In this document: positions 1 through 64,000 of the stretch, piece by piece | How the letters are laid out: every line of letters begins with the position of its first letter | How positions within the stretch are numbered: the first letter of the stretch is position 1 | Source of the DNA: a virus | Taxonomy: Duplodnaviria > Caudoviricetes | Reading direction: 5' to 3' (one strand) | DNA length: 64,000 bases | Virus record (IMG/VR): IMGVR_UViG_3300031857_000001 | Translations under genes and position numbers: made by a program | The notes under the pieces: generated by a model | Told to the model about the DNA's origin: nothing | The model's database searches: none | Seen by the model: only the letters and a program-made list of their open reading frames with translations

Positions 1-1
1 A

Positions 2-358
2 ATCTTTGATGACTTGGAATATTTCCACGTTTCAAATGCGTCTCCTGAGCAAGACCAATACAACATGGGTATTGAAAGAGTGGGTACTTTGGCTGGTCGT
101 TACCAGGTTTATCGTGACCCATACTTCCCACCAAACCAAGTATTGATTGGTCACAAAGGTACATCGTTACTTGACACTGGTTACATTTACGCACCGTATG
201 TACCACTTCAATTAACTCCAACCATGTACAATCCATTCAACTTCACACCAATCAAAGGTATCATGACTCGTTACGCCAAAAAAATGGTAAATAACAGGTT
301 CTATGCCAGAATTACAGTTGATGGTGTTCGTACATTTGATTTAAGAGAATTGAGATAA
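2..358 (+). CDS. gp23: Major capsid protein, T4 gp23-like, C-terminal part (5' truncated by window edge)
   Basis: Frame is open from base 2 (IFDDLEYFH...). It carries the gp23-family motifs 'VGTLAGRYQVYRDPY', 'GYIYAPYVPL' and 'GIMTRYAK'. Confidence 0.9.
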   Translation: MFDDLEYFHVSNASPEQDQYNMGIERVGTLAGRYQVYRDPYFPPNQVLIGHKGTSLLDTGYIYAPYVPLQLTPTMYNPFNFTPIKGIMTRYAKKMVNNRFYARITVDGVRTFDLRELR

Positions 359-377
359 TTAATATCTTAGTAATATT

Positions 378-408
378 AAAAAGGTCAGAGAAATCTGACC
401 TTTTTTTT
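378..408 (+). terminator. Rho-independent terminator after the capsid gene
   Basis: AAAAAGGTCAGA-GAAA-TCTGACCTTTTTTTT: perfect stem, GNRA loop, T-run. Confidence 0.85.
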
Positions 409-448
409 ACGTTTTGTTTAAACAAAAGATTTATAATATTTATACAAT

Positions 449-859
449 ATGAATCTTAGAGAAAGTATAAAAAAACATCTTATCCTTGAAAAAAGAATTG
501 GTCAAATTGCAACCAATTTTGAGGTTACTTTTGGTTTTGATGTCATAACCACAAAACATTCAAATTACAGAAGTGGCGGAAGAGATTTAGATGATTATAA
601 TCAAAGACCTGTATCTAATGCGGAAATTGTCGAATTTATCCAAAATTTTAAAAGAGATATTGCGGAAAAAATACTGACAGGTGAAATTCAACAAAGTGAA
701 CCATTTGTTCTTGTTTCTAACAGATGGGAACTTGCTATGGCTGTTTCGGCTGAGAGAGAATCTGGTACTTATTGGAAACTTGTTGTAATAACTGTATTCA
801 GACAATCGGACCTTTATAAGTTCAAAGTAGGTAAAGACCAAGTTGTGATAGAAAAATAG
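449..859 (+). CDS. Hypothetical protein, weak DUF4258-like (BECR-fold) pattern
   Basis: 136-aa ORF with TATTTATA at 437-444. Pattern 'TKHSNYR...R.VSNAEIVEFI...LVVITVF'. Confidence 0.65.
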   Translation: MNLRESIKKHLILEKRIGQIATNFEVTFGFDVITTKHSNYRSGGRDLDDYNQRPVSNAEIVEFIQNFKRDIAEKILTGEIQQSEPFVLVSNRWELAMAVSAERESGTYWKLVVITVFRQSDLYKFKVGKDQVVIEK

Positions 860-922
860 ACGAAAATGGTAATTTTAACGACGTAAACCTATTTTGGATA
901 AAGGTCATTAAACTTAAATAAA

Positions 923-932
923 GATATTTATA
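923..932 (+). promoter_or_regulatory. Putative phage late promoter motif GATATTTATA
   Basis: The same motif recurs just upstream of many genes on both strands (see findings). Confidence 0.6.
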
Positions 933-950
933 TGTAAATGTTTTTTACAT

Positions 951-1526
951 ATGAAGTTTTTCTTTTTATTGTTTTTTCTACCATTACTATCAAATGCACA
1001 ACTTAGAGATTCGGTTTATGTAACGACACCTATTTTCAATGTGGTGTATTCTGAAAAGTTACAACAACCAAAATGGGTTGAATATAAGGTATTATGTACC
1101 GACGGTACAATATCACGTAAAGGTCTTGATTTTTATCCTGTAAAAGGAATTGTCACCTCAAATGAGGAAGACTATGAAAATAATGTATACGATAAAGGTC
1201 ATTTGGCCCCGGCTGCTGACTTTAATTGTGATAAAGAAAATTTAAAACAAACTTTCTCATATCTTAATTGTACGCTCCAACATGAGAAACTAAATCGAGG
1301 TACGTGGAGACTTCTTGAGGTTCACGAGAGAGAACTCGCAAAAACTAATACAGTCTCAGTTCAAATCAGGATGAATTATAGTAAAAATTCAAAAGTATTA
1401 TCGACAGGGGCAACTGTACCTGACTCATTTACAAAAATAATAACTTATGGAAATAAGAAAGAAAAATATTTCTTCAAAAATGAAGAGCCGAAATCGTCTG
1501 ACTACAACATTTACAAGGTCAAATGA
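951..1526 (+). CDS. DNA/RNA non-specific endonuclease (beta-beta-alpha-Me, NucA/EndA-like) with signal peptide
   Basis: DRGH-type motif 'YDKGHLAPAAD', downstream 'LNRGTWRLLE', and N-terminal 'MKFFFLLFFLPLLSNA|Q'. Confidence 0.9.
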   Translation: MKFFFLLFFLPLLSNAQLRDSVYVTTPIFNVVYSEKLQQPKWVEYKVLCTDGTISRKGLDFYPVKGIVTSNEEDYENNVYDKGHLAPAADFNCDKENLKQTFSYLNCTLQHEKLNRGTWRLLEVHERELAKTNTVSVQIRMNYSKNSKVLSTGATVPDSFTKIITYGNKKEKYFFKNEEPKSSDYNIYKVK

Positions 1527-1552
1527 TAATAAACAATTAAACCAATAAAAAA

Positions 1553-3880
1553 ATGAAAAAAATCGTTTTATTACTCACACTTTGTCTATCCTTTATTCTC
1601 GGATATGGTCAATATGACTTATCCAAGAATATTGACAGACAAGTAATGGTGGTTCCACAAAAAGGTATGGAATCCCAAACTCAGGCGTTTATTCAGAGAA
1701 GTAACGCTCAGATTGTTGCTAATTTTGAGCAACTTGGATGGTATGTTGTATTACTACCTGAAAATTTAACTCAAGATTCATTCGTTAGGTCTTCCAAAGA
1801 CTTACCGTTTATTAAAGAGGTCTATAAAGACCAAAAGGTTGAAATGAAACTTGATTATATTCCAAATGATGTGGAATTTAATCAATGTTGGCACTTACGT
1901 CAAACGAGTGACAAAGACATTGATGCTGATGAAGCTTGGGATTTAGTTCCGGCAACTAATCCAACTGTTAGTGTTGCAATGTTTGATGGAGGTCTTGATT
2001 TAACTATTCCTGATTTGGCCGGTAACACAACAAATCCGTTTAATGCCGTTAACAGTACTACGAACATTCCTTATGTAAATGCCGAAGATAAACACGGAAC
2101 AACCTGTTCAGGTACTATCGCTGCAGTTACAAACAACAGTATTGGAGTTAGTAGTGTTGGTAATAATAAGGTTAAGGTAATGCCTGTTAACATTATGTCT
2201 CAGGTTTTTGCTGGAGGTAGTTTTTCTACTTCAGATGTGATTCAAATTAATGGCGTTAATGCGGCTATGGCTAATCCAACTTGTGTTGCAATTGCAATGT
2301 CATATGGTGGTTCATCTTATTCATCGGCCCTTGACGCAGCTTTCCAAGCGGCAAGAACAACGGCAAGAGGTGGAAAAGGAATGGTTGTGGTTGCCTCATC
2401 AGGTAATGGTTCTTCAGGAACTGCAAATCAATACCCCGCTAATTATAGTGGAGTTTGGGGTATCGGAGCAACATCATCAACTGACCTTAAAGCTAGTTTT
2501 TCTAACTTTGGTCAAATTTGTGATATATCCGCCCCTGGCACACAAATTAGAACTGTCGATAGACCAGGAACTGCAGGATATAGTACAGGTGATTATACCT
2601 CAATAAGTGGAACATCATTCTCTTGCCCGATATTTGCGGCTTCTGCTGCGTTTTGTTTTTACAAGAATTGGGAATTAACTGATGACCAAGTTTTACAAAT
2701 ACTTGCAACAACGGCTGAAAAAGTTGGGGGATATAGTTACACAAATAACTCAACTTGGCCACTGTCAACAAGAAGTAATGAACTTGGTTATGGTAGAATT
2801 AATTTAAGAGATGCTATTATTGCAACACCAAATCCAGGAGGAATTGTTCCACCACCACCACCACCACCAACTTTGGTTCATAACTTTTTAATTAACACTT
2901 TAACTGTAAATCCCGCAACTGTTACAGTTGGCTCTAATATTACAATTTCAGCAACAATTGCAACACAGAACCCAACGTATCCGGCAGTTGAAGTAATGAC
3001 TCAGCATAGATTATCAACTAATACAACTTGGGGTGACTCTGATGATATTATCATAGGTACCACAAGTGGTACATTAGGTGGTGGTGTAGCAACAGATGTC
3101 GAGACAATAACTTATAATGTTGGTAACATTACGGGGCTCAGATATATTATCAGTAGGGCTAATTTTATGGGAACTATTTCAGAAACTAATCCAAATGATA
3201 ATACAAGACAAGCAAGTTTCAACGTTACCCAACCAAGTGCCGCTGGTGCCGACCTATCAGTATCATTAACTATACCATCAACACCTTCGACCACAATTTC
3301 ACCAACTCAAACCACAGTTACTTTTCAGTGGAAAGTTACAAATACAGGAACAGTTCCAATTACATCATTTACTTGGGACAGAATGTGGGTGAATATTCCT
3401 GAAGCAACCAGAACTTGGCCTATACCCCCAAATGGTGCTTTTCCAGGTTCTTGGCAAGGTCCATTACTTCCGGGCCAGTGGATTTATCTACCGGGTGGAG
3501 GAACACCAACTAATCGAGTAAGTGTATCTTATTTATCGGCATCCGCGTGTTTTAGTGCGAACAGTTGTGCTTTACCACTCGGTTCAACAAACACTTTCAG
3601 ATTAAGAATTCTTACTGTAAATGGGGGAACAGGTGATAGTAACCTTGCAAATAACCAAGTTGAATGTACTGTAACAAGACTTGCAACTGCGGTTAACAAT
3701 GGAGATGTTATTGATACACCTGAAGTTAAATTTGTTGAGGTTAGACAGTTTAGTAATTTATATGAAAAACCAATTAGATACGGTAGCATTGATGAAGCGA
3801 TACTTGAAAAGGGACTTAATATAATTCATATCCATTACTCAGATGGAACAGTAGAAATCAGAAAGATTTCGGTAAATTAA
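1553..3880 (+). CDS. Secreted S8 subtilisin-like serine protease with prodomain, poly-Pro linker, CARDB/Ig-like domains and T9SS-like C-terminal tail
   Basis: Catalytic triad D ('MFDGGLD'), H ('HGTTCSG') and S ('GTSFSCP'); oxyanion 'SSGN'; signal peptide 'MKKIVLLLTLCLSFILGYG|Q'. Confidence 0.92.
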   Translation: MKKIVLLLTLCLSFILGYGQYDLSKNIDRQVMVVPQKGMESQTQAFIQRSNAQIVANFEQLGWYVVLLPENLTQDSFVRSSKDLPFIKEVYKDQKVEMKLDYIPNDVEFNQCWHLRQTSDKDIDADEAWDLVPATNPTVSVAMFDGGLDLTIPDLAGNTTNPFNAVNSTTNIPYVNAEDKHGTTCSGTIAAVTNNSIGVSSVGNNKVKVMPVNIMSQVFAGGSFSTSDVIQINGVNAAMANPTCVAIAMSYGGSSYSSALDAAFQAARTTARGGKGMVVVASSGNGSSGTANQYPANYSGVWGIGATSSTDLKASFSNFGQICDISAPGTQIRTVDRPGTAGYSTGDYTSISGTSFSCPIFAASAAFCFYKNWELTDDQVLQILATTAEKVGGYSYTNNSTWPLSTRSNELGYGRINLRDAIIATPNPGGIVPPPPPPPTLVHNFLINTLTVNPATVTVGSNITISATIATQNPTYPAVEVMTQHRLSTNTTWGDSDDIIIGTTSGTLGGGVATDVETITYNVGNITGLRYIISRANFMGTISETNPNDNTRQASFNVTQPSAAGADLSVSLTIPSTPSTTISPTQTTVTFQWKVTNTGTVPITSFTWDRMWVNIPEATRTWPIPPNGAFPGSWQGPLLPGQWIYLPGGGTPTNRVSVSYLSASACFSANSCALPLGSTNTFRLRILTVNGGTGDSNLANNQVECTVTRLATAVNNGDVIDTPEVKFVEVRQFSNLYEKPIRYGSIDEAILEKGLNIIHIHYSDGTVEIRKISVN

Positions 3881-3903
3881 AAAATAAATTTTATATATAA
3901 AGG

Positions 3904-3925
3904 GGAGGCGAGAGCCTCCTTTTTT
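3904..3925 (+). terminator. Rho-independent terminator
   Basis: GGAGGC-GAGA-GCCTCC-TTTTTT. Confidence 0.85.
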
Positions 3926-3933
3926 ATTTTATG

Positions 3934-3943
3934 GATATTTATA
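3934..3943 (+). promoter_or_regulatory. Putative late promoter GATATTTATA
   Basis: Lies immediately after the terminator, 16 nt before the ATG at 3960. Confidence 0.6.
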
Positions 3944-3959
3944 AAGAAAATTAATCAAC

Positions 3960-6900
3960 ATGGCATTTAATTATTATTATGATTTTGAGGACTGTACACA
4001 AATAGACCTCACAGGTAACCCAATAAACTATGTTGTAGGTTCTAATTATGTTTTAAATGAAGGTGAATATTACACTATTTTTAACGTATCGAGTCCAAAT
4101 CAACGAGTTTGTGGGGTAAATCTTACAGCATCAACCTCAACCGCTGCGACATATTATACTGAAGCTATTTATGAATATTCATCATGCACAACATGTTTAA
4201 GCGCTATAACCAACATAATATCCGTTTCAGGTTTAACTCCATTAAGTAGCGGAAATACGTTAACCTTAGTTGCTGATAGTAGATATATCAAAGGTGATAT
4301 AATCCATATAGATATTGTATACGACTCGTCTGGGGATTTAGTATTCATTAATACACCTGCATTAATAACTGGTATATCAGGATATACAGAGACTGGATGG
4401 ACAGTACCTAATATAATAGAATATGTACCTTATAAATCTTTTAAACAAGTTATTGAATCTAAGGGTGTTTATTATTTAATTTCGGATTGTTCTGGTGGTA
4501 CCGAAAGTATAATTTTAAGTAAGCAAGAGTTGTTATATCAAAATGCGGTTATTAACCTACCTTATGGTAATTCTCCTTGTAAGGTTATTTTAACCGCTTT
4601 AACTGAGGGAAATTATTCGGATATTTCTGGAGTTACAACTGTTTTAAATAGTTCTGTAATATATTCAAAGTGTGACCAATGTTTATCAAGTTTAGAATCG
4701 GCAGTTGTTGATGATGAGTTTGAACAAAATACCTACGACGCTCTTACGATTAGTGAATTGAAACAATTAACTGATGGGTCTATAGTGGTAGGAGGTTCAG
4801 AATTACAAACAGTGGATAATGGAGACTTATTTAATTTTGGTAATATTCTTAAGTTAAATCAAGATGGAAGCCCCAATTTAACTTTTAATCCAAATAGTCA
4901 AGGTTCATTAAATTTGAATGGAAGTACTTTTATATACTCAAATTATTCTGAAGATTTTAATTTAACTGGTAATTTTTCAATTGAATTTTGGTTTAAATTA
5001 GGTAATCACGGTACAGATGGTGGTATTATTTCATTTAAAGACGGTGATGATAATGGATGGGAGATTAGATTCGAAGGAGATGATAATTTCATAACATTTG
5101 ACTATAATGGTAATTTATTAACATCAACAACTGAACTGAATGCCAATGAGTGGTATAATATTGCGGTTGTGAATGATTGTGGTACAGATAATTTAATTAT
5201 GTACATTAATGGTAGTGATGATGTTACTACAGGATGTACAAGTGGATTAACCGCAAGTACTGAAACTATATTTAAAGTTGGGGTTAATAAATCCCTTAAT
5301 TCTTATGTTTCAGGTTTAATTACAAATGTTAGAATTGTTAATGGTGACGATAATTTTGCATATGACGGAACCTTTACCCCCCAAACTTCTCCATTAAGAA
5401 ATAGACAGAATGGTTATGGTAACGTTAGGAGTATTAGTCCTAGCGAAGTTGTTCTATTATTGAATTTTGAGGATAAATACAGGACACTTTTTGATACTAG
5501 TGTTTATAAAAAACCATTCTATGTTAAGAATCCGTCGGTACTTAAGATTGCTGAAAAATGTCGTTGTGTGAGATTTAGAAACACCGGTACAACTGTTCAA
5601 AATTTAACATGGCAAAAATGTTTTGAACCAGGTTTTGGACAAAATTCTTTGGTGACAGTTCCTATATTACCAGGAGAAACATTACCGTATACATGTGTAC
5701 AACAAGGAATTCTTTATCCAAGTAATTTTAATTATCCAGGAATAATAGCTGAAATTGGTATACTTTCTGATGGAAATTGTGTTCAAATAAGTAATACGGA
5801 ATTCCTTTGTCCCGGCCGTTGTAATTGCTATTCAGTTAAAAATAATACATCTGATGTCATTGAACTACAATATTATGATTGTAACAGAGATTTAATTACT
5901 GATATTTTTATAGCTCCTAATGACCCTGAAATATTAGTTTGTTCATTATATTTTATACCTTCTAATCTAACAATAGTAGACCAAAATTATCAATGTAGTG
6001 CGACAACTCAAACTTATCCTTTTGGATGGCAATGCGCTCCTCCGGTTGACCCAAGATGTGCTCCAATATATGTTGATTATTGTTATAACCAGTTTGCACC
6101 AAATAATAACGGAACTCAACCAGGACCAATAACCGCTTGGTATTCAACAGGTTTATTAGGTAATACTCAATTGAATTTAAATTTACCTTCTACAATAACT
6201 GTTAACCACAATGTCGGTGCTCGTTATCAAATAGATATTACTCATACTTTAAGCTATACTACAAATACGGGTAGACTATGGATTTTACACACTAATAGTA
6301 ACGCATATGTTTCTACTGTAGCGGCACCTTATTTAATCGATGAATGGTTTTTATTCTTTACTCAAGGAGTTGGATTTACTGTTACGTATAATAGAAGAAT
6401 AACTATCGGAGCCGCGTTAATGACCGGAACTATAAATTGGGGACCTGGTAGTGGTATGGCGGCTAGAGATAATACCACGTTAATTGTTAGTAGATATAGT
6501 CAGGTGTCAAGTACCTTTGCAACACCTACAAGTATTGTACAACTTAATATTGCCGCAGGTAATAACATTACCCTAACAACCGCACAGGTGACAACATTAT
6601 TCTCATTACCCGCCAATGGCTCTGTTATTACACTTAATGATGCACCTATTGATGGAATCAATAACCCAATTAATATTAGTTCAAAAATAGTAGTGTCAGG
6701 AGGTATGACATTAACGGATAACAATAGATTAATTATCAAGTGTAAGTTAGGTGCTAACCCTAGTGGTAATGTTGACCAAATATTATTACAATATACTTTG
6801 GCCGGAACATTAGAACATGCTCGTCGTTTGGACCCAATCGGACTTTCAAATCCAATTAATAGTGCTGTATTCTCATATGACAACCGAGTATTAATACAAT

Positions 6901-7118
6901 CAACAGCGGGAGCAAATCCTGTCGGATGGTCAGTACTTAGATATAATGGTACACCTACTGCAATGACTACATCACTGAGTAATCAAACGGTTCCTCTTCT
7001 TTTCCCTGGTCAATACACATTAACAGGACCAATGGGGGCTTCATCACCAAGAAGGGTTAGTATTGCTAATGCATGTCCAACTGTTGATTTACCTATAAAT
7101 GTTACAAGTATAAGTTAA
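3960..7118 (+). CDS. Large modular putative virion protein: YxxCxxC modules, one delta-60-like blade, LamG/concanavalin-like domain, Cys-rich modules, C-terminal propeller-like domain
   Basis: LamG-like 'FSIEFWFK...NEWYNIAVV...MYING...SGLITNVRI'; delta-60-like 'QLTDGSIVVGG...ILKLNQDGSPNLTF'; no signal peptide. Confidence 0.75.
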   Translation: MAFNYYYDFEDCTQIDLTGNPINYVVGSNYVLNEGEYYTIFNVSSPNQRVCGVNLTASTSTAATYYTEAIYEYSSCTTCLSAITNIISVSGLTPLSSGNTLTLVADSRYIKGDIIHIDIVYDSSGDLVFINTPALITGISGYTETGWTVPNIIEYVPYKSFKQVIESKGVYYLISDCSGGTESIILSKQELLYQNAVINLPYGNSPCKVILTALTEGNYSDISGVTTVLNSSVIYSKCDQCLSSLESAVVDDEFEQNTYDALTISELKQLTDGSIVVGGSELQTVDNGDLFNFGNILKLNQDGSPNLTFNPNSQGSLNLNGSTFIYSNYSEDFNLTGNFSIEFWFKLGNHGTDGGIISFKDGDDNGWEIRFEGDDNFITFDYNGNLLTSTTELNANEWYNIAVVNDCGTDNLIMYINGSDDVTTGCTSGLTASTETIFKVGVNKSLNSYVSGLITNVRIVNGDDNFAYDGTFTPQTSPLRNRQNGYGNVRSISPSEVVLLLNFEDKYRTLFDTSVYKKPFYVKNPSVLKIAEKCRCVRFRNTGTTVQNLTWQKCFEPGFGQNSLVTVPILPGETLPYTCVQQGILYPSNFNYPGIIAEIGILSDGNCVQISNTEFLCPGRCNCYSVKNNTSDVIELQYYDCNRDLITDIFIAPNDPEILVCSLYFIPSNLTIVDQNYQCSATTQTYPFGWQCAPPVDPRCAPIYVDYCYNQFAPNNNGTQPGPITAWYSTGLLGNTQLNLNLPSTITVNHNVGARYQIDITHTLSYTTNTGRLWILHTNSNAYVSTVAAPYLIDEWFLFFTQGVGFTVTYNRRITIGAALMTGTINWGPGSGMAARDNTTLIVSRYSQVSSTFATPTSIVQLNIAAGNNITLTTAQVTTLFSLPANGSVITLNDAPIDGINNPINISSKIVVSGGMTLTDNNRLIIKCKLGANPSGNVDQILLQYTLAGTLEHARRLDPIGLSNPINSAVFSYDNRVLIQSTAGANPVGWSVLRYNGTPTAMTTSLSNQTVPLLFPGQYTLTGPMGASSPRRVSIANACPTVDLPINVTSIS

Positions 7119-7134
7119 TTATTAATTATTACAT

Positions 7135-7193
7135 AAAAAAAGGAGGCCACTTAGACCTCCTTTTTTATTTTATAGATATTTATAAAGAAAAAT
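7135..7193 (+). repeat. 59-bp terminator+promoter cassette, copy A
   Basis: 58/59 identical to 11189-11247. Contains an AGGAGG..CCTCCT hairpin, a T-run and GATATTTATA. Confidence 0.9.
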
Positions 7194-7199
7194 TAAAAT

Positions 7200-10100
7200 A
7201 TGAATTATAGCGGAGCGCCAACTGGAAATACCTTCTCGATTGATTTACCTGAAGGTTTTAAATTTAATTTTTATGGTAAAGAATATGATACCGTATATGT
7301 TAACGCAAATTCTTACCTGACTTTGGACCAAGGGTCCGAATCAGGAGGTCTCATTTTACCCGACCAAATACCTTCTGAAATTGATTCTTCAGGTGTTTTT
7401 ATGTCAACTTATGGGGATTCAAACAACGATAACCAAACATATATAACCAGTGTAACCACAGGTTTAACAGATGATGACAATACTTTCACTGTAACAGTAC
7501 AAGGGGGTTATCAAAAATTAGGTGGTGGTAACCAGTGTTATTGTTACACAGTACTTTATAATCCCCCTCTTGATTCGCCTAATTATGACCAATTTTCATA
7601 TATATGGCCACCTAATACACCTCAACAAGTTATTCCATATCCCGAAACCATCTCATTGAGATATTTCGATTGTAAGAATGTTGGGGTGTGTGCCACAGGC
7701 ATCAACGCATTAGGAACTCAGTCTGTTACTTTAACCGCAGGAGTTCCACAACAGATATGTTCGTATCCCAGTTATTTAACCAGTCAGGTGTTCGTTAATA
7801 CCACCACTGGTCAGTACGAACAACCATCCCCTGGAGTTTGTGGTTGGATGACATTTTTACCGAATGACGTACCTGGTGTTGCAACTACTGATTTCAATAA
7901 TCCCCCCAATAGTTTTATTACATTTACACCGGTTTTATCACAAGGACTACAATCTCTATGTGTTAGTTCAGATGGTTTAACAAGTTTGGACTCTCAGTTT
8001 TATATTAATGCCGCAACCGCTGTTTGTCAAATACAACCACCACCAACTAATTGCCAGTGTTACATGATATACAATTCGGCGGGTTCACAGAGACAGGCAT
8101 TTTTCACAGCTTGTTCTTCATTAAATCCAAATTCTGTAACATTGAACCCACAAGGTAGTGCTAGAGTATGTGTTAATGCGACTACAAATTTCACATTTAA
8201 TGGAGCGGGTGTTGTGGTATCACCTTTGGGGCCTGACGGAGTACAGTCATGTGTTAATAATAATAGTTGTGCAGGACCAAATTGTTTTTGTTTTAGTGCA
8301 TATAATGAAGATAACCAAACTGGTGAAATAACCGGAATTGTTGATTGTGCAACAGGAAACGCACTTCAACCATTTCCAATGTTCCCATCATTTGGTTATA
8401 CTCAGACAAGTCCTGTAAAAATATGTTCTAGAACTTTTCCTAGTTCATCAAGTAATGTAACAATAGCTTCTACATTTTCAGCTTGTACTGGACCTTATAC
8501 CATAAATAATGGGGCTCAAGAATATAATTGTCCTCCATGGGAAGAACCACCATTACCTTGTTATTGTGTACAAGTTTCAAATAATGCACCTGTTTTCAAT
8601 AACACAGTTTCAGTAACTGGTGGTTGGGGTCGATTAAGATATAGAGATTGTAGTGGTGATATTGTAAATGAAGCTTATGACCTAAATGTACCACCTAGAA
8701 GTAGATTTAGGTTATGTATCCAAGAAATATTGGATGTTAGTCCGTCTCCTTCGTCGTTTAATAATTCTCAAGGAGTAAGTATCAGAAATGACCAGATTTT
8801 GTGTCAAACAAATAATGACGGAGATACTGTTTGTCCATGTCAATGCGTTCGGGCGACGAGAATCAATACAGTTCCGGGTTCCATTGGCGGATATAGGTAT
8901 AAAGTTTGTCAATTACCCAACAGTAACGCTTCAGAAATTATAGGAATATTATCGGATGGAAACCCGCAAGATTTTGTTTGTACTGAAATGTACGGGACTT
9001 CGGCAATTACAGTCAATTTCATAAATAACACATCATTTACTTTTTTAGGTACCTCATGTAATTCTTTATTCTCTTTTTGCGAACCAACACCAACTCCAAC
9101 ACCTACTAAGACTAAAACACCAACTCCTACAAGAACTAGAACTCCGACCGTAACAAGGACTCCGACCCAAACAAGGACTCCGACCCAAACAAGGACTCAA
9201 ACTCCAACTGTAACTAGAACTCAAACTCAAACTAGAACTCAAACTCAAACTAGAACTCAAACTCCAACTGTAACAAGAACTCCAACCCAAACTAGAACTC
9301 AAACTCCAACTATAACAAGAACTCAAACTCAAACTAGAACTCAAACTCCAACAATGACATCAACTATGACTAGAACACCTTCACAAACACCTTTACCACC
9401 TTTACCACCTTGTTCAGTTTTAATTAATTCGACAAATACAAATAGTTTATGGGCATATAATGTAACAAATAATACAGTTATACCGTTATTCTTACCTGGA
9501 GTATTTACAACCCCATATACTGATGTTGCCGCGTCTCAAGACAACAATATACTTGTTTTAGGTTACAATTTATTTACCGCGAATCCAACAATCCAATACT
9601 GGGGTATCGATTTTGTTGCCGGAAGTATTATTTCGGGACCAACTACCACAACATTCAATGTAACGGGTATTGGCGAAGGTTTAGGGTTGAACTTGACAGG
9701 AGACAGAATCTATGTATCAAGAACGGTTAATGGAACCCAAAGTATTTTAATATCAAACTACACAGTTAACCCAATAACTAGTAATACATTATTAACTTTA
9801 CAAGCAGGAAGAACTGTTTCAGGTGATATCCTTAGAACAACAACAGGTAAATTAATATTCACAAGTAGAGATAATACTAGCTTGTACATTGAGCAATGGT
9901 CTACCGATGATGTTACGGCGACATTTGATGGTGATTTTAATTTAACGGGATTAAATATGTTGTTTAATATTAATGTTGAATCTGATATATTCATACAAGA
10001 TGGTGTGTTTTATATAACTAGAGGTGCTGGTACTAGTGAGAGTGTTTGGACTTTAAGTCAGGACGGAGGTACTTTACAAGAAATTTATACACAAATGCCA

Positions 10101-11174
10101 ACAAATGGTCTAATAAGAGGGGCCACATCGTTCCCTGAATGTAACGATTGGGAATTCACATTTGTTGACCCTAGATGCAGACCACTTGTAATATTTGCAC
10201 CATGTCTTAATGACTCTCCAGTGGCGGGAAATATTTTTAGTATTTACGCTTTAAATCCGGCAGGTAATAGCTTACAACAAATTAATTTCACACCAGGTAT
10301 TTCATGGGCTGGAGGTACTGGTAATAGATACAGTATGGATATAGCTCACACTCTAAATTACGATAGTAACACTGGTAAAATGTGGATTTCACTCAGACAG
10401 ATAACTAGTTCTAATCCTCAATATAACATTTTTGAATATAATTTGAGTGTTACTTTAGATGGAATATTCGGTGTAACTTATGTTAGACGAATTAATTTAC
10501 CTTTAGGTTTTATTATAGGTAAAGGTCTAGCAGTTAGAAATAATAATACTCTTATTACAAGTAGAGAACCTGCTGGAGTAACAAACCATGTCGAAATAGT
10601 TGAGTTGGATATTAGTAATCCTGCAGACCCATTAAATTTGACAAATGCTCAAGTTACTGAAATTCTTACATTACCTATTGGAGGTGATACATTTGTAACC
10701 ACAGGAACTCAAGGAATTATTACAATGATTGCCAATAGAAGAGTAGTAGTTACTGGTGACATGGTATTAACAGATGAAGGAAATTTAATTATAATGGGTA
10801 TGCAAATGCTGGCAACTGAAGGATGGGGTCAAACTGATAACGCTAAATGTTTGTTACAATATGATTACGCGTCAGGCGTTATAAACTTTATAAGAACTTA
10901 TCCTTGGAATGGTGTGGGTCATCAGTTTAGTCCTGTTATTTATAACGATAGTCTATTTGGTATAGGGTCAGGGGCAAATGATTGTAATATTCCATTCGCA
11001 TATCGACCGATAAATATAACTAATGGAAATTATGCTGGTACTTCATATAACGTTCCAGCACCTACTAATTTTGTTAACATAGGTCCTTATGGTGCGTCAT
11101 CACCTAGATTTATAGGAGGTACAAATCCTTGTATAACAACAAATGGTAATTTGATACCAAACATTGTAAATTAA
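7200..11174 (+). CDS. Large modular putative virion protein: N-terminal NIDO-like segment, several CxC Cys-rich modules, Thr/Pro stalk, two propeller-like domains
   Basis: 'IDLPEGFKFNFYGKEYDTVYVNANSYLT' at the N-terminus, a (TR/TQ/TP)n tract, and domains shared with neighbouring genes. Confidence 0.75.
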   Translation: MNYSGAPTGNTFSIDLPEGFKFNFYGKEYDTVYVNANSYLTLDQGSESGGLILPDQIPSEIDSSGVFMSTYGDSNNDNQTYITSVTTGLTDDDNTFTVTVQGGYQKLGGGNQCYCYTVLYNPPLDSPNYDQFSYIWPPNTPQQVIPYPETISLRYFDCKNVGVCATGINALGTQSVTLTAGVPQQICSYPSYLTSQVFVNTTTGQYEQPSPGVCGWMTFLPNDVPGVATTDFNNPPNSFITFTPVLSQGLQSLCVSSDGLTSLDSQFYINAATAVCQIQPPPTNCQCYMIYNSAGSQRQAFFTACSSLNPNSVTLNPQGSARVCVNATTNFTFNGAGVVVSPLGPDGVQSCVNNNSCAGPNCFCFSAYNEDNQTGEITGIVDCATGNALQPFPMFPSFGYTQTSPVKICSRTFPSSSSNVTIASTFSACTGPYTINNGAQEYNCPPWEEPPLPCYCVQVSNNAPVFNNTVSVTGGWGRLRYRDCSGDIVNEAYDLNVPPRSRFRLCIQEILDVSPSPSSFNNSQGVSIRNDQILCQTNNDGDTVCPCQCVRATRINTVPGSIGGYRYKVCQLPNSNASEIIGILSDGNPQDFVCTEMYGTSAITVNFINNTSFTFLGTSCNSLFSFCEPTPTPTPTKTKTPTPTRTRTPTVTRTPTQTRTPTQTRTQTPTVTRTQTQTRTQTQTRTQTPTVTRTPTQTRTQTPTITRTQTQTRTQTPTMTSTMTRTPSQTPLPPLPPCSVLINSTNTNSLWAYNVTNNTVIPLFLPGVFTTPYTDVAASQDNNILVLGYNLFTANPTIQYWGIDFVAGSIISGPTTTTFNVTGIGEGLGLNLTGDRIYVSRTVNGTQSILISNYTVNPITSNTLLTLQAGRTVSGDILRTTTGKLIFTSRDNTSLYIEQWSTDDVTATFDGDFNLTGLNMLFNINVESDIFIQDGVFYITRGAGTSESVWTLSQDGGTLQEIYTQMPTNGLIRGATSFPECNDWEFTFVDPRCRPLVIFAPCLNDSPVAGNIFSIYALNPAGNSLQQINFTPGISWAGGTGNRYSMDIAHTLNYDSNTGKMWISLRQITSSNPQYNIFEYNLSVTLDGIFGVTYVRRINLPLGFIIGKGLAVRNNNTLITSREPAGVTNHVEIVELDISNPADPLNLTNAQVTEILTLPIGGDTFVTTGTQGIITMIANRRVVVTGDMVLTDEGNLIIMGMQMLATEGWGQTDNAKCLLQYDYASGVINFIRTYPWNGVGHQFSPVIYNDSLFGIGSGANDCNIPFAYRPINITNGNYAGTSYNVPAPTNFVNIGPYGASSPRFIGGTNPCITTNGNLIPNIVN
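9086..9400 (+). repeat. Coding 18-bp-period tandem repeats (TRTQTQ/TRTPTQ)
   Basis: Units such as GACTCCGACCCAAACAAG x2 and ACTAGAACTCAAACTCAA repeated. Confidence 0.85.
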
Positions 11175-11188
11175 AAACTATGTATTTT

Positions 11189-11247
11189 AAAAAAAGGAGG
11201 TCACTTAGACCTCCTTTTTTATTTTATAGATATTTATAAAGAAAAAT
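11189..11247 (+). repeat. 59-bp terminator+promoter cassette, copy B
   Basis: AGGAGGTC-ACTTA-GACCTCCT hairpin, T-run, GATATTTATAAAGAAAAAT. Confidence 0.9.
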
Positions 11248-11278
11248 AAAATAGTTATCACAATAAAAAAAAGATAAT

Positions 11279-14200
11279 ATGGAAATTACACCATTGAATT
11301 GTACAGAGCCATGTGTGAATATAACTCCAAGTAATTTTGTAGTTGATTCACCGACAATTAATATCACGAATGTTTCAAAATTTGTACCGTATAACGAGAA
11401 AAAACAGTGTGGCGAATTATACCTACAATTCGACCAAGTATATACTTACGATGTTGTAAATAATGTAAGTTATTCAATATTCACTTATCCGGAATACAGT
11501 AACTTTAACCAGCCAAGGTCGGTGTCTCGTACATTAGATAAGATGTTTTTAACTTGTCGAATTTCAGGTGATACGTTTATTAAAGAATATGATATTACTT
11601 ATAGTCCGCTGACTATAACATTTAATAGAGAAATTTATGCGGATTTAAATCCAAATACAGCTTGGCTCGAGGTAATGACCGCAATTGATAACAATACTTT
11701 GATAAGTTTCTCTTCTGTTTCTTACAGTGAGGTTTTTGTGATTGAAGTAAATATAGAACTACCAATTGCCGTAATAACTAGAAAATTCGATTTTATACCC
11801 GGTTCCAGCTTTATACGAGGTAATCCAATATTAACTACCGATAAAAAGTTAATTATCGCTAACTCACATAGTGGTAACACATATATAACTCAATACAATT
11901 ATATTAACGGAGAACTTGAATTGGACCTACAGGTTAACTTATTTTTAAGTCATTTGTTTATATCAAATGGAGAGCTCCATTTGGTCACTTATTTTCAAGG
12001 AGTTAATACTTTATATAAAATAAATAAGTTTCACCCTTACGATATAAGTTTTATCCGAATAATGGATATTACACCGTATATTCAACGTATGTGTCAAATA
12101 CCTCAATGTAACGATGTTTCGTTGATACCCAAAGCGCAACCAGTTAAAAAAACACAGTGTGGAGTTTTCTATCTGTCAGAAGATAAGGTGTATTCTTATA
12201 ATCCTATAAACAATACAAGGACATTAATATTTACTTACCCTGACTATTCTATAGGTAATCTACCGATTCAAATATCACGTACGCTAGATAAAATGTTTTT
12301 GTTAATCGGTACAGGCGCTGGAATTACCCCATATTTAATAAAAGAATATAATATAACATACAGTCCATTAACAATTACATATAACAGAGAAATTCAACTT
12401 GATTCTCCTCCAATCGGAGGGTGGTTTTTAAATATGACAATTATTGATGAAACCACTTTAATACTTTATTGTGGTTCATTTACTGAAGGTGTGTATGCTT
12501 TACAAGTGGACATATCACTACCTATTGCGATTTATACACCTGTAATAGAACTATTTTCAGATAGAAGACCTTTGCTCGGTTCAATATTTACCACGAATAG
12601 TAAGTTAATTGTAGTAACTAACGATATCAATGGTTCTCCCTCTTATATTAGTCAGTTTAACTATCCTAGTGGTGAACTTGAGATAGATATACCGATACCA
12701 GTCTCCGCCGGTAATCCTCTTGGTATTTTTATATCAAATAATGAACTTTATTATATGGGGGTTGGTTCTACGTCAGTACCTTTACATAAAGTTAATTTGA
12801 CTTACCCTTACACAGCCCCTGTGGTTCAATATATTGAGGGTGATTTTAATGTTTTTATAACAGGAGCTGCTCAAATACCTCAATGTTGTGATGTTTCATT
12901 TAGGACTCAAGCCGAATCTGTGAAAAATGTTTTCATTTTGGATGGTCAAAATGAAAATTATATATATGAATTAAAAATAGATGAAACGGTTAATTTAAAA
13001 TCAACATACTTTAAGTCAGGAATTATGACTTTACGTTATTCTCCAGACAGCATTGAAAATCAAGTGTGTTTGAATATAAATCCTGCTTTAAATAACTCAG
13101 GTGAGACCGTATTTGAATTGGTTGATTGTTATTATGATTTACCCCCAACAACAATATCAGGAACTTGTTCTTGTGGTACTTATGATTGTTCAGGTTTAAA
13201 TCTTTATCAAAATACAACTTGGGTTGTAACAATTCCAATAACCAAAAAGAGCGGTACCCCTTTAGTTGGACTGATTACTCCTTTGGTGTATATTGAATCA
13301 TATTTAGGTACTCCTGTTACTTTCGAATACTACTATTATGGTACATACGGTGTTGATTCTGCCGAGATATCTTTCACATTAGACCAAACTAATTATCGAT
13401 TTAACGGTGATGTTGAAAACTATAACATATATGCGGACGGTAGTGGTCCTGATAATGTGGTTATGGTGGTAACCGCCCCATACGGTGCAAAATGGAATGG
13501 AAGTATTAATTGTGCGACTGATAGTAGTTTATTGTCATATACTTATACTTTCTATAAAGAAAATCCAGGAAAAGTTGATTTAAAAGTAGATAAAAACGCA
13601 ATAGTAGGTCAAATAAACCCTTTTGGAGGTATTAGTGATGGTAGTGATACATATTCGGAGACATTCAGTAATGCGGGTACCACCGATATACCTATTGACT
13701 CCGGAGGATATTTTGATTTTGGAGTTTTTAGTTCAGATTCACCATTTTCAAACGGTAATGGACTTAGCCAAGACTTTTACAACAATGATTCTTATGTAAA
13801 ATCAATAGAAGTACAACAAGATGACAGTTTATTGGTTGGGGGTAAATTCAATTACTATAATAATGATTCAGTTTCTAATATTGCAAAAATAAAAGTTGAC
13901 GGAACAATTGATTCATCGTTCAATTTTAATTATTCATTTACGAATGTTAATACGATATCAGCACAACGTGATGGAAGTGTAGTTATTGGCGGTGAATTAC
14001 CGGTATTAGATTGTAACGAGATATCAATAACTTCGGTAACATATAATGAAGAAACTAGTAATGGTTCATCATATACTATAGGATTCACTCCATTATACAA
14101 TCCTGACACCGACTTTTTTGCGGTAGAATGGTCTGTTGATAATTTTGAAACCAGTGCTTTAGGTCAATACGTCTTAGCCCCTTTTGGTACTAGTGAATAT

Positions 14201-17200
14201 ACTTGGCTTAGTAGTTATGAATTTACCACATGGAACTTATTTTCAGGTAGTAGTTCTAATGTTTACTTTAGAATTATTAAAACTTGTCATTTAAATTTAG
14301 CCGGCGTAAGTTATTCTGACCTTGTTTATTCAAATGTATACACAGTTTCTCACACCGGTTCATCATGTCCAAGTGTTGTTTTATTTTTAAGTGGGAATGT
14401 CGGAACTGTTGCATATACCATTAGTAAGTATGACGTAACTGCACAAACAACAACGGTTTTGACTTATCATGAGTTAGGTTATGGCTCGGCAAAAAAACCA
14501 AAAAATATTGCGTACGTTTATGATAATGTGACTGAAACTGGTAAAGTTTGGGTTTCATGTTCACTATATCGATTTGACAGTCAATGTGTGGAATGTTATA
14601 GTGAATCTATAAGTGGTAATTCAGAAATACATGAATATGAAATATTGGATTCTAATTTTTCATTAAGTTATCCTCCTGTAATAAAACCAATAATATCACC
14701 AGATGGAGATTATCATAATATTATTGGGCAATCATTGGCGGTGTTCAATGAACAATATTTGGTGACTACCGTAGATTACTTTACTGTTGGGTCACCAAAT
14801 TTTGTTACAAATATTGTTGATAAATACTTTGCTTTGATTGATATAACAGCAACTGGTGATAGCTTAACTTTTGAATCATCAGTTGAAAGTGTTGGTTTTT
14901 ACGGTATAACATTCCCACAAAATATTCCATACGAAAATTGCGGAGATATTATAAAAACAAATAATGACACATTAATTTACGGATACAACAAAAAACTATA
15001 TGAGATTGATATTTTTTCAGGACTAATTTTATATGAAACTAACCAATCGTCAATGTCAAATTTTGACTTAAGAGGTATATTTGTTTATGATAACGAAATA
15101 TTTGTTAATACTAGTTTTCTTGACGTTTACAAGTTAACAGGAAATATTACGAATCCATTTTCATTATACGATTCAGGAGTTGGAGGCAGTCGAGGCTCAT
15201 CTTCAAATTATATATGTGATACGGTAAGTCTATCTGCTTATGGTGATTGTTATTGCTATAAGTTCATAAATACTGGTTTCACTAATCAACAAATCGAATA
15301 TATTGATTGCGGAGGATATACAAAAAAACTCAAAATTAGTACTGGAAAATATATAAAAAGTTGTTTAAGAAGACTAGTATCCGTTGGAACAAACGTTAAG
15401 TCAAGTATAGTCAGTTTTTGCGTAAACAATACATGTCCTCCATTTGGATATGGTGGTACTAATATAGTAAAAACTAATTCATTCGGACAATTCGATTATG
15501 ATTTCATCAATAAGGCCGGTATAGGATTAGACGGGCCTGTGAATATTATTAAAGAGTGGAAACCCGGAGTTATAATCGTTGGGGGTAAATTTACCAACTA
15601 TAACGGAACTAATGTTAGAGGTATAGTGGCATTAAATTTAGATGGAACTGTTCATTCTAATTTTAAAGGAGGATTTAACTTTGATGAATCAACGCCTAAC
15701 GTAACTGATATTATAGTTTTATCGGATAGTTCATTAATTGTATTTGGAGGAGGAGACTCTGAAAATTGGTTAATTAATTACCAAGGATTGGCGATTGCTA
15801 CAAATATTATAAAAATAAATCCAAACGGTTATAGAGTTAATTCTTTCGCGGCCGGAGATGGATTTGATGAAGGTGTAACATCGGCAACATTACAATCTGA
15901 TGGTAAAATTGTTGTTGCAGGATTATTTGATTGTTATGACGATGATAATGGTAATCATTGTGGTTTAGATTATATAATTAGATTAAACTCTGACGGAACC
16001 TACGATAGTACATTTGTAATGAATGTTGGTTTTAACAATAACGTTAACAAATTAATTAATACTTCAATTGATGATATTCTTGTAGGAGGCTCGTTTGATA
16101 CTCCAACAAGTAAATTAGTTAAACTACGTTCAGGGGGACAAATTGATTTATATAATTTTATAACTTGTGATGGAATCACTGGATTCACTTATGCTCCGTC
16201 AAATATAACCAATGGTACTGTATTATTGGCTAACATAAATGAAACTTCTACTGTTTGTGGTACTGTTGGTAATGTTGTTACATCTGGTAATACAAACATT
16301 TATTTTTCTGATGGTAAAATAACTTACTCAAGTTGTTCAGAATGTGTGGTTAATTACCAAGTAATATTGTTAGTTAGAGAAAAAGGAAAAAAAGACCAAA
16401 TTTTCCAAAAGCAAATGACAAAGGCTCAAATAGATAAAGTTTTATCTGACGGACCTATTTTCTCAACAGGAGGACCAGAAACATATGAGATTTTAGATTA
16501 TTGGTTAGGTTCATTAACTCCATCCACGGGTGTTGAGTCTTTCATTGAGGTAACCCCAACACCTAACCCTACTGTAACACCTACCATAACACCTACTAAG
16601 ACAAAAACCCCGACACCAACAAAAACTCCAACTAACACATCAACCCCAACTAAAACAGTAAACGCAACTCCTGAGCCAACCGCGACTCAAACTGCAACAC
16701 AGACTAAAACTAAAACTCAGACTAGAAGTCAAACACCTACTAATACTGCAACACAGACAAACACTCCTACTCAAACACAAACACCTAATGTAACTTCAAC
16801 TCCTAACCCAACTCCAACACCTACAAAAACTCCTACAAAAACTAAAACAATGACTATGACTCAAACACCTACTAATACTGCAACACAGACAAACACTCCT
16901 ACTCAAACACAAACACCTAATGTAACTTCAACTCCTAACCCAACTCCAACACCTACAAAAACTCCTACAAAAACTAAAACAATGACTCCTACTGTAACTA
17001 GAACGGAGAATTATGTACCACCAACACAAACTCCAACACCAAGTAACACACCAACTAGAAGCGTCACACCAACCAGAACACCAACTAAGACAAAAACACC
17101 GACTGTAACACCAACTAAGACAAAAACACCGACCGCAACAACTACTAAGACGCCAAATGTGACTCCAACAAATACAAAAACACCAACTAAAACTAAGACA

Positions 17201-17299
17201 CCAACACCAACGGCAACATCGGCGTTAGAACCACTTACAATAGTTTACACATTAACCGACCCGAATAATTTCAATTTAAAGGGTGTAATAATAAAATAA
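11279..17299 (+). CDS. Giant (2006 aa) modular putative virion protein: three propeller-like domains, delta-60 repeat propeller, Cys modules, C-terminal Thr/Pro stalk
   Basis: Delta-60-type repeats such as '[11 protein letters not shown]...[14 protein letters not shown]', tandem N-terminal domain duplication, and a TPT-rich tail. Confidence 0.8.
16729..16987 (+). repeat. Perfect direct repeat, 127 bp identical, period 132 bp (44 aa)
   Basis: 16729-16855 equals 16861-16987, encoding [42 protein letters not shown]. Confidence 0.9.
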
Positions 17300-17320
17300 A
17301 ATAAATAAAAAACAAAAAAA

Positions 17321-18193
17321 ATGTCATTACTTTATACATTTAGTACGGGTTCAACTGAGGTCTACTCATTACCTTCTTATAGTTCAGTAACTTCGGCTCA
17401 AACGGTTAGTCAGATTAATAATATAACTTCTGTAAACTCGGTTTATAATAGTACTTATCAAAAAATATTTGCAGGACCTTCAGGTGGTAGTTCAATTACC
17501 GGTTTAACCATTTATAATTCAGGCAATACTAAAACAGTAATAAACATATCGGGAACTACTTTCGGTATCGATGTTGACAATACCAATGATTTGGTTGCAA
17601 TAACTAAAACAGGTCCAGGCGAAGACGTTGTTGTAGTTGTTGATGCTTCGTCAAATACCGTTGTAAGTATAATTGATGTTGTTGAAAACGGTTCATACAA
17701 AGGAGGTATTGCATCAGACAATAATGGATATTGTTATGTGGTTGGTTCTTCAACCGTAATGACAAAAGTAGATATTATAAATGGAGTTACGGCGGATACA
17801 ATAAATATAGGAGGAAGTGGTGAAATCAATAAAAGAGTACTTTTTGATGGTGTAAATAATTTTATATATGTTTTGATTCCGGAATCAGGAATAAAGTCTT
17901 TTGACGCCAGCGATAATAGTCCACTTGACACACTTAGTATAACCGCAAATACAGATTTTTTTGTATTTAATCCTGATAAGGAATATATTTATCTTGGTAT
18001 TGTAACAGGAGGAACTAATGATTTTACCATTACAACAATGGATAAAAATTTATCAATAATTAGTGAAACATTCATTTATTCAGGAGCAACAACAGCTTAT
18101 GACCAATCTGTTTTTGCATTTTATTCACCTGACACCCAATATTTATATGTAGGTGATGTAAACTCGGATAGTATTTTAGTGTTAACAACATAA
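17321..18193 (+). CDS. YncE/YVTN-like beta-propeller protein
   Basis: About 40-aa repeats, e.g. 'VVVVDASSNTVVSII', 'YLYVGDVNSDSILVL'. Confidence 0.6.
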   Translation: MSLLYTFSTGSTEVYSLPSYSSVTSAQTVSQINNITSVNSVYNSTYQKIFAGPSGGSSITGLTIYNSGNTKTVINISGTTFGIDVDNTNDLVAITKTGPGEDVVVVVDASSNTVVSIIDVVENGSYKGGIASDNNGYCYVVGSSTVMTKVDIINGVTADTINIGGSGEINKRVLFDGVNNFIYVLIPESGIKSFDASDNSPLDTLSITANTDFFVFNPDKEYIYLGIVTGGTNDFTITTMDKNLSIISETFIYSGATTAYDQSVFAFYSPDTQYLYVGDVNSDSILVLTT

Positions 18194-18214
18194 AAATTAA
18201 AATAAAAAAATAAA

Positions 18215-18430
18215 ATGGCAGACATTAATCCAATATATTATTACGGTGACATAGCCGGAGCAAACGCTCCTCTATCGGCTGGAACCCCAAATGAAGTTTG
18301 TATCGCACTATGTGACCAAAGTGTGGTTACAGTTGCTCCTCCTCATCCTGTATGGACTAACTTAGGTGGAAAAGCGGTTGTTGAGTTAAATATGGTTGCA
18401 CTCGGAGGTACATTTGGTTTAAACGGATAA
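18215..18430 (+). CDS. Small hypothetical protein
   Basis: 71-aa ORF with A-rich leader, tightly packed; 'PPHPVWTNLGGKAVVELNMVALGG'. Confidence 0.7.
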   Translation: MADINPIYYYGDIAGANAPLSAGTPNEVCIALCDQSVVTVAPPHPVWTNLGGKAVVELNMVALGGTFGLNG

Positions 18431-18436
18431 TTAATT

Positions 18437-18940
18437 ATGAAGAAAGTAGTAAGATTAACAGAATCAGAATTAATTAACGTTATCCAACGTATTATAAAAG
18501 AAGGTCAATCCGAAATTGATTCAATTTTGGATAAGATAAACCGTGTTGGTTTTGATGGATTAACTCCAAAAGAACAATCATATCTCAGACATTATTCTGA
18601 AACAGGAGAATATAAAGATGATGAGGAACTTGTAACAAGGTCTCAATCATTTGACTATGAACATAGGTTTTCAGATAACATAGGTGGAGTTGATATGACA
18701 TTTAAATACGAATCAACTGAGGATACTCCTGATGAGATGATTCACAGTGGTTATTTGGAAATTAATAACGATGAGTTCTATGGTGAAATTTATTGTGACA
18801 CAGATGGAACTTACTCAACATGTAATTTTGAGGATGGTGACGGTGTAAATTTATTTGAAAAATATGAAGGTTTGGAACATGAAGTTGAGAATTTTTTAGA
18901 TAACGTATGTGAAGAAATAAAAGGAAACGAAGCGGTTTAA
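18437..18940 (+). CDS. Acidic hypothetical protein with 'RLTESEL..IIKE' leader and DUF6576-like helix
   Basis: 'IDSILDKINRVGFDGLTPKEQSYL'. Confidence 0.7.
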   Translation: MKKVVRLTESELINVIQRIIKEGQSEIDSILDKINRVGFDGLTPKEQSYLRHYSETGEYKDDEELVTRSQSFDYEHRFSDNIGGVDMTFKYESTEDTPDEMIHSGYLEINNDEFYGEIYCDTDGTYSTCNFEDGDGVNLFEKYEGLEHEVENFLDNVCEEIKGNEAV

Positions 18941-18941
18941 A

Positions 18942-19403
18942 ATGAAAGACAACAAACTACAAAATCTAATTAAAAAAGTTTTAGAAGAGCAAACTTCTGA
19001 TAGATACATGTTCTTTTCTAATTTAGAACAAATGAGAAGACAATGTGATATATTGTTAAGTAAAAATAGAGATGAAATTGATTCTATTTTGGACAACGGT
19101 CACGATTGGGCTCAAGACCATATTGCTGAAGCGAAGAATAATATGGACCAAGTATTTGATTTTTTAATGAATGAAACCACCGATGAAGGTGATTTAGATG
19201 ACCAATCAGATGAAGAAGAAATGGTTATGATGGAGTCAGAAATATCTGAAAAAGCAAAAAAAAATGTACCCACTAACCCTTCGTTATGGAAAAAATCATT
19301 AGATTGGGCAAGAGCTAGATATAAAGTTTGCCCAAGTGCATATTGTAATGGAGCTGCTGCGAAACATTACAAAAGTAAAGGTGGTAAGTGGAGGAGAAAA
19401 TAG
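18942..19403 (+). CDS. Hypothetical protein with acidic middle and basic C-terminal 'PSAYxNG' domain
   Basis: C-terminus 'WARARYKVCPSAYCNGAAAKHYKSKGGKWRRK'. Confidence 0.7.
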   Translation: MKDNKLQNLIKKVLEEQTSDRYMFFSNLEQMRRQCDILLSKNRDEIDSILDNGHDWAQDHIAEAKNNMDQVFDFLMNETTDEGDLDDQSDEEEMVMMESEISEKAKKNVPTNPSLWKKSLDWARARYKVCPSAYCNGAAAKHYKSKGGKWRRK

Positions 19404-19441
19404 TCTCTTGAATTTTAACAAATTATCCTTATTATTAGATA

Positions 19442-19870
19442 ATGAATAAGAGTAAATTAAAGGATTACATCTTTATTTTTGCCATTATATTACTTTTGGC
19501 ATATATTTTCTTTTTGAAAGATAATTTTAAACATGAAGTTGAGTCAACTAAGGAGGTTAATACATCACATCAAATTAACCAATTAAGAGATTCTATTAGT
19601 ATATTAAGATTATCAAATAGAGAATTATTACTTTCATTTTTACAAAGAGAACGTGATTATCAAGATGAAACTATAATAAATTATGAGACAAATATTACAA
19701 AAGTCACTCCTTCTTTTGGTACTTATGTTGACCATGATAGGGATAAACTTTGGTCAGACCATACGTCCCAAGAGGATAGTGTTCCAAGGGGACACTGGGA
19801 TATTCTTAACCAAAAGACAGGAGGGAGAAGTATTAAAGAGATTAGCGTTGAGGGATTCTTACAAAAGTGA
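19442..19870 (+). CDS. N-terminally anchored membrane protein, i-spanin(Rz)-like
   Basis: One N-terminal TM helix followed by a heptad-like segment; overlapped by the next gene. Confidence 0.55.
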   Translation: MNKSKLKDYIFIFAIILLLAYIFFLKDNFKHEVESTKEVNTSHQINQLRDSISILRLSNRELLLSFLQRERDYQDETIINYETNITKVTPSFGTYVDHDRDKLWSDHTSQEDSVPRGHWDILNQKTGGRSIKEISVEGFLQK

Positions 19871-20210
19871 GATAGACTCAATTTTTAAATACTCAAGTGA
19901 TTGTACTGATGCTCTCTTATTATCAAGAGAAGCATTTTTTGGTTTATTTGATAATTACAAAGATTTGGAGGAAGAGGCCATGAATTCTGCATTAAAAAAT
20001 CAGAATTTAGAAAGTCAATTAGAGCAGGCTCAAGAAAAAATATCACAAGAACAAAAAAAGAAAGTTAGGTGGAAAAGAGCAACTGTTGGTACTAGTATTG
20101 TCGCAGTTGGAGCTGTGGCTGCGGTTGTTACAGGGGTATGGTTACCTGCTTTAGCAGTTGGTGCCGTAGTAGAATTGGGGTATATTTTAACACCTAAAAA
20201 GAATAAATAA
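19683..20210 (+). CDS. Signal-peptide protein with coiled coil and C-terminal hydrophobic segment; overlapping spanin-like partner
   Basis: Starts inside the previous gene in the +1 frame; signal peptide without lipobox Cys; C-terminal 'IVAVGAVAAVVTGVWLPALAVGAVV'. Confidence 0.55.
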   Translation: MRQILQKSLLLLVLMLTMIGINFGQTIRPKRIVFQGDTGIFLTKRQEGEVLKRLALRDSYKSEIDSIFKYSSDCTDALLLSREAFFGLFDNYKDLEEEAMNSALKNQNLESQLEQAQEKISQEQKKKVRWKRATVGTSIVAVGAVAAVVTGVWLPALAVGAVVELGYILTPKKNK

Positions 20211-20212
20211 TT

Positions 20213-20243
20213 TTTGTGGGATTAGAGTTTTGTCGTATATTTG
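20213..20243 (+). promoter_or_regulatory. Bacteroidota housekeeping sigma promoter
   Basis: TTTG (20213-16), 19-nt spacer, TATATTTG (20236-43), matching the TTTG-N19-21-TAnnTTTG consensus. Confidence 0.7.
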
Positions 20244-20261
20244 TACCACAAAACACCTAAT

Positions 20262-20684
20262 ATGTTAAAAAAGTTAATAATCCGCTACAAGTTATTCCTT
20301 AGAAAAATTAATAAATTTACTTCTATGGAATCTGAGTTATCAAAAGTTAACACAAGTCAATGTACCTTTATTTGTCGTAAATTAATTCATGACAAAAATT
20401 CAGAATTGTTGATTGCTCCAATCTCTGAAAAAATGTACATTAAAAATCAAGAATTAGGTATATTCATAACTAAAGACGGACATGAGGTAACAATTACTAA
20501 CCATACGTATAGTTATTTTATTAAACTCAGCCCAAATCAATCTGAAAAACTAAATAATTTCTTTTTTAAAGAAATGGAAATTAGGGCTAAGATTATGGAA
20601 CGTGAGCTTGAGGGTCAAATTAAACACTCTTTAGATAAGATATTCACAACTATAAGTTCATACGAATCAGAGACCGTTGTTTAA
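20262..20684 (+). CDS. Hypothetical protein
   Basis: ATG at 20262 is preferred over the TTG at 20241, which lies inside the promoter element. Confidence 0.7.
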   Translation: MLKKLIIRYKLFLRKINKFTSMESELSKVNTSQCTFICRKLIHDKNSELLIAPISEKMYIKNQELGIFITKDGHEVTITNHTYSYFIKLSPNQSEKLNNFFFKEMEIRAKIMERELEGQIKHSLDKIFTTISSYESETVV

Positions 20685-21386
20685 AACTGTGTCGATAAGT
20701 CTCTTTATTTGACTCTCAGTAAGTTTAATCTGTTCGTTTTGTTTTTTTGGTTTGTATGAAACCATAGTTGGTGAATTACCCGTTCCTGATTTTGGGTTAC
20801 TTTTTTCAGCTCTTCTTTTTTGTTGGCAGGCGGCTCTTTTTTGAGCGTCTGTCATTTTGGAGGCAACACCTGCTGCTCTACATTTAGGATAACCTTTTGA
20901 ATCCGCCTCAGGTCTACCACAAGGAGGATGACCACCACCTTCTTTTTTTCTACATATATTAACCCATGGACCTTTTGGTTGTTTACTTCCCTTAGGTTTC
21001 TTTTTAGTACCAAACCAAACACCTAAATCCTCTAATACAGTACTTTCAGTAATCTCAATCCATTCATTAAGTTTACCAGGTGTTGGATTGATTATATCAC
21101 CGTCATCGTCACTAATTGTTGGATGATTTTTTTTATAGTTCGATATTTTATTGGATTTTTTTTCCATTTTTTTAATCTTTTTTTTAGGTTCGTCCATGTG
21201 TCCGTCTAAACTATCGTAGTTTAATTCGGCATTATTATATTTTGATACTTGAATTGAAAATGGAGATAATTGATTTTTATCAAATTTTTTTAATCCTGGT
21301 TGTATAGGAAGACTATAAGAACCTCTACTACCATTTTCAGAAGTGGCTTCGGTTAGGTATTGTATAATTTTATTTTTTAAATCCAT
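20667..21386 (-). CDS. Basic hypothetical protein ('PWVNIC...PPCGR...YPKCR' domain)
   Basis: ATG at 21386; upstream GATATTTATA on the minus strand (21415-21424). Confidence 0.7.
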   Translation of the reverse strand: MDLKNKIIQYLTEATSENGSRGSYSLPIQPGLKKFDKNQLSPFSIQVSKYNNAELNYDSLDGHMDEPKKKIKKMEKKSNKISNYKKNHPTISDDDGDIINPTPGKLNEWIEITESTVLEDLGVWFGTKKKPKGSKQPKGPWVNICRKKEGGGHPPCGRPEADSKGYPKCRAAGVASKMTDAQKRAACQQKRRAEKSNPKSGTGNSPTMVSYKPKKQNEQIKLTESQIKRLIDTVLNNGL

Positions 21387-21437
21387 TAACAAAGTCTTTT
21401 TTATTGACTATAATTATAAATATCTAATTACGGTAAA

Positions 21438-21677
21438 ATGGAAAATATCGAAAACAAAGAATTCGGCAAATTATTTAACTCAGTTTCATTAATAAGTGAA
21501 GAACATTTGGAGTTAATATTAACAACAATGTCTCAAAAAGAATCGATTTATTTATTGGTGCAAGCTGTTAAGCACGCTCATCATTTGGGTACTTATTCTA
21601 TCGGAGAAACTGAGGTAATATCTAAAGCAATCAGAGTTATCTCTAAAATAACCGATGATGAACCAAATAATATTTAA
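21438..21677 (+). CDS. Small hypothetical protein
   Basis: 79-aa ORF filling the gap between minus-strand genes. Confidence 0.6.
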   Translation: MENIENKEFGKLFNSVSLISEEHLELILTTMSQKESIYLLVQAVKHAHHLGTYSIGETEVISKAIRVISKITDDEPNNI

Positions 21678-21679
21678 AT

Positions 21680-22348
21680 TTAAGCAGTAGTTGTATTAGT
21701 TGTCTGAGTACTACCTGTTACCGGTGTTGTTTGTTTCGCGGGAAACGCACTACAACCTTCAAATACAGACTCGTCTCTAACAATAAATCCGTCAGTTATA
21801 CATCTTCTTAAAGCGTTACATAAATCTTGACTTGCAACACCTTCTTTAAACGGATTTAGAGGAGTTACCGCTCTACCAATTGTCCTACACATTTCTTTAG
21901 TTAATTTGGCCTGAGTCTTTGCCCTTTCCGCTTCCATTTTGGCTTGAGTTATTGCTAAATCCGCCAGTTCTTTTGTTTTAATATCAGCAGTTAATTGAGC
22001 TAAAGTTGAGGCGATTTTTAACTCAGGTTTTGGTGCTTCAGGTGATGAGAGTTGAGTAACTTCTTTACTTTTAATCGGAGCCAAATTAGCCGCGGCATCC
22101 TTCATTTGTTTTCTATTTTCAATTTCACCAATAGCTTGAGTAATAGCCGAATAAGTCATTTTACCAAATTTATTATCAGCACCAGTTTTACCTAACATAT
22201 CACCATAACCCAATTTAACTAATTTGTTTTGAATATCTTGTAATGTTACTGGTTTTTCGGCCGCTTGTTCTAAAACAATATTTTTTTGAGAGTATAAACT
22301 CACTATTTCATTTTTATCTTCTTCTGTTAAAATAAATCTTTTGTTCAT
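21680..22348 (-). CDS. Protein with peptidoglycan-binding-like (PG_binding_1) motif
   Basis: 'LQDIQNKLVKLGY...GADNKFGKMTYSAI'; leader 'MNKRFILTEEDKNEI'. Confidence 0.6.
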   Translation of the reverse strand: MNKRFILTEEDKNEIVSLYSQKNIVLEQAAEKPVTLQDIQNKLVKLGYGDMLGKTGADNKFGKMTYSAITQAIGEIENRKQMKDAAANLAPIKSKEVTQLSSPEAPKPELKIASTLAQLTADIKTKELADLAITQAKMEAERAKTQAKLTKEMCRTIGRAVTPLNPFKEGVASQDLCNALRRCITDGFIVRDESVFEGCSAFPAKQTTPVTGSTQTTNTTTA

Positions 22349-22358
22349 TTTTTTTATA

Positions 22359-23231
22359 TTATTGAGAGAGTTTATCCATTATCGCCTTTAACGTTTTTGG
22401 TCCTAAAATTCCATCATCTTTAACTCCTACCTTAGTTTGTAAATCTTTAATTCTTGTAACATTTGGATTTTCTTGGCCACCACTAACTACTGGTTCTGGT
22501 TTAGGTTGGACGGTTTGTAAAAATATTTTATCCTGACAACTCCAACTAGATTTTGTACCATCAGGAGATACTTTAGTACCGTCATTATAATACCAATAAT
22601 CACCAACAACATAAGCTACTTTTTCCTTATTATTACCATAATAGACTACCTCAGCTAACGGGTATTCGGTTATACAAGGATAATTTTCCTTGAATTTTTT
22701 TAATTCTGAATTTTGTTTATAAATTACATCTTCTGAAGACTTTTTAGTAGTCTTCCAAGAGTCCCATGTTCTCACAATTTCGCCGTCACGACCCCTCACT
22801 GAAATCCATTCGTTGAAAACTTTTACAGTTGTCAACCACTCTTGAATTTGAGTTTTTAACGAATTACTTTGATTAAATTTTCCTCTGAATTCTCTACCAT
22901 CAGACATTTTTATTGTTATTGTTTTTTGGTCGGTAGACCAACTTCCGGTAACAATTTTATTTTTATAATCATTTTCAACTTTAAAATCAATATAACCATT
23001 TGGGCACACATTACAAATTAAATTATCATATTGTGGACCGTCAAAAATCATAATTTCAACACATCGATTTTCGAGAATTTCTTTTTTTCCTAAACCTATA
23101 GAATCAGCTACTTTAAAAGCGTCCCCTTCCGAGGTTTGTTCATTAATTAAATAATGGTTTTTTGTTGCCGATTCATGAAGACCGAGTATTCTATTTTTCT
23201 CTTCTTCAGTTAATACAAATAAATTTTTCAT
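22359..23231 (-). CDS. Protein with C-terminal peptidoglycan-binding-like motif
   Basis: 'IKDLQTKVGVKDDGILGPKTLKAI'. Start reassigned to ATG 23231 (MKNLFVLTEEE), downstream of the motif at 23246-23255. Confidence 0.6.
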   Translation of the reverse strand: MKNLFVLTEEEKNRILGLHESATKNHYLINEQTSEGDAFKVADSIGLGKKEILENRCVEIMIFDGPQYDNLICNVCPNGYIDFKVENDYKNKIVTGSWSTDQKTITIKMSDGREFRGKFNQSNSLKTQIQEWLTTVKVFNEWISVRGRDGEIVRTWDSWKTTKKSSEDVIYKQNSELKKFKENYPCITEYPLAEVVYYGNNKEKVAYVVGDYWYYNDGTKVSPDGTKSSWSCQDKIFLQTVQPKPEPVVSGGQENPNVTRIKDLQTKVGVKDDGILGPKTLKAIMDKLSQ

Positions 23232-23253
23232 GAAAAATATTTTATTATAAATA

Positions 23254-24717
23254 TCATAAATCCTCAAAATATTTCAAATTGACTATTTGAAATTTTATGG
23301 TTCTTTTATATGTATTTATTTCCCCACTACTTTCAACTTTCATATCGATATAATATTCATTTGGTATTTTATCACGAGTATCAAATATGAAATAATATTC
23401 GTTTGGGGTTCTATTTAATTTTGTCCAATCCTGTACTTGAACTTCTGTTTGACCTTCTCTAACATATACTCTATAAAAAGCGTCAACATTAGGTAATAGT
23501 TTTTGAGTGGTATAGGCTTGTTTTATTATAACACCTACTTTTCTAATATCGGTGTTATAAATCTTTTCATCTTGTTTTAATCCATAGAAATCAAATCCGT
23601 ATAATTTAGGGTCTTGAGATTTTGGTCCGATTTGGATTGATTTTTTCATCGGATACACCGAAAAAGTGTTGGTTACATCACCAATATCAAATCCATTTAA
23701 AATTAGATTTGTCCATTTGTCAGTAAACATACATGGAGTTTTATATCCCGCCAAAGGAGGTAATGTGATTTCGTAAACACCCTTGGTTCTTCTACATGAA
23801 GTTAAACCTGTTAATCCGACAATACCTCTCCCATAAGCGTCCAAAATTGACACAGTTGGATTCACATCCAAATTTATTGGGTTTCCATTATCGAATAGAT
23901 AAAGGTATAGTTTATTAACTTTACCTAACACAAATTCATTCCTATCGTCTTCGATTAAATCATCATATGTTGTTTCCAAAAATGGTTCGTAAAAAGTTTG
24001 GGTGTGTCTTGTAAAAAATTGAGTTTCGTAAGCTTCAGTTAATCCTGCTAAATTCTCAATTTCAGGTACATATGCAATTCCCCATCCTGAAACACCACTC
24101 AACGAACCATTTAAAATTGAATTAATTTCATTGGTCATATCAAAACTAATGTTTTCATTACCAAATTGAAAATGTTGTGTGTCAATAATGGTTAAACCAC
24201 TGTAATTAACAAACCCCTGATTTTTGTTATTATAAAGTCCTGGTTCAGACCATAAATCAATAGTAGTTCTTTGATACCAATTAGTAGGTCTTACTGAGTA
24301 AGATTCGTCAAATTCACTAAATTCGTAAACCAAATCCCCGTAATCATATCCAACACCCTCATCCCAAATTTGGTTTGTTGGTATTCTAAATAATATTAAA
24401 TCAAATGACGTTGCTCTTTTTCTGTTTTGTGATGTGTTTTGGTTTAATAAGTCATCACCACCAAAAAAACCTGTGTTTGTCATTCTTAAAACATGTCTAA
24501 CACTATCATTACAATCTAATGTAATGGTCCCATAGTCGACTTTTTCCGTTAATAAAGAAAGGTCTAAATCGAAAATGAAACGACTAAATCCTTCAGGATA
24601 TTGACTAATGGTGGTTGACCCATAAAATAGTTCTGTAACAGGATTTCTTCCCGTGTTTACATAACTTCTATATATGATGGTGTCGTTTTTACTGAAATAA
24701 GAGTTATTTATTGACAT
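23254..24717 (-). CDS. Putative virion structural protein
   Basis: 487 aa, beta-rich, adjacent to the gp5-like gene, with TATTTAT upstream (24733-39). Confidence 0.5.
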   Translation of the reverse strand: MSINNSYFSKNDTIIYRSYVNTGRNPVTELFYGSTTISQYPEGFSRFIFDLDLSLLTEKVDYGTITLDCNDSVRHVLRMTNTGFFGGDDLLNQNTSQNRKRATSFDLILFRIPTNQIWDEGVGYDYGDLVYEFSEFDESYSVRPTNWYQRTTIDLWSEPGLYNNKNQGFVNYSGLTIIDTQHFQFGNENISFDMTNEINSILNGSLSGVSGWGIAYVPEIENLAGLTEAYETQFFTRHTQTFYEPFLETTYDDLIEDDRNEFVLGKVNKLYLYLFDNGNPINLDVNPTVSILDAYGRGIVGLTGLTSCRRTKGVYEITLPPLAGYKTPCMFTDKWTNLILNGFDIGDVTNTFSVYPMKKSIQIGPKSQDPKLYGFDFYGLKQDEKIYNTDIRKVGVIIKQAYTTQKLLPNVDAFYRVYVREGQTEVQVQDWTKLNRTPNEYYFIFDTRDKIPNEYYIDMKVESSGEINTYKRTIKFQIVNLKYFEDL

Positions 24718-24739
24718 TAAAATGTTTTATCAATAAATA

Positions 24740-26353
24740 TCAATTGATTCTGATTTCTTGATTCAGAATAGTATTTTCAGCGTCGGCAAGTAATTGGTCT
24801 ATTTCTAAAGTTGTCTGACCGTTACCTGATGAAACAGGAACTGGAGGACTTGGAGCAACTGGATGAACGTGACCTTTAACAAATTCAAATATCTTTCTAA
24901 GTAGTTTGATTAATTCATCACCTCTAACTGTTGGGTATGTTTTTTCTTGAATTCCGCCAGGTTTAGTGAATTCAATATCAGGTATACCGTATATTGTATT
25001 TGTTAAATCAATTCTTCCCTTAGGACCTGTAATATTGTGAGATAATAAATATAATTTTTGCCCGCCTAATACGGAATAAGTAACCGGACTAGAAAAAACA
25101 TCAATTTTAGTATCTTGTCTCCTGTTAGTTTTAGTAGAAGGTCCTATTGTAGGTATATTATTTGTGTTATTAGAAACTACAAAACAACCGGTTTGAAAAT
25201 TGTTTGATTTGACCTTTATACCTTTTTGTAATTTGAAATAATTAACACTTTCTTGAACGTCACTTGGGTCGACATGTTCTGATAATGTTAGACCTTCTTG
25301 ATATGTAATTTTAGATGGTGAAACTGCAAATGGAAACCTATCGGCATCTTGGAAATTAGACCTACTATTCACAACACTATCATTATATAATACAGTACCA
25401 TCAAATACACTATCGATAAATGTATTAAATGTATAAATTACTTCCTCAATTGTTTTATTTGAAAATCTAATACCCTCTATTTCATTTCCGTAATCGGTCC
25501 CCGAAGTTAAAGTACTAATTGACCCCAATTTAAAATTATCAGTGGTCGCACTTGTAGTCTCTAACATTCTATGGAGTGTTATACTACCTGAAAAATTATT
25601 GGCCGAGTTTCCTAATACACCACTATCAATATTCCAAATTATAATTCTTTTTAATTTAGTTATAACTTTACTAACATCAAAGTTGGTTTCAGTTTCTCCT
25701 TGGACCGTGGACGATAAAAAATTAGATAATTGCAAAAAAGCCCTACTAGTTTTTGATTTAGGATAATCTTGGGGAGTTAAATCACTAGTTACTGTTTTAC
25801 CCGCCCTTATTAGAACTTCTTCAGGTTTAACAATAACATCGGCACTACCTCTACCTAACAGAGCGTTATCACCCGGCTCGGGAAATATTCCAGAACTAAC
25901 ATCATCGTTATATACATTAAAATTATCTTTTAAATTTATACCTAATTTATATCTATCACCAGCCGATAAAATAGATTCAGATGACGGTCTCGTTTCAAAA
26001 TCAGAATTCATCGGGGACGAGAAAGGCCCTTGGATATAGAACTGATTACCAAACAAAAACTTTTTATTTTGATAAATTATATGGACATATTCCCCTTCAT
26101 CAGGGACTTGACTTATATAAAAAGGTAATAAAGGTAGAAATACAAAAATATCATTCTCACCCCACCAAAATTCTGGTTTTAAATCCCTTTCATCATCACG
26201 TAAATATGTTTTGTTAACAGATTTCAACATCTCAGAAACATACTCACTATAAATAGGTTTCGCTCTAACCCTACCTAACATTTTAGGGTCATATCTACTT
26301 ATTACTTCACCAGGAAATATTATTTGATGTTCATTATTTTTATTTATGTTCAT
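24740..26353 (-). CDS. Baseplate hub/spike protein, gp5-like
   Basis: N-terminal OB-fold-like 'GEVISRYDPKMLGRVRA...PLLP...VPDEGEYVHII' and C-terminal HxH 'GHVHP'. Confidence 0.65.
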   Translation of the reverse strand: MNINKNNEHQIIFPGEVISRYDPKMLGRVRAKPIYSEYVSEMLKSVNKTYLRDDERDLKPEFWWGENDIFVFLPLLPFYISQVPDEGEYVHIIYQNKKFLFGNQFYIQGPFSSPMNSDFETRPSSESILSAGDRYKLGINLKDNFNVYNDDVSSGIFPEPGDNALLGRGSADVIVKPEEVLIRAGKTVTSDLTPQDYPKSKTSRAFLQLSNFLSSTVQGETETNFDVSKVITKLKRIIIWNIDSGVLGNSANNFSGSITLHRMLETTSATTDNFKLGSISTLTSGTDYGNEIEGIRFSNKTIEEVIYTFNTFIDSVFDGTVLYNDSVVNSRSNFQDADRFPFAVSPSKITYQEGLTLSEHVDPSDVQESVNYFKLQKGIKVKSNNFQTGCFVVSNNTNNIPTIGPSTKTNRRQDTKIDVFSSPVTYSVLGGQKLYLLSHNITGPKGRIDLTNTIYGIPDIEFTKPGGIQEKTYPTVRGDELIKLLRKIFEFVKGHVHPVAPSPPVPVSSGNGQTTLEIDQLLADAENTILNQEIRIN

Positions 26354-26565
26354 TTTGTTTTGGTTCTATCTTGATATTCTGATAAAAGTTTGTTGTATAA
26401 AACTTCTAATTTATCTAAATGATTAGTTAAATCAATAATTCTTTCTTTAGTAAAATTAAAGTCTTTTTGAATAAAATCCATCGCAAAAGTTAAATCCTTA
26501 TTTGACGATGATTTATATTCTTTTATTATCCTACTAGTTTTTTCCGAATCTTTTATATCAATCAT
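26350..26565 (-). CDS. Small helical hypothetical protein
   Basis: 4-nt overlap coupling with the downstream gene. Confidence 0.65.
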   Translation of the reverse strand: MIDIKDSEKTSRIIKEYKSSSNKDLTFAMDFIQKDFNFTKERIIDLTNHLDKLEVLYNKLLSEYQDRTKTK

Positions 26566-26567
26566 AG

Positions 26568-28481
26568 TTATATTTTTTTACCAAATGCGGATGATGGAAC
26601 AGTTAATCCGGCCGGAGTTATTGCCAAAGAACCTATTGCTATTTGAACTTTACCATTTTCTGCCTCCTCAACTGACATGGCTTTCATTTGACCCAACATA
26701 CTTAAAACGGTTAGATTAGGACTACCATCAGGCATGGGACCAGTGGGTATCCCTAACTTTTGTAACTCCTCTATAGTTCCGATAAAGGCTCTTGTTGCCG
26801 AATAACCATCCAAAAGTCTACTAGCAAGTGCTAATGGTAAAGGAATTTCCCCACCCCATCCGGTTGTTGCTATTTGTAATAAACTAAGTAATTCATCAAC
26901 AACACTTTTACATTCTCTCCAATCCCTAATAAATTGAGCGACTACTATTAATAATTGAATCAATTTCAAAATCATTATAATTCTTTTATCCGCCTTTTCT
27001 TTGGCTAAATCCAAAATAATTTGTTGAATTAAATTTTTAATATCTTTTTTAATTATATTAAATAATTCTTTCACAAAAATGGCACCTACCTTTGAAATAA
27101 AATCGATTGCTCTACTTTTAAATTCTCTTAAAAAGTCCATCAGACTATTAATTTTATCATCAATATTATTACCTATTGATTTTAACATTATCATGATTGG
27201 GAGTAATATTTTTGGTACCATCATCCCTGAAACTAATCCTTGAGATATTAGTTGAATAAAATTAAGATTAACAGACGCTTGAATATCTCCCCTCAATCCA
27301 ATTTTTGTCCATTCAGGGTTATTAATTAAAGAATCGGTAATATTACTGGAAGCCTCTACTAAATCATCATCAGGTATGAAATTTAATTGGTCTAATGAAT
27401 CAATAATAGATGAAGCGTCCACTGGAAGTTTTACCTCAGTACAATCCAAATACTCAACAACTCCCTTTTTAACATTTTCAACCTCTTGTTCAATAGTCCT
27501 TAAATCTAAGTCAGTAAATTCAAAAAAAGATTCATCAATATTATCTAACTCACCTATTTTCGCAATTCCGCTAACATCAATCTGTTGTTTATTATCAAAA
27601 CATAACCCCAAAATCCTTTGTAATATTTTCTCGAATTTTTTTTGGTCAGTTACTTCAACAATACCGATATCGGCTTTAATACTTACGGCACCACTTAGTG
27701 AATTCATAATTTGAGCCATAGTTACATTAAAGTCAAAAATTTTAATAGACTGATAATAATCAACCATAAATTCTTTAACTTTATTTATTGATAGATTTCT
27801 ATCCTGTAAACTAACTTTAAAATATGGACCCGTCTCACCTATGGCATTAGTCTCAACATATTGAATATCAAATAAATCCTGGCCAGATGACCCTTTATAA
27901 TATGTACCATAGTCACCAAAATATGAAGACGAGCTTTGGATTCTATTCCAAAGTTCACGATTCATAGAAAATGGATATAACTGAGGAGCACTTGCCGGCT
28001 CTCTTTCATATAAAATTTTACCAGGTTTTTCTAATGGACTATAATTAAGTAAGATTTTACCAATGTCGACTGATTTAACCTTTATGTATATATCTTGAGG
28101 TGTGTATTCTTGGTCTTGGTTACATCCAACCATATTAAAACTCTCTTCCAAAAGTAACTCTTTGATTTGAGGTTCACAATTTTTTAAAGTCCTAATTAAT
28201 TGTTTTTTTAAATAATTAATTGTGTTTGACCCATATGGTGACGACAAATTATTTATGTCTAAGAGTTGAGAAAATTGGTTTTTTACTTCTCTTTGATATC
28301 GGTTAACTTGTTTTTTTACATCATTTAAAGAAGTTGTGACATCTGACTTATTTTGTTCAAAACTATCTCCTACCTTTTTTGTTAACTTATCATAATCACC
28401 CTTTAATGAGTTATACGATTTATTAGCCTTGATTTTATCTTGAACCTTTTTATAGTCAACACTTACATCAACTGACGCCAT
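26568..28481 (-). CDS. Large hypothetical protein
   Basis: 637-aa ORF in a co-directional, tightly packed run. Confidence 0.75.
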   Translation of the reverse strand: MASVDVSVDYKKVQDKIKANKSYNSLKGDYDKLTKKVGDSFEQNKSDVTTSLNDVKKQVNRYQREVKNQFSQLLDINNLSSPYGSNTINYLKKQLIRTLKNCEPQIKELLLEESFNMVGCNQDQEYTPQDIYIKVKSVDIGKILLNYSPLEKPGKILYEREPASAPQLYPFSMNRELWNRIQSSSSYFGDYGTYYKGSSGQDLFDIQYVETNAIGETGPYFKVSLQDRNLSINKVKEFMVDYYQSIKIFDFNVTMAQIMNSLSGAVSIKADIGIVEVTDQKKFEKILQRILGLCFDNKQQIDVSGIAKIGELDNIDESFFEFTDLDLRTIEQEVENVKKGVVEYLDCTEVKLPVDASSIIDSLDQLNFIPDDDLVEASSNITDSLINNPEWTKIGLRGDIQASVNLNFIQLISQGLVSGMMVPKILLPIMIMLKSIGNNIDDKINSLMDFLREFKSRAIDFISKVGAIFVKELFNIIKKDIKNLIQQIILDLAKEKADKRIIMILKLIQLLIVVAQFIRDWRECKSVVDELLSLLQIATTGWGGEIPLPLALASRLLDGYSATRAFIGTIEELQKLGIPTGPMPDGSPNLTVLSMLGQMKAMSVEEAENGKVQIAIGSLAITPAGLTVPSSAFGKKI

Positions 28482-28486
28482 AATTA

Positions 28487-28861
28487 TTATTTTTTCATTT
28501 TATATGATTCATCCATTTTGGATAAATCTTTCTCCATTAGACTTTGAATTACTTCATCATCAACATTTAAGTCAGACAGTGTAAATGATTCTTTAGACGA
28601 ATTACTTTTTTCCCAAATACTAGATTGGAGTTTTGATAAACTTAATTTTTTCTCAACACAATCATTTATGATTTTTTGTTGTTCTTTGATGATAGGACCA
28701 AGAACTGTCATGTCCTCGGTCTCTTTCATTAACGAAAGCATTTTGTTTTGAATCCTAATTGCGGTATTTCTTTGTTCAACTAATTCATTGTAGATTTCCT
28801 GCATAAGAGCAAGTATCGACTCTTGAGTTAGATTAATTTCTTTTTTTTGTGGTCTGGCCAT
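28487..28861 (-). CDS. Coiled-coil hypothetical protein
   Basis: 124 aa; GATATTTAT lies 4 nt upstream of the ATG. Confidence 0.7.
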   Translation of the reverse strand: MARPQKKEINLTQESILALMQEIYNELVEQRNTAIRIQNKMLSLMKETEDMTVLGPIIKEQQKIINDCVEKKLSLSKLQSSIWEKSNSSKESFTLSDLNVDDEVIQSLMEKDLSKMDESYKMKK

Positions 28862-28886
28862 AATAATAAATATCTAAACGCATTTT

Positions 28887-29639
28887 TTATTTTAACATAC
28901 CTTGGACCAACCCATAATAGATAACTTTATATTTTTTCATAGAGCTTCTAATTTCTTTAGTACTCAAATTAGTCATTTCTCTCAGAGATAATAAAATAAT
29001 ATTTTTATTAAACTTATTATTTGAAGTCCCTATAAATATGTCATCATAATTTTGAAAAATTTCATATAAAGCCTGTCCTAGTTTTAACTCATTTTCGTTT
29101 AATGTATCATCCTCCATTAATAACTCTATTTGAATTATAAAATTTTTAATAATTGATTCAGAATCTAGTGAATCGTTATCAATACTGTATGAAAAATCCG
29201 GATTATTTTCCAAATCAGTTGAGATGTCTTCATAAGATATTTTTCTGTTCATATCTTTTTGGTCTTTTATAATTTGACCCATAAGATAATTTTTACAGAT
29301 TGTACCAAAATACGAATAAGCCTTCTTTTCTTTAGCCGGCTTAAACTTATCTATTTTGGTCATTAAAAACGAGTGAGTGTCTATATGAATTTCGTTAAAA
29401 TCCATATCTTTTCTATATAGCTTATATCTTCTTATTATAGAAGATATCATCTTATCTAAAGGTTTTCTTAGGTAGTCGTTGTATATTTTGTTTTTTTCTT
29501 CAAAAGTACTGGCCGATAAGAATCTTATAACGGCCATTTCTTCTCTTACATCGAAATAATTTGCTTGTTTTGGTTTTCTTCCTTTCTTCTTTAACTCAAC
29601 ATTTGTATCACCACTTCCGTTGAATTCTTCAATCATCAA
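28887..29639 (-). CDS. gp55: T4 gp55-like sigma factor for late transcription
   Basis: Region-2-like 'KIDKFKPAKEKKAYSYFGTICKNYL', similar to the gp55-family 'KFDP...AFSYFT' pattern. Confidence 0.65.
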   Translation of the reverse strand: MMIEEFNGSGDTNVELKKKGRKPKQANYFDVREEMAVIRFLSASTFEEKNKIYNDYLRKPLDKMISSIIRRYKLYRKDMDFNEIHIDTHSFLMTKIDKFKPAKEKKAYSYFGTICKNYLMGQIIKDQKDMNRKISYEDISTDLENNPDFSYSIDNDSLDSESIIKNFIIQIELLMEDDTLNENELKLGQALYEIFQNYDDIFIGTSNNKFNKNIILLSLREMTNLSTKEIRSSMKKYKVIYYGLVQGMLK

Positions 29640-30439
29640 TTATTGTTTGACTCGTATTTTATGGCTCTGTCATTAATAAAGAAATATTCTTTTTTTGCCG
29701 ATTCAATCCAAAACTTAACTTCATCTTCAACCAAACTTGTCTCACCATTCTTATAGTTCCAAAATATTGAACCAGTTCTAAAATTGGTATGTTTGTATCC
29801 TATTTTAGGAATTGTCATTATTCTAACAGAATTGTATGTCATTCTTAAAAAGAATTCATACCCAAATGTTAGTTTAAACGATGATTTCATTAACCCATAG
29901 TCGATGAACGCACTTTTACGAATCACCATTCCCGATGTTTGAAAATTTTGGAATTGATGTAGAGTTTCGTTACTTAGATAACCAATTTCTGATGTCATAT
30001 TGAGAGCAAAAGTAGCTTCATTGGTAAATCCAACAAATAATCCCTTTTCATCCGTGTCAATCACCACAGGTAAAAATGCATCAACATCTTTATAAATTTC
30101 TGAATATTTTTTTACATTTTTAAACCATATAGTTGAATATTCATCATCAAATTCAAAAAGAGATATCCATTCAGACGATGAAGCTCTTACTCCATAGTTA
30201 ATTTGTTTTGCATAATTTGGTTCATCCGTCCATTTATGTTTTACAACATTTAAATCACCAAAATCAAAAGAATTCAAAAATTCAACTAGAGATGTTTCAT
30301 CAGAATGAACAATTACTAATTCATTTATTCGAACTTTTTGAGTTTTGATAGATTCAATACATTTATTGAAATACTCTTCAAACCAAGGAGCCGAAGAAGA
30401 TTTTATTGGTAAAATTACCGATACATTAAATTTTTCCAT
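29636..30439 (-). CDS. GT2/GT-A fold glycosyltransferase
   Basis: 'VSVILPI...INELVIVH...NYGV...WISLFEFDD'. Confidence 0.75.
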   Translation of the reverse strand: MEKFNVSVILPIKSSSAPWFEEYFNKCIESIKTQKVRINELVIVHSDETSLVEFLNSFDFGDLNVVKHKWTDEPNYAKQINYGVRASSSEWISLFEFDDEYSTIWFKNVKKYSEIYKDVDAFLPVVIDTDEKGLFVGFTNEATFALNMTSEIGYLSNETLHQFQNFQTSGMVIRKSAFIDYGLMKSSFKLTFGYEFFLRMTYNSVRIMTIPKIGYKHTNFRTGSIFWNYKNGETSLVEDEVKFWIESAKKEYFFINDRAIKYESNNN

Positions 30440-30449
30440 ATTTTTAAAA

Positions 30450-31511
30450 TTATTCTACTGAAACTAATTTATTTAATTGTTCTTCAAACGAGGTTAATCT
30501 TGTATTAATGTAACCTTCAAATAATGAAACTGACTTTTCTTCAAAATATTCTTTCGTTGGTAGATTTTCTACAGCCTTTAACATCTCTTCATATAATGAA
30601 TCATTAACATTATCCTCGAGCCAATTTTGTAAGAAATCTGCAACAAAATCCACCATTTGAATTTTATTATTAACCCACAAACCATTATCAGAATTCATCC
30701 ATTGTGGGACCATATTAGGAGTAAGTCCTAAAACAGGTACCCCACACTTCATAGATTCAAGAGGGAAAGTTCCATAAGAACTAGTTTCATCAATCCAAAC
30801 GGATAAGAAACAATCTTGAAAAACACTTGCAAATTCTTTTTCAGATAATCCTCTCATATCTTTGAATGTAACCCATCTATATTGTGGAAACTTTACATAA
30901 AAATTCTTAATTAAATTAATACTGTCTCTTTGTTCTCTTGAATGAATTGCGATAATTGGCTTAGGAGGAAACTGTTGTTTCTCAAAATTATTTGAGATAT
31001 ATGGAGGTAATACATCATATGAAACGTTTCTCATAACGTTTTCTAAATATTCTTTTTGAGTATCTGAAGTCGTTATACACTTGTAAAATCCAAGTTGATT
31101 CCAATTTTCTCCGGGTTGGAGAGTTTCTAAAACATGGTCGTAAGCCTGAGATAATACAATTTTACCACAAGGTAATTTTGTTATTTGACTCATAACAAAA
31201 CCAAATAGTTCAGGAACAATTATAAAATCTTCAGGAGATACCTCCAAATTTTGACCTTCAATTGATTTATGAGGTAATTTTTCATCATATTCAGAACCCA
31301 ACCAACCTGAGACTCCTGTGTAGTCCGTTTTTTCATGAAGCATAACTGGGTTGTATCCCGAATTTAAAAGAGACATTGCAAATCTGTAAATGTAAGCAAC
31401 TGATGCCTTAGCATTCCCCTTTGTGTCTTGAACAATAAAGTATATTCTTGATTTTTTATTCTTTATGTTCTCAATTGATTTTTCTAATTTTGAAATCTGT
31501 TCTTGTGTCAT
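30450..31511 (-). CDS. GT-B (GT4-like) glycosyltransferase
   Basis: C-terminal 'ETSSYGTFPLESMKCGVPVLG' matches the GT4 E-x7-E type motif. Confidence 0.7.
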   Translation of the reverse strand: MTQEQISKLEKSIENIKNKKSRIYFIVQDTKGNAKASVAYIYRFAMSLLNSGYNPVMLHEKTDYTGVSGWLGSEYDEKLPHKSIEGQNLEVSPEDFIIVPELFGFVMSQITKLPCGKIVLSQAYDHVLETLQPGENWNQLGFYKCITTSDTQKEYLENVMRNVSYDVLPPYISNNFEKQQFPPKPIIAIHSREQRDSINLIKNFYVKFPQYRWVTFKDMRGLSEKEFASVFQDCFLSVWIDETSSYGTFPLESMKCGVPVLGLTPNMVPQWMNSDNGLWVNNKIQMVDFVADFLQNWLEDNVNDSLYEEMLKAVENLPTKEYFEEKSVSLFEGYINTRLTSFEEQLNKLVSVE

Positions 31512-31512
31512 A

Positions 31513-31773
31513 TCAATATTTGTTTAATAATCCTTTATTTAATAATGTATTAAATGATAATTTGAATGGAATTGATAGGTCAGAACTCTTTGGTCCCAAT
31601 GTCTCATCAACTTCATCTTTTTCAGTTAATAATATCTCAGTCATTAACTTAACCATTTCGTACCTAACTACACTTATATGATTTTCTGAAGTACCAGTAT
31701 CATTTGGTATACTTATGTAATTATCAATTTCATCTAAATCTAGATAATAGTTTTCATTTAGTACTTTTAACAT
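31513..31773 (-). CDS. Small acidic hypothetical protein
   Basis: 86-aa ORF, translationally coupled. Confidence 0.65.
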   Translation of the reverse strand: MLKVLNENYYLDLDEIDNYISIPNDTGTSENHISVVRYEMVKLMTEILLTEKDEVDETLGPKSSDLSIPFKLSFNTLLNKGLLNKY

Positions 31774-32369
31774 TCTGTTATTTGTTTTAATGTTTTTTCG
31801 AATTCTTTTATAGAGCGTATCATATATAAGGAGTCGATGTTTTTATTATATTCGGTTTCGAATTTTATAACTATCTTTTCTTTAGGACACTCTAATAATA
31901 AAGAAGGGTTTGATGTAAGTAAAACATCAACCTCGCTCCACATTGAGCTCATAGTAATATTACTGTAAAATTTAATTTTCTCAACTAAACATCCAAATTT
32001 TGATAGAAAAAATAGAGTTGCCGGTTTTGATTTACTAATTTCATCGGAAACTATTAGTAATTCGTGGTTATCCCTTAAATTAATATAAATCTCATTTAAA
32101 TCATTAAACGTGTTATATTCTGATGATTGAGCGTGACCAAAAATTTCCATTGGAAATTCCTCATATAAAAAAGAATACATTTCATCATCATCTCTAAAAC
32201 TAAAATGTTTTTTAATTTCCAAATCTTCGACAGGATAAGTTATTTCATATTTAAAATCATTTTCATATTCAATACCTTCTGTCTTATCAATCATAAATTT
32301 TTGATAAGTCTGTTCTATTTTGTCCAAAGTATTTCTTAAAACTCCGTTTACCTCAATACCAATTCTCAT
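31767..32369 (-). CDS. HAD-superfamily 5'(3')-nucleotidase-like protein, degenerate motif I
   Basis: 'MRIGIEVNGVLRN' in place of the usual 'IGIDxDGVL'. Confidence 0.5.
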   Translation of the reverse strand: MRIGIEVNGVLRNTLDKIEQTYQKFMIDKTEGIEYENDFKYEITYPVEDLEIKKHFSFRDDDEMYSFLYEEFPMEIFGHAQSSEYNTFNDLNEIYINLRDNHELLIVSDEISKSKPATLFFLSKFGCLVEKIKFYSNITMSSMWSEVDVLLTSNPSLLLECPKEKIVIKFETEYNKNIDSLYMIRSIKEFEKTLKQITEC

Positions 32370-33088
32370 TATTCGTATCTTTTTAGAATTTTACTAATTA
32401 ATGGATTTCTAACAACATCTTTGTTATCGAATTCAAATACACCAACATCAGACAAATCTTTAAATTTTTCTATAGCGTCCCAAAGCCCCGAGTGTCTTTT
32501 ATCTTTATATCTATCAGTTTGTTCTAAATCACCTGAAATAAAAAACTTACTATTGAAACCTATTCTAGTTAATAGTAGTTTCATCTGATTTGGGGTTGAA
32601 TTCTGAGCCTCTTCGAAAATAAGAATTGAGTTGTCTATATTCATACCTCTCATATAGGCTAAAGCGAATACCTCAATTACATCTATTTGTTTTAATTTTT
32701 CACGAGCCTCCTTACCAATAATTTTATTCATTAGATAGTAAGATGGGAAAATGTAAGGGTCTAATTTTTCTTCAACATTACCAGGTAGAGAGCCAAGTTT
32801 TTCTTCGGCCTCAACTGCGGGTCTTACAATTATGATTTTTTCATATGGGGTTAATGGGTCTGATAATAAATCCAAAGCCGCTTTCATTGCGATATAACTT
32901 TTACCAACACCTGCGGGACCAGAACAAATTGTAATTTGATTATTTATTAATAAATCGTAATATTTTTTTTGATTTTCAGATAAAAATTTTTCCTTTGATT
33001 TTTTCTTTATTATTTCAGTGATTTGGTCTTTCCTACTCACATTTTTCTTCGGTTCTTCTTGAACTGAAATAGGTTTTTTTCTTGTCAT
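32369..33088 (-). CDS. phoH: PhoH-family ATPase
   Basis: 'GPAGVGKS', 'LGSLPGNVEEKLDPY', 'YMRG', 'EEAQN', 'LLTRIG', 'GDLEQTD'. Confidence 0.95.
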   Translation of the reverse strand: MTRKKPISVQEEPKKNVSRKDQITEIIKKKSKEKFLSENQKKYYDLLINNQITICSGPAGVGKSYIAMKAALDLLSDPLTPYEKIIIVRPAVEAEEKLGSLPGNVEEKLDPYIFPSYYLMNKIIGKEAREKLKQIDVIEVFALAYMRGMNIDNSILIFEEAQNSTPNQMKLLLTRIGFNSKFFISGDLEQTDRYKDKRHSGLWDAIEKFKDLSDVGVFEFDNKDVVRNPLISKILKRYE

Positions 33089-34062
33089 ATATTAATTTTA
33101 AAATAATTCATCCAATAGTCAATCATCTCGTCTAACATAGATTCGAATGTGTAATCATGTAACCATCCTGTAGATTTAATAAGTTTAGAACTATCTCCTT
33201 TTAAGTCATGTAATTCTTCAGGTCTCAAAAATTTTTCATCTTGTTTTACGTATTTTACCCAATCTAATTCTAGTTTACCAAAAACATATTCACATAATTC
33301 TCTAACTGAATGAGATACACCTGTTGCACACACAAAATCGTCAGGTTTATCTAACTGTAGAATTTCCCACATTGCCTTAACATAATCTTTAGCATGACCC
33401 CAATCCCGGGTGGCTTCCAAATTGCCTAATCTTAATTCATTTGATAGACCTAATTTAATTTTAACCGCTTCTTTACATACTTTATTTGTTACAAAGTTAG
33501 TTCCTCTTCTTGGTGATTCATGATTAAACAAAATACCGTTTGAGATAAACATTCCATAAGAATTACGATAATTCCTACAAATATTATAACTAAAAACTTT
33601 AGCACATCCATATGGTGAAACGGGATTCATCGGTGTGGTTTCCCTTTGAAATCCGTCAGAATCAATAGAATTACCAAACATTTCAGATGAAGATGCTTGA
33701 TATATTTTAGTATCAGGTTTAATTAGTTTAACGGTCTCCAATAAATTTAAAGTCCCTAATCCGGTTACATTTGCGGTATATATTGGTTGGTCAAATGAAA
33801 TTCTAACGTGAGATTGTGCGGCTAAATTGTATATCTCATCCGGCATTATTTTTTGGATGACCCCAACTAAAGAAGACATATCAGTCAAATCTGCGTATTC
33901 TAGCGTTATTTTATTATAGACATTATTTAATCTAGCAGTTTGATTTTCCGCAACGGAATTCCTTTTTAAAATTCCATATACATCATAACCTTTTTCTATT
34001 AAAAATTCGGCCAAGTATGAACCATCTTGACCATTTATACCTGTAATTAATGCTTTTTTCAT
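33085..34062 (-). CDS. gmd: GDP-mannose 4,6-dehydratase
   Basis: 'ALITGINGQDGSYLAE', 'YNLAAQSHV', 'YQASSSEMFG', 'SPYGCAK', 'LFNHESPRRG', 'RDWGHAKDYV'. Confidence 0.95.
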   Translation of the reverse strand: MKKALITGINGQDGSYLAEFLIEKGYDVYGILKRNSVAENQTARLNNVYNKITLEYADLTDMSSLVGVIQKIMPDEIYNLAAQSHVRISFDQPIYTANVTGLGTLNLLETVKLIKPDTKIYQASSSEMFGNSIDSDGFQRETTPMNPVSPYGCAKVFSYNICRNYRNSYGMFISNGILFNHESPRRGTNFVTNKVCKEAVKIKLGLSNELRLGNLEATRDWGHAKDYVKAMWEILQLDKPDDFVCATGVSHSVRELCEYVFGKLELDWVKYVKQDEKFLRPEELHDLKGDSSKLIKSTGWLHDYTFESMLDEMIDYWMNYFKINI

Positions 34063-35213
34063 AAATTTTTATTAACTATTTGAATTACTTTATTAATTTC
34101 ATCATAAGTCATTTGATGATTATTTGGAATATATATACCAAGTTCGTGTACCAATTTTGAGTTAGGCAAATTTTGTTTACCGTATCTTTCATACCAAAAT
34201 GGATGCTCGTTAATCGAACCACAAATTAAGGGCCGACATTCAATATTATTTTTGATTAACTCTTCAGTTAATGATTTGATATTTTTAGTTATAATGGGAA
34301 ATGAAAAATTTGATATAAATGAATTTTCAGGAGGGGAAATGCTCCAAAAAGTATTTTTAATTTCATTTTTATATCTTTCATAATTTTTATTTCTATTAGT
34401 TACAATAATATCTAATTTGTCTAATTGACCTAACCCGATAAAGGCTTGTAAATCTGTTGCTCTTAAATTAAACCCTGGATAATAAAAAGTATAAAGTGAC
34501 CTAAAATCATCAATATCATACTTTTTTCTTAAAGATTCTTGTTTTTCTTTAGGTAAGTCTCTGTCCCATCCGTGTGAACGTATTGATAATAAGATATGAT
34601 ATAAATCTTCATCATCAGTAGATATCATACCTCCCTCAATAGTTGATATATGATGTCCAAAATAAAATGAAAAAGTTGATAGGTCCCCAAAAGTACCCAA
34701 TAATTTATCTTCATATTTTGAGCCCATTGATTCACAAGTATCCTCAATTAACAAAATATTATTTTCTTCACATAATTTAATAATCTCATTCATATGATTT
34801 GGAAAACCTAAGACATGAACCAAAATAATTGCTGATGGACTATCATTTTTAATGATATTTTTTAGATGGTCAATGTCAAGTCCTAAATTATTCATGTCAC
34901 ATTCACACATTATTGGTTCCATACCTAATTGAATTGCTGGCGTGACGGTCGTGACCCAAGAAACCGCAGGAACCACTATTTTTTTATTCTTTAATCTACC
35001 TGATAATATTAAAGAATATATTGCAGCTAAATTAGCTGACGAACCAGAGTTAACAAATACTGAATATTTAACCCCTAACCATTTAGACCATTTTTTTTCA
35101 AACTCCTCAGTTAATTTTCCCTTAGTTAATCTTGGATTTGTCTCTAACCAATAGATTAATTTTTTTATGTCGTCAAAATTGATAGTATCTTTTACTAATG
35201 TAATTTTTTCCAT
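34059..35213 (-). CDS. colD: PLP-dependent GDP-4-keto-6-deoxymannose 3-dehydratase, ColD-like
   Basis: DegT/DnrJ fold with His in place of the Schiff-base Lys ('SFYFGHHISTIEGG'); 'SHGWDRDLP' lacks the E1 Cys cluster. Confidence 0.75.
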   Translation of the reverse strand: MEKITLVKDTINFDDIKKLIYWLETNPRLTKGKLTEEFEKKWSKWLGVKYSVFVNSGSSANLAAIYSLILSGRLKNKKIVVPAVSWVTTVTPAIQLGMEPIMCECDMNNLGLDIDHLKNIIKNDSPSAIILVHVLGFPNHMNEIIKLCEENNILLIEDTCESMGSKYEDKLLGTFGDLSTFSFYFGHHISTIEGGMISTDDEDLYHILLSIRSHGWDRDLPKEKQESLRKKYDIDDFRSLYTFYYPGFNLRATDLQAFIGLGQLDKLDIIVTNRNKNYERYKNEIKNTFWSISPPENSFISNFSFPIITKNIKSLTEELIKNNIECRPLICGSINEHPFWYERYGKQNLPNSKLVHELGIYIPNNHQMTYDEINKVIQIVNKNL

Positions 35214-35214
35214 A

Positions 35215-36141
35215 TTATTTTCTTATATTTTTATAATTTTCCTGAAACCATTTAACTGTTTTTTCTATACCATCTGATAAATCCGTAAATTCAAAATTTT
35301 CCGGTACATTAGATATTGCTGGCTTACGATATTGACCCATTGGTTTAGTATTATCGAAAATTATGTTATTAAAATCTATATCTAATTTATTACATATTAT
35401 TTTAGCAATTTCTAATATAGAATGTTCTTGTTTATTAATTGCCATAAATGGTTCATCACTTTTCCAATTATCGAGTGACCACATTATTAGCCTTGCCAAA
35501 TCTTCCGAATATATTACTTGACGTAAAGGACTACCATCTCCCCATATTACCATTTTTTCAGAGTTTTGTTTAGATAAATGAGCCCTATGTATCATAGCTG
35601 GAATCATGTGACCATCATCTAAATGAAAATTATCATTTATTCCATAAACATTTGTAGGGACAACAGATACCCAATTAGCGTTTAATACTTTTTTAATAAT
35701 ATTTGTCTGATAACCAGATAATCTTTTCGCATATGAATACCCATGATTTGAAAAGTGAGGAGGTCCTTGGTCAATTTGATTAGGGGTCAACGGAAATGTT
35801 ATGTTTTTATCAGGAAAAATACACGTTGATAATAAATTAACAAAATTAGGTATTTCATTTTTAAAACATGACTCAATAATATTATTATTGATAATAAAGT
35901 TATCAATAAAAAAACCTTTATTATTTTTCATATTGGCTTGAACTCCTCCGACCTTAGCCGCACAATGTATTACAGTGTCAATATTATTATGTTTAACATG
36001 ATATGTTATATAATCAATTGTTTTTTTATTATCTAGAAGATTTATATCTTCTTTTGTGTGATAGATTTGATTATCACCTAATATTTTTTTTAAAGCAGAC
36101 CCTACCAATCCGTTAGAACCTGTCACTAAAATTTTATTCAT
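35215..36141 (-). CDS. fcl: GDP-L-fucose/GDP-L-colitose synthase (epimerase/reductase, Fcl/ColC family)
   Basis: 'VTGSNGLVG', 'AAKVGGVQAN', 'LSTCIFP', 'YSYAK', 'PTNVYG.NDNF', 'WGDGSPLRQ'. Confidence 0.9.
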   Translation of the reverse strand: MNKILVTGSNGLVGSALKKILGDNQIYHTKEDINLLDNKKTIDYITYHVKHNNIDTVIHCAAKVGGVQANMKNNKGFFIDNFIINNNIIESCFKNEIPNFVNLLSTCIFPDKNITFPLTPNQIDQGPPHFSNHGYSYAKRLSGYQTNIIKKVLNANWVSVVPTNVYGINDNFHLDDGHMIPAMIHRAHLSKQNSEKMVIWGDGSPLRQVIYSEDLARLIMWSLDNWKSDEPFMAINKQEHSILEIAKIICNKLDIDFNNIIFDNTKPMGQYRKPAISNVPENFEFTDLSDGIEKTVKWFQENYKNIRK

Positions 36142-36923
36142 AATTTAATCCAATTTTCGCATCCTATTTCTGAAGTATCTAAAAACTGAACTCCAAACCA
36201 GTTAGATGGATATATTACTTTTTTATTATCATTATTATTTAACCAAGCTCCCCACCAACTAAAACTTGAGTTCGCAATTATATTATTCTTACACATTGAC
36301 ATTAGATATAAATCTTGATAGTCTATGTTTCCATTAATAAACGTTTTATTTTTAATAAACCCTAAATTTTCTTTACACCAATCAATGTCGTCAGAAAAAA
36401 TTAAGTAGTCCAAATCCTCACCAATTTTTGACACGGATTCTTTATAATAGTTTATAGTTTGTACCGGGTGAAAATGAGATTTTTGAACATAATTACCACG
36501 TCTAACATGTAGTGAACAAGTGTTTCCAGATAGAACATCTGAATATTTCATAGTAATAAATTCATATGTTTCAGAGTCAATCTCAAATAAATTTAAAATA
36601 TCTTGTCTTAAATTTTTAAAATATTTTTCATTTTGATAATAACCTTTTAATTTTAGATTATTTTTAGGGTTTGGTATTTCAGAATATTGTATGGGTTGAA
36701 TCGGTTCATGAGACGAATAGTTTGAGTACTCTGAAACAAATTTTATTTTTCTAAATATATTATTATAGTATAAATCAATTGGGCTATGAATTATAGATAT
36801 ATCCGAAATATCAACAACCATTTCTCTATTATCTCTAATTGATGTGTAATATGAAGCCGCTATTTGAAATATGTAGTTTCCTAACCCCCCTTTTAATTGA
36901 GGAGACACCAATAATTTTTCCAT
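36138..36923 (-). CDS. GT11 alpha-1,2-fucosyl/colitosyl-transferase
   Basis: 'GGLGNYIFQ', 'LHVRRGNY', 'IIANSSFSWWGAWL'. Confidence 0.92.
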   Translation of the reverse strand: MEKLLVSPQLKGGLGNYIFQIAASYYTSIRDNREMVVDISDISIIHSPIDLYYNNIFRKIKFVSEYSNYSSHEPIQPIQYSEIPNPKNNLKLKGYYQNEKYFKNLRQDILNLFEIDSETYEFITMKYSDVLSGNTCSLHVRRGNYVQKSHFHPVQTINYYKESVSKIGEDLDYLIFSDDIDWCKENLGFIKNKTFINGNIDYQDLYLMSMCKNNIIANSSFSWWGAWLNNNDNKKVIYPSNWFGVQFLDTSEIGCENWIKL

Positions 36924-36925
36924 AA

Positions 36926-37267
36926 TTAAAATCCCTTATAATATTTAACAGAATCTTCAATCAATGATTTATTAGTTAATATAGAATTCTCAATCATACG
37001 GTTTACCGCTTGTACATATTTAGGTCTTTTAACTTTAAAACAAATATCAATTTTACGTTTTAAATCGGCAATTTCCGAATCATTTTCCGCAACACTGATA
37101 GAGTCCTCAAGATACCACATGCGACAATGTAAAATAGCCAATTTTTCAATCACCTCTCCTATATTGTCAGTTTCAATTAAATCATCAGGAATGGTAACAT
37201 TTTTACTATTAGTTAGTATCTGATTTACTTTATTTTTAATAATTTCTTCAATTCTCTCTCCAATCAT
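36926..37267 (-). CDS. Small helical protein, DUF4254-like
   Basis: 'EKLAILHCRMWYLED...LKRKID'. Confidence 0.5.
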   Translation of the reverse strand: MIGERIEEIIKNKVNQILTNSKNVTIPDDLIETDNIGEVIEKLAILHCRMWYLEDSISVAENDSEIADLKRKIDICFKVKRPKYVQAVNRMIENSILTNKSLIEDSVKYYKGF

Positions 37268-37268
37268 T

Positions 37269-37931
37269 TTAATATATTGTTATAAATTTATTTTTACCTT
37301 GGCTATTCAATGATTCGTTGTAACCTCTGATATATTGGTGATAATAAAATGAAGGTTTTTCAAAAACATAAGAATTAATCAAACACTTAATACTTGATTC
37401 CATTATGTGTACCTCCTTTGAATTTTCAATTATTTTAAGAATATCAAAAATTCCAAATTCAATTGGATTTTCAATTATTTTTAAATCGGTTCTAATTTTA
37501 TTTTTATCCACTTTACCGTGAACAAAAATGTATTCTTCATTGTTTGGATTAACATAATTAAAGGCGTCGTCTTCTTTATTAGGGTCTCTTAAAAATAAAA
37601 ATTTAGAAAAACGATATTCAAATGGCATTTCTGATATTTTATAAAATGCCTCATCAAACTTTGTCATCGGGAATTTCATTAATTTATCAAATCCAATCTT
37701 AATTACGTCATATTGAATATTATTTTCAATAATATATCTGTTAACTTCCCAGTCTTCACCGACAGGTAATACTTTAATATCTTCGTCATCTCGGTACATA
37801 TATTTGACATTTTCATAGTTATGTGGTTTACAAAAAACTATCACTTTACCATAAATTTCTTTATAATGTCTGACCATACCATTACATATTATATGGTCAC
37901 CTAATCCTAAATGGTGATAAATATATTTCAT
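37269..37931 (-). CDS. Putative glycosyltransferase-like protein
   Basis: N-terminal 'HHLGLGDHIICNG' resembles the GT-B GxGD motif; located inside the sugar operon. Confidence 0.5.
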   Translation of the reverse strand: MKYIYHHLGLGDHIICNGMVRHYKEIYGKVIVFCKPHNYENVKYMYRDDEDIKVLPVGEDWEVNRYIIENNIQYDVIKIGFDKLMKFPMTKFDEAFYKISEMPFEYRFSKFLFLRDPNKEDDAFNYVNPNNEEYIFVHGKVDKNKIRTDLKIIENPIEFGIFDILKIIENSKEVHIMESSIKCLINSYVFEKPSFYYHQYIRGYNESLNSQGKNKFITIY

Positions 37932-38554
37932 TGTGCCCTGCTAAATAAATTATTCATGTCATTTATAGTTTTTATATAATGAAAAGTAATATAATTTGAA
38001 GTATCGTCAACAGGGATATTATAAAAACTAGGTGGTTGAGAATTAAAAAAATTATAGTCAATTGATTTTATACCTAATTCTCTTAATAATAAACCTAGTG
38101 TAACATCTGAATAACCTGTGTTTAAAATTTTTAAGTGTCTAGTTATTTTGTGTAATAATTCTGTGTGTATTAGATATCCCGCCCCTCCTGAACAATAATT
38201 AAGACTTTTATCAACAGACCAAGTACCATTAAGAACTGAGCCGTGAACTGAATCTTTATCCAAAAGGTCCACAAAATTTTCTAATTTTTTAGTATTAACA
38301 AATGTATCATCATCACAAAAGAAAAACCATTCATAATCTTTTACATTATTTGAGACATAATGTAAAACATTAATATGTTTATCTTCATTTGAATGATAAT
38401 CTTTTCTATCCGATACCTTAATTATGTTTTTTTCAGTATCTTCGTGGTCAGAATAGAACAAACAATTAACATCTTTACCCCAAGTTTTTTTAACATTAAA
38501 ATATCTATCAGGATTCATAGACCCATGTAATAATACATATAATATCTTTTTCAT
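37928..38554 (-). CDS. GT31 Fringe/C1GALT1-like beta-1,3-glycosyltransferase
   Basis: 'WFFFCDDDTFVN', 'YCSGGAGYLI', 'SDVTLG', 'ITFHY'. Confidence 0.8.
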   Translation of the reverse strand: MKKILYVLLHGSMNPDRYFNVKKTWGKDVNCLFYSDHEDTEKNIIKVSDRKDYHSNEDKHINVLHYVSNNVKDYEWFFFCDDDTFVNTKKLENFVDLLDKDSVHGSVLNGTWSVDKSLNYCSGGAGYLIHTELLHKITRHLKILNTGYSDVTLGLLLRELGIKSIDYNFFNSQPPSFYNIPVDDTSNYITFHYIKTINDMNNLFSRAQ

Positions 38555-39210
38555 ATTACCGACAAATAATCTTGACCGACAGGTTTATCAAACTCATCAA
38601 TTCTATCCCCAATAAATCTACCCATTTCTCTTTTAATCGGAAAAGGTTTTTTTTCAAAAAATTCATCATGGGTAATTTTATCATTTTCAAATAAAGAAAA
38701 AACAGTTTTTAGAAAAGTTTGGTCTGAACCGTATGATAAATTTTTATTTTTTACAAAATCGTTTATCATATCAGTTATAGATATAAAACCTTTTTTAATT
38801 CCCCACATTCCCCCTAAAATACCTAATCTATCACTCCCGAAAGGAATTCCATGGGCAGGATGGTCTCTCATAACATGTAAAGATTTTCCACTATTAATCC
38901 ATTCATCAACCGCCATTTTTTCTCTAACAGTTATTCTTGAATCGGCATCTCTAAAAACACAATATTCTGAGTCAGGTAAGTCTATTGCAAAAAATCTCCA
39001 AAACATCCCATAAAGTTTTTTTTCGGTTACATCGATTGTTAAAACTCCCAAATCGTTTAATTTATTTATAGTTTCTTTTGGTACTGTATTATCATAATAA
39101 ACGACCATTTGCCAATCTGAATATATGGTTTTCCATAATTCGGCATTTCTAATTGCCCCAACATTATATATGGGTTTATCCCCCCATAAACTAAAACTCA
39201 AATATTTCAT
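38551..39210 (-). CDS. Putative GT-A fold glycosyltransferase of an uncharacterised family
   Basis: 'SFSLWG', 'MFWRF', DxD in 'RDADSR', 'MRDHP.H', 'LGGMWG', 'DQTFL'. Confidence 0.55.
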   Translation of the reverse strand: MKYLSFSLWGDKPIYNVGAIRNAELWKTIYSDWQMVVYYDNTVPKETINKLNDLGVLTIDVTEKKLYGMFWRFFAIDLPDSEYCVFRDADSRITVREKMAVDEWINSGKSLHVMRDHPAHGIPFGSDRLGILGGMWGIKKGFISITDMINDFVKNKNLSYGSDQTFLKTVFSLFENDKITHDEFFEKKPFPIKREMGRFIGDRIDEFDKPVGQDYLSVI

Positions 39211-40625
39211 TAATTCTCAACTAATTCTTTTATATTTTTATCAAAATCAACATAATGGTCTTGAGTTCCATGTGAATTCATTTGATAATGCTTTATTAAC
39301 CCTTGAGTAATAAACGGATTATGTTTGTACATTAAACAATAAAAAGTTGTAGACCTTTCGTGTCCGTGACCTGCTGTTTTAGAGTGTTTAATTAATTCCG
39401 ACAGAGGTTCAAACCACTTCATATAATCATTAAAAAATGATACTTTCATAGTACAATTACTAGTGGTAGACCAAACCAACTTAGGGTTTTGTCTCATATA
39501 AAACCTAATTGTTTTTTCAAGGTCGACTTTATAAACCTGTTTGATTGCTCCAAATAATTCCTCAACCCAATTTTTATTATCTATAAAATGATAATTCGAA
39601 CAAGGGAATGGTATGTAACCAATCATATTTTGATTTTCATACATAAATTTATCTATGATTTGTTCTAAATTTTTATTTAAAATAACATCATACTCAAATA
39701 GATTTACATATGGAGTTTTTATTAGGTTGTTTTTCCACAACGCATACCATCCTGTGTATGCATTTATATTTGGATACTCCTCTAAATTATATGGTAAATT
39801 ACGAGCAATAATAATATTTGAATTATCCTCTATTTTATCAACAGGTCTATTACCTAAAAAGACATATCTATATTTTTTTAAATTACTAAATTTACCTGAT
39901 TTTTCGTAATCAATTATAATATCTTGGTCGTGACAAAATATGAAAGTTTCACAAACATTATTGTTAGTAATATCTAAAGGTAAATTATTTTTAAATTTTT
40001 CTGAGAAAAATATTCGATTATTTTCCCATGTATCATTTGTCATACCAACAGATAAGTGAGTAACCCTAACATCTGTAACAATTCCTATTTTAACACCATC
40101 TAAATAATTTGGAACACAAAACGACAAATCGTAAAAATGGAATCCATCGAATTCCTCATCAAATTTGTGTTTGATTTTTGTTTTATCCAAAACCATAAAT
40201 AATCCATCAATCAATACAACCTCTTCAACATTACTAATTGCTTTTGAATAAGTACTAGTCCATTTTTTTCCTTCATGTTTATGGTTTACAATACCATACA
40301 TTGTTTGAGATACTTCCCACCATTTACCTGATTCAGGTAAGTATTTAGAACCCGCGAGACCAATTACACCAAATTCAGGACTCTTATTAAAATGTTTTAT
40401 TATTTTTTTACCCCAATTATCCGTATCAAATTCTAAATCATCGTGACACAACACTACAATGTCATGTTGTGATTTTTCTAAAATTTCATTATAAGTTTTA
40501 GGTAGGGATTTTTCACCATTATTAACAACTTCAATAATTTCAACATTTTTCAATCCACAAGATTTTTTCAATATTTCAACATATTGTGGATTTGAGTTTC
40601 TTGTACTATATCCTATTGTAATCAT
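39210..40625 (-). CDS. Two-domain glycosyltransferase (Glyco_tranf_2_5-like plus a second GT-A-like domain)
   Basis: 'VLCHDDLEF', 'VIGLAG', 'IDGLFM', 'FHFYDLSFC'; second domain 'YTGWYALWKN...LFEYDV'. Confidence 0.75.
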   Translation of the reverse strand: MITIGYSTRNSNPQYVEILKKSCGLKNVEIIEVVNNGEKSLPKTYNEILEKSQHDIVVLCHDDLEFDTDNWGKKIIKHFNKSPEFGVIGLAGSKYLPESGKWWEVSQTMYGIVNHKHEGKKWTSTYSKAISNVEEVVLIDGLFMVLDKTKIKHKFDEEFDGFHFYDLSFCVPNYLDGVKIGIVTDVRVTHLSVGMTNDTWENNRIFFSEKFKNNLPLDITNNNVCETFIFCHDQDIIIDYEKSGKFSNLKKYRYVFLGNRPVDKIEDNSNIIIARNLPYNLEEYPNINAYTGWYALWKNNLIKTPYVNLFEYDVILNKNLEQIIDKFMYENQNMIGYIPFPCSNYHFIDNKNWVEELFGAIKQVYKVDLEKTIRFYMRQNPKLVWSTTSNCTMKVSFFNDYMKWFEPLSELIKHSKTAGHGHERSTTFYCLMYKHNPFITQGLIKHYQMNSHGTQDHYVDFDKNIKELVEN

Positions 40626-41218
40626 ATCCCTGTACTCCCAAAACCGTTATTACCTCTATCCTTGTTTATTTCTTCTTTGGTTTCTTGTAAATTGACCCAT
40701 TTTCCGTTAACGACTGGACACAAAACTGCTTGACCTATTTTTGTATCTTTATTTATTGTGTACGCATAACTATTTGTATTGAAAATAATAACTTGTATCT
40801 CACCGGTATATCCATTATCAACAGTTCCAGGGGAATTCATAACAAATAAACCTTGGTTTATCGCCAAACCACTTTTAGACCTAACTTGTATTTCATACCC
40901 ATCTTTAATATCGAATGATAAACCCGTTCTAACTAAACCCCTACCCAAAGGTTGAATAGTTGTGTCCTCCGTTGCGTATAAATCAAATCCAGAATCGGAT
41001 GGATAGTTGTAAAAAGGGTCCTTTGCCTCAGGGCGTAACTTCTTATAATTTAAAGTTATCTTTGGGGTATAATTCAAGATATCATTTTCAAGTTCCTTAA
41101 CATCAACCCCCGTAACTTTTAAAATCTCATCATAATCAAAATCATAACTGTTATCGGAAAGTAATTCTTTAATTTTTTCCGATTCTTCTTTTGACATTCC
41201 AAAAAAGTCTAAACTCAT
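40622..41218 (-). CDS. dut: Trimeric dUTPase with acidic N-terminal extension
   Basis: 'SGFDL', 'RSKSGLA', 'GTVDNGYTGEI', 'RGNNGFGSTG'. Confidence 0.95.
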   Translation of the reverse strand: MSLDFFGMSKEESEKIKELLSDNSYDFDYDEILKVTGVDVKELENDILNYTPKITLNYKKLRPEAKDPFYNYPSDSGFDLYATEDTTIQPLGRGLVRTGLSFDIKDGYEIQVRSKSGLAINQGLFVMNSPGTVDNGYTGEIQVIIFNTNSYAYTINKDTKIGQAVLCPVVNGKWVNLQETKEEINKDRGNNGFGSTGI

Positions 41219-41943
41219 TTTAATTCTTTTAATTTTTTTATTATATCAATCAAAACTTGAACATCACGTTCACAATATTCACTTATTTCTTTTAATTTTC
41301 TATCAATCCAATATGAATCATGAACCATATCTCCTGTTATCTCACCTTCTTTTGATGTTGGTATGTCCATACAAGAACAAAGCAAATCTAATGACCCTAT
41401 TGAACTATACGCCCCATATTGCCAAATTTCCTTGGTATCGATTGCCTTAATCTCCCAAGGCTTTGTGTCATATGAAGGTAGAATTGATGGGGGCATTAGA
41501 CCATTGATAATCATACGTTTGGCTAACATGGGTATATCAAAATTTTTAAGATTATGACCACATAAGTGAAAATCCAATTTACCACATCTGTCCAATAATT
41601 TTTGAACATCCTTTAGTAACTCTAACTCATCGTCACCTGAAAATGTTTGCATTTTCGTTTCACCCTTGTCTGTAACAAATGCAACACTAACACAAACAAT
41701 CTTTGAAAATTCTGGAACTAACGCGGCTCTTTTTGCAAATATTTTATCTCGTTTTTTTTCCTCCTGTTCTATATTACTTACCGTATTATCATCTTCAGGA
41801 AATCTTTTTAAAAACCAATCATAGTAATTTATAAATTGAGTTGCCACTTTAGGATTTAATGCCTGACATGTAGTGAAATCAGGACATCCCCCAACCGTTT
41901 CAATATCAATGAATAATATTTTGGTGATAGGGATTTTTATCAT
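41215..41943 (-). CDS. DEDDy 3'-5' exonuclease (PolB-exo-like)
   Basis: 'FIDIETV', 'GHNLKNFDIP', 'EYCERDV'. Confidence 0.88.
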   Translation of the reverse strand: MIKIPITKILFIDIETVGGCPDFTTCQALNPKVATQFINYYDWFLKRFPEDDNTVSNIEQEEKKRDKIFAKRAALVPEFSKIVCVSVAFVTDKGETKMQTFSGDDELELLKDVQKLLDRCGKLDFHLCGHNLKNFDIPMLAKRMIINGLMPPSILPSYDTKPWEIKAIDTKEIWQYGAYSSIGSLDLLCSCMDIPTSKEGEITGDMVHDSYWIDRKLKEISEYCERDVQVLIDIIKKLKELK

Positions 41944-43160
41944 TGTACCAAAGTTTTATACCATTCAGCTCTATTTTTTGTAACGTTTCTCAAATCATAA
42001 GTGTCCTTTACAGTTTCATAAAGTCGTTCACCCATGTCGGTAATCATACTTGGATTTTGAATGAGTTTCTTAATGTACTTAGACCAATCACTATGATTTT
42101 TATGTTCATCAACAAGTAAAGCGTTTCCATCAACAAAGTTACCATTTTTCAAACAATGTTTCAAATCTATGGTATATGGTCCAATCTCAGAAGCAATAAG
42201 TGCCTTTTTATAAAAACCCGCTTCGATAACCTTAAGTTGAGATTTCATTCTATTAAAGATATGGTTTTTGATTGGGGCCAACGAAATGTCCAACTTAGAG
42301 TAGTTCATTGCGTATGTAGTTACAGGTTTTGTCCAAACTCTACGATATGGTAAACTAGTTTCATTTGGGAATTCAACATCTTTAAATTCCATCAAAAATT
42401 TCTTATACTCGTCACCAACAATTTCGTACTTGTTTGTGAAAATTTCTTCATATCTAACCCAAACAGTTTCGTGAGGAAGAATATCTCTACGTTTTTCTTC
42501 TCCTGTTTTTGGATTAATTTCGGTCATTGTACCACGAGTATCAAACCCACAAATAACATACTGAACTTTATCATTTATTTCTTTCCCATTTTTCTCAACC
42601 ATTCCATCCAATAACATTAAATCATGGAGGTGTGAGGAACCACCTAGCCATCCTACTCTAATTCTTTCGGATTCTAATGTTGGTTGTCTGAATTGAGGTT
42701 CACTTGGGTCAATGGCATTTGGGAAAATAATAACATTTTTGTTTATTTTCTTGATTTCATCGGCAAAAATTGTTGTTGTGGTTGTTACGTAACTAGCCTC
42801 ACGTAGATTGGCAACAATCTTTTCGTTCAATTTATGATTAACAATTAACTGATGAATTGGATGTTCCTTTGTAGGTAACCAATAATCGTCAATATCCACA
42901 ACAACGATAATACCTAATGATTTAAGTTGTCGGATGAGTTGGGGTACAATATCGTAGTTTTGTCCTATACTTCTGTGAGCGTGAACTATTTGGTATTGTT
43001 TCCAATAATTTACATCGTTTATTCTTGGTTCATAATCTATATCAACATGAAAATCATCAGGATATAGATTTTGTAACATGACATGAGGGTCCAATGACCT
43101 AAATTTACCAACACCTGTTCTATCCGATGGTAGAACTAAAACATTAATTTTTTCTTTCAT
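41940..43160 (-). CDS. GT-B (GT4-like) glycosyltransferase
   Basis: 'VVVDIDDYW', 'RVGWLGGSSH', 'DISLAP...FNRMKSQLKVIEAG'. ATG at 43160 is preferred over the TTG at 43208. Confidence 0.8.
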   Translation of the reverse strand: MKEKINVLVLPSDRTGVGKFRSLDPHVMLQNLYPDDFHVDIDYEPRINDVNYWKQYQIVHAHRSIGQNYDIVPQLIRQLKSLGIIVVVDIDDYWLPTKEHPIHQLIVNHKLNEKIVANLREASYVTTTTTIFADEIKKINKNVIIFPNAIDPSEPQFRQPTLESERIRVGWLGGSSHLHDLMLLDGMVEKNGKEINDKVQYVICGFDTRGTMTEINPKTGEEKRRDILPHETVWVRYEEIFTNKYEIVGDEYKKFLMEFKDVEFPNETSLPYRRVWTKPVTTYAMNYSKLDISLAPIKNHIFNRMKSQLKVIEAGFYKKALIASEIGPYTIDLKHCLKNGNFVDGNALLVDEHKNHSDWSKYIKKLIQNPSMITDMGERLYETVKDTYDLRNVTKNRAEWYKTLVQ

Positions 43161-43219
43161 AATTAAAAATAATAATGAAAGTATACGACGAAAATTACAT
43201 TTTATCAACTATGATAAAT

Positions 43220-43246
43220 AAAAAAACCCCCACATTTGTGAGGGTT
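43220..43246 (-). terminator. Rho-independent terminator, followed by TATTTAT (43214-43220)
   Basis: On the minus strand AACCCTCAC-AAAT-GTGGGGGTT-TTTTT. The single non-WC pair is a U-G wobble only in this orientation. Confidence 0.8.
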
Positions 43247-43251
43247 AAAGA

Positions 43252-43839
43252 TTACTGTATTTTTTTCACTTTCGTGACTTTTCCTTCGAATATATGTTTC
43301 CCTACTTTAAATGAAAATACATCGTTAGTTTTCGAAACAGATTCCGTTATCATACCATTTTCAGATAATACTTCTTGAACAACTTCTTTAAGTAGACTTC
43401 TAAGATTTTGATTATCAAGGATATTTTCTCTATGAGAGGTTGTTTCTTTAACCACGCCTTTACCTTGATATCCGTTCCCGTCTGAACCTAAACTCATAAG
43501 ACGAGCCGCTTTATCAACAAGTTCGTTTGATAATGTTGGTCCGCCCATGTTGTTTGGTTGAGAAATTGGATGTTCAATCATTAATTTTTTAATTTCATCG
43601 GGCAATTTTGATGATAAAATCTTATCTTGTGTTACGGGTTGTTGTGGTTTTGGCTGGTATGTACTTTCTTGTACTAAATCCTGTGGTAAGTTATATTTGG
43701 CCGATGGGGCGTCATATGATTCTACCATCGGAGTGTTAACGTCAGGTAAAGCGTCCGCTCTACGTGGGATTGTATTGTGTTTTTCCATTATCTTTTTGGA
43801 AATCATCAATTTTTGTATTAAGTCGTTCTCGTTTGTCAT
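43252..43839 (-). CDS. Hypothetical protein
   Basis: 195-aa ORF in a co-directional run. Confidence 0.7.
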   Translation of the reverse strand: MTNENDLIQKLMISKKIMEKHNTIPRRADALPDVNTPMVESYDAPSAKYNLPQDLVQESTYQPKPQQPVTQDKILSSKLPDEIKKLMIEHPISQPNNMGGPTLSNELVDKAARLMSLGSDGNGYQGKGVVKETTSHRENILDNQNLRSLLKEVVQEVLSENGMITESVSKTNDVFSFKVGKHIFEGKVTKVKKIQ

Positions 43840-43848
43840 AATTTAAAC

Positions 43849-44250
43849 TTATTGGGTAAATTCACTATTATCAAATATTGCGTTAACAATGACTCTTACC
43901 ATACTTTTATCCCCATTTGGATTGTAGTTTGGCCTAGGGGTGTTGAACTTTTCGTTTGTAGGTTTGAAGGATAGAATTTTATCAACTCTAAACAATCTCC
44001 AACCAGGTAAGGGTTGTTCTCCTTTATATGCGGTATGTGAAGCTCCTTGATAATCCCAAGCTCTTAATACGGGGTTATCTGCTTTACTATAACCAAAACA
44101 AACAGGTTCAATCTCTCTAAGACCTCTACCACCTGGTTCATCACCATCGTAGTAAATAACAATCTTATTTCTTTTTTTAATAGCATCAACAATAGAGTCA
44201 ATTGACGCTATTTCTAAAATAAGAGACTTTGTAACGTTGTAAAGTTTCAT
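43849..44250 (-). CDS. Stand-alone WYL-domain protein
   Basis: 'AIKKRNKIVIYY...REIEPVCFG...VLRAW...GWRLFRVDKI'. Confidence 0.75.
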   Translation of the reverse strand: MKLYNVTKSLILEIASIDSIVDAIKKRNKIVIYYDGDEPGGRGLREIEPVCFGYSKADNPVLRAWDYQGASHTAYKGEQPLPGWRLFRVDKILSFKPTNEKFNTPRPNYNPNGDKSMVRVIVNAIFDNSEFTQ

Positions 44251-44543
44251 TACGCCGATGGAGTCGTGTATGGATTATTCGGTTGATATTCATTAACCTT
44301 TATTTCTGCTTTCCTTTCAACTATATCTTGAATTGCACCTGCTTGTTGATTATAAACATCTAAGAATATACCAGTTCCTTTACCTTGTTCATCACCATCA
44401 GCTAAAGCGTCAGGATTTACAGATGAATATTCATATTGTTTATTGAAATCATTTTTGGTTAATAATTTTTTTCTTTCAATGTCTGCAATTGACGACAACT
44501 CATTACTCGGTTGGTCAAAACTAAGTGGTTCTACGTTTGGCAT
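44250..44543 (-). CDS. Hypothetical protein
   Basis: 97-aa coupled ORF. Confidence 0.7.
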   Translation of the reverse strand: MPNVEPLSFDQPSNELSSIADIERKKLLTKNDFNKQYEYSSVNPDALADGDEQGKGTGIFLDVYNQQAGAIQDIVERKAEIKVNEYQPNNPYTTPSA

Positions 44544-44547
44544 ATTA

Positions 44548-45018
44548 TTAAATTATTTTTTTTATTAAATCGTTTATTCTTTTTAGACTTTCAGTAACTT
44601 CCAAATCATAAAATTCAACATTTGACTTATGACTTTTACTAGACCTATTTGCACTGTCCAATCCATCTTTCTCATGTGTTTGTATATATTGATTAGGTAA
44701 AACTTCAGATTTAACTTTTTTTCCCAAATCAACATCAGTTCTCATTGAGCCTAAGGTTCTATTTACCCATTCTTTAACATAATGACCTCCATTTAATATA
44801 AATGGTAAATCATTCTCACGACCATTAAAATTATCAAAGAAGTTTTTCATTCTTTTTAATTGTTGGTATGTAACTTCTTTTGAATCTCTTAATTCAATAT
44901 TCCTACGATATCCTTCGGTTGTTTCATCAGCACCTTCAGCCGCCCCGTAACATTGTTCGAGATAACCAACCACATCCTCAGGTAGAGGTACTTTATGTCC
45001 GTATAAATCCTTATTCAT
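44548..45018 (-). CDS. Hypothetical protein
   Basis: 156-aa coupled ORF. Confidence 0.7.
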   Translation of the reverse strand: MNKDLYGHKVPLPEDVVGYLEQCYGAAEGADETTEGYRRNIELRDSKEVTYQQLKRMKNFFDNFNGRENDLPFILNGGHYVKEWVNRTLGSMRTDVDLGKKVKSEVLPNQYIQTHEKDGLDSANRSSKSHKSNVEFYDLEVTESLKRINDLIKKII

Positions 45019-45844
45019 TGTTCTTTAACGCCTTCATTAATTGTGTTAAACTAATTCCTTCTTTTTCAGCAAGTTTTTTAATTGATTTTAAATTATTCAT
45101 TAATAATTTGCTAAGTGTTGAGTCTTTACCAACAACATCTGACTCATCTTTTGATTTTTTGGTGATGATATCCTCAACCATTTTAACCATTTTTTGTTTT
45201 TGGATTTCTGTCAGAGTATCTTTCTCAACGATTCTTTGTTTTAATTTACCGTTCTTCTTTTTTACGTTTTTAATTTTACCAAATTGTTTAGTTCTTTCAA
45301 CCGCATTGTCCACTCCCATATCTTTTAGAGTTTTAACACTGTCTTTGAAATCTTTATCTTTAGTTTCTTCATATCCAAACGCATCCTCCATATTAACTTC
45401 AGAAACAACATTATCATCTTTTTCCTCACTTTCACCCCAATACACACGGTAACCTCTTGTTACAGGGTCGTTTGTTACCCTTGACATTGCAATGGTTTGG
45501 TCTGTAGTTTTTTTAGGGTGTAATGTCATATCTAATGGCGGAATCTTGGAACCCAACATTGTTCCGTCCGCATCAATAATCTCATCAATCTCACCATCTT
45601 CTTCAATCGAATTTAAAGCGTTATCGACATTTTTCTTACTCAATTTTTGTTTTGAGTTTAAAATTTTCTCGATAGTTTTTTTCAACTTATTTTCGTGTTT
45701 TTTATTGAACACTTTTTTTTCATCTTTTTTTCGTGATTCTGTCAAAGTTTCTGCAATTGTATAATATAAAGAAATTGTCTCTCCTCTATCTTTCAAGAAG
45801 AAATAACGACCATTACTAAAATATTCGGTATTGTAATTAATCAT
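45011..45844 (-). CDS. Lys/Glu-rich hypothetical protein
   Basis: 277-aa ORF; first gene of the leftward block, with TATTTAT upstream. Confidence 0.7.
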   Translation of the reverse strand: MINYNTEYFSNGRYFFLKDRGETISLYYTIAETLTESRKKDEKKVFNKKHENKLKKTIEKILNSKQKLSKKNVDNALNSIEEDGEIDEIIDADGTMLGSKIPPLDMTLHPKKTTDQTIAMSRVTNDPVTRGYRVYWGESEEKDDNVVSEVNMEDAFGYEETKDKDFKDSVKTLKDMGVDNAVERTKQFGKIKNVKKKNGKLKQRIVEKDTLTEIQKQKMVKMVEDIITKKSKDESDVVGKDSTLSKLLMNNLKSIKKLAEKEGISLTQLMKALKNNE

Positions 45845-45855
45845 ATCTTTTTACA

Positions 45856-45882
45856 ATAAATACTTCGTTACAATGTATTTAT
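45856..45882. promoter_or_regulatory. Back-to-back divergent TATTTAT motifs
   Basis: ATAAATA at 45856-62 (TATTTAT on the minus strand) and TATTTAT at 45876-82, at the strand switch. Confidence 0.65.
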
Positions 45883-45894
45883 CAATAAAAAAGA

Positions 45895-48800
45895 ATGGCG
45901 GGTCAGAATATTAATCAATACGTTTACCCAAATTTAAATCCGAAGTTAGCGTTAGAGAGTTATGATATGTCCTTAACCTCAGATGAGAAAGGATTTAATA
46001 TGGAGGTGATATTTTCTCCGTATTTGATTGCTCAAACATATGGTAACAGACTTCCATTCTATTTCGATATTAATAGTTCAATAACTAACCAAAAATTTAC
46101 ATTAAATTATAAAGAATATAACAGAAATAATATTTTTGTTTCTGAAAATTATTATAACATAAATAATGAGGATTTAACTTGTTATTCGGCTCAGACATCT
46201 TGTGATATTGGGTTAACGGGTATCGACAATGGACTCGTTACGGGAATGACAGGATATTCGATTACATTTACAAAGGGTTTATTCTCAGACGGATTAAAAT
46301 TTGAGAGATTATATTTTGATAGGAGATTAAAGTTATTTCAAGTAACCGCCAATACCAACTCACCAAATATTAGATTTTCAGGATTTCCAAATACTGTTTT
46401 ATATGAAGTTGTAAGTAAATACGGTCAAACCGAAGGATTATATCACGAATTATATGGTGGTTTTTATCAAGGTTTTTATCGTTTATTTGGGTATGATTAT
46501 GATATTTTTCCTGAAAGAGTAAACAAGGGTTGGACAGTTGAATTATTATTAAGGCCAAGATTAATAAGTGAATATTTTCCAGGACCAGGTGAAACTACAT
46601 TAAATTTATTATATCCCGAAAATGCTAATACATTTTTCTATTTGGGAACAAGAGCTGAAAATAAATTTTACCACCACGCTGACGGAACTCCAAATTGTTT
46701 TACAGGATATACTAGATTTACTTCACCATTGACGGGAATATCGACTTGTGCTTGTTGTAACAGAACCGTAACAAATAGTAGGTGTATATATGTTTATCCA
46801 CCACGTTCTAAAGACGGAGTTCATGATACTCATGTTAATTATGGATGTGATAAGTGCGGTTCGGATAAAATGGTACAGGCAACGTGTGGATGTGGTTGTG
46901 ATAAAATAGCGTGTGCCACATGTGGGTGGGAATGTCAAATTCATGAATGCGCGGTTATTGTCGAAGTTACTCCAACTCCCACCCCAACACCAACCGCAAC
47001 TTTAAGTAACTGTATATTACCTCCAGTTTGTACACCGACATGTAATTCATGTTCAAATTGTACTGATTGTGTTGATTGTGTTTATACAGGATTTTCGTCA
47101 ATTGAAAATACTTGTGAGGTTGACCCAAAAATGGATGTGTTATCAAACAACATTTCATTTAGACTTTGTGGAGACCCTAAAAATCCGGGTATTGGAATAA
47201 GAGCAATTAAATTCACAGGTGGATGTGAAACAACGGGTTCTTGTGAAACTTCAGGAATTACATACACCACAGGTTATACAGTACTAGATTATTGTACTCC
47301 GCCAATTTATGAATACTGTGAAAGTATTAATTATCCGTTCATTGAACAAGAACACTGGTTCCAACTCGATGCGGTTTGGGAAAGATATACATGGTTAGAT
47401 ACATGTGATTTATGGTATAGAGGTGGATTAGGAGATATTACAAAAAAAGTATATTTAGAATCACTGGCAAATAATACAGTTTCTTTAATTGATACGTCAT
47501 ATACAAGGATGGACCCAAAGTCCACTTTGGAAATTGATATTGTAAGTTTAAACGAAAAGTGGTTACTCGAAGAAAATTTTAGAAAAGGTAGATTGAAAAT
47601 CTATATTAACGGTAAACTGTTTTATACCATTGAGGATTTTGAAGAGATAATTCCTAGAGCCCTTAATACCGATAAGGAAAAACAGGTCGGAGTTCCGTTT
47701 AACGTATCATGGGGTGGTGGAACACAAGGATTGAGGGAAAATTTAACATTTAACCCTAAGCCCGCTTGTGACATTGTATTTGGTGTTGAGATTGGTTTGT
47801 TATTAATAGGGTTGATTAGTCCAGGTTCTATAAACGCACAATACACATTAACAACTGGTTTACCTTACAAGGACGAAATACAGGTGAATTTTAGAAATAT
47901 CCTTAATAAAAAAGATGGTGGTCACTATGAAATTGATAGTAAAGTGATTATACCACCTTTTGGAATTTCCGGTGTTACATACGAAACATTAAATGAGAAT
48001 TTTGATGATTTGGATGGAACCGGATATTATCTAAATGTTGAAGTATTTCCAAAAACAATTATATCAAATTTTGAGGTGGATTCTAATATAATATTCCTAT
48101 CACCAACCCCAACACCAACTCCACCAGTCACCCCAACAATAACACCATCGCAAACTGAAACCCCTCAACCAACACCTACTCAGACCGAGACACCTCAACC
48201 AACACCTACAAATACCGAAACTCCTACACCAACACCAACCCCAACATTTACCCCAACTCCTGAACAAACAATAACTGATGCGATAATAACTAGTGAAATT
48301 GAATATATTTCAGTTGATGGATTATTCTATTTAAAATTTGTTGACCCCGAACAAGCAATAAACGATGCAATAATTGTTAATGGAAATGAATATATATCTG
48401 TTGGAGAAAACTTATATCTAAGTTTTGTTGACCCGATTATTACCACCCCAACACCTACTCCAACTAACACCAATACACCTACTCCAACTCCGACTTCTAC
48501 TATAACTCAAACACCTACTCCTACACCTACAATATCGGTTATTTGTGATACATTTACATTTACAGGTAATAATGCCACTATAACTGTAAACAGTGCAATT
48601 AAAACATCAAACGGTGGATGGGATGGCTCTGCATACTCGGTAGAATCTTATACTTCTCCTGTATCAGTATCATTCCAAGTTTCAAGTAGTAATTTATATT
48701 TGATGGGAGGATTTTCATATAATCCAAACGCAAATCCTGGTGACACATATGTGGACATTTCTTATGGACTTTATATCCAACCTAACTTCTTGGAAATATA

Positions 48801-49353
48801 TGAAAATGGAACTCAGGTTACAGTTCCAGGTGAGATGACAAATACAACGTCAGATGTGTGGAAAGTAGATTATAATGGAACGGATGTGAAATATTATAAA
48901 AACGGCGGTTTAATTTATACATCATCTAATGCGGTCACACAACCATTACATATTTATTTCCCTCTTTTAACTTTTAATGAAGGTGTTACTAATGTTTGTG
49001 TTATTGGGGACCCATTACCGTCACCTACACCAACACAGACTAACACTCAAACTCAAACTCCAACTACAACAATAACACCAACCCCAACAAAAACACCAAA
49101 TTGTGTTCGTCAAATAGTTGTTCCGACATTATGGAATGGAGCAACTAGTATAAACAGCAATACACTTCAACTAACTCAGACTTCAGAAACTTTACAAATA
49201 CAAGTGAATGATGTTATAACAGATAATATTGGGGCGACAAGTTTTGTTGGAATTGTATCTTCAGACGGAACTTATACATACGTATTTACAGGACCTGGTG
49301 GTGGGGTCGCATTTGATTGTGATTTCCCATTAACATTTTCAGGAACTTGTTAA
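45895..49353 (+). CDS. Large putative virion protein: interrupted LamG-like domain, 22-Cys cluster, Thr/Pro stalks, C-terminal beta modules
   Basis: 'GWTVELLLRPR', 'LKIYINGK', 'FNVSWGGGTQG' are LamG-like elements; the terminal LamG strands are absent. Confidence 0.7.
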   Translation: MAGQNINQYVYPNLNPKLALESYDMSLTSDEKGFNMEVIFSPYLIAQTYGNRLPFYFDINSSITNQKFTLNYKEYNRNNIFVSENYYNINNEDLTCYSAQTSCDIGLTGIDNGLVTGMTGYSITFTKGLFSDGLKFERLYFDRRLKLFQVTANTNSPNIRFSGFPNTVLYEVVSKYGQTEGLYHELYGGFYQGFYRLFGYDYDIFPERVNKGWTVELLLRPRLISEYFPGPGETTLNLLYPENANTFFYLGTRAENKFYHHADGTPNCFTGYTRFTSPLTGISTCACCNRTVTNSRCIYVYPPRSKDGVHDTHVNYGCDKCGSDKMVQATCGCGCDKIACATCGWECQIHECAVIVEVTPTPTPTPTATLSNCILPPVCTPTCNSCSNCTDCVDCVYTGFSSIENTCEVDPKMDVLSNNISFRLCGDPKNPGIGIRAIKFTGGCETTGSCETSGITYTTGYTVLDYCTPPIYEYCESINYPFIEQEHWFQLDAVWERYTWLDTCDLWYRGGLGDITKKVYLESLANNTVSLIDTSYTRMDPKSTLEIDIVSLNEKWLLEENFRKGRLKIYINGKLFYTIEDFEEIIPRALNTDKEKQVGVPFNVSWGGGTQGLRENLTFNPKPACDIVFGVEIGLLLIGLISPGSINAQYTLTTGLPYKDEIQVNFRNILNKKDGGHYEIDSKVIIPPFGISGVTYETLNENFDDLDGTGYYLNVEVFPKTIISNFEVDSNIIFLSPTPTPTPPVTPTITPSQTETPQPTPTQTETPQPTPTNTETPTPTPTPTFTPTPEQTITDAIITSEIEYISVDGLFYLKFVDPEQAINDAIIVNGNEYISVGENLYLSFVDPIITTPTPTPTNTNTPTPTPTSTITQTPTPTPTISVICDTFTFTGNNATITVNSAIKTSNGGWDGSAYSVESYTSPVSVSFQVSSSNLYLMGGFSYNPNANPGDTYVDISYGLYIQPNFLEIYENGTQVTVPGEMTNTTSDVWKVDYNGTDVKYYKNGGLIYTSSNAVTQPLHIYFPLLTFNEGVTNVCVIGDPLPSPTPTQTNTQTQTPTTTITPTPTKTPNCVRQIVVPTLWNGATSINSNTLQLTQTSETLQIQVNDVITDNIGATSFVGIVSSDGTYTYVFTGPGGGVAFDCDFPLTFSGTC

Positions 49354-49372
49354 AACAACATAATAAACTAAT

Positions 49373-49382
49373 GATATTTATA
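49373..49382 (+). promoter_or_regulatory. Putative late promoter GATATTTATA
   Basis: 11 nt upstream of the ATG at 49394. Confidence 0.6.
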
Positions 49383-49393
49383 AAATAAAAAAC

Positions 49394-51940
49394 ATGTCAC
49401 TAACAGGAAAAACCATAGGTCAATTAACCTTATTAGGAACTCCAACTGCGGATACTTTAATTCCGGTTGAATATAATGATGCAACGTATCATATTGAGTT
49501 CTCATCAATAACTTCTAATTCAACAGTTGAGGTAACTTACTCTGAACTTGTTGATAAAATTACTGGTGAGACATTAAACACGGGAAGTTATTATATTATA
49601 ACCGACTTTAGAACTTGTTATGACCAGCCAGATTATAATAATGTAAAAGACCCAATTACTACGGGAATATATAAAAGTGCCGATACCGTATCGCCTATTG
49701 TTGTGTTTGCAACATCTGCAAATACAATATCTATAGATGCGTTCCAACCTGAGTTTCCTTTTGATAAAATAAAATACGATTATAGTTTTAACGCAACTGA
49801 GCATACTGCAGGACCTGCATTTGGTAGAATTACAGAAAGAATTGATAATTTTAATAATAGAACGGACTATGACCACAGAACTATATTATTTAAGAGATAT
49901 CGTGGATATTCATATAATGAAAACAGTCCACTGGCAGGACTTGTCGGTATAAGTGGTATAACAGGAACCACAGGAATATTATATGGTAATACAGGTACAA
50001 CATTTAACTCAAACTTATTTGTAGGAGATTATATTGCGGTAAGAAATTTAAATCCTTATCTTTTCGAGATTATTTCAGTTGAGGGTGATTCTCTTGCCAC
50101 AATATCAGGCGTTACTATAAGTGAAACAACCGATTCTCCTTACTATACCGCATTCGATGATGGTATAATGAGTTATTATCAACCAAATGTAAGAGCAAAT
50201 GAAGTTTTTGAATATACAACATTTGGAGATGCATTGGTGGATAGTTCTGTAGTAAATAACTATATCGGTGACCAAGCCAATCTATATTTAGAAGATGGTA
50301 CTGGGGAGTTTTTATTAGCAAATAATGTGTTTATAAGTGGTTCATTCCTTAATAACAGAATTGGAAATGGTTCTTATAATAACACATTTAATGATGACTG
50401 TGACAGTAATCAAATTGGAGACAGATTTTATAATAACTCAACAAATGATGATTTTGATGGTAATATAATCGGAGATTTTTTCAGTAACAATTATATCACG
50501 GCTAATTTTAACAATAATAGAATTGGTAGTGATTTTGATTTTAATATTTTAATCGGAGGGTCTTTTTACCGAAACAATATTGGAAATGACTTTGCTAGTA
50601 ATGTTTGGACTAATGGTGATTTCCAAAATAATGAGATAGGAAACCAATTTAATGATAATAATATCTATGATGATTTTTATAATAATGATATTGGTAATGG
50701 ATATAATAATAATGAAAGTTATTCAGAATTTTATCGTAATTTAATTGGGAACGGATATAATAGTAACACCGTATATTCAGATTTCTATGAAAATAATATT
50801 GGACACGTTTTTGTAGATAATACCATTGGAACCAATTTAACTATTGGGACATACGATTTTTACAGAAACATAATTGGTAGTGGATTTAACAATAACGAAA
50901 TTACAAATGATTTCTATGAAAATGAAATTGGTTATGGTTTTAATGATAACACAATTAGGTCATCATTTAGTTACAATGACATTTTAAATAATTTTTATGA
51001 GAACACTATATATTCGGTTTTTGAAAAAAATAAAATAATGAATGATTTCAATACTTGTACTATAGGTAACTCTGAGGATATCGGGGATAATGACTTCATA
51101 AGTAACGATATAATGAATAATTTTAAAGGTAACGATATTCTAAATGATTTTGAGAATAACACAATTAAGACCGATTTTAAGGGAAACGAGATTTTTGCGG
51201 ATTTTAGCAATAATAACGTTGGATTTGCATGTGCGGTTAACGTTTTTAGTGGAGATGTGACAAATAATATTTTTGGTGATTTTTTCACTCTGAATACTTG
51301 TGAAGGACAGTTTAGATACAACACTATTGGAATTGGTTTTTTTAGTAATGACATAGGTGATAGTTTTGGAGTAGGAGGAGGAAACTATAGAGGTAATAGA
51401 ATTGGAAATAATTTTAGTAATAATACTATTGGTGAATATTTTTACAGTAACATAATTGAAGAAAATTTTGAGAATAATACGGTAGGTTACTATTTTCAGT
51501 CCAATGATATAAAAGTTAATTATTTAAATAATATTGATTTTACAACACTTCAAGGAAACGTATTGACAATTTCTAACACAACTCCAAGCGGGGCAACAGA
51601 TTCAACTTTTTCTGTAACGCAAACGACTACAACAGGTCACGGAATAGGTGCGGAATTCGAGGTAATTGTTTCGGGTAATATTGTAACTACTGTAACAATA
51701 TTGTCTGCAGGAACTGAATATTTAATTGGTGACCAAATTACTGTAAGTGCGGTTCAGTTCGACGGAGCAGAGGATTTAGTAATAACAGTCGATTCTGTTT
51801 CAGATGAACCGCTTGTGTATACAACAGCAAATTGTACAATTCAAACTTCAAGAGACGGATTTAATTTAATTACAACTTTAGACTGGAATACAGTTTCTTG
51901 GTATATTTCAGATGCAATAAACGGACCATATAATCCATAA
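49394..51940 (+). CDS. Tail-fibre/spike-like protein with Asn-rich 11-residue (NxIGNxF) beta-helix repeats
   Basis: Long run of repeats such as 'NNRIGSDFDFN', 'NNEIGNQFNDN', 'RNLIGNGYNSN'. Confidence 0.7.
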   Translation: MSLTGKTIGQLTLLGTPTADTLIPVEYNDATYHIEFSSITSNSTVEVTYSELVDKITGETLNTGSYYIITDFRTCYDQPDYNNVKDPITTGIYKSADTVSPIVVFATSANTISIDAFQPEFPFDKIKYDYSFNATEHTAGPAFGRITERIDNFNNRTDYDHRTILFKRYRGYSYNENSPLAGLVGISGITGTTGILYGNTGTTFNSNLFVGDYIAVRNLNPYLFEIISVEGDSLATISGVTISETTDSPYYTAFDDGIMSYYQPNVRANEVFEYTTFGDALVDSSVVNNYIGDQANLYLEDGTGEFLLANNVFISGSFLNNRIGNGSYNNTFNDDCDSNQIGDRFYNNSTNDDFDGNIIGDFFSNNYITANFNNNRIGSDFDFNILIGGSFYRNNIGNDFASNVWTNGDFQNNEIGNQFNDNNIYDDFYNNDIGNGYNNNESYSEFYRNLIGNGYNSNTVYSDFYENNIGHVFVDNTIGTNLTIGTYDFYRNIIGSGFNNNEITNDFYENEIGYGFNDNTIRSSFSYNDILNNFYENTIYSVFEKNKIMNDFNTCTIGNSEDIGDNDFISNDIMNNFKGNDILNDFENNTIKTDFKGNEIFADFSNNNVGFACAVNVFSGDVTNNIFGDFFTLNTCEGQFRYNTIGIGFFSNDIGDSFGVGGGNYRGNRIGNNFSNNTIGEYFYSNIIEENFENNTVGYYFQSNDIKVNYLNNIDFTTLQGNVLTISNTTPSGATDSTFSVTQTTTTGHGIGAEFEVIVSGNIVTTVTILSAGTEYLIGDQITVSAVQFDGAEDLVITVDSVSDEPLVYTTANCTIQTSRDGFNLITTLDWNTVSWYISDAINGPYNP

Positions 51941-51944
51941 TAAT

Positions 51945-52193
51945 ATGAGAATTAATATTTTAACAGAAAATGATAAAGTAGAACAAGTAAGAGAAGCTTG
52001 GGTTACTAAAAACGTAATGAAAATTCCAGTATCTCCAACAGGAGAAGAACCAGCAACACATTGGTTTTGTTCAATGGCTGGAGAGGAATCCAAAATGATG
52101 GAGATTTACAATAAAAAGAATTTATCTATAATGGAATTAGAAATAGGTCCAAAAGAGTTTCTTAACAAATGGGGTCTGAAGATTATAAAATAA
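51945..52193 (+). CDS. Small hypothetical protein
   Basis: 82-aa ORF coupled to the fibre gene. Confidence 0.65.
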   Translation: MRINILTENDKVEQVREAWVTKNVMKIPVSPTGEEPATHWFCSMAGEESKMMEIYNKKNLSIMELEIGPKEFLNKWGLKIIK

Positions 52194-52798
52194 TTAAAAA
52201 TTTTATAAGTCATAAAGAAGTTAATGACATATTAAAATGGATTGATACTTTAAATAATCAAGAATTTAAAGCAAATCACCATTTAGCAGAACTTTCAAAA
52301 ACCCTTAATGGTAATTCATATATTTTTGATATCTCTCAAACAGAATATACAAATTATATAACAAATTTTCAGTCGGTGGGTGAGGTCAAAAAAGACCCCG
52401 TCCCAGACTTTATTATTAATATAATAGATAGAATTTCTGAAACAATTAACTTACCAAAAGAACATATGTTCTTACAGGCGGTTGATATGAATAAGGGTGG
52501 AAAAATTGACCCACATTATGACGCATCAATACAAGGGTATATCAATTACAAATGTAATGTTAGTGTTTTATCTGAAGATTATAATCTATATGTTGATAAA
52601 ACATATGTCCCTGTTGAGCAGAGAGACCTTTATTGTTTTGAGGCATCTCTTTATAAACATTGGACAAATGAATTTAACTCAAGGAGAGTTTTTTTAAGTT
52701 TTGGTTTTATTGTCCCATATAATGTCACGGGTCGAAATGAAAATGACCCAAGAGTTAGATTAAGTCAAAGAATACAAAAGTATTTCCAACAACTTTAA
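52169..52798 (+). CDS. 2OG-Fe(II) oxygenase
   Basis: HxD...H...R set: 'PHYDAS', 'YKHWT', 'RRVFLSFG'. Confidence 0.8.
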   Translation: MGSEDYKIIKNFISHKEVNDILKWIDTLNNQEFKANHHLAELSKTLNGNSYIFDISQTEYTNYITNFQSVGEVKKDPVPDFIINIIDRISETINLPKEHMFLQAVDMNKGGKIDPHYDASIQGYINYKCNVSVLSEDYNLYVDKTYVPVEQRDLYCFEASLYKHWTNEFNSRRVFLSFGFIVPYNVTGRNENDPRVRLSQRIQKYFQQL

Positions 52799-52938
52799 TA
52801 TTTATACAATAAAGTTGTTTGATGAAAGATTTGACCTTTAAAAGTCCGTTCAATTATAAAAAAAATTCTATATTTTTTAACAATAAACGAAATCTCGAAT
52901 TTACAAAAAATTCGTTAATAAATAATTCGTAAAATTGG

Positions 52939-55900
52939 ATGGCCGTTAAAGTTAAAATAGGTAGTAATAATTATAGTGGTCAAACCGCAAATATAGTATT
53001 TTATCCTGAAACGGGTGGTACTATAAATGTAGGTCAACAAATTATACCATATGATTATGTAACAGATTATTATTTTGGTACATATGAACTTATCTTTAAT
53101 GCCGACCAATATACATGTAACTTTACAATATCATCCTCTAATCCATTTCCTGTTTACATAGAACCAACACCTGGTCCTAAAACGTACATATTGGATGGTA
53201 CCTACAAACAGGACCCTGAAAATTTACCAACCAATGATTTAACTGGCACGTCATTTAATGGATTAGAAACAAATATACTTTTAGAAAAATATTTTGCAGG
53301 AACTTTTGATGGGGGAATATCTCAATTCAGAATGTACGTTGAGCCGTTATCGGCCCCAGAAGTGAAACATAATTTCAAGTTACTGAAGGACAGGTTTAAC
53401 ATGTTTAATCCTGATTGTCCTGATTGTTTGTTACCTGAATGTGAAATTACAGGGATTACTTATCAGTTGGCAACACCTGAACCTACAAGTACAAGGACTC
53501 CGACTCCAACAAATACCAAAACTCCAAGACCAACTCAAAATCCGACAAGTACACCAACCAATACAAATAATCCAACTCAAACACCGGCCAGCACGTCATG
53601 TCCGATTGATACACCTAATGTAACCCCAACAAATACAAAAACACCAACCGTAACCAAAACTAACATACCAACAAAAACACCTACAGTTACTCAGACAAAA
53701 ACACCTGACATTACTCAAACACCAACTAAAACATCAACTCCGACTAAAACACAAACAAGAACTAATACCTCTACCCCAACACCAACAAATATTGGTACAA
53801 CAATTTATTCATCACAAACAAATTGTGATTTAACAAACAATATTACAATTGACGGCCCTTCGATTTATTATTATGAAATAGACTTAGGAAGTGATGTTGG
53901 TTTTGTTAATCTAACGTTTAATGCAACTAATATCCCTGATAGATTTAGAGTCGAATGGGATGGTAATGTGGTTATAGATACAGGATTTAGAGGAAATCCA
54001 TTATATAACACTCAATTAAATAATTTGGGTTATCCTAGTGTGTCAGGGGTTGGTAGCGGTTTTATAACATTTAATAAAACAGCACCTTCACCAACTACTG
54101 TGGTATTAATAGTCGAGTCACCGATTCAAGGGGCAATATATAGTTTTAATTTATCATGTCCTACACCTTATGTTACAACAACTCCAACAAATACTCCGAC
54201 AAAAACTGAAACTCCGACTAATACTCCGACAAAAACTGAAACAAAAACTCCTACAGTTACTAAAACTGAAACACCAACCCCTACCATTACTAAAACAGAA
54301 ACCCCAACTGTTACTAAAACACCAACTGTTACTAAAACAGAAACAAGAACTCAAACCCCAACGAAAACAGAAACACCAACGGTTACTAAGACACCAACCG
54401 TTACTAAGACGGAAACCAAAACACAAACTCCTACAAAGACACAGACGCCAACTTACACCTCAACCCCAACATCAACATATTATTCTCCAGTGAACTTATT
54501 CTTCAGCGGTTGTTGTAATCCATATTATATTTATAGAATTTTCAATGTGCCACTTGTTGTTTCTGAAACGATAGTTGACGGACAAACATATCTAATTCAA
54601 GGTGTCGGATTCTCAGGTTGTGGAACGTATTTCGAATCATTATCATCGGCCGACTTCTCATATTCTTATATTAGTTTCTCATCAGAAACTGATTGTGAAA
54701 CTTGTACAATTGGAAGTCCATGTCCTACTCCAACTCCTACCGTCACCTCAAGTAAAACTCCAACTAAAACCCCAACCACGACAAAAACACCAACACAAAC
54801 TCCAACTCCAACAAAAACGGAAACTCCGACTCCGACACAAACAAAAACACCTACTAAGACAAATACCAAAACTCCAACAGAAACACCAACTAATACTCCA
54901 ACAAATACAAATACACCGACTGAAACAGTCACACCTACAGTCACTAAAACTCCAACTAAAACAAGTACATCTACACCTACGGTCACTAAAACACAAACTC
55001 CAACAAAAACTGGAACACCAACAAATACAAAAACTCCAACTTCAACCAAAACTAATACCCCTACTAACACACCAACAAAAACTAGTACTAAAACACCAAC
55101 TTCAACTCAAACTAACACCCCAACAGTTACTCAGACACCAACCACAACACCTACAAACAGTATCACACCTTCAGTAACTAAAACTAACACACCAACAAGA
55201 AGTGTTACCCCAACAGTTACTAAAACAAATACTCCTACACAGACTTATCCTAGTGGACCTGTGGTTAGTGAATGTTCTGTATTATATAATGACAGTACCC
55301 TTGTTTATTCGTACACACCACAAACTAATACAAGTGTGTTACTTCCCGTTACGGGGGCTCAAAGTGGTAATGATATTGCCCACACTACTTCAAAATTATG
55401 GATTAATCCTTCAACAAGTCAAACCATAGATGAATGGAATATATCTTTAAATCCGTTTATTGCGGTTTATAATCAATCGATTGTATTACCTCACCCTATT
55501 GGTAATGGTTTGGCAGCGATTGATAACACAAGATTAATTTCAAGCAACATATCGGTAAATCCTAATACAATTGTTGAATTATTAATTGTTGGAGGAAACT
55601 TTGTGTCAACACCTAAAATTACACTTCCTGATGGTAGAATCGTCTCAGGTGATTTATTATTAACTACAAATAATAAGTTACTTGTAACAACAACTAATGG
55701 TGTAAATACCTTCTTGACTCAATATAATTATGACAACGGACAACCTGAAGTTGAAATTACTCTAATAATTCCATTACCATGGGGTATGTTTAGTGATAAT
55801 GGTAATTTATACATAATGAATGGTCAAACTCCTGGTGGAGTTTATAGGATTAACTTAGATTTCCCATATAATCAAACATTTATTATTAATGCCGGAAGAC

Positions 55901-56232
55901 GGATATCTGGAGCGTCCCAACTACCACAATGTGTTGATGTTAACATCAATCCATCCGGTCAAACATCTACACAAACCCCAACACCAACTGTTACCCCAAC
56001 TATAACACCAACGTTGACTGTATACCCCCAACCTTTTGCAATATTCATAGAATGTTGTGAACCATTTAGAAAGATAAGGGTATTCAATGTTCCCGCATTA
56101 GTATTAGCCGGACTAATATCTGACAATGTATACTATGTTGAAGCTATTGGTTTCTCAGGATGTGCGACATATTCGCCATTCTTGACAACTTATGACTTCA
56201 CTTATGAATATTTAAATATAACAACTCCATAA
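52939..56232 (+). CDS. Large modular putative virion protein: orphan LamG C-terminal strands, three long Thr/Pro stalks, propeller-like domain, two 'CCxP' modules
   Basis: 'FAGTFDGGISQFRMYVEPLSAPEV' and domains shared with genes 3960, 7200, 11279, 56238 and 58033. Confidence 0.78.
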   Translation: MAVKVKIGSNNYSGQTANIVFYPETGGTINVGQQIIPYDYVTDYYFGTYELIFNADQYTCNFTISSSNPFPVYIEPTPGPKTYILDGTYKQDPENLPTNDLTGTSFNGLETNILLEKYFAGTFDGGISQFRMYVEPLSAPEVKHNFKLLKDRFNMFNPDCPDCLLPECEITGITYQLATPEPTSTRTPTPTNTKTPRPTQNPTSTPTNTNNPTQTPASTSCPIDTPNVTPTNTKTPTVTKTNIPTKTPTVTQTKTPDITQTPTKTSTPTKTQTRTNTSTPTPTNIGTTIYSSQTNCDLTNNITIDGPSIYYYEIDLGSDVGFVNLTFNATNIPDRFRVEWDGNVVIDTGFRGNPLYNTQLNNLGYPSVSGVGSGFITFNKTAPSPTTVVLIVESPIQGAIYSFNLSCPTPYVTTTPTNTPTKTETPTNTPTKTETKTPTVTKTETPTPTITKTETPTVTKTPTVTKTETRTQTPTKTETPTVTKTPTVTKTETKTQTPTKTQTPTYTSTPTSTYYSPVNLFFSGCCNPYYIYRIFNVPLVVSETIVDGQTYLIQGVGFSGCGTYFESLSSADFSYSYISFSSETDCETCTIGSPCPTPTPTVTSSKTPTKTPTTTKTPTQTPTPTKTETPTPTQTKTPTKTNTKTPTETPTNTPTNTNTPTETVTPTVTKTPTKTSTSTPTVTKTQTPTKTGTPTNTKTPTSTKTNTPTNTPTKTSTKTPTSTQTNTPTVTQTPTTTPTNSITPSVTKTNTPTRSVTPTVTKTNTPTQTYPSGPVVSECSVLYNDSTLVYSYTPQTNTSVLLPVTGAQSGNDIAHTTSKLWINPSTSQTIDEWNISLNPFIAVYNQSIVLPHPIGNGLAAIDNTRLISSNISVNPNTIVELLIVGGNFVSTPKITLPDGRIVSGDLLLTTNNKLLVTTTNGVNTFLTQYNYDNGQPEVEITLIIPLPWGMFSDNGNLYIMNGQTPGGVYRINLDFPYNQTFIINAGRRISGASQLPQCVDVNINPSGQTSTQTPTPTVTPTITPTLTVYPQPFAIFIECCEPFRKIRVFNVPALVLAGLISDNVYYVEAIGFSGCATYSPFLTTYDFTYEYLNITTP
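54160..55245 (+). repeat. Coding Thr/Pro low-complexity tandem repeats (TKT/TPT units)
   Basis: 30-bp unit ACTCC(A/G)AC(A/T)AATACTCCGACAAAAACTGAA x2 at 54181, plus many degenerate 12-18 bp units. Confidence 0.8.
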
Positions 56233-56237
56233 TATTA

Positions 56238-58016
56238 ATGTTTAAAAGTGTAAATATATTAAAATCAGTTAGCCCCGAAGGAGTTTTTCAATTAAATAAA
56301 ACTTCATTTGATGACATTTTAAAAAATTCACATTCTAAAATTACATTACAGTTACCGATTGGAAATGAACTTCATAACTTAGAATTAAACAAATCAGAAT
56401 TATTTGGGTCTAATTTTTATAGAACTTATAGCTCATCTCAAATCTCACAAAGAAATTTGGGGTCTCACTATAAAGGTAAATTAAGTGGATTTGAAAATTC
56501 ATCGGTTGCTGTTTCATTCACTGAATTGGGGGTTGTAGGTTTAATTTTGGATGGTGAAAATCAATATGAAATTTCCCCATTTGGTACTGATTCATATAAA
56601 GTTTTACCAGTCGAGGGTGTACATGAATTTGAATGTGGGGCCGGTCTTTCCCCGGACTACGACGAGGAAAAAAAGAACTCGTTAGAAAACAATCTCAGGT
56701 TAAGTTCCAATGGGGATATTTTAATGAAATCCCCAACCGCAACAACAAGATGTCTTAATGTTTATTGGGAGGCGGATACGGACATATATGACACGCTAGG
56801 AGTAAACTCAGAATCATATTTAGCATCACTATTTAACGCGGTACAATTATTATTTTCTAATGATGGTATACAAATTTATTTATCTGATTTATTCGTAAAT
56901 TCAGGAACTTCATTTTACTATCCAACCATTCCATATAATCAAATTGGTACTTTGGATATGTTATATGAATTTGAGGTGGTTAGACCGACATTTAATGGGG
57001 ATGCCGCGCAACTTTTTTCATTTAACAAAGGGTATGGTGGAGGAGTTGCTTGGGTTGATGCGTTATGCGCAAGGCCATACGCTTTTTGTTGGATAACATC
57101 GTCATTCCAACAACCAATGACATATAGTTGGACCGTGGCGGCTACAACACATGAACATGGACACACGTTCGGTTCACCACACACATTTTCTTGTAGCTGG
57201 AATACGAATAATTTTCAACCTGGAGACAATCCCCGAGGTTGCTCAAGAATTGATAGTTGTAGAATTGAATGTACCGCAATTTTGAGCTCTGGTTGCACTG
57301 TGGCTCAACAAAATCCAGGATATGGAACTTGTAGTATAACATCTTCATCAAATTGTGGAGCATGTTGCGCTCCCAATTATTGTTGTGGAGTCCCTGGAAG
57401 TCCGGCTCAAGGTGGAACAATTATGAGTTATTGTCACCAAGTTTCGGTAGGTACTAATCTGAACTTAGGTTTCGGACCACAACCTAGACAAAGAATGCTC
57501 GATGCAATCAATAGCCTACCTTCAACTTGTATAGAATGTTTGGGCCCACCACCTGAAGAAACTCTAACACCAACACCAACTCTCACTAAAACACCCACCC
57601 CGACACCATCAATAGGTACCAGTCCTAATCCTACCCCAACTCAAACTATAACACCTACTAAAACAATAACTAACACACCAACTTTAACTAAAACTCCAAC
57701 ACAAACTAAAACACCAACAATAACTAAAACTTTAACACCTAGTATAACCCCAACAATAACCAGCACACAAGTCAATAATAATTGTCAGTATTGTTTGAGT
57801 TTACATCCATGTACAGTTAATAGGTTTTTTTGGCAATGTTGTGAGCCGTATGATAGTTTTAGAGTTTATCTAATACCTTTTGATGTTTCAGAGACTCTAG
57901 TAAATGGAAATACATATTATGTAGAAGCCGTTGGTTTTTCAGGATGTGCCGTGTATGATGTAACATTAACAAATGCGGATTTTTCATATGAATATATAAA
58001 CATTATAACTCCTTAA
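56238..58016 (+). CDS. Reprolysin/M12B-like zinc metalloprotease 1 (prodomain, catalytic domain, Thr/Pro stalk, CCEP module)
   Basis: HExxHxxGxxH 'HEHGHTFGSPH' (57150-82); Met-turn 'GTIMSY'; prodomain 'FECG'. Confidence 0.9.
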   Translation: MFKSVNILKSVSPEGVFQLNKTSFDDILKNSHSKITLQLPIGNELHNLELNKSELFGSNFYRTYSSSQISQRNLGSHYKGKLSGFENSSVAVSFTELGVVGLILDGENQYEISPFGTDSYKVLPVEGVHEFECGAGLSPDYDEEKKNSLENNLRLSSNGDILMKSPTATTRCLNVYWEADTDIYDTLGVNSESYLASLFNAVQLLFSNDGIQIYLSDLFVNSGTSFYYPTIPYNQIGTLDMLYEFEVVRPTFNGDAAQLFSFNKGYGGGVAWVDALCARPYAFCWITSSFQQPMTYSWTVAATTHEHGHTFGSPHTFSCSWNTNNFQPGDNPRGCSRIDSCRIECTAILSSGCTVAQQNPGYGTCSITSSSNCGACCAPNYCCGVPGSPAQGGTIMSYCHQVSVGTNLNLGFGPQPRQRMLDAINSLPSTCIECLGPPPEETLTPTPTLTKTPTPTPSIGTSPNPTPTQTITPTKTITNTPTLTKTPTQTKTPTITKTLTPSITPTITSTQVNNNCQYCLSLHPCTVNRFFWQCCEPYDSFRVYLIPFDVSETLVNGNTYYVEAVGFSGCAVYDVTLTNADFSYEYINIITP

Positions 58017-58032
58017 AAAGTATATATAAAAT

Positions 58033-60051
58033 ATGAAACATTTAAGTCTACATAAAAGTTTTACAAATGATGGTGTTTTTGAATTAAATTTAAATACAAT
58101 AACCTCACTTAAAACTCAAACTAATGAAAGAATTTATCTGTCTTTACCTATAGATGGGATTGAAAAACAAGTTGAAATATATAGAACAAATATTGGGTCC
58201 GATGATTTTAAAGTTGTAAATGAATTAGGTCAAATTTTATCGTATGATTCAGGAATTCACTACGGTGGTCGGGTCATTGGCTCTGAAAAATCATTTGTTG
58301 CATTATCTTTTAGTGATGACGGAATTATCGGAATAGTTCAAGATAATACTAAAGAGTATGGGTTTACCAAAATAGATGAAAATTTTCATAGACTTCATGA
58401 AACGATTAATGATAACGAAGGGTTTGAATGTGGATGTGAATTACTATCACATAATAATAATTTACAGGAATTAAAATTATCCCCAAAAACTTTAACGTTA
58501 CCATATGCTTCTAAATGTATTAATATACGATGGGAAGCGGATTATGATGTGATACAACAATTTGGTGGAACGGGTCCGGCCATAACATGGTTGACCGCAC
58601 TTTTTAATGCACAAAAACAACTTTATGCTAATGATAATATTCAGGTTAATTTAGCCTTATTATTCTTATGGGAAAATGGTCCTTCAGGTTTTGTTGTGGG
58701 AACAACAGATGTTATACTAGATGCCTATGTAAATTATAGAAATGCAAATGGTGGCATTGCCGAGAATTGTGGTATGCTACTGAGTTTTGGAACTTCTCCA
58801 ACAAGCAATTCAGGTGCGGGTATCGCATATGTGGGGGCTCTTTGTGGTCCCAACAAATATGGTTATACACAATTAAAAAGAGGAGATTCTACAGGAACTC
58901 CTAGTTCTACTGTATATAGTAGAAGTGTTAAAGTAGTTACTCACGAGCAAGGTCACTTATTAGGTTCAAGACATACTTTTAGATGTAATTGGAATACCGC
59001 TTGGGTATATGGAGATACTACTTTTGGTGCTGAGGCCATTGACGGGACTTCCACGGTAGAGGTACCTCCAGGAGTTCCTGCGTGTGCTCAACTACCAATA
59101 CCACCCGGATTTCAAGGAACTATAATGAGTTATGGAGACAGTGCAGGAACCGCTCCGATAAATTTCGCATTAGGGTTTGGTCCAATACCTAGACAAAGAA
59201 TGTATGACTTCATTAATAACAATTTTGCGTGTTTAACATGTCAGGCGGTTCCATTTGAAACCCCAACACCAACTCCAACAACAATTACTCAAACTCCAAC
59301 ACCAACTCCAACCAAAACACCAACACAAACCCCCACAAAAACTCCAACTAAAACAAATACACCAACTGTAACTCCAACCAAAACATCTACTCCAACACCA
59401 ACTAAAACTATAAACGCAACACCTGACCCCACTCAAACTCCAACTATAACTAAAACAGTAACAAATACAAATACTCAAACCACCACCGTAACACCCACCA
59501 ATTGTTGTAGTAGATTTACATTAACTTCAGGAGTAAACGACACTGGAGGTAGTACATTTAATGTAATTTCATGTAATGGAATCCCGCAAACAACGACTGT
59601 ACCTCAAGGAACTTCAATAGATATTAATTGCGCATCCACAGTAACATTAACTTCAGGAACAGGAACATTTGTAAGATATCCTGGTTGTGTTTGCACAAGT
59701 CCAACCCCAACTAAAACTAACACCCCTACAGTAACCCCAACTACCACGATAAATCAAAGTCCTCAACCGACCCCTACACCAACAGCAACACCAACGGCTA
59801 CACCTCTTAGGGGAGATTGTGCTTATTGTATAAGTATTTATCCTTGTTCCGTTAGTAAATATTTTACCAGTTGTTGTGAACCATTTGAAAACATTAGAAT
59901 ATTTTTAATACCAGCAAATGTCGCCGACACATTAATAGATGGTGAATCATACTATGTTGAGGCTGAAGGTTTTTCTAATTGTGCTATTTATAATGAAAGT
60001 ATAACAACCGCTCAGAATTCGTATAAATATATAAGTATAACCCCTAATTGA
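58033..60051 (+). CDS. Reprolysin/M12B-like zinc metalloprotease 2
   Basis: '[11 protein letters not shown]' (58942-74); 'GTIMSY'; 'FECG'; same architecture as paralog 1. Confidence 0.9.
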
Positions 60052-60062
60052 TGATTTAGTAT

Positions 60063-63000
60063 ATGAAACAATTGAATTTACTCAGAAATATTAATTTAGA
60101 TAATTCATTTGAAATTGATGTGTCGGAATTAAGGACTGTATCATCACAGAAATTTGATACAATGACTATGTCAATTCCGTTAGGGGGTATTAATAAAAAC
60201 GTTATTCTAAAAAAAGTTAATATATTTTCTGAGAATTTTACGGTCACTACATCTGATGGAGAAAATATCGAATGGGATTTGGGTGAACATTATAGAGGAG
60301 AAATCGAAGGAGAAGAAAATTCTTTTTGTTCTTTAAGTTTCACAAATAATGAAATATATGGACATATCGTAACGACTGGCTCAACATATGATATAAATTT
60401 TGTCTCAGGCTCAACATACAGAACATCAAGTGTAAATGAAGAAAATCCTATAAATTTTACATGTCATCATGAACCTAAAGAAGGTCAAACATATTCAAAT
60501 CCATATAACCCTTCTTTAAATACAAAAAAAAACACCGGTCTTAAAACATTAAATCCTTATGTTGCAGACCAGGCAACTAAATTGGTAAAAATAGATTGGG
60601 TAGTTGATTATGACATACGACTTTTGAAAGGTGCAAATACAGTTTCGTATATAACTTCAATTTTTAATGCAACAAAAACTTTATATGAAAACGACGGGAT
60701 TTTTGTCGTACTTAATTTTTTACACATTTTTACCACATCATATTCACCGTATAGAACAACACCTCTCACGGTACCTATCAATGACGGGTGCGGGTATGGT
60801 TCCTGTTCTATGGTTTTATTGTTGTTTAATTTCAGATATAGTTTAGGTAACGGAATTTATCCCGCAGGAACTAGCGCGGCTAATTTTTCCGGTGATTTAA
60901 AACATTTGTTAACCGCTACTTTTCCAACAACCTCTTTCTCAAATCCTGCTAATAAAATACAAGGACTGGCCGATGGTATACAGGTTTTGTGTAACCCAAT
61001 ATCTTCTGATTATACCGTAGTAATTGATGGTCAAGAATATTTGGCGACAAGTACTAATTCACCAGTATGTTTCAGTCAAATTGATGTAAATGCAACCGCT
61101 AACTCAACAACATATTCATCTACAGTACAAGTAATTACACACGAACAAGGTCATTTAATGGGTTCAAATCATACCCACGGATGTTACTGGAACACAACCA
61201 ATTTTGTACCCGGAGGTAACCCAATTGGTTGTAACAGAATTGATAGTTGTGTTACTTTTGAAACTTATACTTTTTTAGGTTGTCCATCATCAGTTCAAAC
61301 TGTTTTTGAAATTGTAAATGGTGTGTGTCCTTTTCCGGGCACCCCACCCAACAGTGGTGGTACCATAATGAGTTATTGTGGTTTAGTCGGAGGAGGAAGT
61401 CAACTTTTTACAAACGGATTCGGCCCCCAACCACAACAAAGAATTGTAAATTTCATTAATTCATTATCTTGTTTACAGTCGCTAGACACCACACCAACCC
61501 CAACTCCTACTTTAACCTTAACCCCGACCAAAACCCCGACATCTACTCCGACTAAGACAATCAATGCCACCCCAAACCCAACTCAAACTTCTACAATAAC
61601 AAAAACATCAACTGTAACTCCCACTAAATCTGTAGGAGTTAGCCCAAACCCAACCACCACACCGACAATAACTCCAACAAATACCGTTACAAGAACTAAA
61701 ACTAAAACACCAATTTCAACAAATACCACAACACCAACAATAACTCCCACTAATGGTGATGATTGTAAAAACTGTACAGACCAACACCCATGTATAACAC
61801 AAACTCCGACAGTAACTCCAACTCAGCCATGTGATACCGTGATATCACAACCATCAACAAGTCCATTATTTAATATTGGTTTATCTAAATATAATAACTC
61901 AGGGTATACTAACATTGGAACCAGATTTTACTCATACGGATTTCAATTAGGAGGAAGTGGTTCGACATATTATTTTTCAAACACAAATGATGTATGGAAA
62001 AGTACCGACAGTACAAATGGTCCCTTAAACAGAAGTGGTATTTGGTCATTATCTACATTTCCGTCTAATACTTGGTTGGGATTTTCTTTTTGTATTGATG
62101 TTGTTGATTTTGCTAATTTTTATTACGTTGGTTTTGGTGCGGATAATGCCTTTAGATTGACTATAGATGGTATCGAAACTATTAACACACTGTTGGGTGG
62201 TTATAACAATAGTACTTTGACATTTAGTAATTGGCATGTATATCAGATTCCACTATACCCTGGTCATCACGTATTGAACGTTTATGGTCTAAATCTATCA
62301 CAAACAACATCAGGTGTTTTTGGATGTGAAATTTATCAAAATACACTTGATGAATTAACAGGAGCAACCTCACCCAATAACTTAAACATTATTTTTTCGA
62401 CTAGCTCTTATTCCGAATCAAATGCCGAAATAATACAATCATCAACTGGTTTACAATTGAATAGTGGATATACTTGTCCTTCTGGTTTTGTTTATGAATC
62501 GTGTACGGGTGATTGTGTAAGATTCATATCATGTCCACAACCAACTTTGACTCCAACCACAACAAACACACCAACTAAAACTAACACAATAAATTTTGTA
62601 GGTGTTACACCCACTAAGACACCTACCCCAACTAAATGTTGTTCAACATATATACTTTCATCAAGTCCTTCAGATGTTACAGGTTCAACATTTACAATAG
62701 TACGATGCGTTGGTAATTTGTTTTTAACTCTACCAGTACCTGTTGGACAATCTCAAACTATAACATGTTCATATAATGCAACTTTAATAAATGGATTAGG
62801 TTCGATAACACAATTACCTGGTTGTGATTGTAACACGGTTACCCCAACACCAACCCCAACCACTATAGAAGATTTGGGCCCCTGCTTCAATCGTTGGATA
62901 CCAACCTATACGTTCCCTTTTAACCAAAATCAACAAACTGTATTTACCGGTTTTACACAAGGAATTTTTGTTGAGATGGTACTTTCTGGTTCGGTTGAAA

Positions 63001-64000
63001 TTGCAACCTACAACGGTAATCCTCCAAGTTGTGACGTTATTAGAAGTTTTAATCCTTATACTTTAACCGCATTAAAGCAAGTTTATGCGGGTGGAATTGG
63101 GCAAAGTATTTTTAAACAACCAACAGCCCAAAGTGCTTTTGTTATAACATTTAATTTTGGTCAACCAATTAACGAAGTTACATTAGTTATAGGAGGTTCT
63201 GGAACATACGATTTCGGAGGTGGCAACGAAGTTTTTATAATAACAACAAATACTGAAATTCCAACAATTACATCAAGTATAAATTGTTATACCACAATTA
63301 ATAACAACCAAATTCTTTCAGGTGCAAATATAGTACCACCACCTGTAGGTTCAGGTACCGGAGGTGGGTTATTCACTATAAATTGTATTACGGATTATAC
63401 AACTTTAGTAATATCTGGTGCCGGTGGGTATGATGGGTCTGAAATTTCTATTTGTGAAATTTATGTACCAGGTACAACTAGAACCCCAACCCCAACCATC
63501 ACACGTACAAAAACACCAACTATAACTCCAACCACATCTTTTGGTTTTGTCCCAACTTCTACACCCACTATAACACAAACAAAAACCAACACAAATACTT
63601 CGACACAAACAAAAACCAACACCCCGACAAAAACACAGACTAAAACACCCGGTTTACCACAAAGTCCGACTCCAACACCAACTAATTGTTGTTCTAATTT
63701 TCAAATATCACTATTACAAGGATTTAATAGTGCGATTTACAATGTCAGCTCATGTCAAGGACAATCAGGAACTTTTACATACACAGGTTTATCCTTTATA
63801 ACAATAGAATGTGCAACAAACGTTACAAATGTAAGCGGAGCGTCTATTGTTAGGTTACCAGGATGTGGATGCCCAACACCAACCCCTACTCCAACACTAA
63901 CTCCAACACCTGTTACACAATGTTCTAATTTAGTTTGGCCTGACCCAACAATAGTTGTGAATGGAATAACAATAACTGTTAATAGAACAGGAAATACTTA
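60063..64000 (+). CDS. Reprolysin/M12B-like zinc metalloprotease 3 with long modular C-terminal extension (3' truncated; absent from ORF track)
   Basis: ATG at 60063 (MKQLNLLRNINL...). In-frame 'HEQGHLMGSNH' at 61140-72, 'GGTIMSYC' and TPT tracts. The frame was in register at every point spot-checked up to base 64000. Confidence 0.88.
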   Translation, partial: MKQLNLLRNINLDNSFEIDVSELRTVSSQKFDTMTMSIPLGGINKNVILKKVNIFSENFTVTTSDGENIEWDLGEHYRGEIEGEENSFCSLSFTNNEIYGHIVTTGSTYDINFVSGSTYRTSSVNEENPINFTCHHEPKEGQTYSNPYNPSLNTKKNTGLKTLNPYVADQATKLVKIDWVVDYDIRLLKGANTVSYITSIFNATKTLYENDGIFVVLNFLHIFTTSYSPYRTTPLTVPINDGCGYGSCSMVLLLFNFRYSLGNGIYPAGTSAANFSGDLKHLLTATFPTTSFSNPANKIQGLADGIQVLCNPISSDYTVVIDGQEYLATSTNSPVCFSQIDVNATANSTTYSSTVQVITHEQGHLMGSNHTHGCYWNTTNFVPGGNPIGCNRIDSCVTFETYTFLGCPSSVQTVFEIVNGVCPFPGTPPNSGGTIMSYCGLVGGGSQLFTNGFGPQPQQRIVNFINSLSCLQSLDTTPTPTPTLTLTPTKTPTSTPTKTINATPNPTQTSTITKTSTVTPTKSVGVSPNPTTTPTITPTNTVTRTKTKTPISTNTTTPTITPTNGDDCKNCTDQHPCITQTPTVTPTQPCDTVISQPSTSPLFNIGLSKYNNSGYTNIGTRFYSYGFQLGGSGSTYYFSNTNDVWKSTDSTNGPLNRSGIWSLSTFPSNTWLGFSFCIDVVDFANFYYVGFGADNAFRLTIDGIETINTLLGGYNNSTLTFSNWHVYQIPLYPGHHVLNVYGLNLSQTTSGVFGCEIYQNTLDELTGATSPNNLNIIFSTSSYSESNAEIIQSSTGLQLNSGYTCPSGFVYESCTGDCVRFISCPQPTLTPTTTNTPTKTNTINFVGVTPTKTPTPTKCCSTYILSSSPSDVTGSTFTIVRCVGNLFLTLPVPVGQSQTITCSYNATLINGLGSITQLPGCDCNTVTPTPTPTTIEDLGPCFNRWIPTYTFPFNQNQQTVFTGFTQGIFVEMVLSGSVEIATYNGNPPSCDVIRSFNPYTLTALKQVYAGGIGQSIFKQPTAQSAFVITFNFGQPINEVTLVIGGSGTYDFGGGNEVFIITTNTEIPTITSSINCYTTINNNQILSGANIVPPPVGSGTGGGLFTINCITDYTTLVISGAGGYDGSEISICEIYVPGTTRTPTPTITRTKTPTITPTTSFGFVPTSTPTITQTKTNTNTSTQTKTNTPTKTQTKTPGLPQSPTPTPTNCCSNFQISLLQGFNSAIYNVSSCQGQSGTFTYTGLSFITIECATNVTNVSGASIVRLPGCGCPTPTPTPTLTPTPVTQCSNLVWPDPTIVVNGITITVNRTGNT

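Follow-up and report, generated by a model that had tools for sequence, protein, structure and literature searches.

The 64,000-nucleotide stretch of DNA analysed here (the window) comes from a giant lake phage and carries seven blades of the delta-60 β-propeller type, one encoded by gene 3960 and six by gene 11279. Because related phages show unsplit, LamG-only, and split forms, these genes very probably descend from an ancestral propeller gene that was divided by nested insertions and fission. Such a history, combined with closure of the propeller in trans, is our best explanation of the locus overall, and we lean slightly towards it. The features of the locus are the following (+, plus strand; Y-module, YxxCxxC module).

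3881..3959 (+), cassette before gene 3960: terminator hairpin and late-promoter-like TATTTATAAAG; aligns with the other two cassettes
3960-7118 (+), gene 3960, protein P0001, 1052 aa
3960..4694 (+), P0001 aa 1-245: unit of three Y-modules, directly preceding the propeller in unsplit relatives (alignments A2/A3/A9)
4695..4742 (+), P0001 aa 246-261: β4-like "velcro" strand AVVDDEF, preceding blade 1 in all relatives (alignment A4)
4743..4898 (+), P0001 aa 262-313: orphan delta-60 blade, putative blade 1 of the ancestral seven-bladed propeller
4932..5519 (+), P0001 aa 325-520: LamG (Laminin_G_3, PF13385), positioned like the LamG insert of P0075/P0123 between blades 1 and 2
5556..7088 (+), P0001 aa 533-1043: Cys-rich CxC modules, then a 265-aa C-terminal module (BLASTP, module HMM)
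7119..7199 (+), cassette separating genes 3960 and 7200; P0008, P0009, P0279, and P0281 are continuous at the corresponding point
7200..11174 (+), gene 7200, protein P0002: NIDO-like N-terminal domain, CxC modules, PT linker, β-rich modules, and the C-terminal module common to P0001
11175..11278 (+), cassette at the break before gene 11279; same break in the relative G001
11279-17299 (+), gene 11279, protein P0003, 2006 aa
11279..13735 (+), P0003 aa 1-819: N-terminal β-rich modules and an uncharacterised region; a relative (P0282) for aa 551-914 only
13736..13795 (+), P0003 aa 820-839: connector ("DSPFSNGNG" at aa 820-828; alignment A5)
13796..13999 (+), P0003 aa 840-907: blade 2 plus strands 1 and 2 of blade 3 (blade HMM; best pairwise matches are blades 2 and 3 of unsplit relatives)
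14000..15442 (+), P0003 aa 908-1388: 481-aa insert in the β2-β3 loop of blade 3, with Ig-like, β-rich, and CxC modules
15443..16159 (+), P0003 aa 1389-1627: remainder of blade 3, then blades 4-7 (blade HMM, alignments, pairwise blade matches, tblastn)
16160..16513 (+), P0003 aa 1628-1745: fourth Y-module and "tail" domain, in the same place after the propeller in unsplit relatives; 61% identical to P0282
16526..17296 (+), P0003 aa 1750-2006: PT-rich linker and short C-terminal end, the end common to P0282

Profile searches place exactly one delta-60 blade in P0001, and it runs directly into LamG, as the first-pass annotation of this DNA had described. The blade is matched by TIGR02608 at aa 267-311 (E 0.01) and by a custom blade HMM trained on 2,344 blades at aa 267-313 (nt 4758-4898; i-E 3.9e-7, 23 bits), and Pfam DUF5122 gives a sub-threshold match at aa 272-309 (E 0.073, 13.8 bits); the blade's orthologues in P0009 and P0075 reach 51-56 bits. 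The LamG domain belongs to PF13385 (aa 331-461; 67.8 bits against a cut-off of 27.6, E 1.5e-18). We assign the blade as blade 1 because of its position, not from blade-by-blade scores, which do not single it out as such. Its mean pairwise identity is 0.40, compared with 0.44-0.47 in the flanking domains and 0.29 in the less conserved velcro strand; judged by these identities, blade 1 is about as conserved as its flanks and is not decaying. In the AF2 model of P0001, blade 1 has a pLDDT of 37-53, whereas the Y-modules and LamG mostly reach about 80-90 (the whole Y-module unit about 80-90), and the model thus predicts that the blade is not autonomous and would fold poorly alone or against LamG. 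The Y-module unit has no family match in Pfam or Atlas. The locus is mosaic, the Y-modules of P0001 being nearest to P0279 and its blade and LamG nearest to P0006/P0007.

The six blades of P0003 lie at aa 842-889, 891-906 plus 1394-1414, 1430-1470, 1478-1532, 1537-1589, and 1599-1624 according to the blade HMM, and a Pfam DUF5122 score of 71.7 bits against a cut-off of 27 places the protein in the DUF5122/delta-60 family (PF17164, TIGR02608). The connector and, at about 13790-16140, six blades had been noted before; both are present, but the blades in that span are not contiguous, since the second blade of the protein holds the 481-aa insert, where unsplit relatives have 6 residues. P0282 carries a homologous insert (E 2e-22). 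The AF2 pLDDT is 74-93 over aa 840-907 and about 90 or above over aa 1389-1627, dropping to 55-83 in blade 7. The connector aligns to the β4 strand of blade 1 in unsplit relatives and is therefore a second copy of that strand; it is kept in P0282 as NSPIINKNGFTKDLL, and its β4-like strand is unplaced in AF2, with a pLDDT below 50 (32-40). A blade scan of all six frames over the whole window finds blades only in P0001 (one) and P0003 (six), in agreement with the total of seven proposed earlier, and no single polypeptide of the window holds the full set that unsplit relatives have (seven per chain). The fourth Y-module itself (P0003 aa 1628-1692) is conserved in relatives, like the three of P0001. 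Y-modules do stand at both outer ends, three in P0001 and one in P0003, but they are the ancestral flanks of the propeller and were not gained after the split, as had been supposed.

Blade 1 is separated from blades 2-7 by about 8.9 kb, which holds two gene breaks and one whole extra gene, gene 7200, which falls entirely between blades 1 and 2. A near-identical cassette of terminator hairpin and late-promoter-like sequence precedes each of genes 3960, 7200, and 11279, so the breaks do fall at cassettes, as first reported, and matching cassettes occur in relatives (L001 2850-2905, L001 5985-6045, and L015 340-385). The NIDO-like domain of P0002 is fused to the end of LamG in P0008, P0009, P0279, and P0281 but separated from it by a cassette in L001; break positions differ between relatives, and the gene breaks thus move. 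The earlier division of this domain into a NIDO-N and a NIDO-C half finds no support: the domain starts whole at residue ~10 of P0002 and aligns from its start to the fused relatives, with no split to be seen. The NIDO label comes from a language model only (a neighbour cluster with 38% NIDO-carrying members, score 0.92), and Pfam NIDO (PF06119) gives no match even at E 10. The C-terminal domain of gene 3960 is a separate 265-aa module found also at the C-terminus of gene 7200 (P0001 696-1043 against P0002 989-1315, BLASTP E 1e-29).

The first-pass annotation had suggested a search for a contiguous ORF in related jumbo phages, and such ORFs were found. P0170 contains the Y-modules, seven contiguous blades, and the fourth Y-module in one ORF; P0070, P0056, and P0062 have the same layout with an extra N-terminal propeller; and P0075/P0123 contain blade 1, LamG, and blades 2-7 in one ORF, so that LamG alone separates blade 1 from blade 2. 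The genes of P0070, P0056, P0062, and P0170 encode 1,259-1,698 aa and are annotated just as "uncharacterized delta-60 repeat protein". The gene of P0070 (1,669 aa) belongs to a 299-kb contig of a T4-like phage, which is collinear with the window (PhoH 76% identical, capsid protein 95% identical), and tblastn aligns its residues 465-791 to gene 3960 (E 1.7e-17) and 879-1152 to gene 11279 (E 2.5e-25). Independent contigs of 299 kb and 237 kb both carry P0070, which makes it unlikely that the unsplit relatives are assembly chimeras. Collinearity extends from P0001 3-318 to P0170 54-364 and from P0001 3-487 to P0075 498-997, and the blades of P0003 are in register with blades 2-7 of the unsplit relatives. 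The IMG/VR contig G001, a distant relative at about 41% identity, has the same one-to-six partition over two adjacent genes: the first encodes 3,998 aa and has blade 1 as its sole blade, a cassette follows, and the second, of 2,668 aa, carries blades 2-7 together with the blade-3 insert seen in P0003. P0282 has a further insert in blade 7. In G001, copies of one Ig-like and CxC module interrupt two distinct host domains.

The proposal that one ancestral gene was split is thus borne out by relatives with the pieces in one ORF (P0070, P0056, P0062, P0170, and P0075/P0123); the outcome named as speaking against it, six blades that close alone with no relative holding the pieces in a single ORF, is not what we found. 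The ancestor of genes 3960, 7200, and 11279 was very probably one phage gene of about 1,300-1,700 codons, with three Y-modules, a seven-bladed delta-60 propeller, a fourth Y-module, and a tail domain. As the relatives show, the loop that follows blade 1 very probably acquired LamG first, more and more modules after that, and two terminator-promoter cassettes last. The outcome is blade 1, Y-modules, and LamG on the gene-3960 protein, and blades 2-7, the fourth Y-module, and the tail on the gene-11279 protein.

After translation, blade 1 of P0001 would fit into the space that blades 7 and 2 of P0003 leave between them, and the seven-bladed ring would close in trans, like the open Sec13 taking its seventh blade from Nup145C, Sec31, or Sec16; the closed ring would act as a non-covalent fastener of two giant multi-domain proteins. 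From the models, we consider the chances of such physical reassembly to be even. The complex prediction for the P0001 blade and P0003 scored 0.80 in all three runs, while the highest of 3 controls scored 0.02; in calibration, 58 of 80 solved complexes and 2 of 110 mismatched pairs attained the mark for this score. Our runs used supplied custom alignments, and their three chains are unlike the calibration set. The confident contacts are between P0001 262-281 and P0003 838-853 (blade 2) and 1588-1613 (blade 7); between runs, at least 53% of contacts agree, and the partner pLDDT is only 53-58 (at least 52). The halves of split genes tend to pass by their likeness to solved propellers, and the score therefore speaks for compatibility, not binding. 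The AF2 model of P0003 815-1650 has six confident blades with the N-terminal strand unplaced, and its best structural matches are seven-fold WD40-type propellers; it superposes on two open six-bladed propellers, Seh1 (Z 19.9, rmsd 2.6, 246 aligned) and Sec13 (Z 18.9, rmsd 2.8, 240 aligned). This list of matches suggests that the six-blade ring may be open, with the reservation that the AF2 and complex alignments include seven-blade unsplit homologues and may impose a seven-fold geometry. The fold complementation proposed earlier is thereby suggested by modelling, and its donor-strand analogy gives way to a Sec13-type "6+1" arrangement.

A rather unlikely alternative is that the locus is a relic of fission, with the six P0003 blades closing on themselves through the β4-like velcro and blade 1, now outside any propeller, kept only to separate the Y-modules from LamG as a structured spacer or extension. 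Both P0003 and P0282 retain their own β4-like strand just before blade 2, and on paper this strand, five full blades, and a three-strand blade make a self-sufficient six-blade ring with velcro closure; AF2, however, leaves that strand unplaced and gives blade 7 reduced confidence. In designed propellers, one blade sequence can give rings of differing blade number, and Cake8/9/10 are among the matches, in line with plasticity of this kind, but the top 50 structural matches include no recognised six-fold closed propeller and do include the open Sec13 and Seh1. P0006/P0007 retain blade 1, and the third giant gene on the contig of P0007, the closest relative, has no DUF5122 match on record, so the six-blade partner may be absent from this neighbouring lineage. 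Nevertheless, blade 1 retains the motifs of a blade and is conserved like its folded neighbours, yet shows no confident fold alone or against LamG. It is improbable that blade 1 has another partner, either in a self-oligomer ring joining P0001 chains or by docking on another propeller, such as the N-terminal one of P0006/P0007/P0075-type proteins. In P0006/P0007, blade 1 does share a chain with a complete N-terminal seven-blade propeller, and a lone unit of β4 plus a four-strand blade would suit oligomeric propellers of the sort known among lectins; however, the window has no further propeller, and the N-terminal propeller of P0007, with a velcro of its own, already has all its blades. That the single blade and the six are unrelated pieces juxtaposed by module shuffling, their total of seven a coincidence, would fit so mosaic a locus (P0001 modules with differing nearest relatives, the Ig-like and CxC module twice in G001), but this is scarcely credible, being already contradicted by collinearity, by the single ORF of the syntenic phage spanning both pieces in order, and by the LamG-only intermediate between blades 1 and 2, and the one-to-six partition recurs in the relative about 41% identical.

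Returning to reassembly in trans, P0001 and P0003 are probably late-expressed, virion-displayed, adhesin-like fibres, a role we infer from the late-promoter-like cassettes, lack of signal peptides, LamG, Cys-rich modules, and PT linkers. The locus may equally well be, or not be, a natural, recently evolved "6+1" split propeller in a phage, a snap fastener for separately translated giant fibre proteins. β-propellers are a textbook case for the growth, breakage, and reassembly of repeat folds. To our knowledge, almost the only natural propellers made of two polypeptides are the ancient Sec13/Seh1 coat proteins, of which no unsplit ancestor is left. The related phages appear to keep the full series of contiguous gene, one-domain insert, and split with variable break points, and therefore the route from domain insertion to gene fission would be directly readable; it is also testable at the bench with short constructs. 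Such a route suggests that very large receptor-binding or decoration proteins may be made as separately expressed, re-associating pieces, and that terminator-promoter cassettes and copy-pasted protein modules may drive rapid diversification of these loci. Even should P0003 form a closed ring without blade 1, the locus would exemplify a natural change in blade number from seven to six.

The phage proposal can be compared with several known systems. Unsplit phage delta-60 proteins have the same modules in the same order as the split genes, but their propeller is contiguous, while here it is cut after blade 1. Nested domain insertion is seen likewise in the LamG of P0075/P0123, the 481-aa stack in blade 3 of P0003, and the blade-7 insert of P0282; the largest insert here differs in carrying stop codons, terminators, and promoters, so that the host domain is no longer one polypeptide. 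Sec13 completes its propeller in trans with one blade of another polypeptide, and the two chains exchange a velcro strand (PMC2922654). Like the phage proposal, Sec13-Nup145C/Sec31/Sec16 and Seh1-Nup85 of the COPII coat and nuclear pore combine six open blades with one donated blade. This is an analogy without sequence homology, the phage blades being delta-60/DUF5122, not WD40: Pfam assigns DUF5122, and WD40 matches in relatives are only faint. The Sec13/Seh1 partners are ACE1 helical proteins, whereas P0001 is β-rich (Y-modules, LamG), and the phage pair is thus not of the WD40/ACE1 kind. Sec16 donates three strands, but P0001 would donate a full four-strand blade and a velcro-like strand. 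Unlike that of Sec13, the phage split would be a recent fission with the intact gene still in relatives, and its binding is a prediction. In the donor-strand exchange of chaperone-usher pili, an incomplete β fold is likewise completed by a piece of another chain, but there one strand completes an Ig-like fold and a polymer is built, whereas a whole phage blade would complete a ring once; Pfam scans returned no pilin, chaperone, or usher families. Because a whole four-stranded blade rather than one strand would be donated, the Sec13-type "6+1" closure is the better analogy.

The window comes from a giant T4-like lake phage, as confirmed by its collinearity with a 299-kb contig bearing Gp23, a prohead protease and PhoH, in which the C-terminus of the capsid protein is 95% identical. 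Nuclease and subtilase genes precede three giant genes on the same strand:

3960-7118, plus strand, gene of P0001 (1052 aa)
7200-11174, plus strand, gene of P0002 (1324 aa)
11279-17299, plus strand, gene of P0003 (2006 aa)

A near-identical cassette (terminator hairpin and late-promoter-like sequence) lies 5' of each giant gene, in keeping with the first-pass annotation, which had placed the gene breaks at cassettes. A signal-peptide S8 subtilase adjoins the first giant gene on its upstream side in all relatives having that flank, so that the two form a conserved unit; the subtilase might process the giant proteins. Its positions, in each case adjoining that gene, are as follows:

window 1553-3880, S8 subtilase
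L001 (locus of a relative) 573-2831, S8 subtilase
L002 (locus of a relative) 1619-3889, S8 subtilase
L007 (locus of a relative) 7589-9913, S8 subtilase

Further along the window, a minus-strand block of nine genes (PhoH, glycosyltransferases and others; 23272-33082) is collinear with positions 98-9962 of L018, the locus of the 299-kb relative, at 32-76% identity, but inverted with respect to the propeller locus. M12B (reprolysin-like) metallopeptidase domains occur in three successive genes at window 56238-63998, and a weak match to ribosomal protein S21 lies next to the head genes of the syntenic jumbo phage (L018/L019 24751-24939).

The Pfam model DUF5122 matches P0001 below threshold (aa 272-309, E 0.073) and TIGR02608 at aa 267-311 (E 0.01). 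Using a blade HMM that we built from 2,344 blades of ~120 delta-60 proteins, residues 267-313 of P0001 are recognized as a single delta-60 blade (i-E 3.9e-7) with a LamG domain (PF13385, E 1.5e-18) immediately C-terminal to it, just as read at first. The same HMM finds six blades in P0003:

aa 842-889, blade 2
aa 891-906 and 1394-1414, blade 3
aa 1430-1470, blade 4
aa 1478-1532, blade 5
aa 1537-1589, blade 6
aa 1599-1624, blade 7

The number agrees with the first reading, but the blades are not contiguous, as 481 residues interrupt the β2-β3 loop of P0003's second blade, where the unsplit homologues have a bridge of six residues. A six-frame scan of the 64-kb window of this 267-kb phage gave no blades outside P0001 and P0003. 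The YxxCxxC modules (Y-modules), which have no family in Pfam or Atlas, are indeed conserved at both outer ends: the N-terminus of P0001 has three, and a single one directly follows the last blade of P0003. The proposal of a NIDO domain divided into N- and C-terminal parts finds no support: the NIDO-like domain, a language-model lead without Pfam recognition, is intact and starts P0002, and the C-terminus of P0001 is a separate 265-aa module located by HMM in two proteins:

window 6045-6869, P0001 aa 696-970, 265-aa C-terminal module
window 10164-10940, P0002 aa 989-1247, 265-aa C-terminal module

This module, without a Pfam family, has one copy in P0007 and three in P0281, both relatives of P0001, and may anchor the giant proteins. 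A BLAST match between P0001 and P0003 that seemingly spanned LamG was, on inspection, confined to the blade. P0001 itself is a mosaic: its three Y-modules are nearest to the relative P0279 (60-74% identity), while blade 1 and LamG are nearest to P0006/P0007 (50-62%), a switch that implies recombination somewhere between the last of these Y-modules and blade 1.

With P0001 aa 1-520 as query, an exhaustive profile-free search and subsequent mapping yielded relatives of four kinds. In P0170 (1259 aa), three Y-modules and a velcro strand lead into seven contiguous blades; next comes a fourth Y-module, which houses NIDO-like and LamG inserts, followed by a tail domain. This layout recurs in P0070, P0056 and P0062 (1669-1698 aa), where an additional complete propeller stands at the N-terminus. 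The intermediate form P0075/P0123 carries blade 1, LamG and blades 2-7 in a single ORF. Orphan-blade forms resembling P0001 (P0006, P0007, P0008, P0009, P0279 and P0281) and a six-blade gene resembling P0003 (that of P0282) were also found. P0001 aligns collinearly with P0170 (3-318 with 54-364) and with P0075 (3-487 with 498-997). Each of the six P0003 blades has its own counterpart among blades 2-7 of the unsplit forms, down to blade-specific features, and the fourth Y-module and the tail domain of P0003 correspond to theirs as well; pairwise blade scores put P0003 in register with blades 2-7 and do not single out the P0001 blade as blade 1. In P0070, from the syntenic 299-kb phage, residues 465-791 match gene 3960 and residues 879-1152 match gene 11279, which is the strongest single result for unsplit ancestry. 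The single contiguous ORF sought in a related jumbo phage is thus in hand, since P0070 and other unsplit relatives carry the pieces in one ORF, and the split of one ancestral gene, suggested at first pass, now has direct comparative evidence.

In the other searches, a single-sequence scan of IMG/VR gave no match and an alignment-based scan was required; P0003 aa 1-1720 as query gave output dominated by generic delta-60 proteins, and aa 1-825 gave no relative of similar length. PHROGs returned a PT-linker match only, and the family includes no cultured GenBank phage. We found no literature on the "delta-60 repeat" family, which is labeled "uncharacterized delta-60 repeat protein".

A second split lineage is seen in G001 (a 108-kb IMG/VR contig) and its near-twin G002, which encode the subtilase, P0281, a cassette and P0282 in order. 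P0281 (one 3,998-aa ORF) contains Y-modules, a LamG domain, the NIDO-like domain and a host of additional modules, but blade 1 is its sole blade; P0282 (2,668-aa ORF) has the connector of P0003, blades 2-7, the fourth Y-module and the tail domain, and shares with P0003 its C-terminal 22 residues. The blade-3 inserts of P0282 and P0003 are homologous (E 2e-22), and P0282 has an additional insert in blade 7. Because G001 shares it, the one-to-six split across genes is older than the divergence of lineages ~41% identical in gene 1. Other gene breaks are fluid in position: P0008, P0009, P0279 and P0281 have LamG fused to the NIDO-like domain, whereas the two have a cassette between them in L001 and are kept apart by extra modules and a cassette in the window. 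P0003 (window 17219-17296; 22 protein letters not shown) and P0282 (L015 8378-8443) are nearly identical over their last ~22 residues, whereas upstream of them the two proteins differ greatly; this end may serve as a conserved tail for attachment or recognition. G001 also has a ~200-aa Ig-like+CxC module in two copies within different host domains (57% identical, E 1e-72), which looks like a copy-and-paste protein module:

L007 10439-11017, P0281 aa 149-341, inside the Y-module unit of the first giant gene
L015 3695-4291, P0282 aa 1086-1284, inside blade 7

Both ends of the P0003 blade-3 insert resemble pieces of this module.

Nested insertion followed by cassette-mediated fission very probably accounts for the architecture of the locus, for which evolutionary intermediates survive in unusual completeness. 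Assembly of the pieces as independent mosaic modules was dropped given the collinearity of P0001 with P0170/P0075 and the architecture of the unsplit relatives. P0003 and P0282 retain a copy of the β4 strand of blade 1, which hints that gene 3 may come from a contiguous-type ancestor truncated within blade 1, and not from the mere enlargement of a single insert.

Whether blade 1 completes the propeller in trans is, in our view, evenly poised on evidence that is all indirect. Its mean pairwise identity (0.40) is close to that of the flanking folded domains (0.44-0.47). AF2 modeling of P0001 1-520 gave mostly pLDDT 80-90 for the Y-modules and LamG and 37-53 for the velcro and blade stretch, as expected for a fragment that is no folding unit. 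In P0003 815-1650, the six blades have pLDDT ~74-96, with blade 7 weaker and the β4-like strand before blade 2 unplaced (32-40). Self-closure of the six P0003 blades, leaving blade 1 as a relic, seems less likely than trans-assembly: the β4 copy makes a six-blade unit formally velcro-closable and no DUF5122 is on record for gene 3 of the contig of P0007, the closest relative of P0001, but blade 1 is about as conserved as its neighbors and poorly folded alone. For trans-assembly, we predicted a complex of P0003 815-909, P0003 1387-1645 and P0001 246-322. Each of the three runs scored 0.80, and the best of the three controls 0.02 (contact agreement between runs at least 53%, partner pLDDT at least 52). 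The mark they passed is one that 58 of 80 solved complexes reach, as do 2 of 110 mismatched pairs, although the alignments were self-supplied and three chains are unlike the calibration. Reassembly, as first proposed, passes these first in-silico tests, but the pass indicates compatibility, not binding, because halves of split genes tend to pass via likeness to solved propellers. Confident contacts join β1/β2 of the P0001 blade to the β1/β2 strands of blades 2 and 7, and the modeled position is the predicted empty slot of a seven-bladed ring, a geometry that seven-blade homologues within the alignments may bias.

The giant proteins would be late-made, virion-displayed adhesin-like fibers. Late-promoter-like cassettes, the lack of signal peptides in the giant proteins, modules of LamG, NIDO-like and Cys-rich type, PT-rich linkers, and the proximity of the genes to head genes and a secreted-type subtilase all fit this role.

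The top structural matches of the P0003 model are seven-fold WD40-type propellers, among them Seh1 (Z 19.9, rmsd 2.6, 246 aligned) and Sec13 (Z 18.9, rmsd 2.8, 240 aligned), both open and six-bladed; Foldseek with the 836-aa model returned mostly tandem propellers and is uninformative on blade number. Sec13/Seh1 form open six-bladed propellers that gain a single closing blade from Nup145C, Sec31, Sec16 or Nup85, with the six-blade partner contributing the velcro strand (PMC2922654). They are the nearest working analogue, by analogy and not membership, since the phage blades are DUF5122 instead of WD40 and the phage partner has no ACE1 domain. The donor-strand exchange of pili, the likeness drawn at first, fits less well because a single strand completes an Ig-like fold there, in contrast to the whole blade that would be donated here. 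The locus combines nested domain insertion with a putative trans-completed propeller, both known kinds of architecture.

Follow-up and report, generated by a model that had tools for sequence, protein, structure and literature searches.

Islands of sugar-nucleotide and glycosyltransferase (GT) genes are an already known feature of phages, and those closest to the locus described here are found in jumbo T4-like cyanophages (Synechococcus phage ACG-2014f, P-SSM2), whose polymorphic clusters have been read as host surface remodelling (PMC7824862). Virus-encoded glycosylation has also been described for Megavirinae fibrils and chlorovirus capsids (PMC10117803, PMC9614988), the former being decorated via clade-specific glycan clusters (PMC10117803), and GTs of mycobacteriophages have been inferred to modify virion proteins (PMC11256854).

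The sequence analyzed here is a 64,000-nt window of an uncultured Caudoviricetes phage (IMGVR_UViG_3300031857_000001), with an island on the minus strand (29.6-43.2 kb) flanked by tail-like and fibre-like genes. The island is carried by a large clade of uncultured phages with contigs up to ~330 kb and is a further member of the known kind; its clade-wide distribution and the conserved frame around a variable cassette are new. As in the cyanophages, contiguous Gmd, Fcl/ColC-like, ColD-type (His-His) and GT11 genes are accompanied by further GTs, the content is polymorphic between related phages, and no experimental acceptor is known. Unlike the cyanophage clusters, the island has a clade-wide GT frame with PhoH, dUTPase and exonuclease, as well as a mini GT31, and lies between tail-like and fibre-like genes, whereas the cyanophage has GT6/GT25 genes and no tracts of alternating Thr (T-x tracts).

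The GDP-colitose pathway of E. coli O55/O111 (Gmd, ColD, ColC) offers a second comparison, since its ColD is the best solved relative of the island gene 34059, with the catalytic His kept, and the order Gmd-ColD-ColC followed by GT11 parallels colitose-capped O-units, a chemistry known from O55. In contrast to O55/O111, the window and its relatives yielded neither an initiating phosphoglycosyl transferase nor Wzx, Wzy or a ligase. Megavirinae and chloroviruses share with the island a virus-encoded sugar-nucleotide pathway and many soluble cytoplasmic GTs in clade-specific clusters, yet their glycans have been chemically shown on virions, whereas the island would be a predicted system of a tailed phage and involves other sugars. 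In mycobacteriophages of the Che8 type, GTs beside structural genes have been proposed or shown to modify capsid and tail proteins; in contrast to the island, these GTs number two or three and come without a sugar-nucleotide pathway, and they act on the C-terminal extensions of capsid and tail-tube proteins instead of long T-x stalks. Serine-rich repeat adhesins (GtfA/B, Gtf3, GT8, GT-D) are glycosylated on disordered Ser/Thr repeats before export by a GT4-type initiator and GT8, GT2 and GT-D extenders. Gtf3/GtfC are among the fold matches of the island gene 41940 and a weak GT-D-like match was found in relative G011, but the island has no GtfB partner, accessory Sec system or GtfA sequence similarity, so that the resemblance is one of mechanism only.

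Gene content of the island

Profile searches and tract counts confirmed both observations of a preliminary description of this DNA: a gene island predicted to build a colitose-type sugar chain and, adjoining it, seven large T-x proteins lacking signal peptides. The island and its upstream hairpin comprise (G and L numbers are relatives):

43225..43246, minus strand: intrinsic-terminator-like hairpin just upstream of the island
41940..43160, minus strand: GT4-like GT-B glycosyltransferase, first island gene
41215..41943, minus strand: PolB-exo-like 3'-5' exonuclease, frame gene (PF10108, 2e-13; 96-97% identical in relatives)
40622..41218, minus strand: dUTPase with N-terminal extension, frame gene (PF00692, 7e-22)
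39210..40625, minus strand: Glyco_tranf_2_5 GT-A domain (PF13712, 9e-32) plus a ~270-aa C-terminal part, frame gene
38551..39210, minus strand: probable GT8-like GT-A transferase, cassette sub-module A
37928..38554, minus strand: 208-aa soluble GT31/Fringe-like transferase (PF02434, 2e-12; PF01762)
37269..37931, minus strand: GT9-like / DUF6165-like protein with a single Rossmann-type domain
36926..37267, minus strand: small protein accompanying the GT31 sub-module (order kept in G003, L021 and L023)
36138..36923, minus strand: GT11 alpha-1,2-fucosyl/colitosyl-type transferase (PF01531, 5e-28)
35215..36141, minus strand: Fcl/ColC-like GDP-4-keto-sugar epimerase-reductase (PF01370, 3e-37; NF047922, 186 bits)
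34059..35213, minus strand: ColD-type GDP-4-keto-6-deoxymannose 3-dehydratase (PDB 2gms, 5e-74)
33085..34062, minus strand: GDP-mannose 4,6-dehydratase, Gmd (PF16363, 9e-116)
32369..33088, minus strand: PhoH-like ATPase, frame gene at the cassette boundary (PF02562, 4e-63; 97% identical in G001 and G002)
31513..32369, minus strand: two conserved frame genes (86 and 200 aa), kept in G001-G003
30450..31511, minus strand: probable GT-B transferase, frame gene (55-89% identical in relatives)
29636..30439, minus strand: GT2 family GT-A transferase, frame gene (PF00535, 29 bits; 64-92% identical in relatives)

Matches above the Pfam cut-off were obtained for GT2, GDP-mannose 4,6-dehydratase, DegT-family, epimerase/reductase, GT11, GT31 and Glyco_tranf_2_5, as well as for PhoH, dUTPase and the PolB-exo-like exonuclease. 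The island encodes about eight soluble GTs, the number given previously, with firm assignments for GT2, GT2_5, GT11 and GT31 and weaker evidence for 41940, 30450, 38551 and 37269. The nearest Atlas clusters of several of these GTs were viral, Nucleocytoviricota among them. Similarity of 38551 to viral GT8/Nucleotid_trans clusters (Atlas features, 0.92) is a lead only; 37269 matched viral DUF6165 clusters (Atlas structure, TM 0.90) and Glyco_transf_9 (0.74), and 30450 gave a sub-threshold GT1 match (PF00534, 17 bits) and a BshA C-terminal match. Neither gene in 31513..32369 had a Pfam or NCBIfam match, and the "HAD gene" formerly placed there (31767) was thus not confirmed.

The true start of 41940 is probably the ATG at 43160 rather than the TTG at 43208. 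At least 7966 homologs of this gene were found, the top 120 all at least 77% identical, and several carry the JGI name "glycosyltransferase involved in cell wall biosynthesis". Its AF2 model (pLDDT 57) matched generic GT4/GT-B enzymes, with T4 alpha-glucosyltransferase at rank 27, and the fold resembles lipid, small-molecule, protein-glycan and DNA GTs equally. The AF2 model of 39210 was poor past residue 90; its homologs have a second GT2 domain in the C-terminal part (GT2_5+GT2 in G002 and L023). No initiating polypeptide Ser/Thr GT (GT27-, GtfA-, OGT-like or other) was detected in Pfam and NCBIfam scans of the island, the sole hint being a SunS-family match of 20.6 bits against a cut-off of 350; together with the generic GT-B fold of 41940, this weighs against an acceptor among the phage's own proteins.

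Predicted colitose pathway and capping enzymes

The matches support a route in which the island would draw on host GDP-mannose and convert it to GDP-colitose through Gmd, ColD and a ColC/Fcl-like reductase. Gmd (33085) matched PF16363 over its full length (387 bits). The product of 34059 aligned with E. coli ColD over residues 13-378, and its His-His, which replaces the Lys of aminotransferases, aligned with the HH of ColD (the H188N mutant chain has NH at the same place). No close cellular donor was found for this enzyme, which shared 38-49% identity with any cellular or phage ColD found. The Fcl-family match of 35215 fell below the equivalog cut-off of 500 bits, and adjacency to ColD favours ColC rather than Fcl, GDP-fucose being a possible output as well. 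Pfam searches of the island gave no phosphomannomutase or GDP-mannose pyrophosphorylase, so that the "complete deoxy-sugar pathway" of the preliminary description holds from GDP-mannose onward and not upstream of it.

The motifs HVRRGNY and SSFSWWGAWL are intact in 36138 (PF01531, 98.7 bits), the former with Asn in place of the usual Asp, supporting its prediction as a GT11 capping enzyme. The GT31 protein (37928; PF02434, 47.6 bits; PF01762, 31 bits) keeps the motifs DDD and SGGAGY, and its nearest solved relatives are C1GalT1 (7q4i, 2e-8) and B3GLCT (3e-8), although it is far shorter than the GT31 enzymes characterised so far and lacks both a stem and a TM segment. It had 236 metagenomic homologs of ~207 aa and a weak match to one INPHARED record only. 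Pfam and PDB matches and the intact motifs thus bear out the C1GALT1-type GT31 and GT11 identities proposed earlier.

Conserved frame and variable cassette

The frame runs in the order GT4-like, exonuclease, dUTPase, GT2_5, followed after the cassette by PhoH, GT-B-like and GT2. Its four GTs, PhoH, dUTPase and exonuclease were conserved as strongly as core genes: 41940 was 95% identical in G001 and 91% in G002, where the neighbouring gene 24740 drops to 62%. In all relatives, the genes for the GT4-like enzyme, the exonuclease and the dUTPase overlap one another as a tight trio, and GT2_5 homologs were also present in the distant relatives G016, G011, G013 and G019. The cassette from PhoH to GT2_5, on the other hand, was swapped in every relative examined:

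Window: Gmd-ColD-ColC-GT11-x-GT9like-GT31-GT8like
G001: Gmd and two FkbM methyltransferases
G002: GT2/GT92-like, TylF-like methyltransferase, cytidylyltransferase
G003: two Gmd, aminotransferase, acetyltransferase, GT11, GT47-like, methyltransferases, GT31
L021: ColD-like, GT47-like, Gmd
L023: UDP-Glc dehydrogenase, FkbM methyltransferase, two dehydratase/epimerases
G011: UDP-GlcNAc 2-epimerase, GT2s

Profiles PF02397, PF00953, PF01943 and PF04932 were absent from the island of the window and from five relatives, including a 93%-complete genome of 311 kb; the clade is thus without a lipid-carrier initiating transferase, flippase and polymerase. A Wzx/Wzy- or ABC-type O-antigen or capsule locus was rejected, as the initiating phosphoglycosyl transferase, flippase and polymerase/ligase were not found. 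An LOS-type route likewise requires no flippase or polymerase, a point against an own-protein acceptor.

Proteins with T-x tracts

T-x tracts were defined by a regular expression, (T-x)>=6, and searched in the 50 ORFs of the window. Exactly seven had them (7200, 11279, 45895, 52939, 56238, 58033 and 60063):

7200..11174, plus strand: signal-less, fibre-like, 1324 aa, with a single T-x tract of 98 residues; preceded by a terminator/GATATTTAT unit
11279..17299, plus strand: signal-less protein of 2006 aa; DUF5122 beta-propeller repeats and, in the C-terminal part, seven T-x tracts
45895..49353, plus strand: 1152-aa signal-less protein with four T-x tracts; N-terminal ~840 aa conserved clade-wide
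52939..56232, plus strand: protein of 1097 aa with 23% Thr; T-x tracts cover 336 residues, and a shared Cys module is present twice
56238..63998, plus strand: three tandem reprolysin-like (M12B) metalloprotease proteins with T-x tracts

The tracts total 992 residues, ~500 of them Thr, and the longest has ~130 residues, compared with a maximum of 12-24 in 300 composition-preserving shuffles per protein. Pro (36%), Lys (16%), Gln (10%) and Asn (8%) are frequent at the x positions, and the tract is predicted to be disordered (pLDDT 24). A hydrophobic N-terminus was absent in all seven proteins (best 12-residue Kyte-Doolittle window in the first 40 aa, 0.2-0.9), whereas 951 and 1553, both lacking T-x tracts, are clear signal-peptide proteins (2.5-3.0); the same seven signal-less ORFs as those listed originally were thus recovered. 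The T-x proteins are Cys-rich (2.64% vs. 1.12%), and the shared Cys module (~70 aa) forms the C-terminal end of the first two M12B proteins, the third exceeding the window (Reprolysin_5 E-values 8e-13, 4e-11 and 3e-7 for the three). Searches in PHROGs, PDB and Atlas gave no structural assignment; the proteins may be virion components, and the tracts probably act as disordered Pro/Lys-rich spacers inside Cys-rich fibre-like proteins. No T9SS CTD was found by NCBIfam in 1553, 3960, 7200, 45895, 52939, 56238 or 58033 (E<=0.01), and a reading of the T-x proteins and the S8 protease as T9SS cargo was rejected on this basis and given that the T-x proteins have no signal peptide.

Transcription signals and distribution of the tracts

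The strict late-type motif GATATTTAT was found upstream of the T-x genes 7200 and 11279 and of the fibre-like neighbours 3960 and 49394, and upstream of no gene inside the island. Just upstream of the island, a sigma70-like TTGATA-17-TATACT follows the hairpin at 43225..43246. Interleaved with PhoH, dUTPase and exonuclease, the island looks more like a metabolic than a structural unit; this and its lack of the motif of the fibre genes count against an own-protein acceptor.

The co-occurrence of GT island and T-x tracts, put forward earlier as a check, was found in all clade members examined, all with abundant tracts, but not outside the clade, where GT2 occurred in 2/22 contigs with T-x tracts and 2/18 random controls (Fisher p = 0.77), tracts and GT2 genes being independent. 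Long tracts were widespread among unrelated viral contigs, most of them without GT2, and GT-rich control phages had none. T-x tracts are a generic phage feature, present also where phage GTs are absent. The Gmd-ColC-ColD-GT11 module recurs in the cultured cyanophage ACG-2014f, in which no T-x tract was found; the location of these four genes in an auxiliary-gene region of that phage also weighs against own proteins as acceptor.

Discussion

The best explanation of the island, put forward tentatively, is a core glycan-building locus common to the whole clade of uncultured jumbo phages. Its acceptor may, with similar caution, be sought among the phage's own late, signal-less proteins, as virion glycosylation comparable to that of giant viruses and mycobacteriophages, because the frame is core and not sporadic, lies between tail and fibre modules and is not accompanied by lipid-carrier machinery. 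In the cytoplasm, the frame GTs would assemble an inner glycan that is constant, as is its acceptor, and to this glycan the cassette would add a strain-variable outer part, in this phage a GT31 beta-1,3-linked hexose capped by GT11 with alpha-1,2 colitose or fucose.

Remodelling of the host envelope is unlikely, though a serious rival: soluble GTs would extend the host lipid A-core (LOS-type, with host MsbA/Lpt export) or Und-PP-linked units at the inner membrane face, the absence of PGT, Wzx and Wzy being explained by the LOS-type route. Other phages would then fail to adsorb to the altered surface of the infected cell, and the variable cassette would reflect an arms race among competing phages. 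To our knowledge, colitose is known solely from bacterial LPS and capsules, and GT8, GT9 and GT11 are typical LPS/LOS families. The lack of the late-type motif and the sigma70-like promoter after the terminator also agree with remodelling, as do the module shared with the cyanophage island, where it stands beside GT6 and GT25 genes, and the published reading of the jumbo cyanophage clusters (PMC7824862), although that reading is itself a proposal. However, no clade member lacks the frame, which is conserved like core and unlike sporadic accessory genes; four frame GTs that stay constant call for an equally constant acceptor, whereas host surface glycans vary. Replacement of surface LPS would moreover be slow within one lytic cycle, and no close cellular ColD donor was found (<=49% identity).

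A narrower version of virion glycosylation, in which Thr in the T-x stalks of the seven proteins bears HexNAc, extended by GT31 with a beta-1,3 sugar and capped by GT11 with alpha-1,2 Col/Fuc, a glycan that stiffens and protects the stalks, is doubtful. Equally doubtful is its extension to a cytoplasmic mucin-type O-glycosylation of the clade's own, with the conserved frame GTs priming stalk Thr of fibre-like virion proteins and of stalked proteases, and the swappable cassette adding strain-specific caps. The caps in this phage would be a GT31 beta-1,3 hexose with alpha-1,2 colitose, resembling an H-type antigen with colitose, and it is proposed that, caps being swapped between strains, each phage strain would have its own glycan "serotype" on stiff, protease-resistant stalks. 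All island enzymes and the seven T-x proteins are soluble and signal-less and could therefore meet in the cytoplasm, where the Thr residues of the disordered tracts would be reachable. The nearest solved relatives of GT31 act on protein-linked sugars, the phage itself encodes S8 and M12B proteases, PT linkers of Cellulomonas cellulases are protease-resistant when glycosylated, and island and tracts occur together in all clade members examined. Against this, relative G002 retains 778 tract residues without Gmd, ColD, ColC, GT11 or GT31, the sugar module occurs without tracts in ACG-2014f, tracts are common in phages without GTs (including 4/5 near-complete genomes), and neither a GT27-like nor another recognisable initiating enzyme was found. 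Nothing in the sequence demonstrates that sugars are placed on the stalks; while the enzymology of the preliminary description stood, its Col/Fuc-capped O-glycans were supported by no test, be it G002, ACG-2014f, the unrelated contigs, the GATATTTAT pattern or the search for an initiator. Neither were they refuted, as no clade member examined lacked island or tracts and the conservation of the frame GTs is that of core genes. The tracts are the most obvious acceptor candidates, and their glycosylation is hypothetical.

Glycosylation of modified phage DNA bases by the GT-B enzyme beside exonuclease and dUTPase, an alternative named at the outset, is very improbable despite the conserved overlapping trio and the T4 alpha-glucosyltransferase match of 41940, since the annotation of this gene is of the GT4 type, the one TS-family enzyme of the relatives best matched genuine thymidylate synthases (3uwl, 4e-68), with no dCMP-hydroxymethylase chain among the 60 matches listed, no ThyX found in the relatives and no sign of a hydroxymethyl-base pathway, and a colitose/GT11/GT31 oligosaccharide from ~8 GTs far exceeds any known DNA sugar.

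Which acceptor phage sugar/GT islands serve has been in question since the first cyanophage examples, and this clade is an unusually clean case, with a core-like GT frame, an O-antigen-like change of cassette between close relatives, no lipid-carrier genes and hundreds of potential protein acceptor sites adjoining. If the acceptor is host LOS, the island would serve a lytic jumbo phage as a core means of superinfection exclusion; if it is a virion protein, tailed phages would join giant viruses with self-made, strain-variable glycan coats, which would bear on adsorption, survival outside the host and phage recognition. Either answer would also be instructive for the cyanophage islands with their shared colitose/GT11 module.

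A conserved frame and a variable cassette

Relatives of the window phage were found through IMG/VR and assembly look-ups at several distances from the window, and genome-wide statements made here are drawn from their genomes. The clade is a large, abundant group of uncultured jumbo phages: the mini GT31 had 236 metagenomic homologs of approximately 207 aa, on contigs of up to 328 kb, and the GT4-like gene 41940 at least 7966 homologs, the best 120 of which were all at least 77% identical. The samples behind ENA ERZ23495737 and ERZ28594112 are among those rich in the clade. The order GT4-like, exonuclease, dUTPase, GT2_5, [cassette], PhoH, two small genes, GT-B-like, GT2 and a 250-aa gene was conserved, and this frame was common to the window, G001-G003, L021 and L023, while the cassette lying between GT2_5 and PhoH differed in content in every genome examined.

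Relatives of the window phage and gene content of the GT2_5-to-PhoH cassette
Window: Gmd, ColD, ColC-like, GT11, small gene, GT9-like, GT31, GT8-like
G001 (108 kb; ~90-98% amino acid identity to the window): Gmd and two FkbM methyltransferases
G002 (71 kb): GT2/GT92-like enzyme, TylF-like methyltransferase, cytidylyltransferase
G003 (34 kb): two Gmd, aminotransferase, hexapeptide acetyltransferase, GT11, GT47-like, methyltransferases, GT31
L021 (ENA/JGI contig carrying a GT31 homolog): ColD-like, GT47-like, Gmd
L023 (ENA/JGI contig carrying a GT31 homolog): UDP-glucose dehydrogenase, FkbM methyltransferase, two dehydratase/epimerases
G011 (more distant member): UDP-GlcNAc 2-epimerase, GT2s, weak GT-D-like match
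G005, G013, G016 (311 kb, 93% complete) and G019: more distant members

Gene 41940 retained 91-95% identity where the neighbouring gene 24740 fell to 62%, and the glycosyltransferases (GTs) of the frame are conserved like core genes. For 24740, no relative was detected in INPHARED and a PDB sequence search returned nothing useful; together with the conserved genes 23254 and 26568, it had no match in PHROGs. The G005 homolog of the tail-region protein 23254 (36329-37828) contained one in-frame TGA, which could mean that the gene is recoded or a pseudogene, or that the assembly is wrong there.

Enzymes encoded in the island

The sugar/GT island noted in a preliminary description was confirmed by Pfam, with corrections regarding the source of GDP-mannose and a gene named 'HAD', whose family call was not borne out. 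Minus-strand genes for GT2, Gmd, a DegT-family enzyme, an epimerase/reductase, GT11, Fringe/GT31 and Glyco_tranf_2_5 were recovered, in addition to PhoH, dUTPase and exonuclease, with four further GT-like genes on weaker evidence. The DegT-family enzyme was of the ColD type (best solved relative E. coli ColD, 5e-74), with the catalytic His where aminotransferases have Lys; the epimerase/reductase was Fcl-like, scoring under the equivalog cut-off, and the motifs of GT11 and GT31 were intact. The deoxy-sugar pathway, previously considered complete, is so from GDP-mannose onward; a pathway complete from central metabolism was rejected, since GDP-mannose must be supplied by the host. As the best cellular ColD relatives were at most 49% identical (Patescibacteria, Pelagibacteraceae), the donor search yielded no clue to the host.

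GT31 gave a single weak match in INPHARED, and PDB sequence searches with 39210 (GT2_5), 41940 and GT11 returned nothing useful. The AF2 model of 39210, built from six input sequences, was poor (pLDDT 42). That of 41940 (pLDDT 57, pTM 0.58) had generic GT-B matches only (TM ~0.5), including lipid, small-molecule, SRRP-glycan and T4 DNA glucosyltransferases, so that the acceptor cannot be told from the fold. When 41940 was modelled in complex with a 116-residue segment of alternating Thr-any (T-x) sequence, the prediction scored 0.00 ('no answer') and was counted neither way.

A candidate promoter element

The 9-mer GATATTTAT occurred nine times in the window vs. 2.9 expected, a count reached in none of 100 shuffles. 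All nine copies were sense-oriented, 10-40 nt before a gene start, and often directly after a GGAGG-stem terminator, making it a candidate phage-specific (late?) promoter element.

Copies of GATATTTAT in the window
923-931, plus strand, before gene 951
3934-3942, plus strand, before gene 3960
7175-7183, plus strand, before gene 7200
11229-11237, plus strand, before gene 11279
49373-49381, plus strand, before gene 49394
21416-21424, minus strand, before gene 20667
23247-23255, minus strand, before gene 22359
24733-24741, minus strand, before gene 23254
28866-28874, minus strand, before gene 28487

The position of the copy before gene 22359 implies a true start at Met13, not at the TTG at 23267. 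None of the copies was inside the island, which starts downstream of a hairpin resembling a terminator (43246-43225) and has a match to a sigma70-like promoter there; judging from these motifs, the island and the fibre-like genes probably belong to different promoter classes. This difference would be weak evidence on timing, compatible with earlier-made enzymes acting on late proteins.

Proteins with T-x tracts

Among the 50 plausible ORFs of the window (31% GC, no tRNA), a regular expression for (T-x)≥6 retrieved exactly the seven genes for which tracts had been described (7200, 11279, 45895, 52939, 56238, 58033 and 60063). The tracts totalled 992 residues, single ones reaching ~130, vs. a maximum of only 12-24 residues per protein in composition-preserving shuffles of the T-x proteins; Pro occupied 36% of the x positions and Lys 16%, followed by Gln and Asn. 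The seven proteins had likewise been described as lacking signal peptides, and none showed a hydrophobic N-terminus. In 951, a nuclease, and 1553, an S8 subtilase (1553-3880), signal peptides were clear and T-x tracts absent. NCBIfam gave 1553 no match to a T9SS sorting domain, so that neither T9SS cargo nor a Bacteroidota host was confirmed. The T-x proteins were richer in Cys (2.64% vs. 1.12%) and included LamG-like, DUF5122 propeller and reprolysin-like M12B domains. A Cys module of ~70 aa, which may serve in docking or binding, formed the C-terminal end of 52939, 56238 and 58033, with one further copy inside 52939.

Copies of the Cys module (invariant CC..P, R, GFS.C, Y..Y; identity 36-46%)
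54466-54687
56008-56229
57792-58013
59827-60048

The fibre-like proteins had no match in PHROGs except phrog_15511, which aligns to the T-x tract itself; the N-domain of 45895 matched only unnamed viral clusters in Atlas (all <0.9), and a PDB sequence search with 49394 gave no useful match. In G002 (L016-L017, 29138-42181), a single 4347-aa ORF was the counterpart of window genes 3960, 7200 and 11279 (3960-17299); since it opens with a 3960-type N-terminus, fibre-like genes are fused or split among close relatives. The 'intergenic' segment 18194-18436 (243 nt) of the window contained an ORF of ~70 codons (ATG near 18216), under the ORF-length cut-off used.

Relationship between the island and the tracts

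Throughout its 71 kb, which include the whole syntenic region, G002 had no Gmd, ColD, ColC, GT11 or GT31, yet kept 778 tract residues, ruling out a specific need for a colitose cap. All distant relatives had abundant T-x tracts and a GT2_5 homolog; as both are universal in the clade, they do not inform coupling either way.

A ColD-like protein was found in 61 deposited phage genomes and GT11 in 103. In the cultured Synechococcus phage ACG-2014f (L257, KJ019103.1), genes for Gmd, an Fcl-like enzyme, a ColD-type enzyme ('hypothetical protein'; 38% identical, His-His retained) and GT11 were contiguous (8466-12379), followed by GT6 and GT25 genes. This is a colitose-type pathway that the deposited cyanophage record leaves unannotated. 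Nowhere in the 218-kb genome of this phage did eight alternating Thr codons occur in a row.

At least 118 stretches of 14 alternating ACN codons were present in IMG/VR, and many of those listed were long T-x tracts of the P/N/Q/K/V type, within ORFs of 400-2200 aa. A GT2 gene was present in 7 of 27 listed T-x contigs (≥50 kb) vs. 2 of 18 controls, contigs ≥50 kb picked with a random 14-mer (Fisher p = 0.20). Relatives of the window phage accounted for five of the seven positives, and without them GT2 was no more frequent in T-x contigs than in controls (2/22 vs. 2/18, p = 0.77). Four of five near-complete T-x phages were without GT2, and the two GT-rich control contigs had Gmd-like genes and no T-x tract. 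This comparison, small (27 vs. 18 contigs), limited to the GT2 family and to fragments, and confounded by relatedness, shows no enrichment rather than independence. Overall, T-x tracts act as generic spacers in large phage proteins and sugar/GT islands are a generic phage accessory, so their coexistence here is, by itself, no argument for coupling.

Acceptor of the glycan and nature of the island

It is quite possible, if short of probable, that the acceptor is the phage's own late proteins. This reading is favoured because the frame belongs to the core and is not sporadic, because it needs a constant acceptor, and because giant viruses are an established case of virion fibrils bearing glycan clusters that are clade-specific and encoded by the virus (PMC10117803). 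Remodelling of the host envelope, as has been published for the polymorphic clusters of cyanophages (PMC7824862), is somewhat doubtful as the function of the island. Phosphoglycosyl transferases (both superfamilies), Wzx-type flippases and Wzy/ligase were absent from five relatives (one 93% complete), so the phage cannot run a lipid-carrier route of its own; LOS-type extension of lipid A-core or hijacked host Und-PP units could serve instead. Col-capped core-1-like glycans on the T-x stalks are plausible and, on balance, unlikely; the proposal of Col/Fuc-capped O-glycans there drew no support from the tests run, G002 having tracts without the module and ACG-2014f the module without tracts. Glycosylation of DNA by an island GT had no positive support, the one TS-family enzyme in the relatives best matching genuine thymidylate synthases and ThyX being absent from them. 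The thymidylate synthase of the distant relative G011 (L258, 6564-7889; 441 aa) aligned to ThyA in three stretches, and thus carries insertions of ~100-150 aa.

The island is a further case of the sugar-nucleotide/GT islands already known from phages, from which it is set apart by its clade-wide conserved frame, its phage-specific mini GT31 and its site between tail-like and fibre-like genes. The description that fits it best is a core locus for building a glycan, with an outer cassette that is hypervariable. Such a pairing of a fixed inner set of GTs with an exchangeable outer one is what a surface glycan shows under diversifying selection.

Follow-up and report, generated by a model that had tools for sequence, protein, structure and literature searches.

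A candidate GDP-L-colitose pathway in the variable glycosylation island of a T4-like freshwater phage

Four adjacent sugar genes in a viral DNA stretch of 64,000 nucleotides (IMG/VR record IMGVR_UViG_3300031857_000001; the whole stretch is referred to as the window) raise the question of which sugar this phage may make and what may receive it. A sequence-only reading had proposed a complete pathway to GDP-colitose, the activated form of a rare sugar, together with a matching GT11 transferase. The explanation that we favour, and consider reasonably probable, is that the genes form a nucleotide-sugar cassette that would make GDP-L-colitose from GDP-mannose within the phage's variable glycosylation island.

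The ORF listing of the window agrees exactly with the contiguous arrangement described earlier: four head-to-tail ORFs, for GT11, the reductase, the PLP enzyme and Gmd, occupy positions 33085-36923 of the minus strand (Table 1). Overlaps of 4 nt join GT11 to the reductase and the PLP enzyme to Gmd, a single nucleotide separates the reductase from the PLP enzyme, and Gmd overlaps the downstream PhoH gene by 4 nt. Comparison with orthologues in related phage contigs gave dN/dS values of 0.04-0.12 for Gmd, 0.06-0.12 for the PLP enzyme, 0.06-0.09 for the reductase (0.04-0.12 across these three) and 0.17-0.28 for GT11. Since purifying selection acts on all four, these are real genes and not chance ORFs.

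Table 1. Genes of the glycosylation island and its borders in the window.
Feature	Position	Strand	Remarks
Downstream island genes	28887..31511	-	g250, GT2, weak GT1-like gene
g250, no function assigned	within 28887..31511	-	downstream island gene
GT2	29636-30439	-	PF00535 1.1e-06
GT1-like gene, weak	30450-31511	-	PF00534 0.0034
PhoH-like ATPase	32369..33088	-	PF02562 4.2e-63; not pathway gene
Gmd, GDP-mannose 4,6-dehydratase (P0004)	33085..34062	-	325 aa; PF16363
ColD-like PLP/PMP-dependent sugar 3-dehydratase, DegT fold (P0001)	34059..35213	-	384 aa; PF01041
Fcl/ColC-type SDR reductase (P0002)	35215..36141	-	308 aa; PF01370
GT11 glycosyltransferase (P0003)	36138..36923	-	261 aa; PF01531
g113, conserved viral hypothetical	36926-37267	-	upstream island gene
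g220, GT9/DUF6165-like fold, lead only	37269-37931	-	upstream island gene
Fringe/GT31-like transferase	37928-38554	-	Pfam Fringe 1.9e-12, Galactosyl_T 2.5e-07
g219, GT8 glycogenin-like GT-A fold	38551-39210	-	invariant RDTD; predicted structure
GT2-type glycosyltransferase, 471 aa	39210..40625	-	PF13712 Glyco_tranf_2_5 9e-32
dUTPase	40622-41218		phrog_135
DNA polymerase exonuclease	41215-41943		phrog_25228
Glycosyltransferase-like protein, 422 aa	41940..43208	-	phrog_7162 glycosyltransferase 1.1e-40

The gene identities proposed earlier hold at the family level, with Pfam matches to Glyco_transf_11, Epimerase, DegT_DnrJ_EryC1 and GDP_Man_Dehyd. Gmd matches GDP_Man_Dehyd over its full length (9.3e-116, 387 bits, profile positions 1-332) and has all of the catalytic residues Ser126-Glu127, Tyr151 and Lys155; against the NCBIfam gmd model TIGR01472 it scored 384 bits, slightly under the cut-off of 415.

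The PLP enzyme matches DegT_DnrJ_EryC1 (9.5e-73, residues 17-380) and is thus a fold-type I PLP/PMP enzyme. Its nearest solved structure in a PDB search was E. coli O55 ColD (2gms; 4.8e-74, 253 bits, 37% identity), compared with 163 bits for E1 and 116 bits for the perosamine synthase PerA (3bn1). The motif SFYFGHHIS lies at residues 182-190, and its counterpart in O55 ColD, SSFYSHHIA, was checked and is correct. Within it, His187 occupies the alignment column of the catalytic ColD residue His188; the column is marked by the PDB mutants 3b8x (H188N) and 2r0t (H188K), which differ from the wild type there only, and the alignment confirms the earlier statement that His replaces the Schiff-base Lys. 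Asp158 is conserved with ColD, and the HH motif is invariant across the aligned phage and bacterial relatives. The Cys-rich stretch that follows the catalytic His in E1 (3bcx) aligns with a Cys-free stretch of the phage enzyme, and a search of residues 189-262 found no Cys, so that the [2Fe-2S] cluster of E1/RfbH is missing, as had been said. The substitutions S187N/H188K turn ColD into an aminotransferase. At the position of ColD Ser187 the phage enzyme has Gly186, and a GHH motif is present in 86 of 120 aligned relatives; Ser187 of ColD influences the choice of reaction, and the site is reported not to be conserved among dehydratases (bioRxiv 10.1101/2021.09.04.459008). The ColD mechanism has been described, and His in place of Lys is a hallmark of the 3-dehydratases (PMC8987622; bioRxiv 10.1101/2021.09.04.459008).

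Phylogenetic analysis placed the PLP enzyme beside the characterised ColDs and not among them. In a tree with Lys-bearing paralogues as the outgroup, O55 ColD belonged to a clade (clade A, 100% support) that holds the characterised ColDs of E. coli O55, Y. pseudotuberculosis and C. jejuni HS:5/11, which are mutually 62-67% identical (PMC10440746). The phage enzyme fell in a sister clade with the GHH motif (clade B, 99% SH-aLRT), and the AU test rejected its joining to clade A (p 0.015). Because the phage enzyme is in clade B and not in clade A, its ColD activity is something that we infer, and is not established by membership. Clade B is large and without biochemically characterised members. 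Roughly two dozen clade-B loci of bacteria and archaea have both a Gmd (44-53% identity) and an SDR of the Fcl-like kind within 5 kb; many other bacterial clade-B genes have no Gmd within that distance, and the clade may therefore not have one common substrate.

The reductase matches Epimerase (2.7e-37) and scored 186 bits against the GDP-L-fucose synthase model NF047922, whose equivalog cut-off of 500 is not reached; its assignment is at the family level, where ColC and Fcl are not separable by sequence. The SxC, YxxxK and His motifs of O55 ColC have their aligned counterparts in Ser105, Cys107, Tyr135, Lys139 and His178, and presumably the Ser-Tyr-Lys triad and the epimerisation Cys and His have the same roles as in E. 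coli GMER. The PDB matches were to human GDP-fucose synthase (4e5y; 1.9e-65, 224 bits) and E. coli Fcl (1.6e-38, 136 bits); O55 ColC gave 153 bits at 34% identity. The earlier description as an Fcl/ColC reductase is thus right as to family and motifs, but the scores favour true GDP-fucose synthases over ColC.

GT11 matches Glyco_transf_11 (4.7e-28, 98.7 bits; cut-off 23.9). Its donor motif, HVRRGN from His139, has Asn where most family members have the Asp of HxRRxD; this motif and the C-terminal SSFSWWGAWL are kept in the closest orthologues. The family does include the O55 colitosyltransferase WbgN, as had been pointed out, and WbgN is 32% identical to the phage protein. WbgN and FUT2 use GDP-Col and GDP-Fuc alike, and the availability of the donor decides the product (PMC11987014). 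Since GT11 enzymes take both donors, the phage transferase is no specific match for colitose, and the word 'matching' holds for the family only. It would transfer L-colitose, L-fucose or both from their GDP-sugars to an acceptor, probably a terminal galactose.

How the genes are inherited was examined in 43 related IMG/VR phage contigs. Orthologues of Gmd, 73-88% identical, adjoin a ColD-like gene in about 40 of the 43 loci, and an Fcl-type SDR stands beside this pair in most of them. Of the four, GT11 shows the weakest conservation and occurs in no more than some of the related loci; it and other glycosyltransferases differ from contig to contig, while Gmd remains linked to the ColD-like gene and to a reductase. 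Three different SDRs are paired with Gmd and the ColD-like gene: type 1 (70-80% identity), type 2 (41-46%) and a third, found in L002, of 264 aa with a weak Epimerase match. That the replicon is a phage was confirmed, since its relatives are viral contigs of IMG/VR, and the T4 Gp23 capsid gene (220 bits) is carried by a relative of 308,574 bp that is complete, with terminal repeats. The window phage is an uncultured freshwater (lake) T4-like phage of about 300 kb. No NTP_transferase for GDP-mannose synthesis was found in two near-complete relatives, the 308-kb one has none, and GDP-mannose must therefore come from the host, in agreement with the earlier proposal. Lipid-linked export genes were likewise not found in the complete relatives.

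The reactions, the sugar and the acceptor can be inferred as follows. Gmd would dehydrate host GDP-mannose to GDP-4-keto-6-deoxy-D-mannose. A Schiff base would next be built on the 4-keto group by the PMP form of the ColD-like enzyme, His187 would deprotonate C4' and the hydroxyl at C3 would depart; hydrolysis would yield GDP-4-keto-3,6-dideoxy-D-mannose and ammonia, with PMP regenerated by glutamate. C5 epimerisation and NAD(P)H-dependent reduction at C4, both by the Fcl-type reductase, would then lead to GDP-L-colitose (3-deoxy-L-fucose). Because the reductase lies nearer to a true GDP-fucose synthase than to ColC, it may also convert the Gmd product directly, and some GDP-L-fucose would probably be formed in parallel. 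Synthesis of GDP-colitose, perhaps alongside GDP-fucose, is thus what we regard as probable. Soluble GT11 would cap, with colitose or fucose, a glycan made by neighbouring phage glycosyltransferases, on either the giant Thr/Pro-tract proteins beside the island or an intermediate of a host surface polysaccharide. Of the route from Gmd through ColD and ColC to GDP-L-colitose proposed earlier, the three families are present, adjacent and co-inherited, but the dehydratase is outside the ColD clade and the reductase is Fcl-like.

The reductase scores could also be explained by a GDP-L-fucose pathway, in which Gmd and a true Fcl feed GT11 as an alpha-1,2-fucosyltransferase and the clade-B His enzyme carries out non-ColD chemistry. 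The role of the His enzyme would then lie with another nucleotide sugar or a different deoxy or amino product. The absence of characterised enzymes from clade B, its many members without a nearby Gmd, and the presence of GT11 in 103 phage records are in keeping with this reading. So is a precedent: the T4-like cyanophage S-SCSM1 has clustered Gmd, GDP-fucose synthase, alpha-1,2-fucosyltransferase and several other glycosyltransferases (PMC9602691). However, the His enzyme is the island gene most tightly linked to Gmd, kept even where the Fcl type or GT11 changes, and purifying selection acts on it as strongly as on Gmd. The nearest solved relative of this Fe-S-free, His-for-Lys DegT enzyme is ColD, and the trio of ColD-like, Gmd and Fcl-like genes recurs in unrelated bacteria and archaea. 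We consider an essentially GDP-L-fucose pathway unlikely.

Less likely again is another GDP-3,6-dideoxyhexose, for example D-arabino (tyvelose-like) or L-ribo, with the C4/C5 stereochemistry set by the reductase. The three SDRs that related phages pair with the same Gmd and ColD-like genes would fit such a product, as would the case of C. jejuni, where the dideoxy-heptose isomer formed after one and the same 3-dehydratase depends on which C4 reductase follows it (PMC10440746). The window reductase, however, has Cys and His where ColC conserves them, and it is similar to enzymes giving L-galacto products; from this configuration the L-xylo isomer, colitose, is predicted.

It is very improbable that the PLP enzyme belongs with the GDP-perosamine-type 4-aminotransferases (Per/RfbE) or the E1 (RfbH)-type CDP-sugar 3-dehydrases, in spite of the names 'RfbH' and 'CDP-6-deoxy-D-xylo-4-hexulose-3-dehydrase' given by JGI and NCBI to proteins 84-90% identical to it and of RfbH (NF011936) being its best NCBIfam model: that score, 233 bits, is far under the cut-off of 423, the Schiff-base Lys and the four-cysteine [2Fe-2S] motif are both missing, ColD scores above E1 and PerA, the Lys paralogues form the outgroup, and the adjoining gene is Gmd and not a CDP-glucose dehydratase. 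The earlier exclusion of both identities was therefore sound. The automatic names on the relatives arose because NCBIfam gave no ColD-specific match.

Among known systems, the GDP-L-colitose pathway of E. coli O55:H7 (Gmd, ColD/WbdK, ColC, WbgN) shares all four enzyme families with the phage, at identities of 37% for ColD, 34% for ColC and 32% for WbgN. The catalytic His, Asp and HH motif of ColD, the lack of an Fe-S cluster, the SxC, YxxxK and His motifs of the reductase and the GT11 motifs are common to both. In contrast, O55 ColD has SHH and belongs to clade A where the phage enzyme has GHH and belongs to clade B, and the phage reductase is nearer to true Fcl than to ColC. The O55 cluster includes manB/manC, wzx, wzy and a priming transferase, none of which the phage has, and its genes are split around gnd, whereas the four phage genes are packed into a single block. 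A search of 5,426 E. coli genomes gave O55 colD as the sole match at the DNA level.

The window phage is not alone in having such a block. A cultured T4-like Synechococcus phage, ACG-2014f (NC_026927.1), already has the Gmd, Fcl-like, ColD-like and GT11 families contiguous (gp223-gp226), with more glycosyltransferases after them, so that the window adds an example to a kind of system already on record. The PLP enzyme of ACG-2014f likewise has the GHH motif and belongs to clade B. Identities to the window phage are 48% for Gmd, 29% for the reductase, 38% for the PLP enzyme and 31% for GT11 (gp226); the gene order differs, and ACG-2014f infects a marine cyanobacterium, the window phage being from freshwater. 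The GenBank names in ACG-2014f are generic ('nucleotide-sugar epimerase', 'aminotransferase', 'glycosyltransferase'), and a literature search found no paper tying colitose to a virus-encoded pathway. Cyanophage S-SCSM1 resembles the window phage in its Gmd, Fcl and GT-type cluster, but its gene list as described has no DegT-type 3-dehydratase, and its product is therefore fucose and not a 3,6-dideoxy sugar; neither 'aminotransferase' nor 'dideoxy' was found in the text of that paper (PMC9602691). E1 (RfbH/DdhC) and SpnQ share with the phage enzyme the DegT fold and His in the Lys position, and deoxygenate C3 via a PMP Schiff base (PMC8987622). They depend, however, on a [2Fe-2S] cluster together with a partner reductase and use CDP- or dTDP-sugars, whereas the phage enzyme lacks the cysteines and adjoins Gmd.

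The cassette lies among further glycosyltransferase genes (Table 1). The PhoH-like ATPase gene just downstream of Gmd is a conserved anchor, with orthologues 72-82% identical and in the same place in most loci, and the downstream island genes beyond it are syntenic in most related phage contigs. For g219, the predicted model (pLDDT 77) gave glycogenin 3rmv as the top Foldseek match (6.9e-8, TM 0.57). The 471-aa GT2-type gene forms the upstream edge of the sugar genes, with the dUTPase gene next to it; the 422-aa glycosyltransferase-like gene is situated past the dUTPase and exonuclease genes. Seven giant proteins with long Thr/Pro tracts are encoded on either side of the island.

A tentative and rather doubtful extension is that the phage glycosylates its own coat rather than remodelling the host envelope: island transferases would O-glycosylate the Thr/Pro tracts, colitose would cap the glycans, and the GHH clade would be a widespread source of dideoxyhexoses. 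The transferases concerned would be the soluble GT31-like, GT8 glycogenin-like, GT2 and GT11 enzymes and others. If this were so, the cap would be a sugar recognised by few lectins and glycosidases, and the GHH sister clade of ColD would point to an origin of 3,6-dideoxyhexoses, so far unrecognised, in phages, bacteria and archaea of aquatic habitats.

Exact short contigs from two lake RNA libraries map to the ColD-like, reductase and GT11 genes, which is a weak hint of their expression.

Four sugar genes lie contiguously at 33085-36923 of the window, within a long series of minus-strand genes. Counted from the GT11 gene, neighbouring genes overlap by 4 nt at the first and third junctions and are 1 nt apart at the second. 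This arrangement, noticed in the sequence-only reading, is borne out by the ORF coordinates, and Pfam and NCBIfam concur on all four genes at the family level. Against the NCBIfam models, Gmd scored 384 bits for gmd (cut-off 415) and the reductase 186 bits for GDP-L-fucose synthase (cut-off 500); the best model for the PLP enzyme was RfbH (233 bits, cut-off 423), and no ColD-specific NCBIfam match was found for it.

Genes of the sugar block, with the adjoining PhoH gene, and glycosyltransferase candidates of the island (the glycosyltransferase-rich stretch around the block)
Feature	Position	Strand	Length	Evidence or remark
GT11	36923-36138	minus	261 aa	Pfam GT11 4.7e-28
SDR reductase	36141-35215	minus	308 aa	Pfam NAD-dependent epimerase/dehydratase 2.7e-37
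PLP enzyme	35213-34059	minus	384 aa	Pfam DegT/DnrJ/EryC1 9.5e-73
Gmd	34062-33085	minus	325 aa	Pfam GDP-mannose 4,6-dehydratase 9.3e-116, full length
PhoH	33088-32369	minus		overlaps the Gmd gene by 4 nt
Fringe/GT31-like transferase	island			candidate partner glycosyltransferase
GT8 glycogenin-like GT-A protein	island			model pLDDT 77; Foldseek 6.9e-8, TM 0.57
GT2 (two proteins)	island			candidate partner glycosyltransferases
GT1-like protein	island			weak assignment
PHROG glycosyltransferase	island
GT9/DUF6165-like protein	island			lead only

The top matches of the PLP enzyme among all PDB sequences were four E. coli O55 ColD entries (253 bits, 4.8e-74), ahead of E1 (163 bits) and perosamine synthase (116 bits). 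Identity to O55 ColD, taken from the O-antigen region of O55:H7 strain CB9615, was 37% over the whole length (8e-81). Residues 181-190, FSFYFGHHIS, aligned to FSSFYSHHIA of ColD, so that His187 falls in the column occupied by Asn in 3b8x and Lys in 2r0t, i.e. at the catalytic His188 of ColD. Such a replacement of Lys by His is the hallmark of sugar 3-dehydratases, and the four-Cys [2Fe-2S] motif present in E1 and SpnQ is absent from ColD (PMC8987622). In the PDB alignment, through which alone E1 was compared, the Cys-rich stretch downstream of the E1 catalytic His faces a Cys-free stretch of the phage enzyme, and there is no cysteine at all in residues 189-262. A named E1/RfbH reference was sought with NF011936 in two genomes and 14 control genomes, and none scored above the cut-off. 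Read with PMC8987622, the data rule out a Lys-dependent perosamine synthase, because His replaces the Lys, and E1, because the Fe-S cysteines are absent. The substitution, the missing cluster and both exclusions had been put forward from the sequence alone, and all of them hold.

More than 570 stretches coding for relatives of the PLP enzyme were found when one genome of each prokaryotic species was scanned. A tree of 105 sequences was rooted on unnamed Lys-bearing paralogues; named E1 and Per sequences were not among them. The His enzymes form a single group (99% SH-aLRT). E. coli O55 ColD belongs to a 15-member clade (100%) with the motif SHH, most members of which have Gmd and an Fcl-like gene immediately upstream. 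The phage enzyme is located in a separate 75-member sister clade (99%), here called clade B, with the motif GHH. Joining of the phage group to the ColD clade was rejected by the AU test at p 0.015, a value weakened by the choice of the group after the tree had been built. The characterised ColD-type enzymes, from E. coli O55, Y. pseudotuberculosis and C. jejuni HS:5/HS:11, share 62-67% identity (PMC10440746) and therefore all belong to the ColD clade. No characterised member of clade B was found. In ColD, Ser187 and His188 together govern the choice between dehydration and transamination, and the phage enzyme has Gly at the Ser187 position. This site has been reported not to be conserved among dehydratases (preprint 10.1101/2021.09.04.459008).

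Strict ColD membership is thus unsupported, because of the sister-clade placement, the AU test and the change of Ser187 to Gly. However, ColD-like activity is the best reading of the sequence: the catalytic apparatus is the same, an Fe-S partner would not be needed, the gene is tied to Gmd, and some two dozen loci of clade B, in alphaproteobacteria, SAR11-type bacteria, Flavobacterium, CPR bacteria and archaea, show the same ColD-like/Gmd/Fcl-like trio. Other members of clade B lack a Gmd gene within 5 kb, and the clade may therefore be heterogeneous. The earlier assignment therefore stood as far as the nearness to the ColD side is concerned, but not as membership of the characterised clade.

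The reductase is 34% identical to O55 ColC. Among its PDB matches, eukaryotic GDP-fucose synthases rank far above E. coli Fcl (224 bits for human 4e5y against 136 bits). The enzyme retains the SxC, YxxxK and His motifs at ColC-conserved positions (Ser105, Cys107, Tyr135, Lys139 and His178); from E. coli GMER, we take these residues to be the triad for reduction and the acid/base pair for epimerisation. These motifs predict fucose-type stereochemistry, which on a 3-deoxy substrate corresponds to colitose. Judging by its sequence, the enzyme could also turn the Gmd product straight into GDP-fucose, and fucose may be co-produced with colitose.

GT11 shares 32% identity with the O55 colitosyltransferase WbgN, and its sequence shows the motifs of the family. 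Its residues 139-144 read HVRRGN, with Asn for the usual Asp of HxRRGD, as in the closest orthologues (loci L007, L008, L010-L012 and L047). WbgN and human FUT2 each transfer both colitose and fucose, the product being set, in the authors' conclusion, by donor availability (PMC11987014). GT11 thus fits colitose without pointing to it specifically; of its description as a matching colitose transferase, the relationship to WbgN remains and the specificity does not.

Taken as a whole, the block most likely encodes a colitose-type pathway, at a probability somewhat better than even. Host GDP-mannose would be converted by Gmd, the ColD-like 3-dehydratase and the Fcl-type epimerase/reductase into GDP-L-colitose, with a likely side flow to GDP-L-fucose. 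The genes, their motifs and their context favour the complete pathway with GT11 that was proposed earlier; the sister-clade position of the PLP enzyme, the possible fucose co-product and the breadth of GT11 count against it. Complete IMG/VR relatives (G003 and G004) were used to stand in for the whole genome of the window's phage. The T4 Gp23 major capsid gene (~220 bits) was found in a 308,574-bp relative (terminal repeats, CheckV 100%) and in a 272-kb relative (91%). Neither of these two contains NTP_transferase (ManC), a Bac_transf priming transferase, a Wzy_C ligase/polymerase or a Wzx-type flippase; the lack of ManC is consistent with the earlier suggestion that GDP-mannose is supplied by the host.

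GT11 would attach this sugar to a glycan made by the enzymes encoded nearby. We lean slightly towards cytoplasmic O-glycosylation of giant phage proteins as the target. Seven giant proteins flank the island (7200-17299 and 45895-63998; genes 7200, 11279, 45895, 52939, 56238, 58033 and 60063). Long (T-P / T-x)n tracts run through them, Ser/Thr/Pro making up as much as 80% of a 40-residue window, and these tracts cause their shared phrog_15511 matches. The Thr/Pro tracts are candidate O-glycosylation substrates, or may be mere flexible linkers. Alternatively, the acceptors may be lipid-linked intermediates of host surface polysaccharides, which host machinery would export. No membrane helix was predicted in the island proteins (28.9-43.2 kb), but WbgN-like soluble O-antigen transferases also have none, so the missing helices do not decide the target. 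DNA hypermodification was rejected, as GDP-deoxyhexose donors and GT11/GT31/GT2/GT8-type enzymes build glycans, and we know of no DNA glycosylation that uses either. Two other proteins are encoded amid the giant Thr-rich ones: a subtilase-family protease (1553-3880, PF00082 4.8e-31) and, after it, a 1,052-aa protein (3960-7118) bearing a ConA-like/Laminin_G_3 lectin domain.

The cultured Synechococcus phage ACG-2014f (NC_026927.1) has the same four genes contiguously as gp223-gp226, generically annotated and followed by more transferases that end near a tail-fibre gene. Identities to the window's proteins are 48% for Gmd (gp223), 29% for the Fcl-like reductase (gp224), 38% for the ColD-like enzyme (gp225, in clade B and with the same GHH motif) and 31% for GT11 (gp226). 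GT11 was detected in 103 phage records, mainly of cyanophages. An uncultured phage of 642,428 bp (LR756502.1) has a ColD-like gene (38%) at about 437.6 kb and GT11 (38%) at about 464.0 kb, ~26 kb apart, so that unrelated giant phages may also have the pathway. When the 3.8-kb block was compared by megablast with 50,697 phage records, nothing matched, and the window's phage is absent from INPHARED. Cyanophage S-SCSM1 is described as encoding Gmd, GDP-fucose synthase and an alpha-1,2-fucosyltransferase (PMC9602691). The literature searched contained no paper tying colitose to a virus-encoded pathway; the idea seems unreported, although the genes themselves are already in public phage genomes.

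Rare-sugar synthesis is well documented in giant eukaryotic viruses. Outside the O-antigens of a small number of Gram-negative bacteria, colitose is, to our knowledge, almost unknown. Should phages make it, virus-encoded rare-sugar synthesis would reach T4-like phages beyond fucose, and a large sister clade of ColD would become a candidate 3-dehydratase family. Besides phages, clade B was found in SAR11-type, Prochlorococcus, roseobacter, rhizobial, verrucomicrobial, flavobacterial, CPR and archaeal genomes; its phage members are currently mislabelled RfbH/E1 by automatic pipelines. With ACG-2014f in culture, the question of a phage or a host glycan is directly testable. New enzymes for GDP-colitose and colitosylated glycans would be of moderate practical interest.

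Metagenomes contain thousands of relatives of the PLP enzyme with 84-90% identity, on contigs of up to 328 kb; the source of one is named as an uncultured Caudovirales phage. In about 40 of 43 IMG/VR loci Gmd adjoins the ColD-like gene, and the order of the genes that follow, PhoH and another four, is conserved. These loci have either a reductase of the window's type (70-80% identity, upstream) or one of a second type (41-44%, between or after ColD and Gmd), with a third, shorter SDR in locus L002. GT11 orthologues are present in only a subset of these loci, and the upstream transferases vary from contig to contig. The constancy of Gmd and the ColD-like gene against changing transferases indicates a stable sugar-nucleotide core within a variable glycosyltransferase island. 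Pairwise dN/dS was 0.17-0.28 for GT11, and the other three genes of the block, at 0.04-0.12, lie in the range of PhoH, all values being approximate because dS is close to saturation.

Near-identical DNA was found in lake and freshwater metagenomes of several studies. Two lake RNA libraries (X19 and X20) yielded exact short contigs (157-261 nt, low depth, DNA carry-over possible) that map to the genes for the ColD-like enzyme, the reductase and GT11, and these hint only weakly at expression; bare island stretches in the same libraries are uninformative. The Bacteroidota-type promoter TTG-N19-TAnnTTTG was not enriched (4 matches against 2.3 expected) and lends no support to a Bacteroidota host. 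Where DNA contigs show joints across the island, the shorter side matches over only 20-38 letters, and these joints were left out as evidence of strain variants. Genes for dUTPase and a DNA polymerase exonuclease lie within the island.

Several minor observations concern the related loci. The island varies in a mosaic fashion among otherwise syntenic genomes (L002, L006-L048), with Gmd and the ColD-like gene fixed, three reductase types, GT11 present or absent, and upstream transferases swapped. Many relatives have, close to the ColD-like gene, a copy (71-77% identity) of g113 (36926-37267), a small gene without a family, even when they lack GT11 and the type-1 reductase; in Atlas g113 matched viral hypotheticals only, plus DUF4254 at 0.87, a weak lead. 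L033 and L047 have, besides the His enzyme, a second DegT gene with the normal catalytic Lys, presumably a sugar aminotransferase, and amino sugars may be made there. The closest relatives outside viral databases (ColD-like 60%, Gmd 75%) are on L049 (CAZGLZ010000001.1), a 105-kb contig of a MAG labelled Chloracidobacterium; it groups with the phage clade and may be a phage contig binned in a bacterial MAG. L009 has a partial GT11 match of 102 residues with a stop codon, possibly a decaying copy. In the Gracilibacteria contig L096, GT11 (gene near 5907) has an in-frame stop in the region of the SSFSWW motif, perhaps because this lineage uses an alternative genetic code.

Follow-up and report, generated by a model that had tools for sequence, protein, structure and literature searches.

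Genes at the locus

Within a 64,000-nucleotide stretch of viral DNA (the window), an ATG-initiated open reading frame at 37928..38554 encodes a protein of 208 aa. It lies on the minus strand, as do all the island and flanking genes described below, and its coordinates are exactly those first given in a sequence-only reading of the same DNA. PF02434, PDB profile matches, an AF2 model and Foldseek identify the product as a soluble GT-A glycosyltransferase of the GT31 (Fringe/C1GalT1-like) family. ATGA overlaps flank the gene on both sides. The first joins the GT31 start to the stop of a 219-aa GT-A glycosyltransferase with an R-D-x-D-x-R motif (38551..39210), and the GT31 gene is translationally coupled to this previously unannotated partner. 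The partner had no Pfam, PHROG or NCBIfam match and was recognized by its fold and its recurrence. Its AF2 model (pLDDT 89) matched glycogenin/GT8 (1.5e-8) and TarP (2e-6) in Foldseek, and a weak profile match linked it to PBCV-1 A64R (E 0.021). Among the 47 GT31 loci, whose genomic context was drawn from IMG/VR, 37 carried a partner homologue, which in most cases was directly upstream of GT31; a homologue is also present in the freshwater Synechococcus phage S-SRM01.

The second overlap couples GT31 to a downstream gene for a 220-aa virus-specific protein with an N-terminal HHLGLGDH (37269..37931). This protein is a variable member of the locus (17 of the 47 loci) and likewise had no Pfam, PHROG or NCBIfam match. 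Its atlas relatives are 83-100% viral, and its fold matches NCLDV DUF6165 proteins, with a weak GT9 lead. Further along lie other variable genes: a 113-aa open reading frame without a match in Pfam, PHROG or NCBIfam (36926..37267; 5/47 loci); a GT11 alpha-1,2-fucosyl/colitosyl-type transferase (36138..36923; PF01531 E 4.7e-28, phrog_2644 E 2.9e-55), which accompanies GT31 in only 7 of the 47 loci; and a set for GDP-6-deoxyhexose supply (33085..36141). The set comprises a GDP-mannose 4,6-dehydratase, a DegT-type aminotransferase and an epimerase/reductase (Pfam E 9e-116, 9.5e-73 and 2.7e-37, respectively), and its distribution is patchy (24/47, 7/47 and 15/47 loci).

Conserved genes bound these variable members. 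On the right is PhoH (32369..33088; Pfam E 4.2e-63), which is 71-95% identical in relatives. The left anchor is a GT2-type transferase (Glyco_tranf_2_5; 39210..40625; Pfam E 9e-32) with a further 270-aa C-terminal part, a gene present in GT31-positive and GT31-negative relatives. Beyond it, a dUTPase, a 3'-5' exonuclease and a phrog_7162 glycosyltransferase (40622..43208) form a left flank that is collinear in all relatives examined. GT31 was strong in genomes G001-G004 and was not found in six near-complete relatives, in which the same flanks enclosed GT25, GT11, NodZ-like and GT2 genes, acetyltransferases and oxidoreductases. GT31 and its partner form a single exchangeable cassette within a hypervariable glycan island whose borders are the conserved GT2 gene and PhoH. 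The island enzymes have no membrane segment and a pI of 5.8-6.3. The island contains no flippase, polymerase, ligase or initiating phosphoglycosyl-transferase (no Wzx, Wzy or WaaL), and it runs in the same orientation as early-type genes (dUTPase, exonuclease, PhoH) and not as the structural genes.

The source genome is that of a giant T4-like phage, from a large lineage of T4-like jumbo phages for which 397 relatives were counted. Its phage nature follows from the C-terminal part of the major head protein, encoded by window ORF 2-358 (phrog_138, E 1.5e-17), and from T4 Gp23 matches (E about 1e-64) in collinear relatives of 295-316 kb, which together bear out the bacteriophage setting originally proposed for the gene. 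Large freshwater Bacteroidota phages have been described as carrying core glycosyltransferases in the 'moraphage' paper (PMC12619734). The T4 late-promoter motif TATAAATA was not in excess (17 in total, against 15.4 expected by chance), and none in the right orientation lay inside the glycan island; scans for sigma-70 promoters and terminators also gave no excess over shuffled expectation. Six plus-strand late genes have the reverse complement of TATAAATA at a distance of 4-40 nt on their upstream side, which is suggestive only.

Family and fold of the 208-aa protein

Two Pfam models scored above their curated thresholds: Fringe (PF02434; E 1.9e-12, 47.6 bits with a cut-off at 21; 214 positions aligned, 22-235 of 250) and Galactosyl_T (PF01762; E 2.5e-7, 31.1 bits against a cut-off of 23). 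The PHROG and NCBIfam families gave no match. A family profile matched solved GT31 enzymes at E 6e-15 to 1e-6, the best PDB matches being B3GLCT (PDB 12em, 6e-15) and C1GalT1 (PDB 7q4i, 6e-14). The AF2 model of the protein (pLDDT 95, pTM 0.92) retrieved GT31 structures only in the best 38 ranks of a Foldseek search of the PDB (E 8e-14 to 9e-8; TMq 0.71-0.80, except GfsA 8yrl at 0.66), and the first non-GT31 structure in the ranking was that of the chlorovirus protein A64R, which glycosylates the capsid. TMq was about 0.8 to B3GNT2, B3GalT5, C1GalT1 and CHSY3, and 0.66-0.75 to GfsA, Manic Fringe and B3GalT6. Identity to solved eukaryotic GT31 enzymes was 14-21%, with about 21% to C1GalT1. By sequence, no GT31 match was weaker than Manic Fringe (E 0.003, 20.4 bits), which also came last among the GT31 fold matches; the phage protein is not close kin to Fringe proper (O-fucose beta-1,3-GlcNAc transferase). 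Pfam, profile, fold and the intact catalytic set described below agree, and the match is far beyond chance. They confirm that the protein is a GT31/Fringe-type GT-A enzyme, as had been suspected from its motifs.

The sequence-only reading was also right that the protein is soluble and has no transmembrane anchor. No hydrophobic segment was found (the Kyte-Doolittle 19-residue mean peaks at 0.66), and the first strand of the AF2 model begins at residue 2. The protein thus lacks the type II membrane topology, with N-terminal anchor and stem, of the eukaryotic Golgi/ER GT31 enzymes. Prokaryotic and viral transferases normally have no membrane anchor.

Catalytic residues

The motif blocks on which the family had first been recognized are all present, as W76-FFFC-D81-D82-D83-T-F-V86, Y120-C-S-G-G-A-G-Y127, S149-D150-V-T-L-G154 and F191-H192-Y193; only the spacing between 'WF' and 'DDD' had been misjudged, as it is three residues and not two. 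We read conservation from an alignment of 30 relatives (A1), in which 34 columns are invariant. The codons for D81-D82-D83 (38306..38314, minus strand, as for the other codons here) encode the DxD metal/UDP motif, which is invariant and corresponds to the Asp181-x-Asp183 landmark of DmC1GalT1 (PMC9065035). The glycine-rich loop S122-G-G-A-G126 (38177..38191) aligns with SGGAGY of C1GalT1 in an HMM alignment to 7q4i; S122, G124, A125 and G126 show no variation, and G123 is kept in at least 90% of rows. Preceding this loop, the aromatic residue Y120 aligns with DmC1GalT1 Tyr218, which is critical for recognition and catalysis (PMC9065035); the Trp300 region falls outside the alignment.

The predicted catalytic base is D150 (38105..38107), in an xED-type 'SDV' motif. 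It is invariant in the 30 relatives and, in the HMM alignment, falls opposite the Asp in the 'AEDVEIG' stretch of 7q4i (residue 255, at chain position 183); Asp255 is the proven catalytic base of DmC1GalT1 (PMC9065035). H192-Y193 (37976..37981), the predicted C-terminal metal-binding His and the Tyr that follows it, are likewise invariant in the 30 relatives. H192 aligns with the His of B3GLCT 'SFHK' in a sequence-level HMM alignment, and the DmC1GalT1 equivalents of the pair are His324/Tyr325 (PMC9065035). The protein has, by these alignments, an intact catalytic set and is apparently active.

Relatives and origin

We scored 236 close homologues, and nearly all of the 120 listed have a length of about 205-215 aa. 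Of the 150 nearest cluster representatives, 149 have no N-terminal anchor. In the protein atlas the GT31 branch appears as clusters with 50-450 members, and it is represented by 48 viral loci. Its relatives extend to viruses of eukaryotes, and the best viral fold matches of the protein were the Fringe-like proteins of pithovirus and cedratvirus. When 50,697 deposited phage records were searched with tblastn, nothing matched at 1e-5, and one weak match (LR745206, E 2e-4) appeared at E<=1. Full-text literature searches turned up no publication describing GT31 or Fringe-like enzymes from phages.

Bacterial relatives are scarce. PF02434 and the family profile matched none of 400 other Bacteroidota genomes; the sole match among the 401 searched was in the seed genome (G005), which as the centre of the search is not an independent sample. 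A pattern scan of 185,579 species likewise found only one locus, in G005. The sole bacterial relative found is a domain of a 3071-aa multi-transferase protein, and the grouping with bacterial LPS or capsule glycosyltransferases that would have spoken against the sequence-only reading was not seen. Searches for longer relatives yielded only four fusion proteins, with no named eukaryotic enzyme among the results; GT10, GT1-like and methyltransferase domains are the fusion partners seen in relatives. The only identified eukaryotic match was a mayfly protein (P0221; 29% identity), which aligned over fewer than 150 profile positions. As the GT31 tree was built without a eukaryotic reference, the position of the clade with respect to eukaryotic subfamilies cannot be read from it.

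These comparisons do not sustain the earlier description of the enzyme as eukaryote-style: identity to the solved eukaryotic enzymes is low, the Pfam score is modest, the clade of about 200-aa proteins is anchor-free and the nearest protein-atlas clusters are 98-100% viral. Because the nearest clusters are viral, the clade lacks anchors and identity is low, the protein is, judged from its sequence relationships, a long-standing viral branch of the family and not a recent eukaryotic import.

Proposed activity and leading carrier

All the solved GT31 relatives found (B3GLCT, C1GalT1, B3GNT2, B3GalT5/6, CHSY3, GfsA and Manic Fringe) add a sugar to a sugar. Carriers of GT31 products include proteins, lipids, glycosaminoglycans and cell-wall glycans. 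Because the family adds sugar to sugar on such varied carriers, membership says nothing about the carrier, and the original argument from GT31 to a protein acceptor is not supported.

The phage protein shares with eukaryotic GT31 enzymes the GT-A fold and four catalytic landmarks (the DxD, the Gly-loop, the xED-type Asp base and the C-terminal His-Tyr), so the chemistry is presumably the same: a UDP-sugar donor, inversion and transfer of sugar to sugar. We propose that the gene encodes an active, soluble, metal-dependent inverting GT31 enzyme in an exchangeable cassette, and for the enzyme and cassette alone we consider this highly probable. By analogy with solved relatives, the enzyme would take a UDP-sugar from the host pool; Asp81/Asp83 and His192, together with a divalent cation, would bind the sugar nucleotide; and Asp150 would act as the base, the sugar being added to the hydroxyl of another sugar, typically in a beta-1,3 bond. 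Since the enzyme would act on the hydroxyl of another sugar, its step would be chain-extending and not chain-starting, and the GT-A encoded directly upstream most likely supplies or prepares its acceptor. The donor class, the linkage and the order of steps are what we infer here. The fusions of relatives to GT10, GT1-like and methyltransferase domains fit a multi-step glycan pathway.

Our leading guess for the carrier is that the phage's soluble enzymes would build the glycan in the cytoplasm on phage-made proteins, either of the virion or other late proteins; with the carrier included, the explanation as a whole is tentative and somewhat short of probable. Possible precedents are found in chloroviruses, mimiviruses and mycobacteriophages. 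For the glycosylation systems of chloroviruses, mimivirus and pithovirus/cedratvirus, a virion target is documented or presumed. Similar to the phage island, the machineries of PBCV-1 (A064R, PDB 2p6w), the mimivirus fibril and pithovirus/cedratvirus combine soluble GT-A enzymes with their own sugar-nucleotide pathways; those systems, however, belong to viruses of eukaryotes, whereas the present one belongs to a tailed phage. Mycobacteriophage transferases, as Freeman et al. 2023 is cited in PMC12619734, glycosylate the phages' own capsid and tail proteins, which gives a precedent for a protein acceptor in a phage, although the transferase families and the hosts differ.

Alternative acceptors and roles

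With the same chemistry, the acceptor could instead be a host envelope glycolipid, a possible although rather unlikely alternative. Lipid A-core or undecaprenyl-linked glycans would be extended at the cytoplasmic face of the inner membrane, and host export would display the altered glycan, which could block, for example, superinfection or the re-adsorption of progeny to infected cells or debris. The island resembles O-antigen/LOS loci (of the colitose E. coli O55 type) and the 'LPS-like' clusters of T4-like cyanophages in its GDP-6-deoxyhexose pathway, its GT11 and its mosaic of GT-A enzymes, to which the GT8-like partner, the acetyltransferases and a GT25 in G407 may be added. GT25, GT8-like, GT11, DegT and acetyltransferase genes are also typical of bacterial LPS/O-antigen loci, which tells against a protein carrier. 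Hypervariable content between conserved flanks also mirrors bacterial surface-glycan loci and could track the diversity of host acceptors, and the orientation shared with early-type genes would suit an envelope target. The lack of Wzx, Wzy, WaaL, an initiating transferase and any membrane protein distinguishes the phage island from these loci. Stepwise extension of the LPS core requires no phage-encoded flippase. By contrast, the families to which GT31, the partner and the 220-aa protein belong are virus-restricted, and these genes are not recent host captures. Relatives occur in viruses of eukaryotes, where LPS is absent, and the enzymes are acidic to neutral and have no membrane-binding segments, which is weak evidence. 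To our knowledge, no lytic jumbo phage has been shown to modify a host envelope glycolipid with its own soluble transferases. Bacterial enzymes that make the beta-1,3-Gal linkage of C1GalT1, such as WbwC, are GT2 and not GT31 (PMC4202792).

Long Thr-rich, mucin-like stalks on late proteins of the same genome, one example being borne by the product of 56238-58016, suggested a more specific form of protein glycosylation, which we regard as doubtful. In a cytoplasmic mucin-type pathway, an initiating GT-A would act on Thr-rich (xT)n stalks, GT31 would extend the glycan and GT11 would cap it with a 6-deoxyhexose, and cassette swaps would create virion 'glyco-serotypes' among close phages. The co-occurrence test of the stalks as acceptor was negative in both directions: they are as frequent in GT31-negative relatives, showing no co-variation with GT31, and they occur in 1 of 11 GT31-positive records of other lineages, these records being fragments. 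Other cassettes could serve the stalks elsewhere. A joint role of GT31 and GT11 in building an H-antigen-like disaccharide is weakened because GT11 is present in so few of the loci. The lack of co-variation also counts against the preferred explanation, modification of phage-made proteins, as does the orientation of the island with early-type and not structural genes.

It is improbable that the transferases decorate phage DNA, with GT31 and its neighbours extending a glycosylated hydroxylated or hydroxymethylated pyrimidine and so guarding the genome against host nucleases. Some features invite the comparison. In phages, GT-A enzymes related to base-J-glucosyltransferase, together with GT8-like secondary transferases, build glycans on 5hmC, and these transferases adjoin DNA-metabolism genes, epimerases and further transferases (bioRxiv 10.1101/2023.12.21.572611). 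As in those pathways, the island places successive transferases, including a GT-A with an R...DDD...(E/S)D pattern, beside DNA-metabolism genes (dUTPase and exonuclease); the fold matches of the partner include GT8 and TarP, and GREB1/JGT/TAGT domains have been termed 'Fringe-like' (PMC7968844). However, the DNA-glycan enzymes are TarP/JGT-like and need a hydroxymethylase or TET enzyme, the known routes all starting from a thymidylate-synthase homologue, ThyX or TET/JBP (bioRxiv 10.1101/2023.12.21.572611). In genome G001, which has the GT2_5/GT-A/GT31 module as well and a completeness of 98%, none of these precursor enzymes was found, as it gave no match to PF00303, PF02511 or PF12851 (the PF12851 search was run without a positive control). 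Moreover, the matches of the phage protein are to true GT31 enzymes and not to TarP- or JGT-type folds, no GREB1- or TAGT-type family appeared in the Pfam results, and a weak 2OG-oxygenase-like open reading frame in the window had no Tet_JBP match. DNA glycosylation was rejected as a candidate on the missing precursor enzyme in G001.

Less likely still is a eukaryote-derived Fringe/core-1 synthase orthologue whose acceptor would be protein-borne GalNAc-Thr or Fuc-Thr, the arrangement known from the O-glycan pathways of animals. The alignment of aromatic residue 120 with the GalNAc-contacting Tyr218 of DmC1GalT1, the nearby GT11 and GDP-6-deoxyhexose pathway, and the Thr-rich stalks would all fit such an enzyme. 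Several findings count against it: the protein shares only about 20% identity with the eukaryotic enzymes and matches Manic Fringe weakly (E 0.003); the window showed neither a GT27 polypeptide GalNAc-transferase nor a protein O-fucosyltransferase; GT11 occurs with GT31 in just 7/47 loci; and the stalks do not co-vary with GT31. Unlike the eukaryotic enzymes, the phage protein consists of the catalytic core alone, and it lacks a signal anchor, a stem and a lumenal setting. It is a cytoplasmic protein whose gene sits in an operon-like array, and its clade is virus-restricted and has no type II membrane anchor. Finally, a catalytically dead scaffold or chaperone of the neighbouring transferase, as Cosmc is for C1GalT1, has almost nothing to recommend it: the GT31 family does include such a pseudo-enzyme and the tight coupling to the partner would fit, but Cosmc has lost the DxD and xED motifs (PMC7185993), whereas here all four landmarks (DxD, Gly-loop, catalytic Asp and C-terminal His) are invariant.

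Implications

GT31 is best known from the glycan pathways of animals and plants, and our analysis indicates that uncultured tailed phages widely carry a compact branch of it that has no anchor. In the jumbo-phage lineage studied, GT31 is always one half of the two-enzyme cassette within the glycan island. What is new here is the coupling of GT31 to a GT-A partner, the placement of this cassette in a hypervariable island, and the presence of Thr-rich stalks that do not co-vary with GT31. At 208 aa, the protein is a minimal GT31 core for structural and enzymological work. The island suggests that phages have their own equivalent of the strain-specific glycan loci known from bacteria and giant viruses, and it raises the question of whether these phages glycosylate themselves, the host surface or neither. 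Whichever the target, the island marks a phage-made glycan that is under diversifying selection.

A GT31 glycosyltransferase in a T4-like phage

The GT31 gene is an ATG-initiated ORF of 208 codons at 37928-38554 on the minus strand, exactly as located by the sequence-only reading, and is the only GT31 copy in the window. As that reading proposed, its product belongs to GT31: it matched Pfam Fringe (PF02434; E 1.9e-12, profile positions 22-235 of 250) with 47.6 bits, well above the curated threshold of 21 bits, and Galactosyl_T (PF01762; E 2.5e-7). All of the motifs it had named are visible (WFFFC-DDD-TFV at residues 76-86, YCSGGAGY at 120-127, SDVTLG at 149-154 and FHY at 191-193), except that WF and DDD are separated by three residues, not two. 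The protein also lacks a hydrophobic segment (top 19-residue Kyte-Doolittle mean 0.66), as expected of a soluble enzyme with no anchor. Among 236 homologues scored by word-indexed searching, the 120 that were listed were nearly all metagenomic and about 205-215 aa long, and several came from 257-328 kb contigs. When 1.84 billion cluster representatives were searched exhaustively with HMMER, 760 matched at E<=1e-3 and 208 at E<=1e-10. In some relatives a divergent second paralogue (G001:C1:67906-68568, G004:C1:4774-5436 and G423:C1:64381-65043; 133 bits) lies about 23 kb away from the main copy (312 bits).

The window comes from a T4-like phage, in keeping with the phage setting first proposed. 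No near-identical DNA was present among deposited phage records. A major head protein (phrog_138, E 1.5e-17) is represented by its C-terminal part in ORF 2-358, and the window also encodes PhoH, an exonuclease of phage type (phrog_25228) and two glycosyltransferases that match the phage families phrog_2644 and phrog_7162. A 17-kb minus-strand block around the GT31 gene is collinear with IMG/VR contigs as long as 316 kb (35-85% protein identity), and four of these records encode a T4-type Gp23 (E about 1e-64).

In Drosophila C1GalT1, four GT-A landmarks have been proven by mutation: the DxD residues Asp181/183, a Gly-rich loop, the catalytic base Asp255 within the xED motif, and the C-terminal His324-Tyr325 (PMC9065035). 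Among 30 aligned GT31 sequences (49-82% identity), 34 columns were invariant, including D81-D82-D83, S122/G124-A125-G126, D150-V151, G154 and H192-Y193, and these residues correspond to the four landmarks. Profile alignment to PDB 7q4i placed the phage 'YSDVTLG' opposite 'AEDVEIG', whose Asp is chain position 183 (residue 255), and paired aromatic residue 120 with Tyr218, which is critical for recognition and catalysis in C1GalT1 (PMC9065035). Solved chains matched by profile were B3GLCT (E 6e-15), C1GalT1 (E 5.8e-14), CHSY3 (E 4e-9), B3GNT2 (E 9e-7), GfsA (E 5e-4) and Manic Fringe (E 3e-3). The AlphaFold model was confident (pLDDT 95, pTM 0.92), and ranks 1-38 of a Foldseek search against the PDB were all GT31 enzymes (TMq 0.71-0.80, except GfsA at 0.66). 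These matches and this fold indicate that the protein truly belongs to GT31 and is very probably active. Cosmc lacks the DxD and xED motifs (PMC7185993), both of which the phage protein retains, so a dead scaffold of that kind is unlikely. The enzyme would extend a glycan in the manner of inverting, Mn-type UDP-sugar transferases.

A compact, virus-restricted GT31 branch

The enzyme is GT31 by every tested feature, but its description as 'eukaryote-style' was not borne out: it belongs neither with the membrane-anchored eukaryotic enzymes nor with the Fringe orthologues. Identity to solved eukaryotic enzymes was 14-21%, and an N-terminal anchor was absent from 149 of the 150 nearest cluster representatives, most of them 200-250 aa long; the exception was a mayfly protein of 1067 aa (29% identity). 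We rejected a Fringe orthologue, Manic Fringe being the weakest of the six solved chains; the closest kinship appears to be with C1GalT1 and B3GLCT, but it is remote.

The nearest protein-atlas clusters (452, 71, 54, 83 and 67 members) were 98-100% viral, labelled mostly Uroviricota and in one case Nucleocytoviricota. Cellular relatives were sparse: a pattern scan of 185,579 species returned one, from the Bacteroidota genome G005, and among 401 Bacteroidota genomes centred on it, G005 alone matched the family profile and Pfam models. None of 14 control genomes matched. The sole bacterial match is one domain, at residues about 252-470, within a 3071-aa protein (L049 7242-16457, plus strand; Bacteroidetes MAG JAKAGV010000001.1) that also contains a GT4 domain, five GT2 domains, TPR repeats and a methyltransferase. 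In a FastTree tree of 181 domains, built without a eukaryotic reference sequence, this domain was nested among viral and metagenomic sequences, and the window protein fell within a 36-member clade (support 97) that includes the 'GVMAG' contig L019, where the phage-type partner gene is retained. A fold search of viral models turned up Fringe-like domains, auto-annotated as such beforehand, in pithoviruses, cedratviruses, an elephant herpesvirus and one uncultured 'Myoviridae sp.', and full-text literature searches found no studies of such domains in phages. The protein thus belongs to a compact, virus-restricted GT31 branch without discussion in the searchable literature.

Viral GT31 domains also occur in fusions. 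A 748-aa protein (L039/L040 9260-11506, plus strand) has a central Fringe domain; other arrangements are Fringe with a methyltransferase (PF04989/PF13578), a GT10 fucosyltransferase with Fringe, and Fringe with Glyco_trans_1_2 (proteins P0277, P0278 and P0156).

An exchangeable cassette in a hypervariable glycan island

ATGA overlaps join the GT31 gene to its neighbour on each side. The upstream partner (38551-39210, minus strand; 219 aa) has a homologue in 37 of 47 IMG/VR GT31 loci, directly 5' of the GT31 gene in most. Other genes at these loci were GMD (24/47), GT2_5 (22/47), the 220-aa downstream ORF (17/47), and GT11 and DegT (7/47 each). The partner had no Pfam, PHROG or NCBIfam match, and its homologues share an invariant R-D-x-D-x-R motif. 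Its model (pLDDT 89) has a GT-A domain most similar to glycogenin-type GT8 enzymes (E 1.5e-8) and TarP (2e-6), with a weak profile match to the capsid-glycosylating chlorovirus protein A64R (E 0.021); homologues occur in S-SRM01, a Synechococcus phage from freshwater, and in a 735-kb uncultured phage. The virus-specific 220-aa protein downstream (37269-37931, minus strand) bears an N-terminal HHLGLGDH motif. Its atlas fold resembles NCLDV DUF6165 proteins, some fused to GNAT acetyltransferases, with a weak GT9 lead.

With the exonuclease adjoining the island as a marker of the lineage, 397 relatives were identified in IMG/VR. GT31 was strong in seven long records (G001-G004, G423, G424 and G428). 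It was not detected in six others that are complete or nearly so: G407 (100% complete, bearing terminal repeats) and G408-G412 (89-99% complete). These six conserve the flanks, with the phrog_7162 glycosyltransferase, exonuclease, dUTPase and GT2_5 on one side and PhoH and the genes beyond it on the other; the 5-13 kb between hold other glycan genes, such as GT25, two GT11 and FAD-type and GFO-type oxidoreductases in G407, two GT2, a GNAT, a BKACE enzyme, a DegT-type aminotransferase and a hexapeptide acetyltransferase in G410, and a NodZ-like protein in G412. Comparison of the window island (33085-39210, minus strand) with close relatives L134-L137 (exonuclease 71-80% identical) revealed entirely different gene sets between GT2_5 and PhoH, including GT25, GT11, NodZ-like, GT2, acetyltransferase and oxidoreductase genes. 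Therefore, GT31 and its partner form one exchangeable cassette in a hypervariable glycan-synthesis island, which recalls both the glycosylation gene sets of giant viruses and bacterial surface-glycan loci. No island protein has a membrane segment, and the island encodes no flippase, polymerase, ligase or initiating transferase.

Several features were noted around the island. A strong terminator-like hairpin (43225-43246, minus strand; nine pairs, then a T-run) between ORF 43252-43839 and the phrog_7162 glycosyltransferase gene suggests that a transcription unit starts there and runs through the exonuclease, dUTPase and glycan island. The dUTPase gene (40622-41218, minus strand), between two glycosyltransferase genes, encodes an N-terminal extension of about 65 aa without a family match. 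Plus-strand TATTTATA (at 437-444, 925-932, 3936-3943, 7177-7184, 11231-11238 and 49375-49382) precedes six late-side genes of that strand by 4-40 nt and is absent in the corresponding orientation from the minus-strand glycan block (about 29.6-45.8 kb); its overall count was not above chance. A conserved 250-aa ORF (28887-29639, minus strand), weakly matching aminoglycoside phosphotransferases (E 2e-4) and ECF sigma factors (E 2.5e-3), is possibly a sugar kinase or regulator.

The carrier of the glycan

GT31 membership had been taken to point to a protein acceptor. Family membership, however, does not name the carrier: all solved relatives add sugar to sugar, which argues for a chain-extending enzyme. 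As carrier we tentatively rank a phage-made protein first, at somewhat less than even odds, narrowly ahead of the host envelope and far ahead of DNA. At least nine large plus-strand late-side proteins in the window contain mucin-like (P/K/Q/R/N)-T repeats of 25-200 aa, with long Thr stalks in 7200-11174, 11279-17299, 45895-49353, 52939-56232, 56238-58016, 58033-60051 and 60063-63998 and shorter runs within 1553-3880 and 49394-51940; TPTPTPT-coding matches numbered 13 in the window against 0 expected. Such matches numbered 9-37 per GT31-negative genome and 7-23 per GT31-positive genome, so the stalks are lineage-wide and independent of GT31. They occurred in one of 11 GT31-positive records from other lineages, which are only 11-77% complete. 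A specific link between GT31 and the stalks is therefore not supported, though one may still exist, since other cassettes could serve the stalks in other phages.

A host envelope glycan is a slightly less likely acceptor: the island resembles O-antigen and LOS loci in gene content and is co-oriented with early-type genes, but GT31, its partner and the 220-aa neighbour come from virus-restricted families that also have members in viruses of eukaryotes, which argues for a virus-specific acceptor. Phage DNA is most improbable, since, although phage GT-A enzymes and GT8-like secondary transferases make glycans on 5hmC (bioRxiv 10.1101/2023.12.21.572611) and glycosylated 5-hydroxycytosine has a ThyA homologue as its starting point (PMC13326640), the module-bearing G001 has no ThyA homologue, ThyX or TET/JBP (the TET/JBP search having no positive control), and the GT31 protein resembles GT31 enzymes, not TarP or JGT.

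The presence of the GT31 family in phages is a modest surprise; the structure of the island and the target of its glycan are of greater interest.
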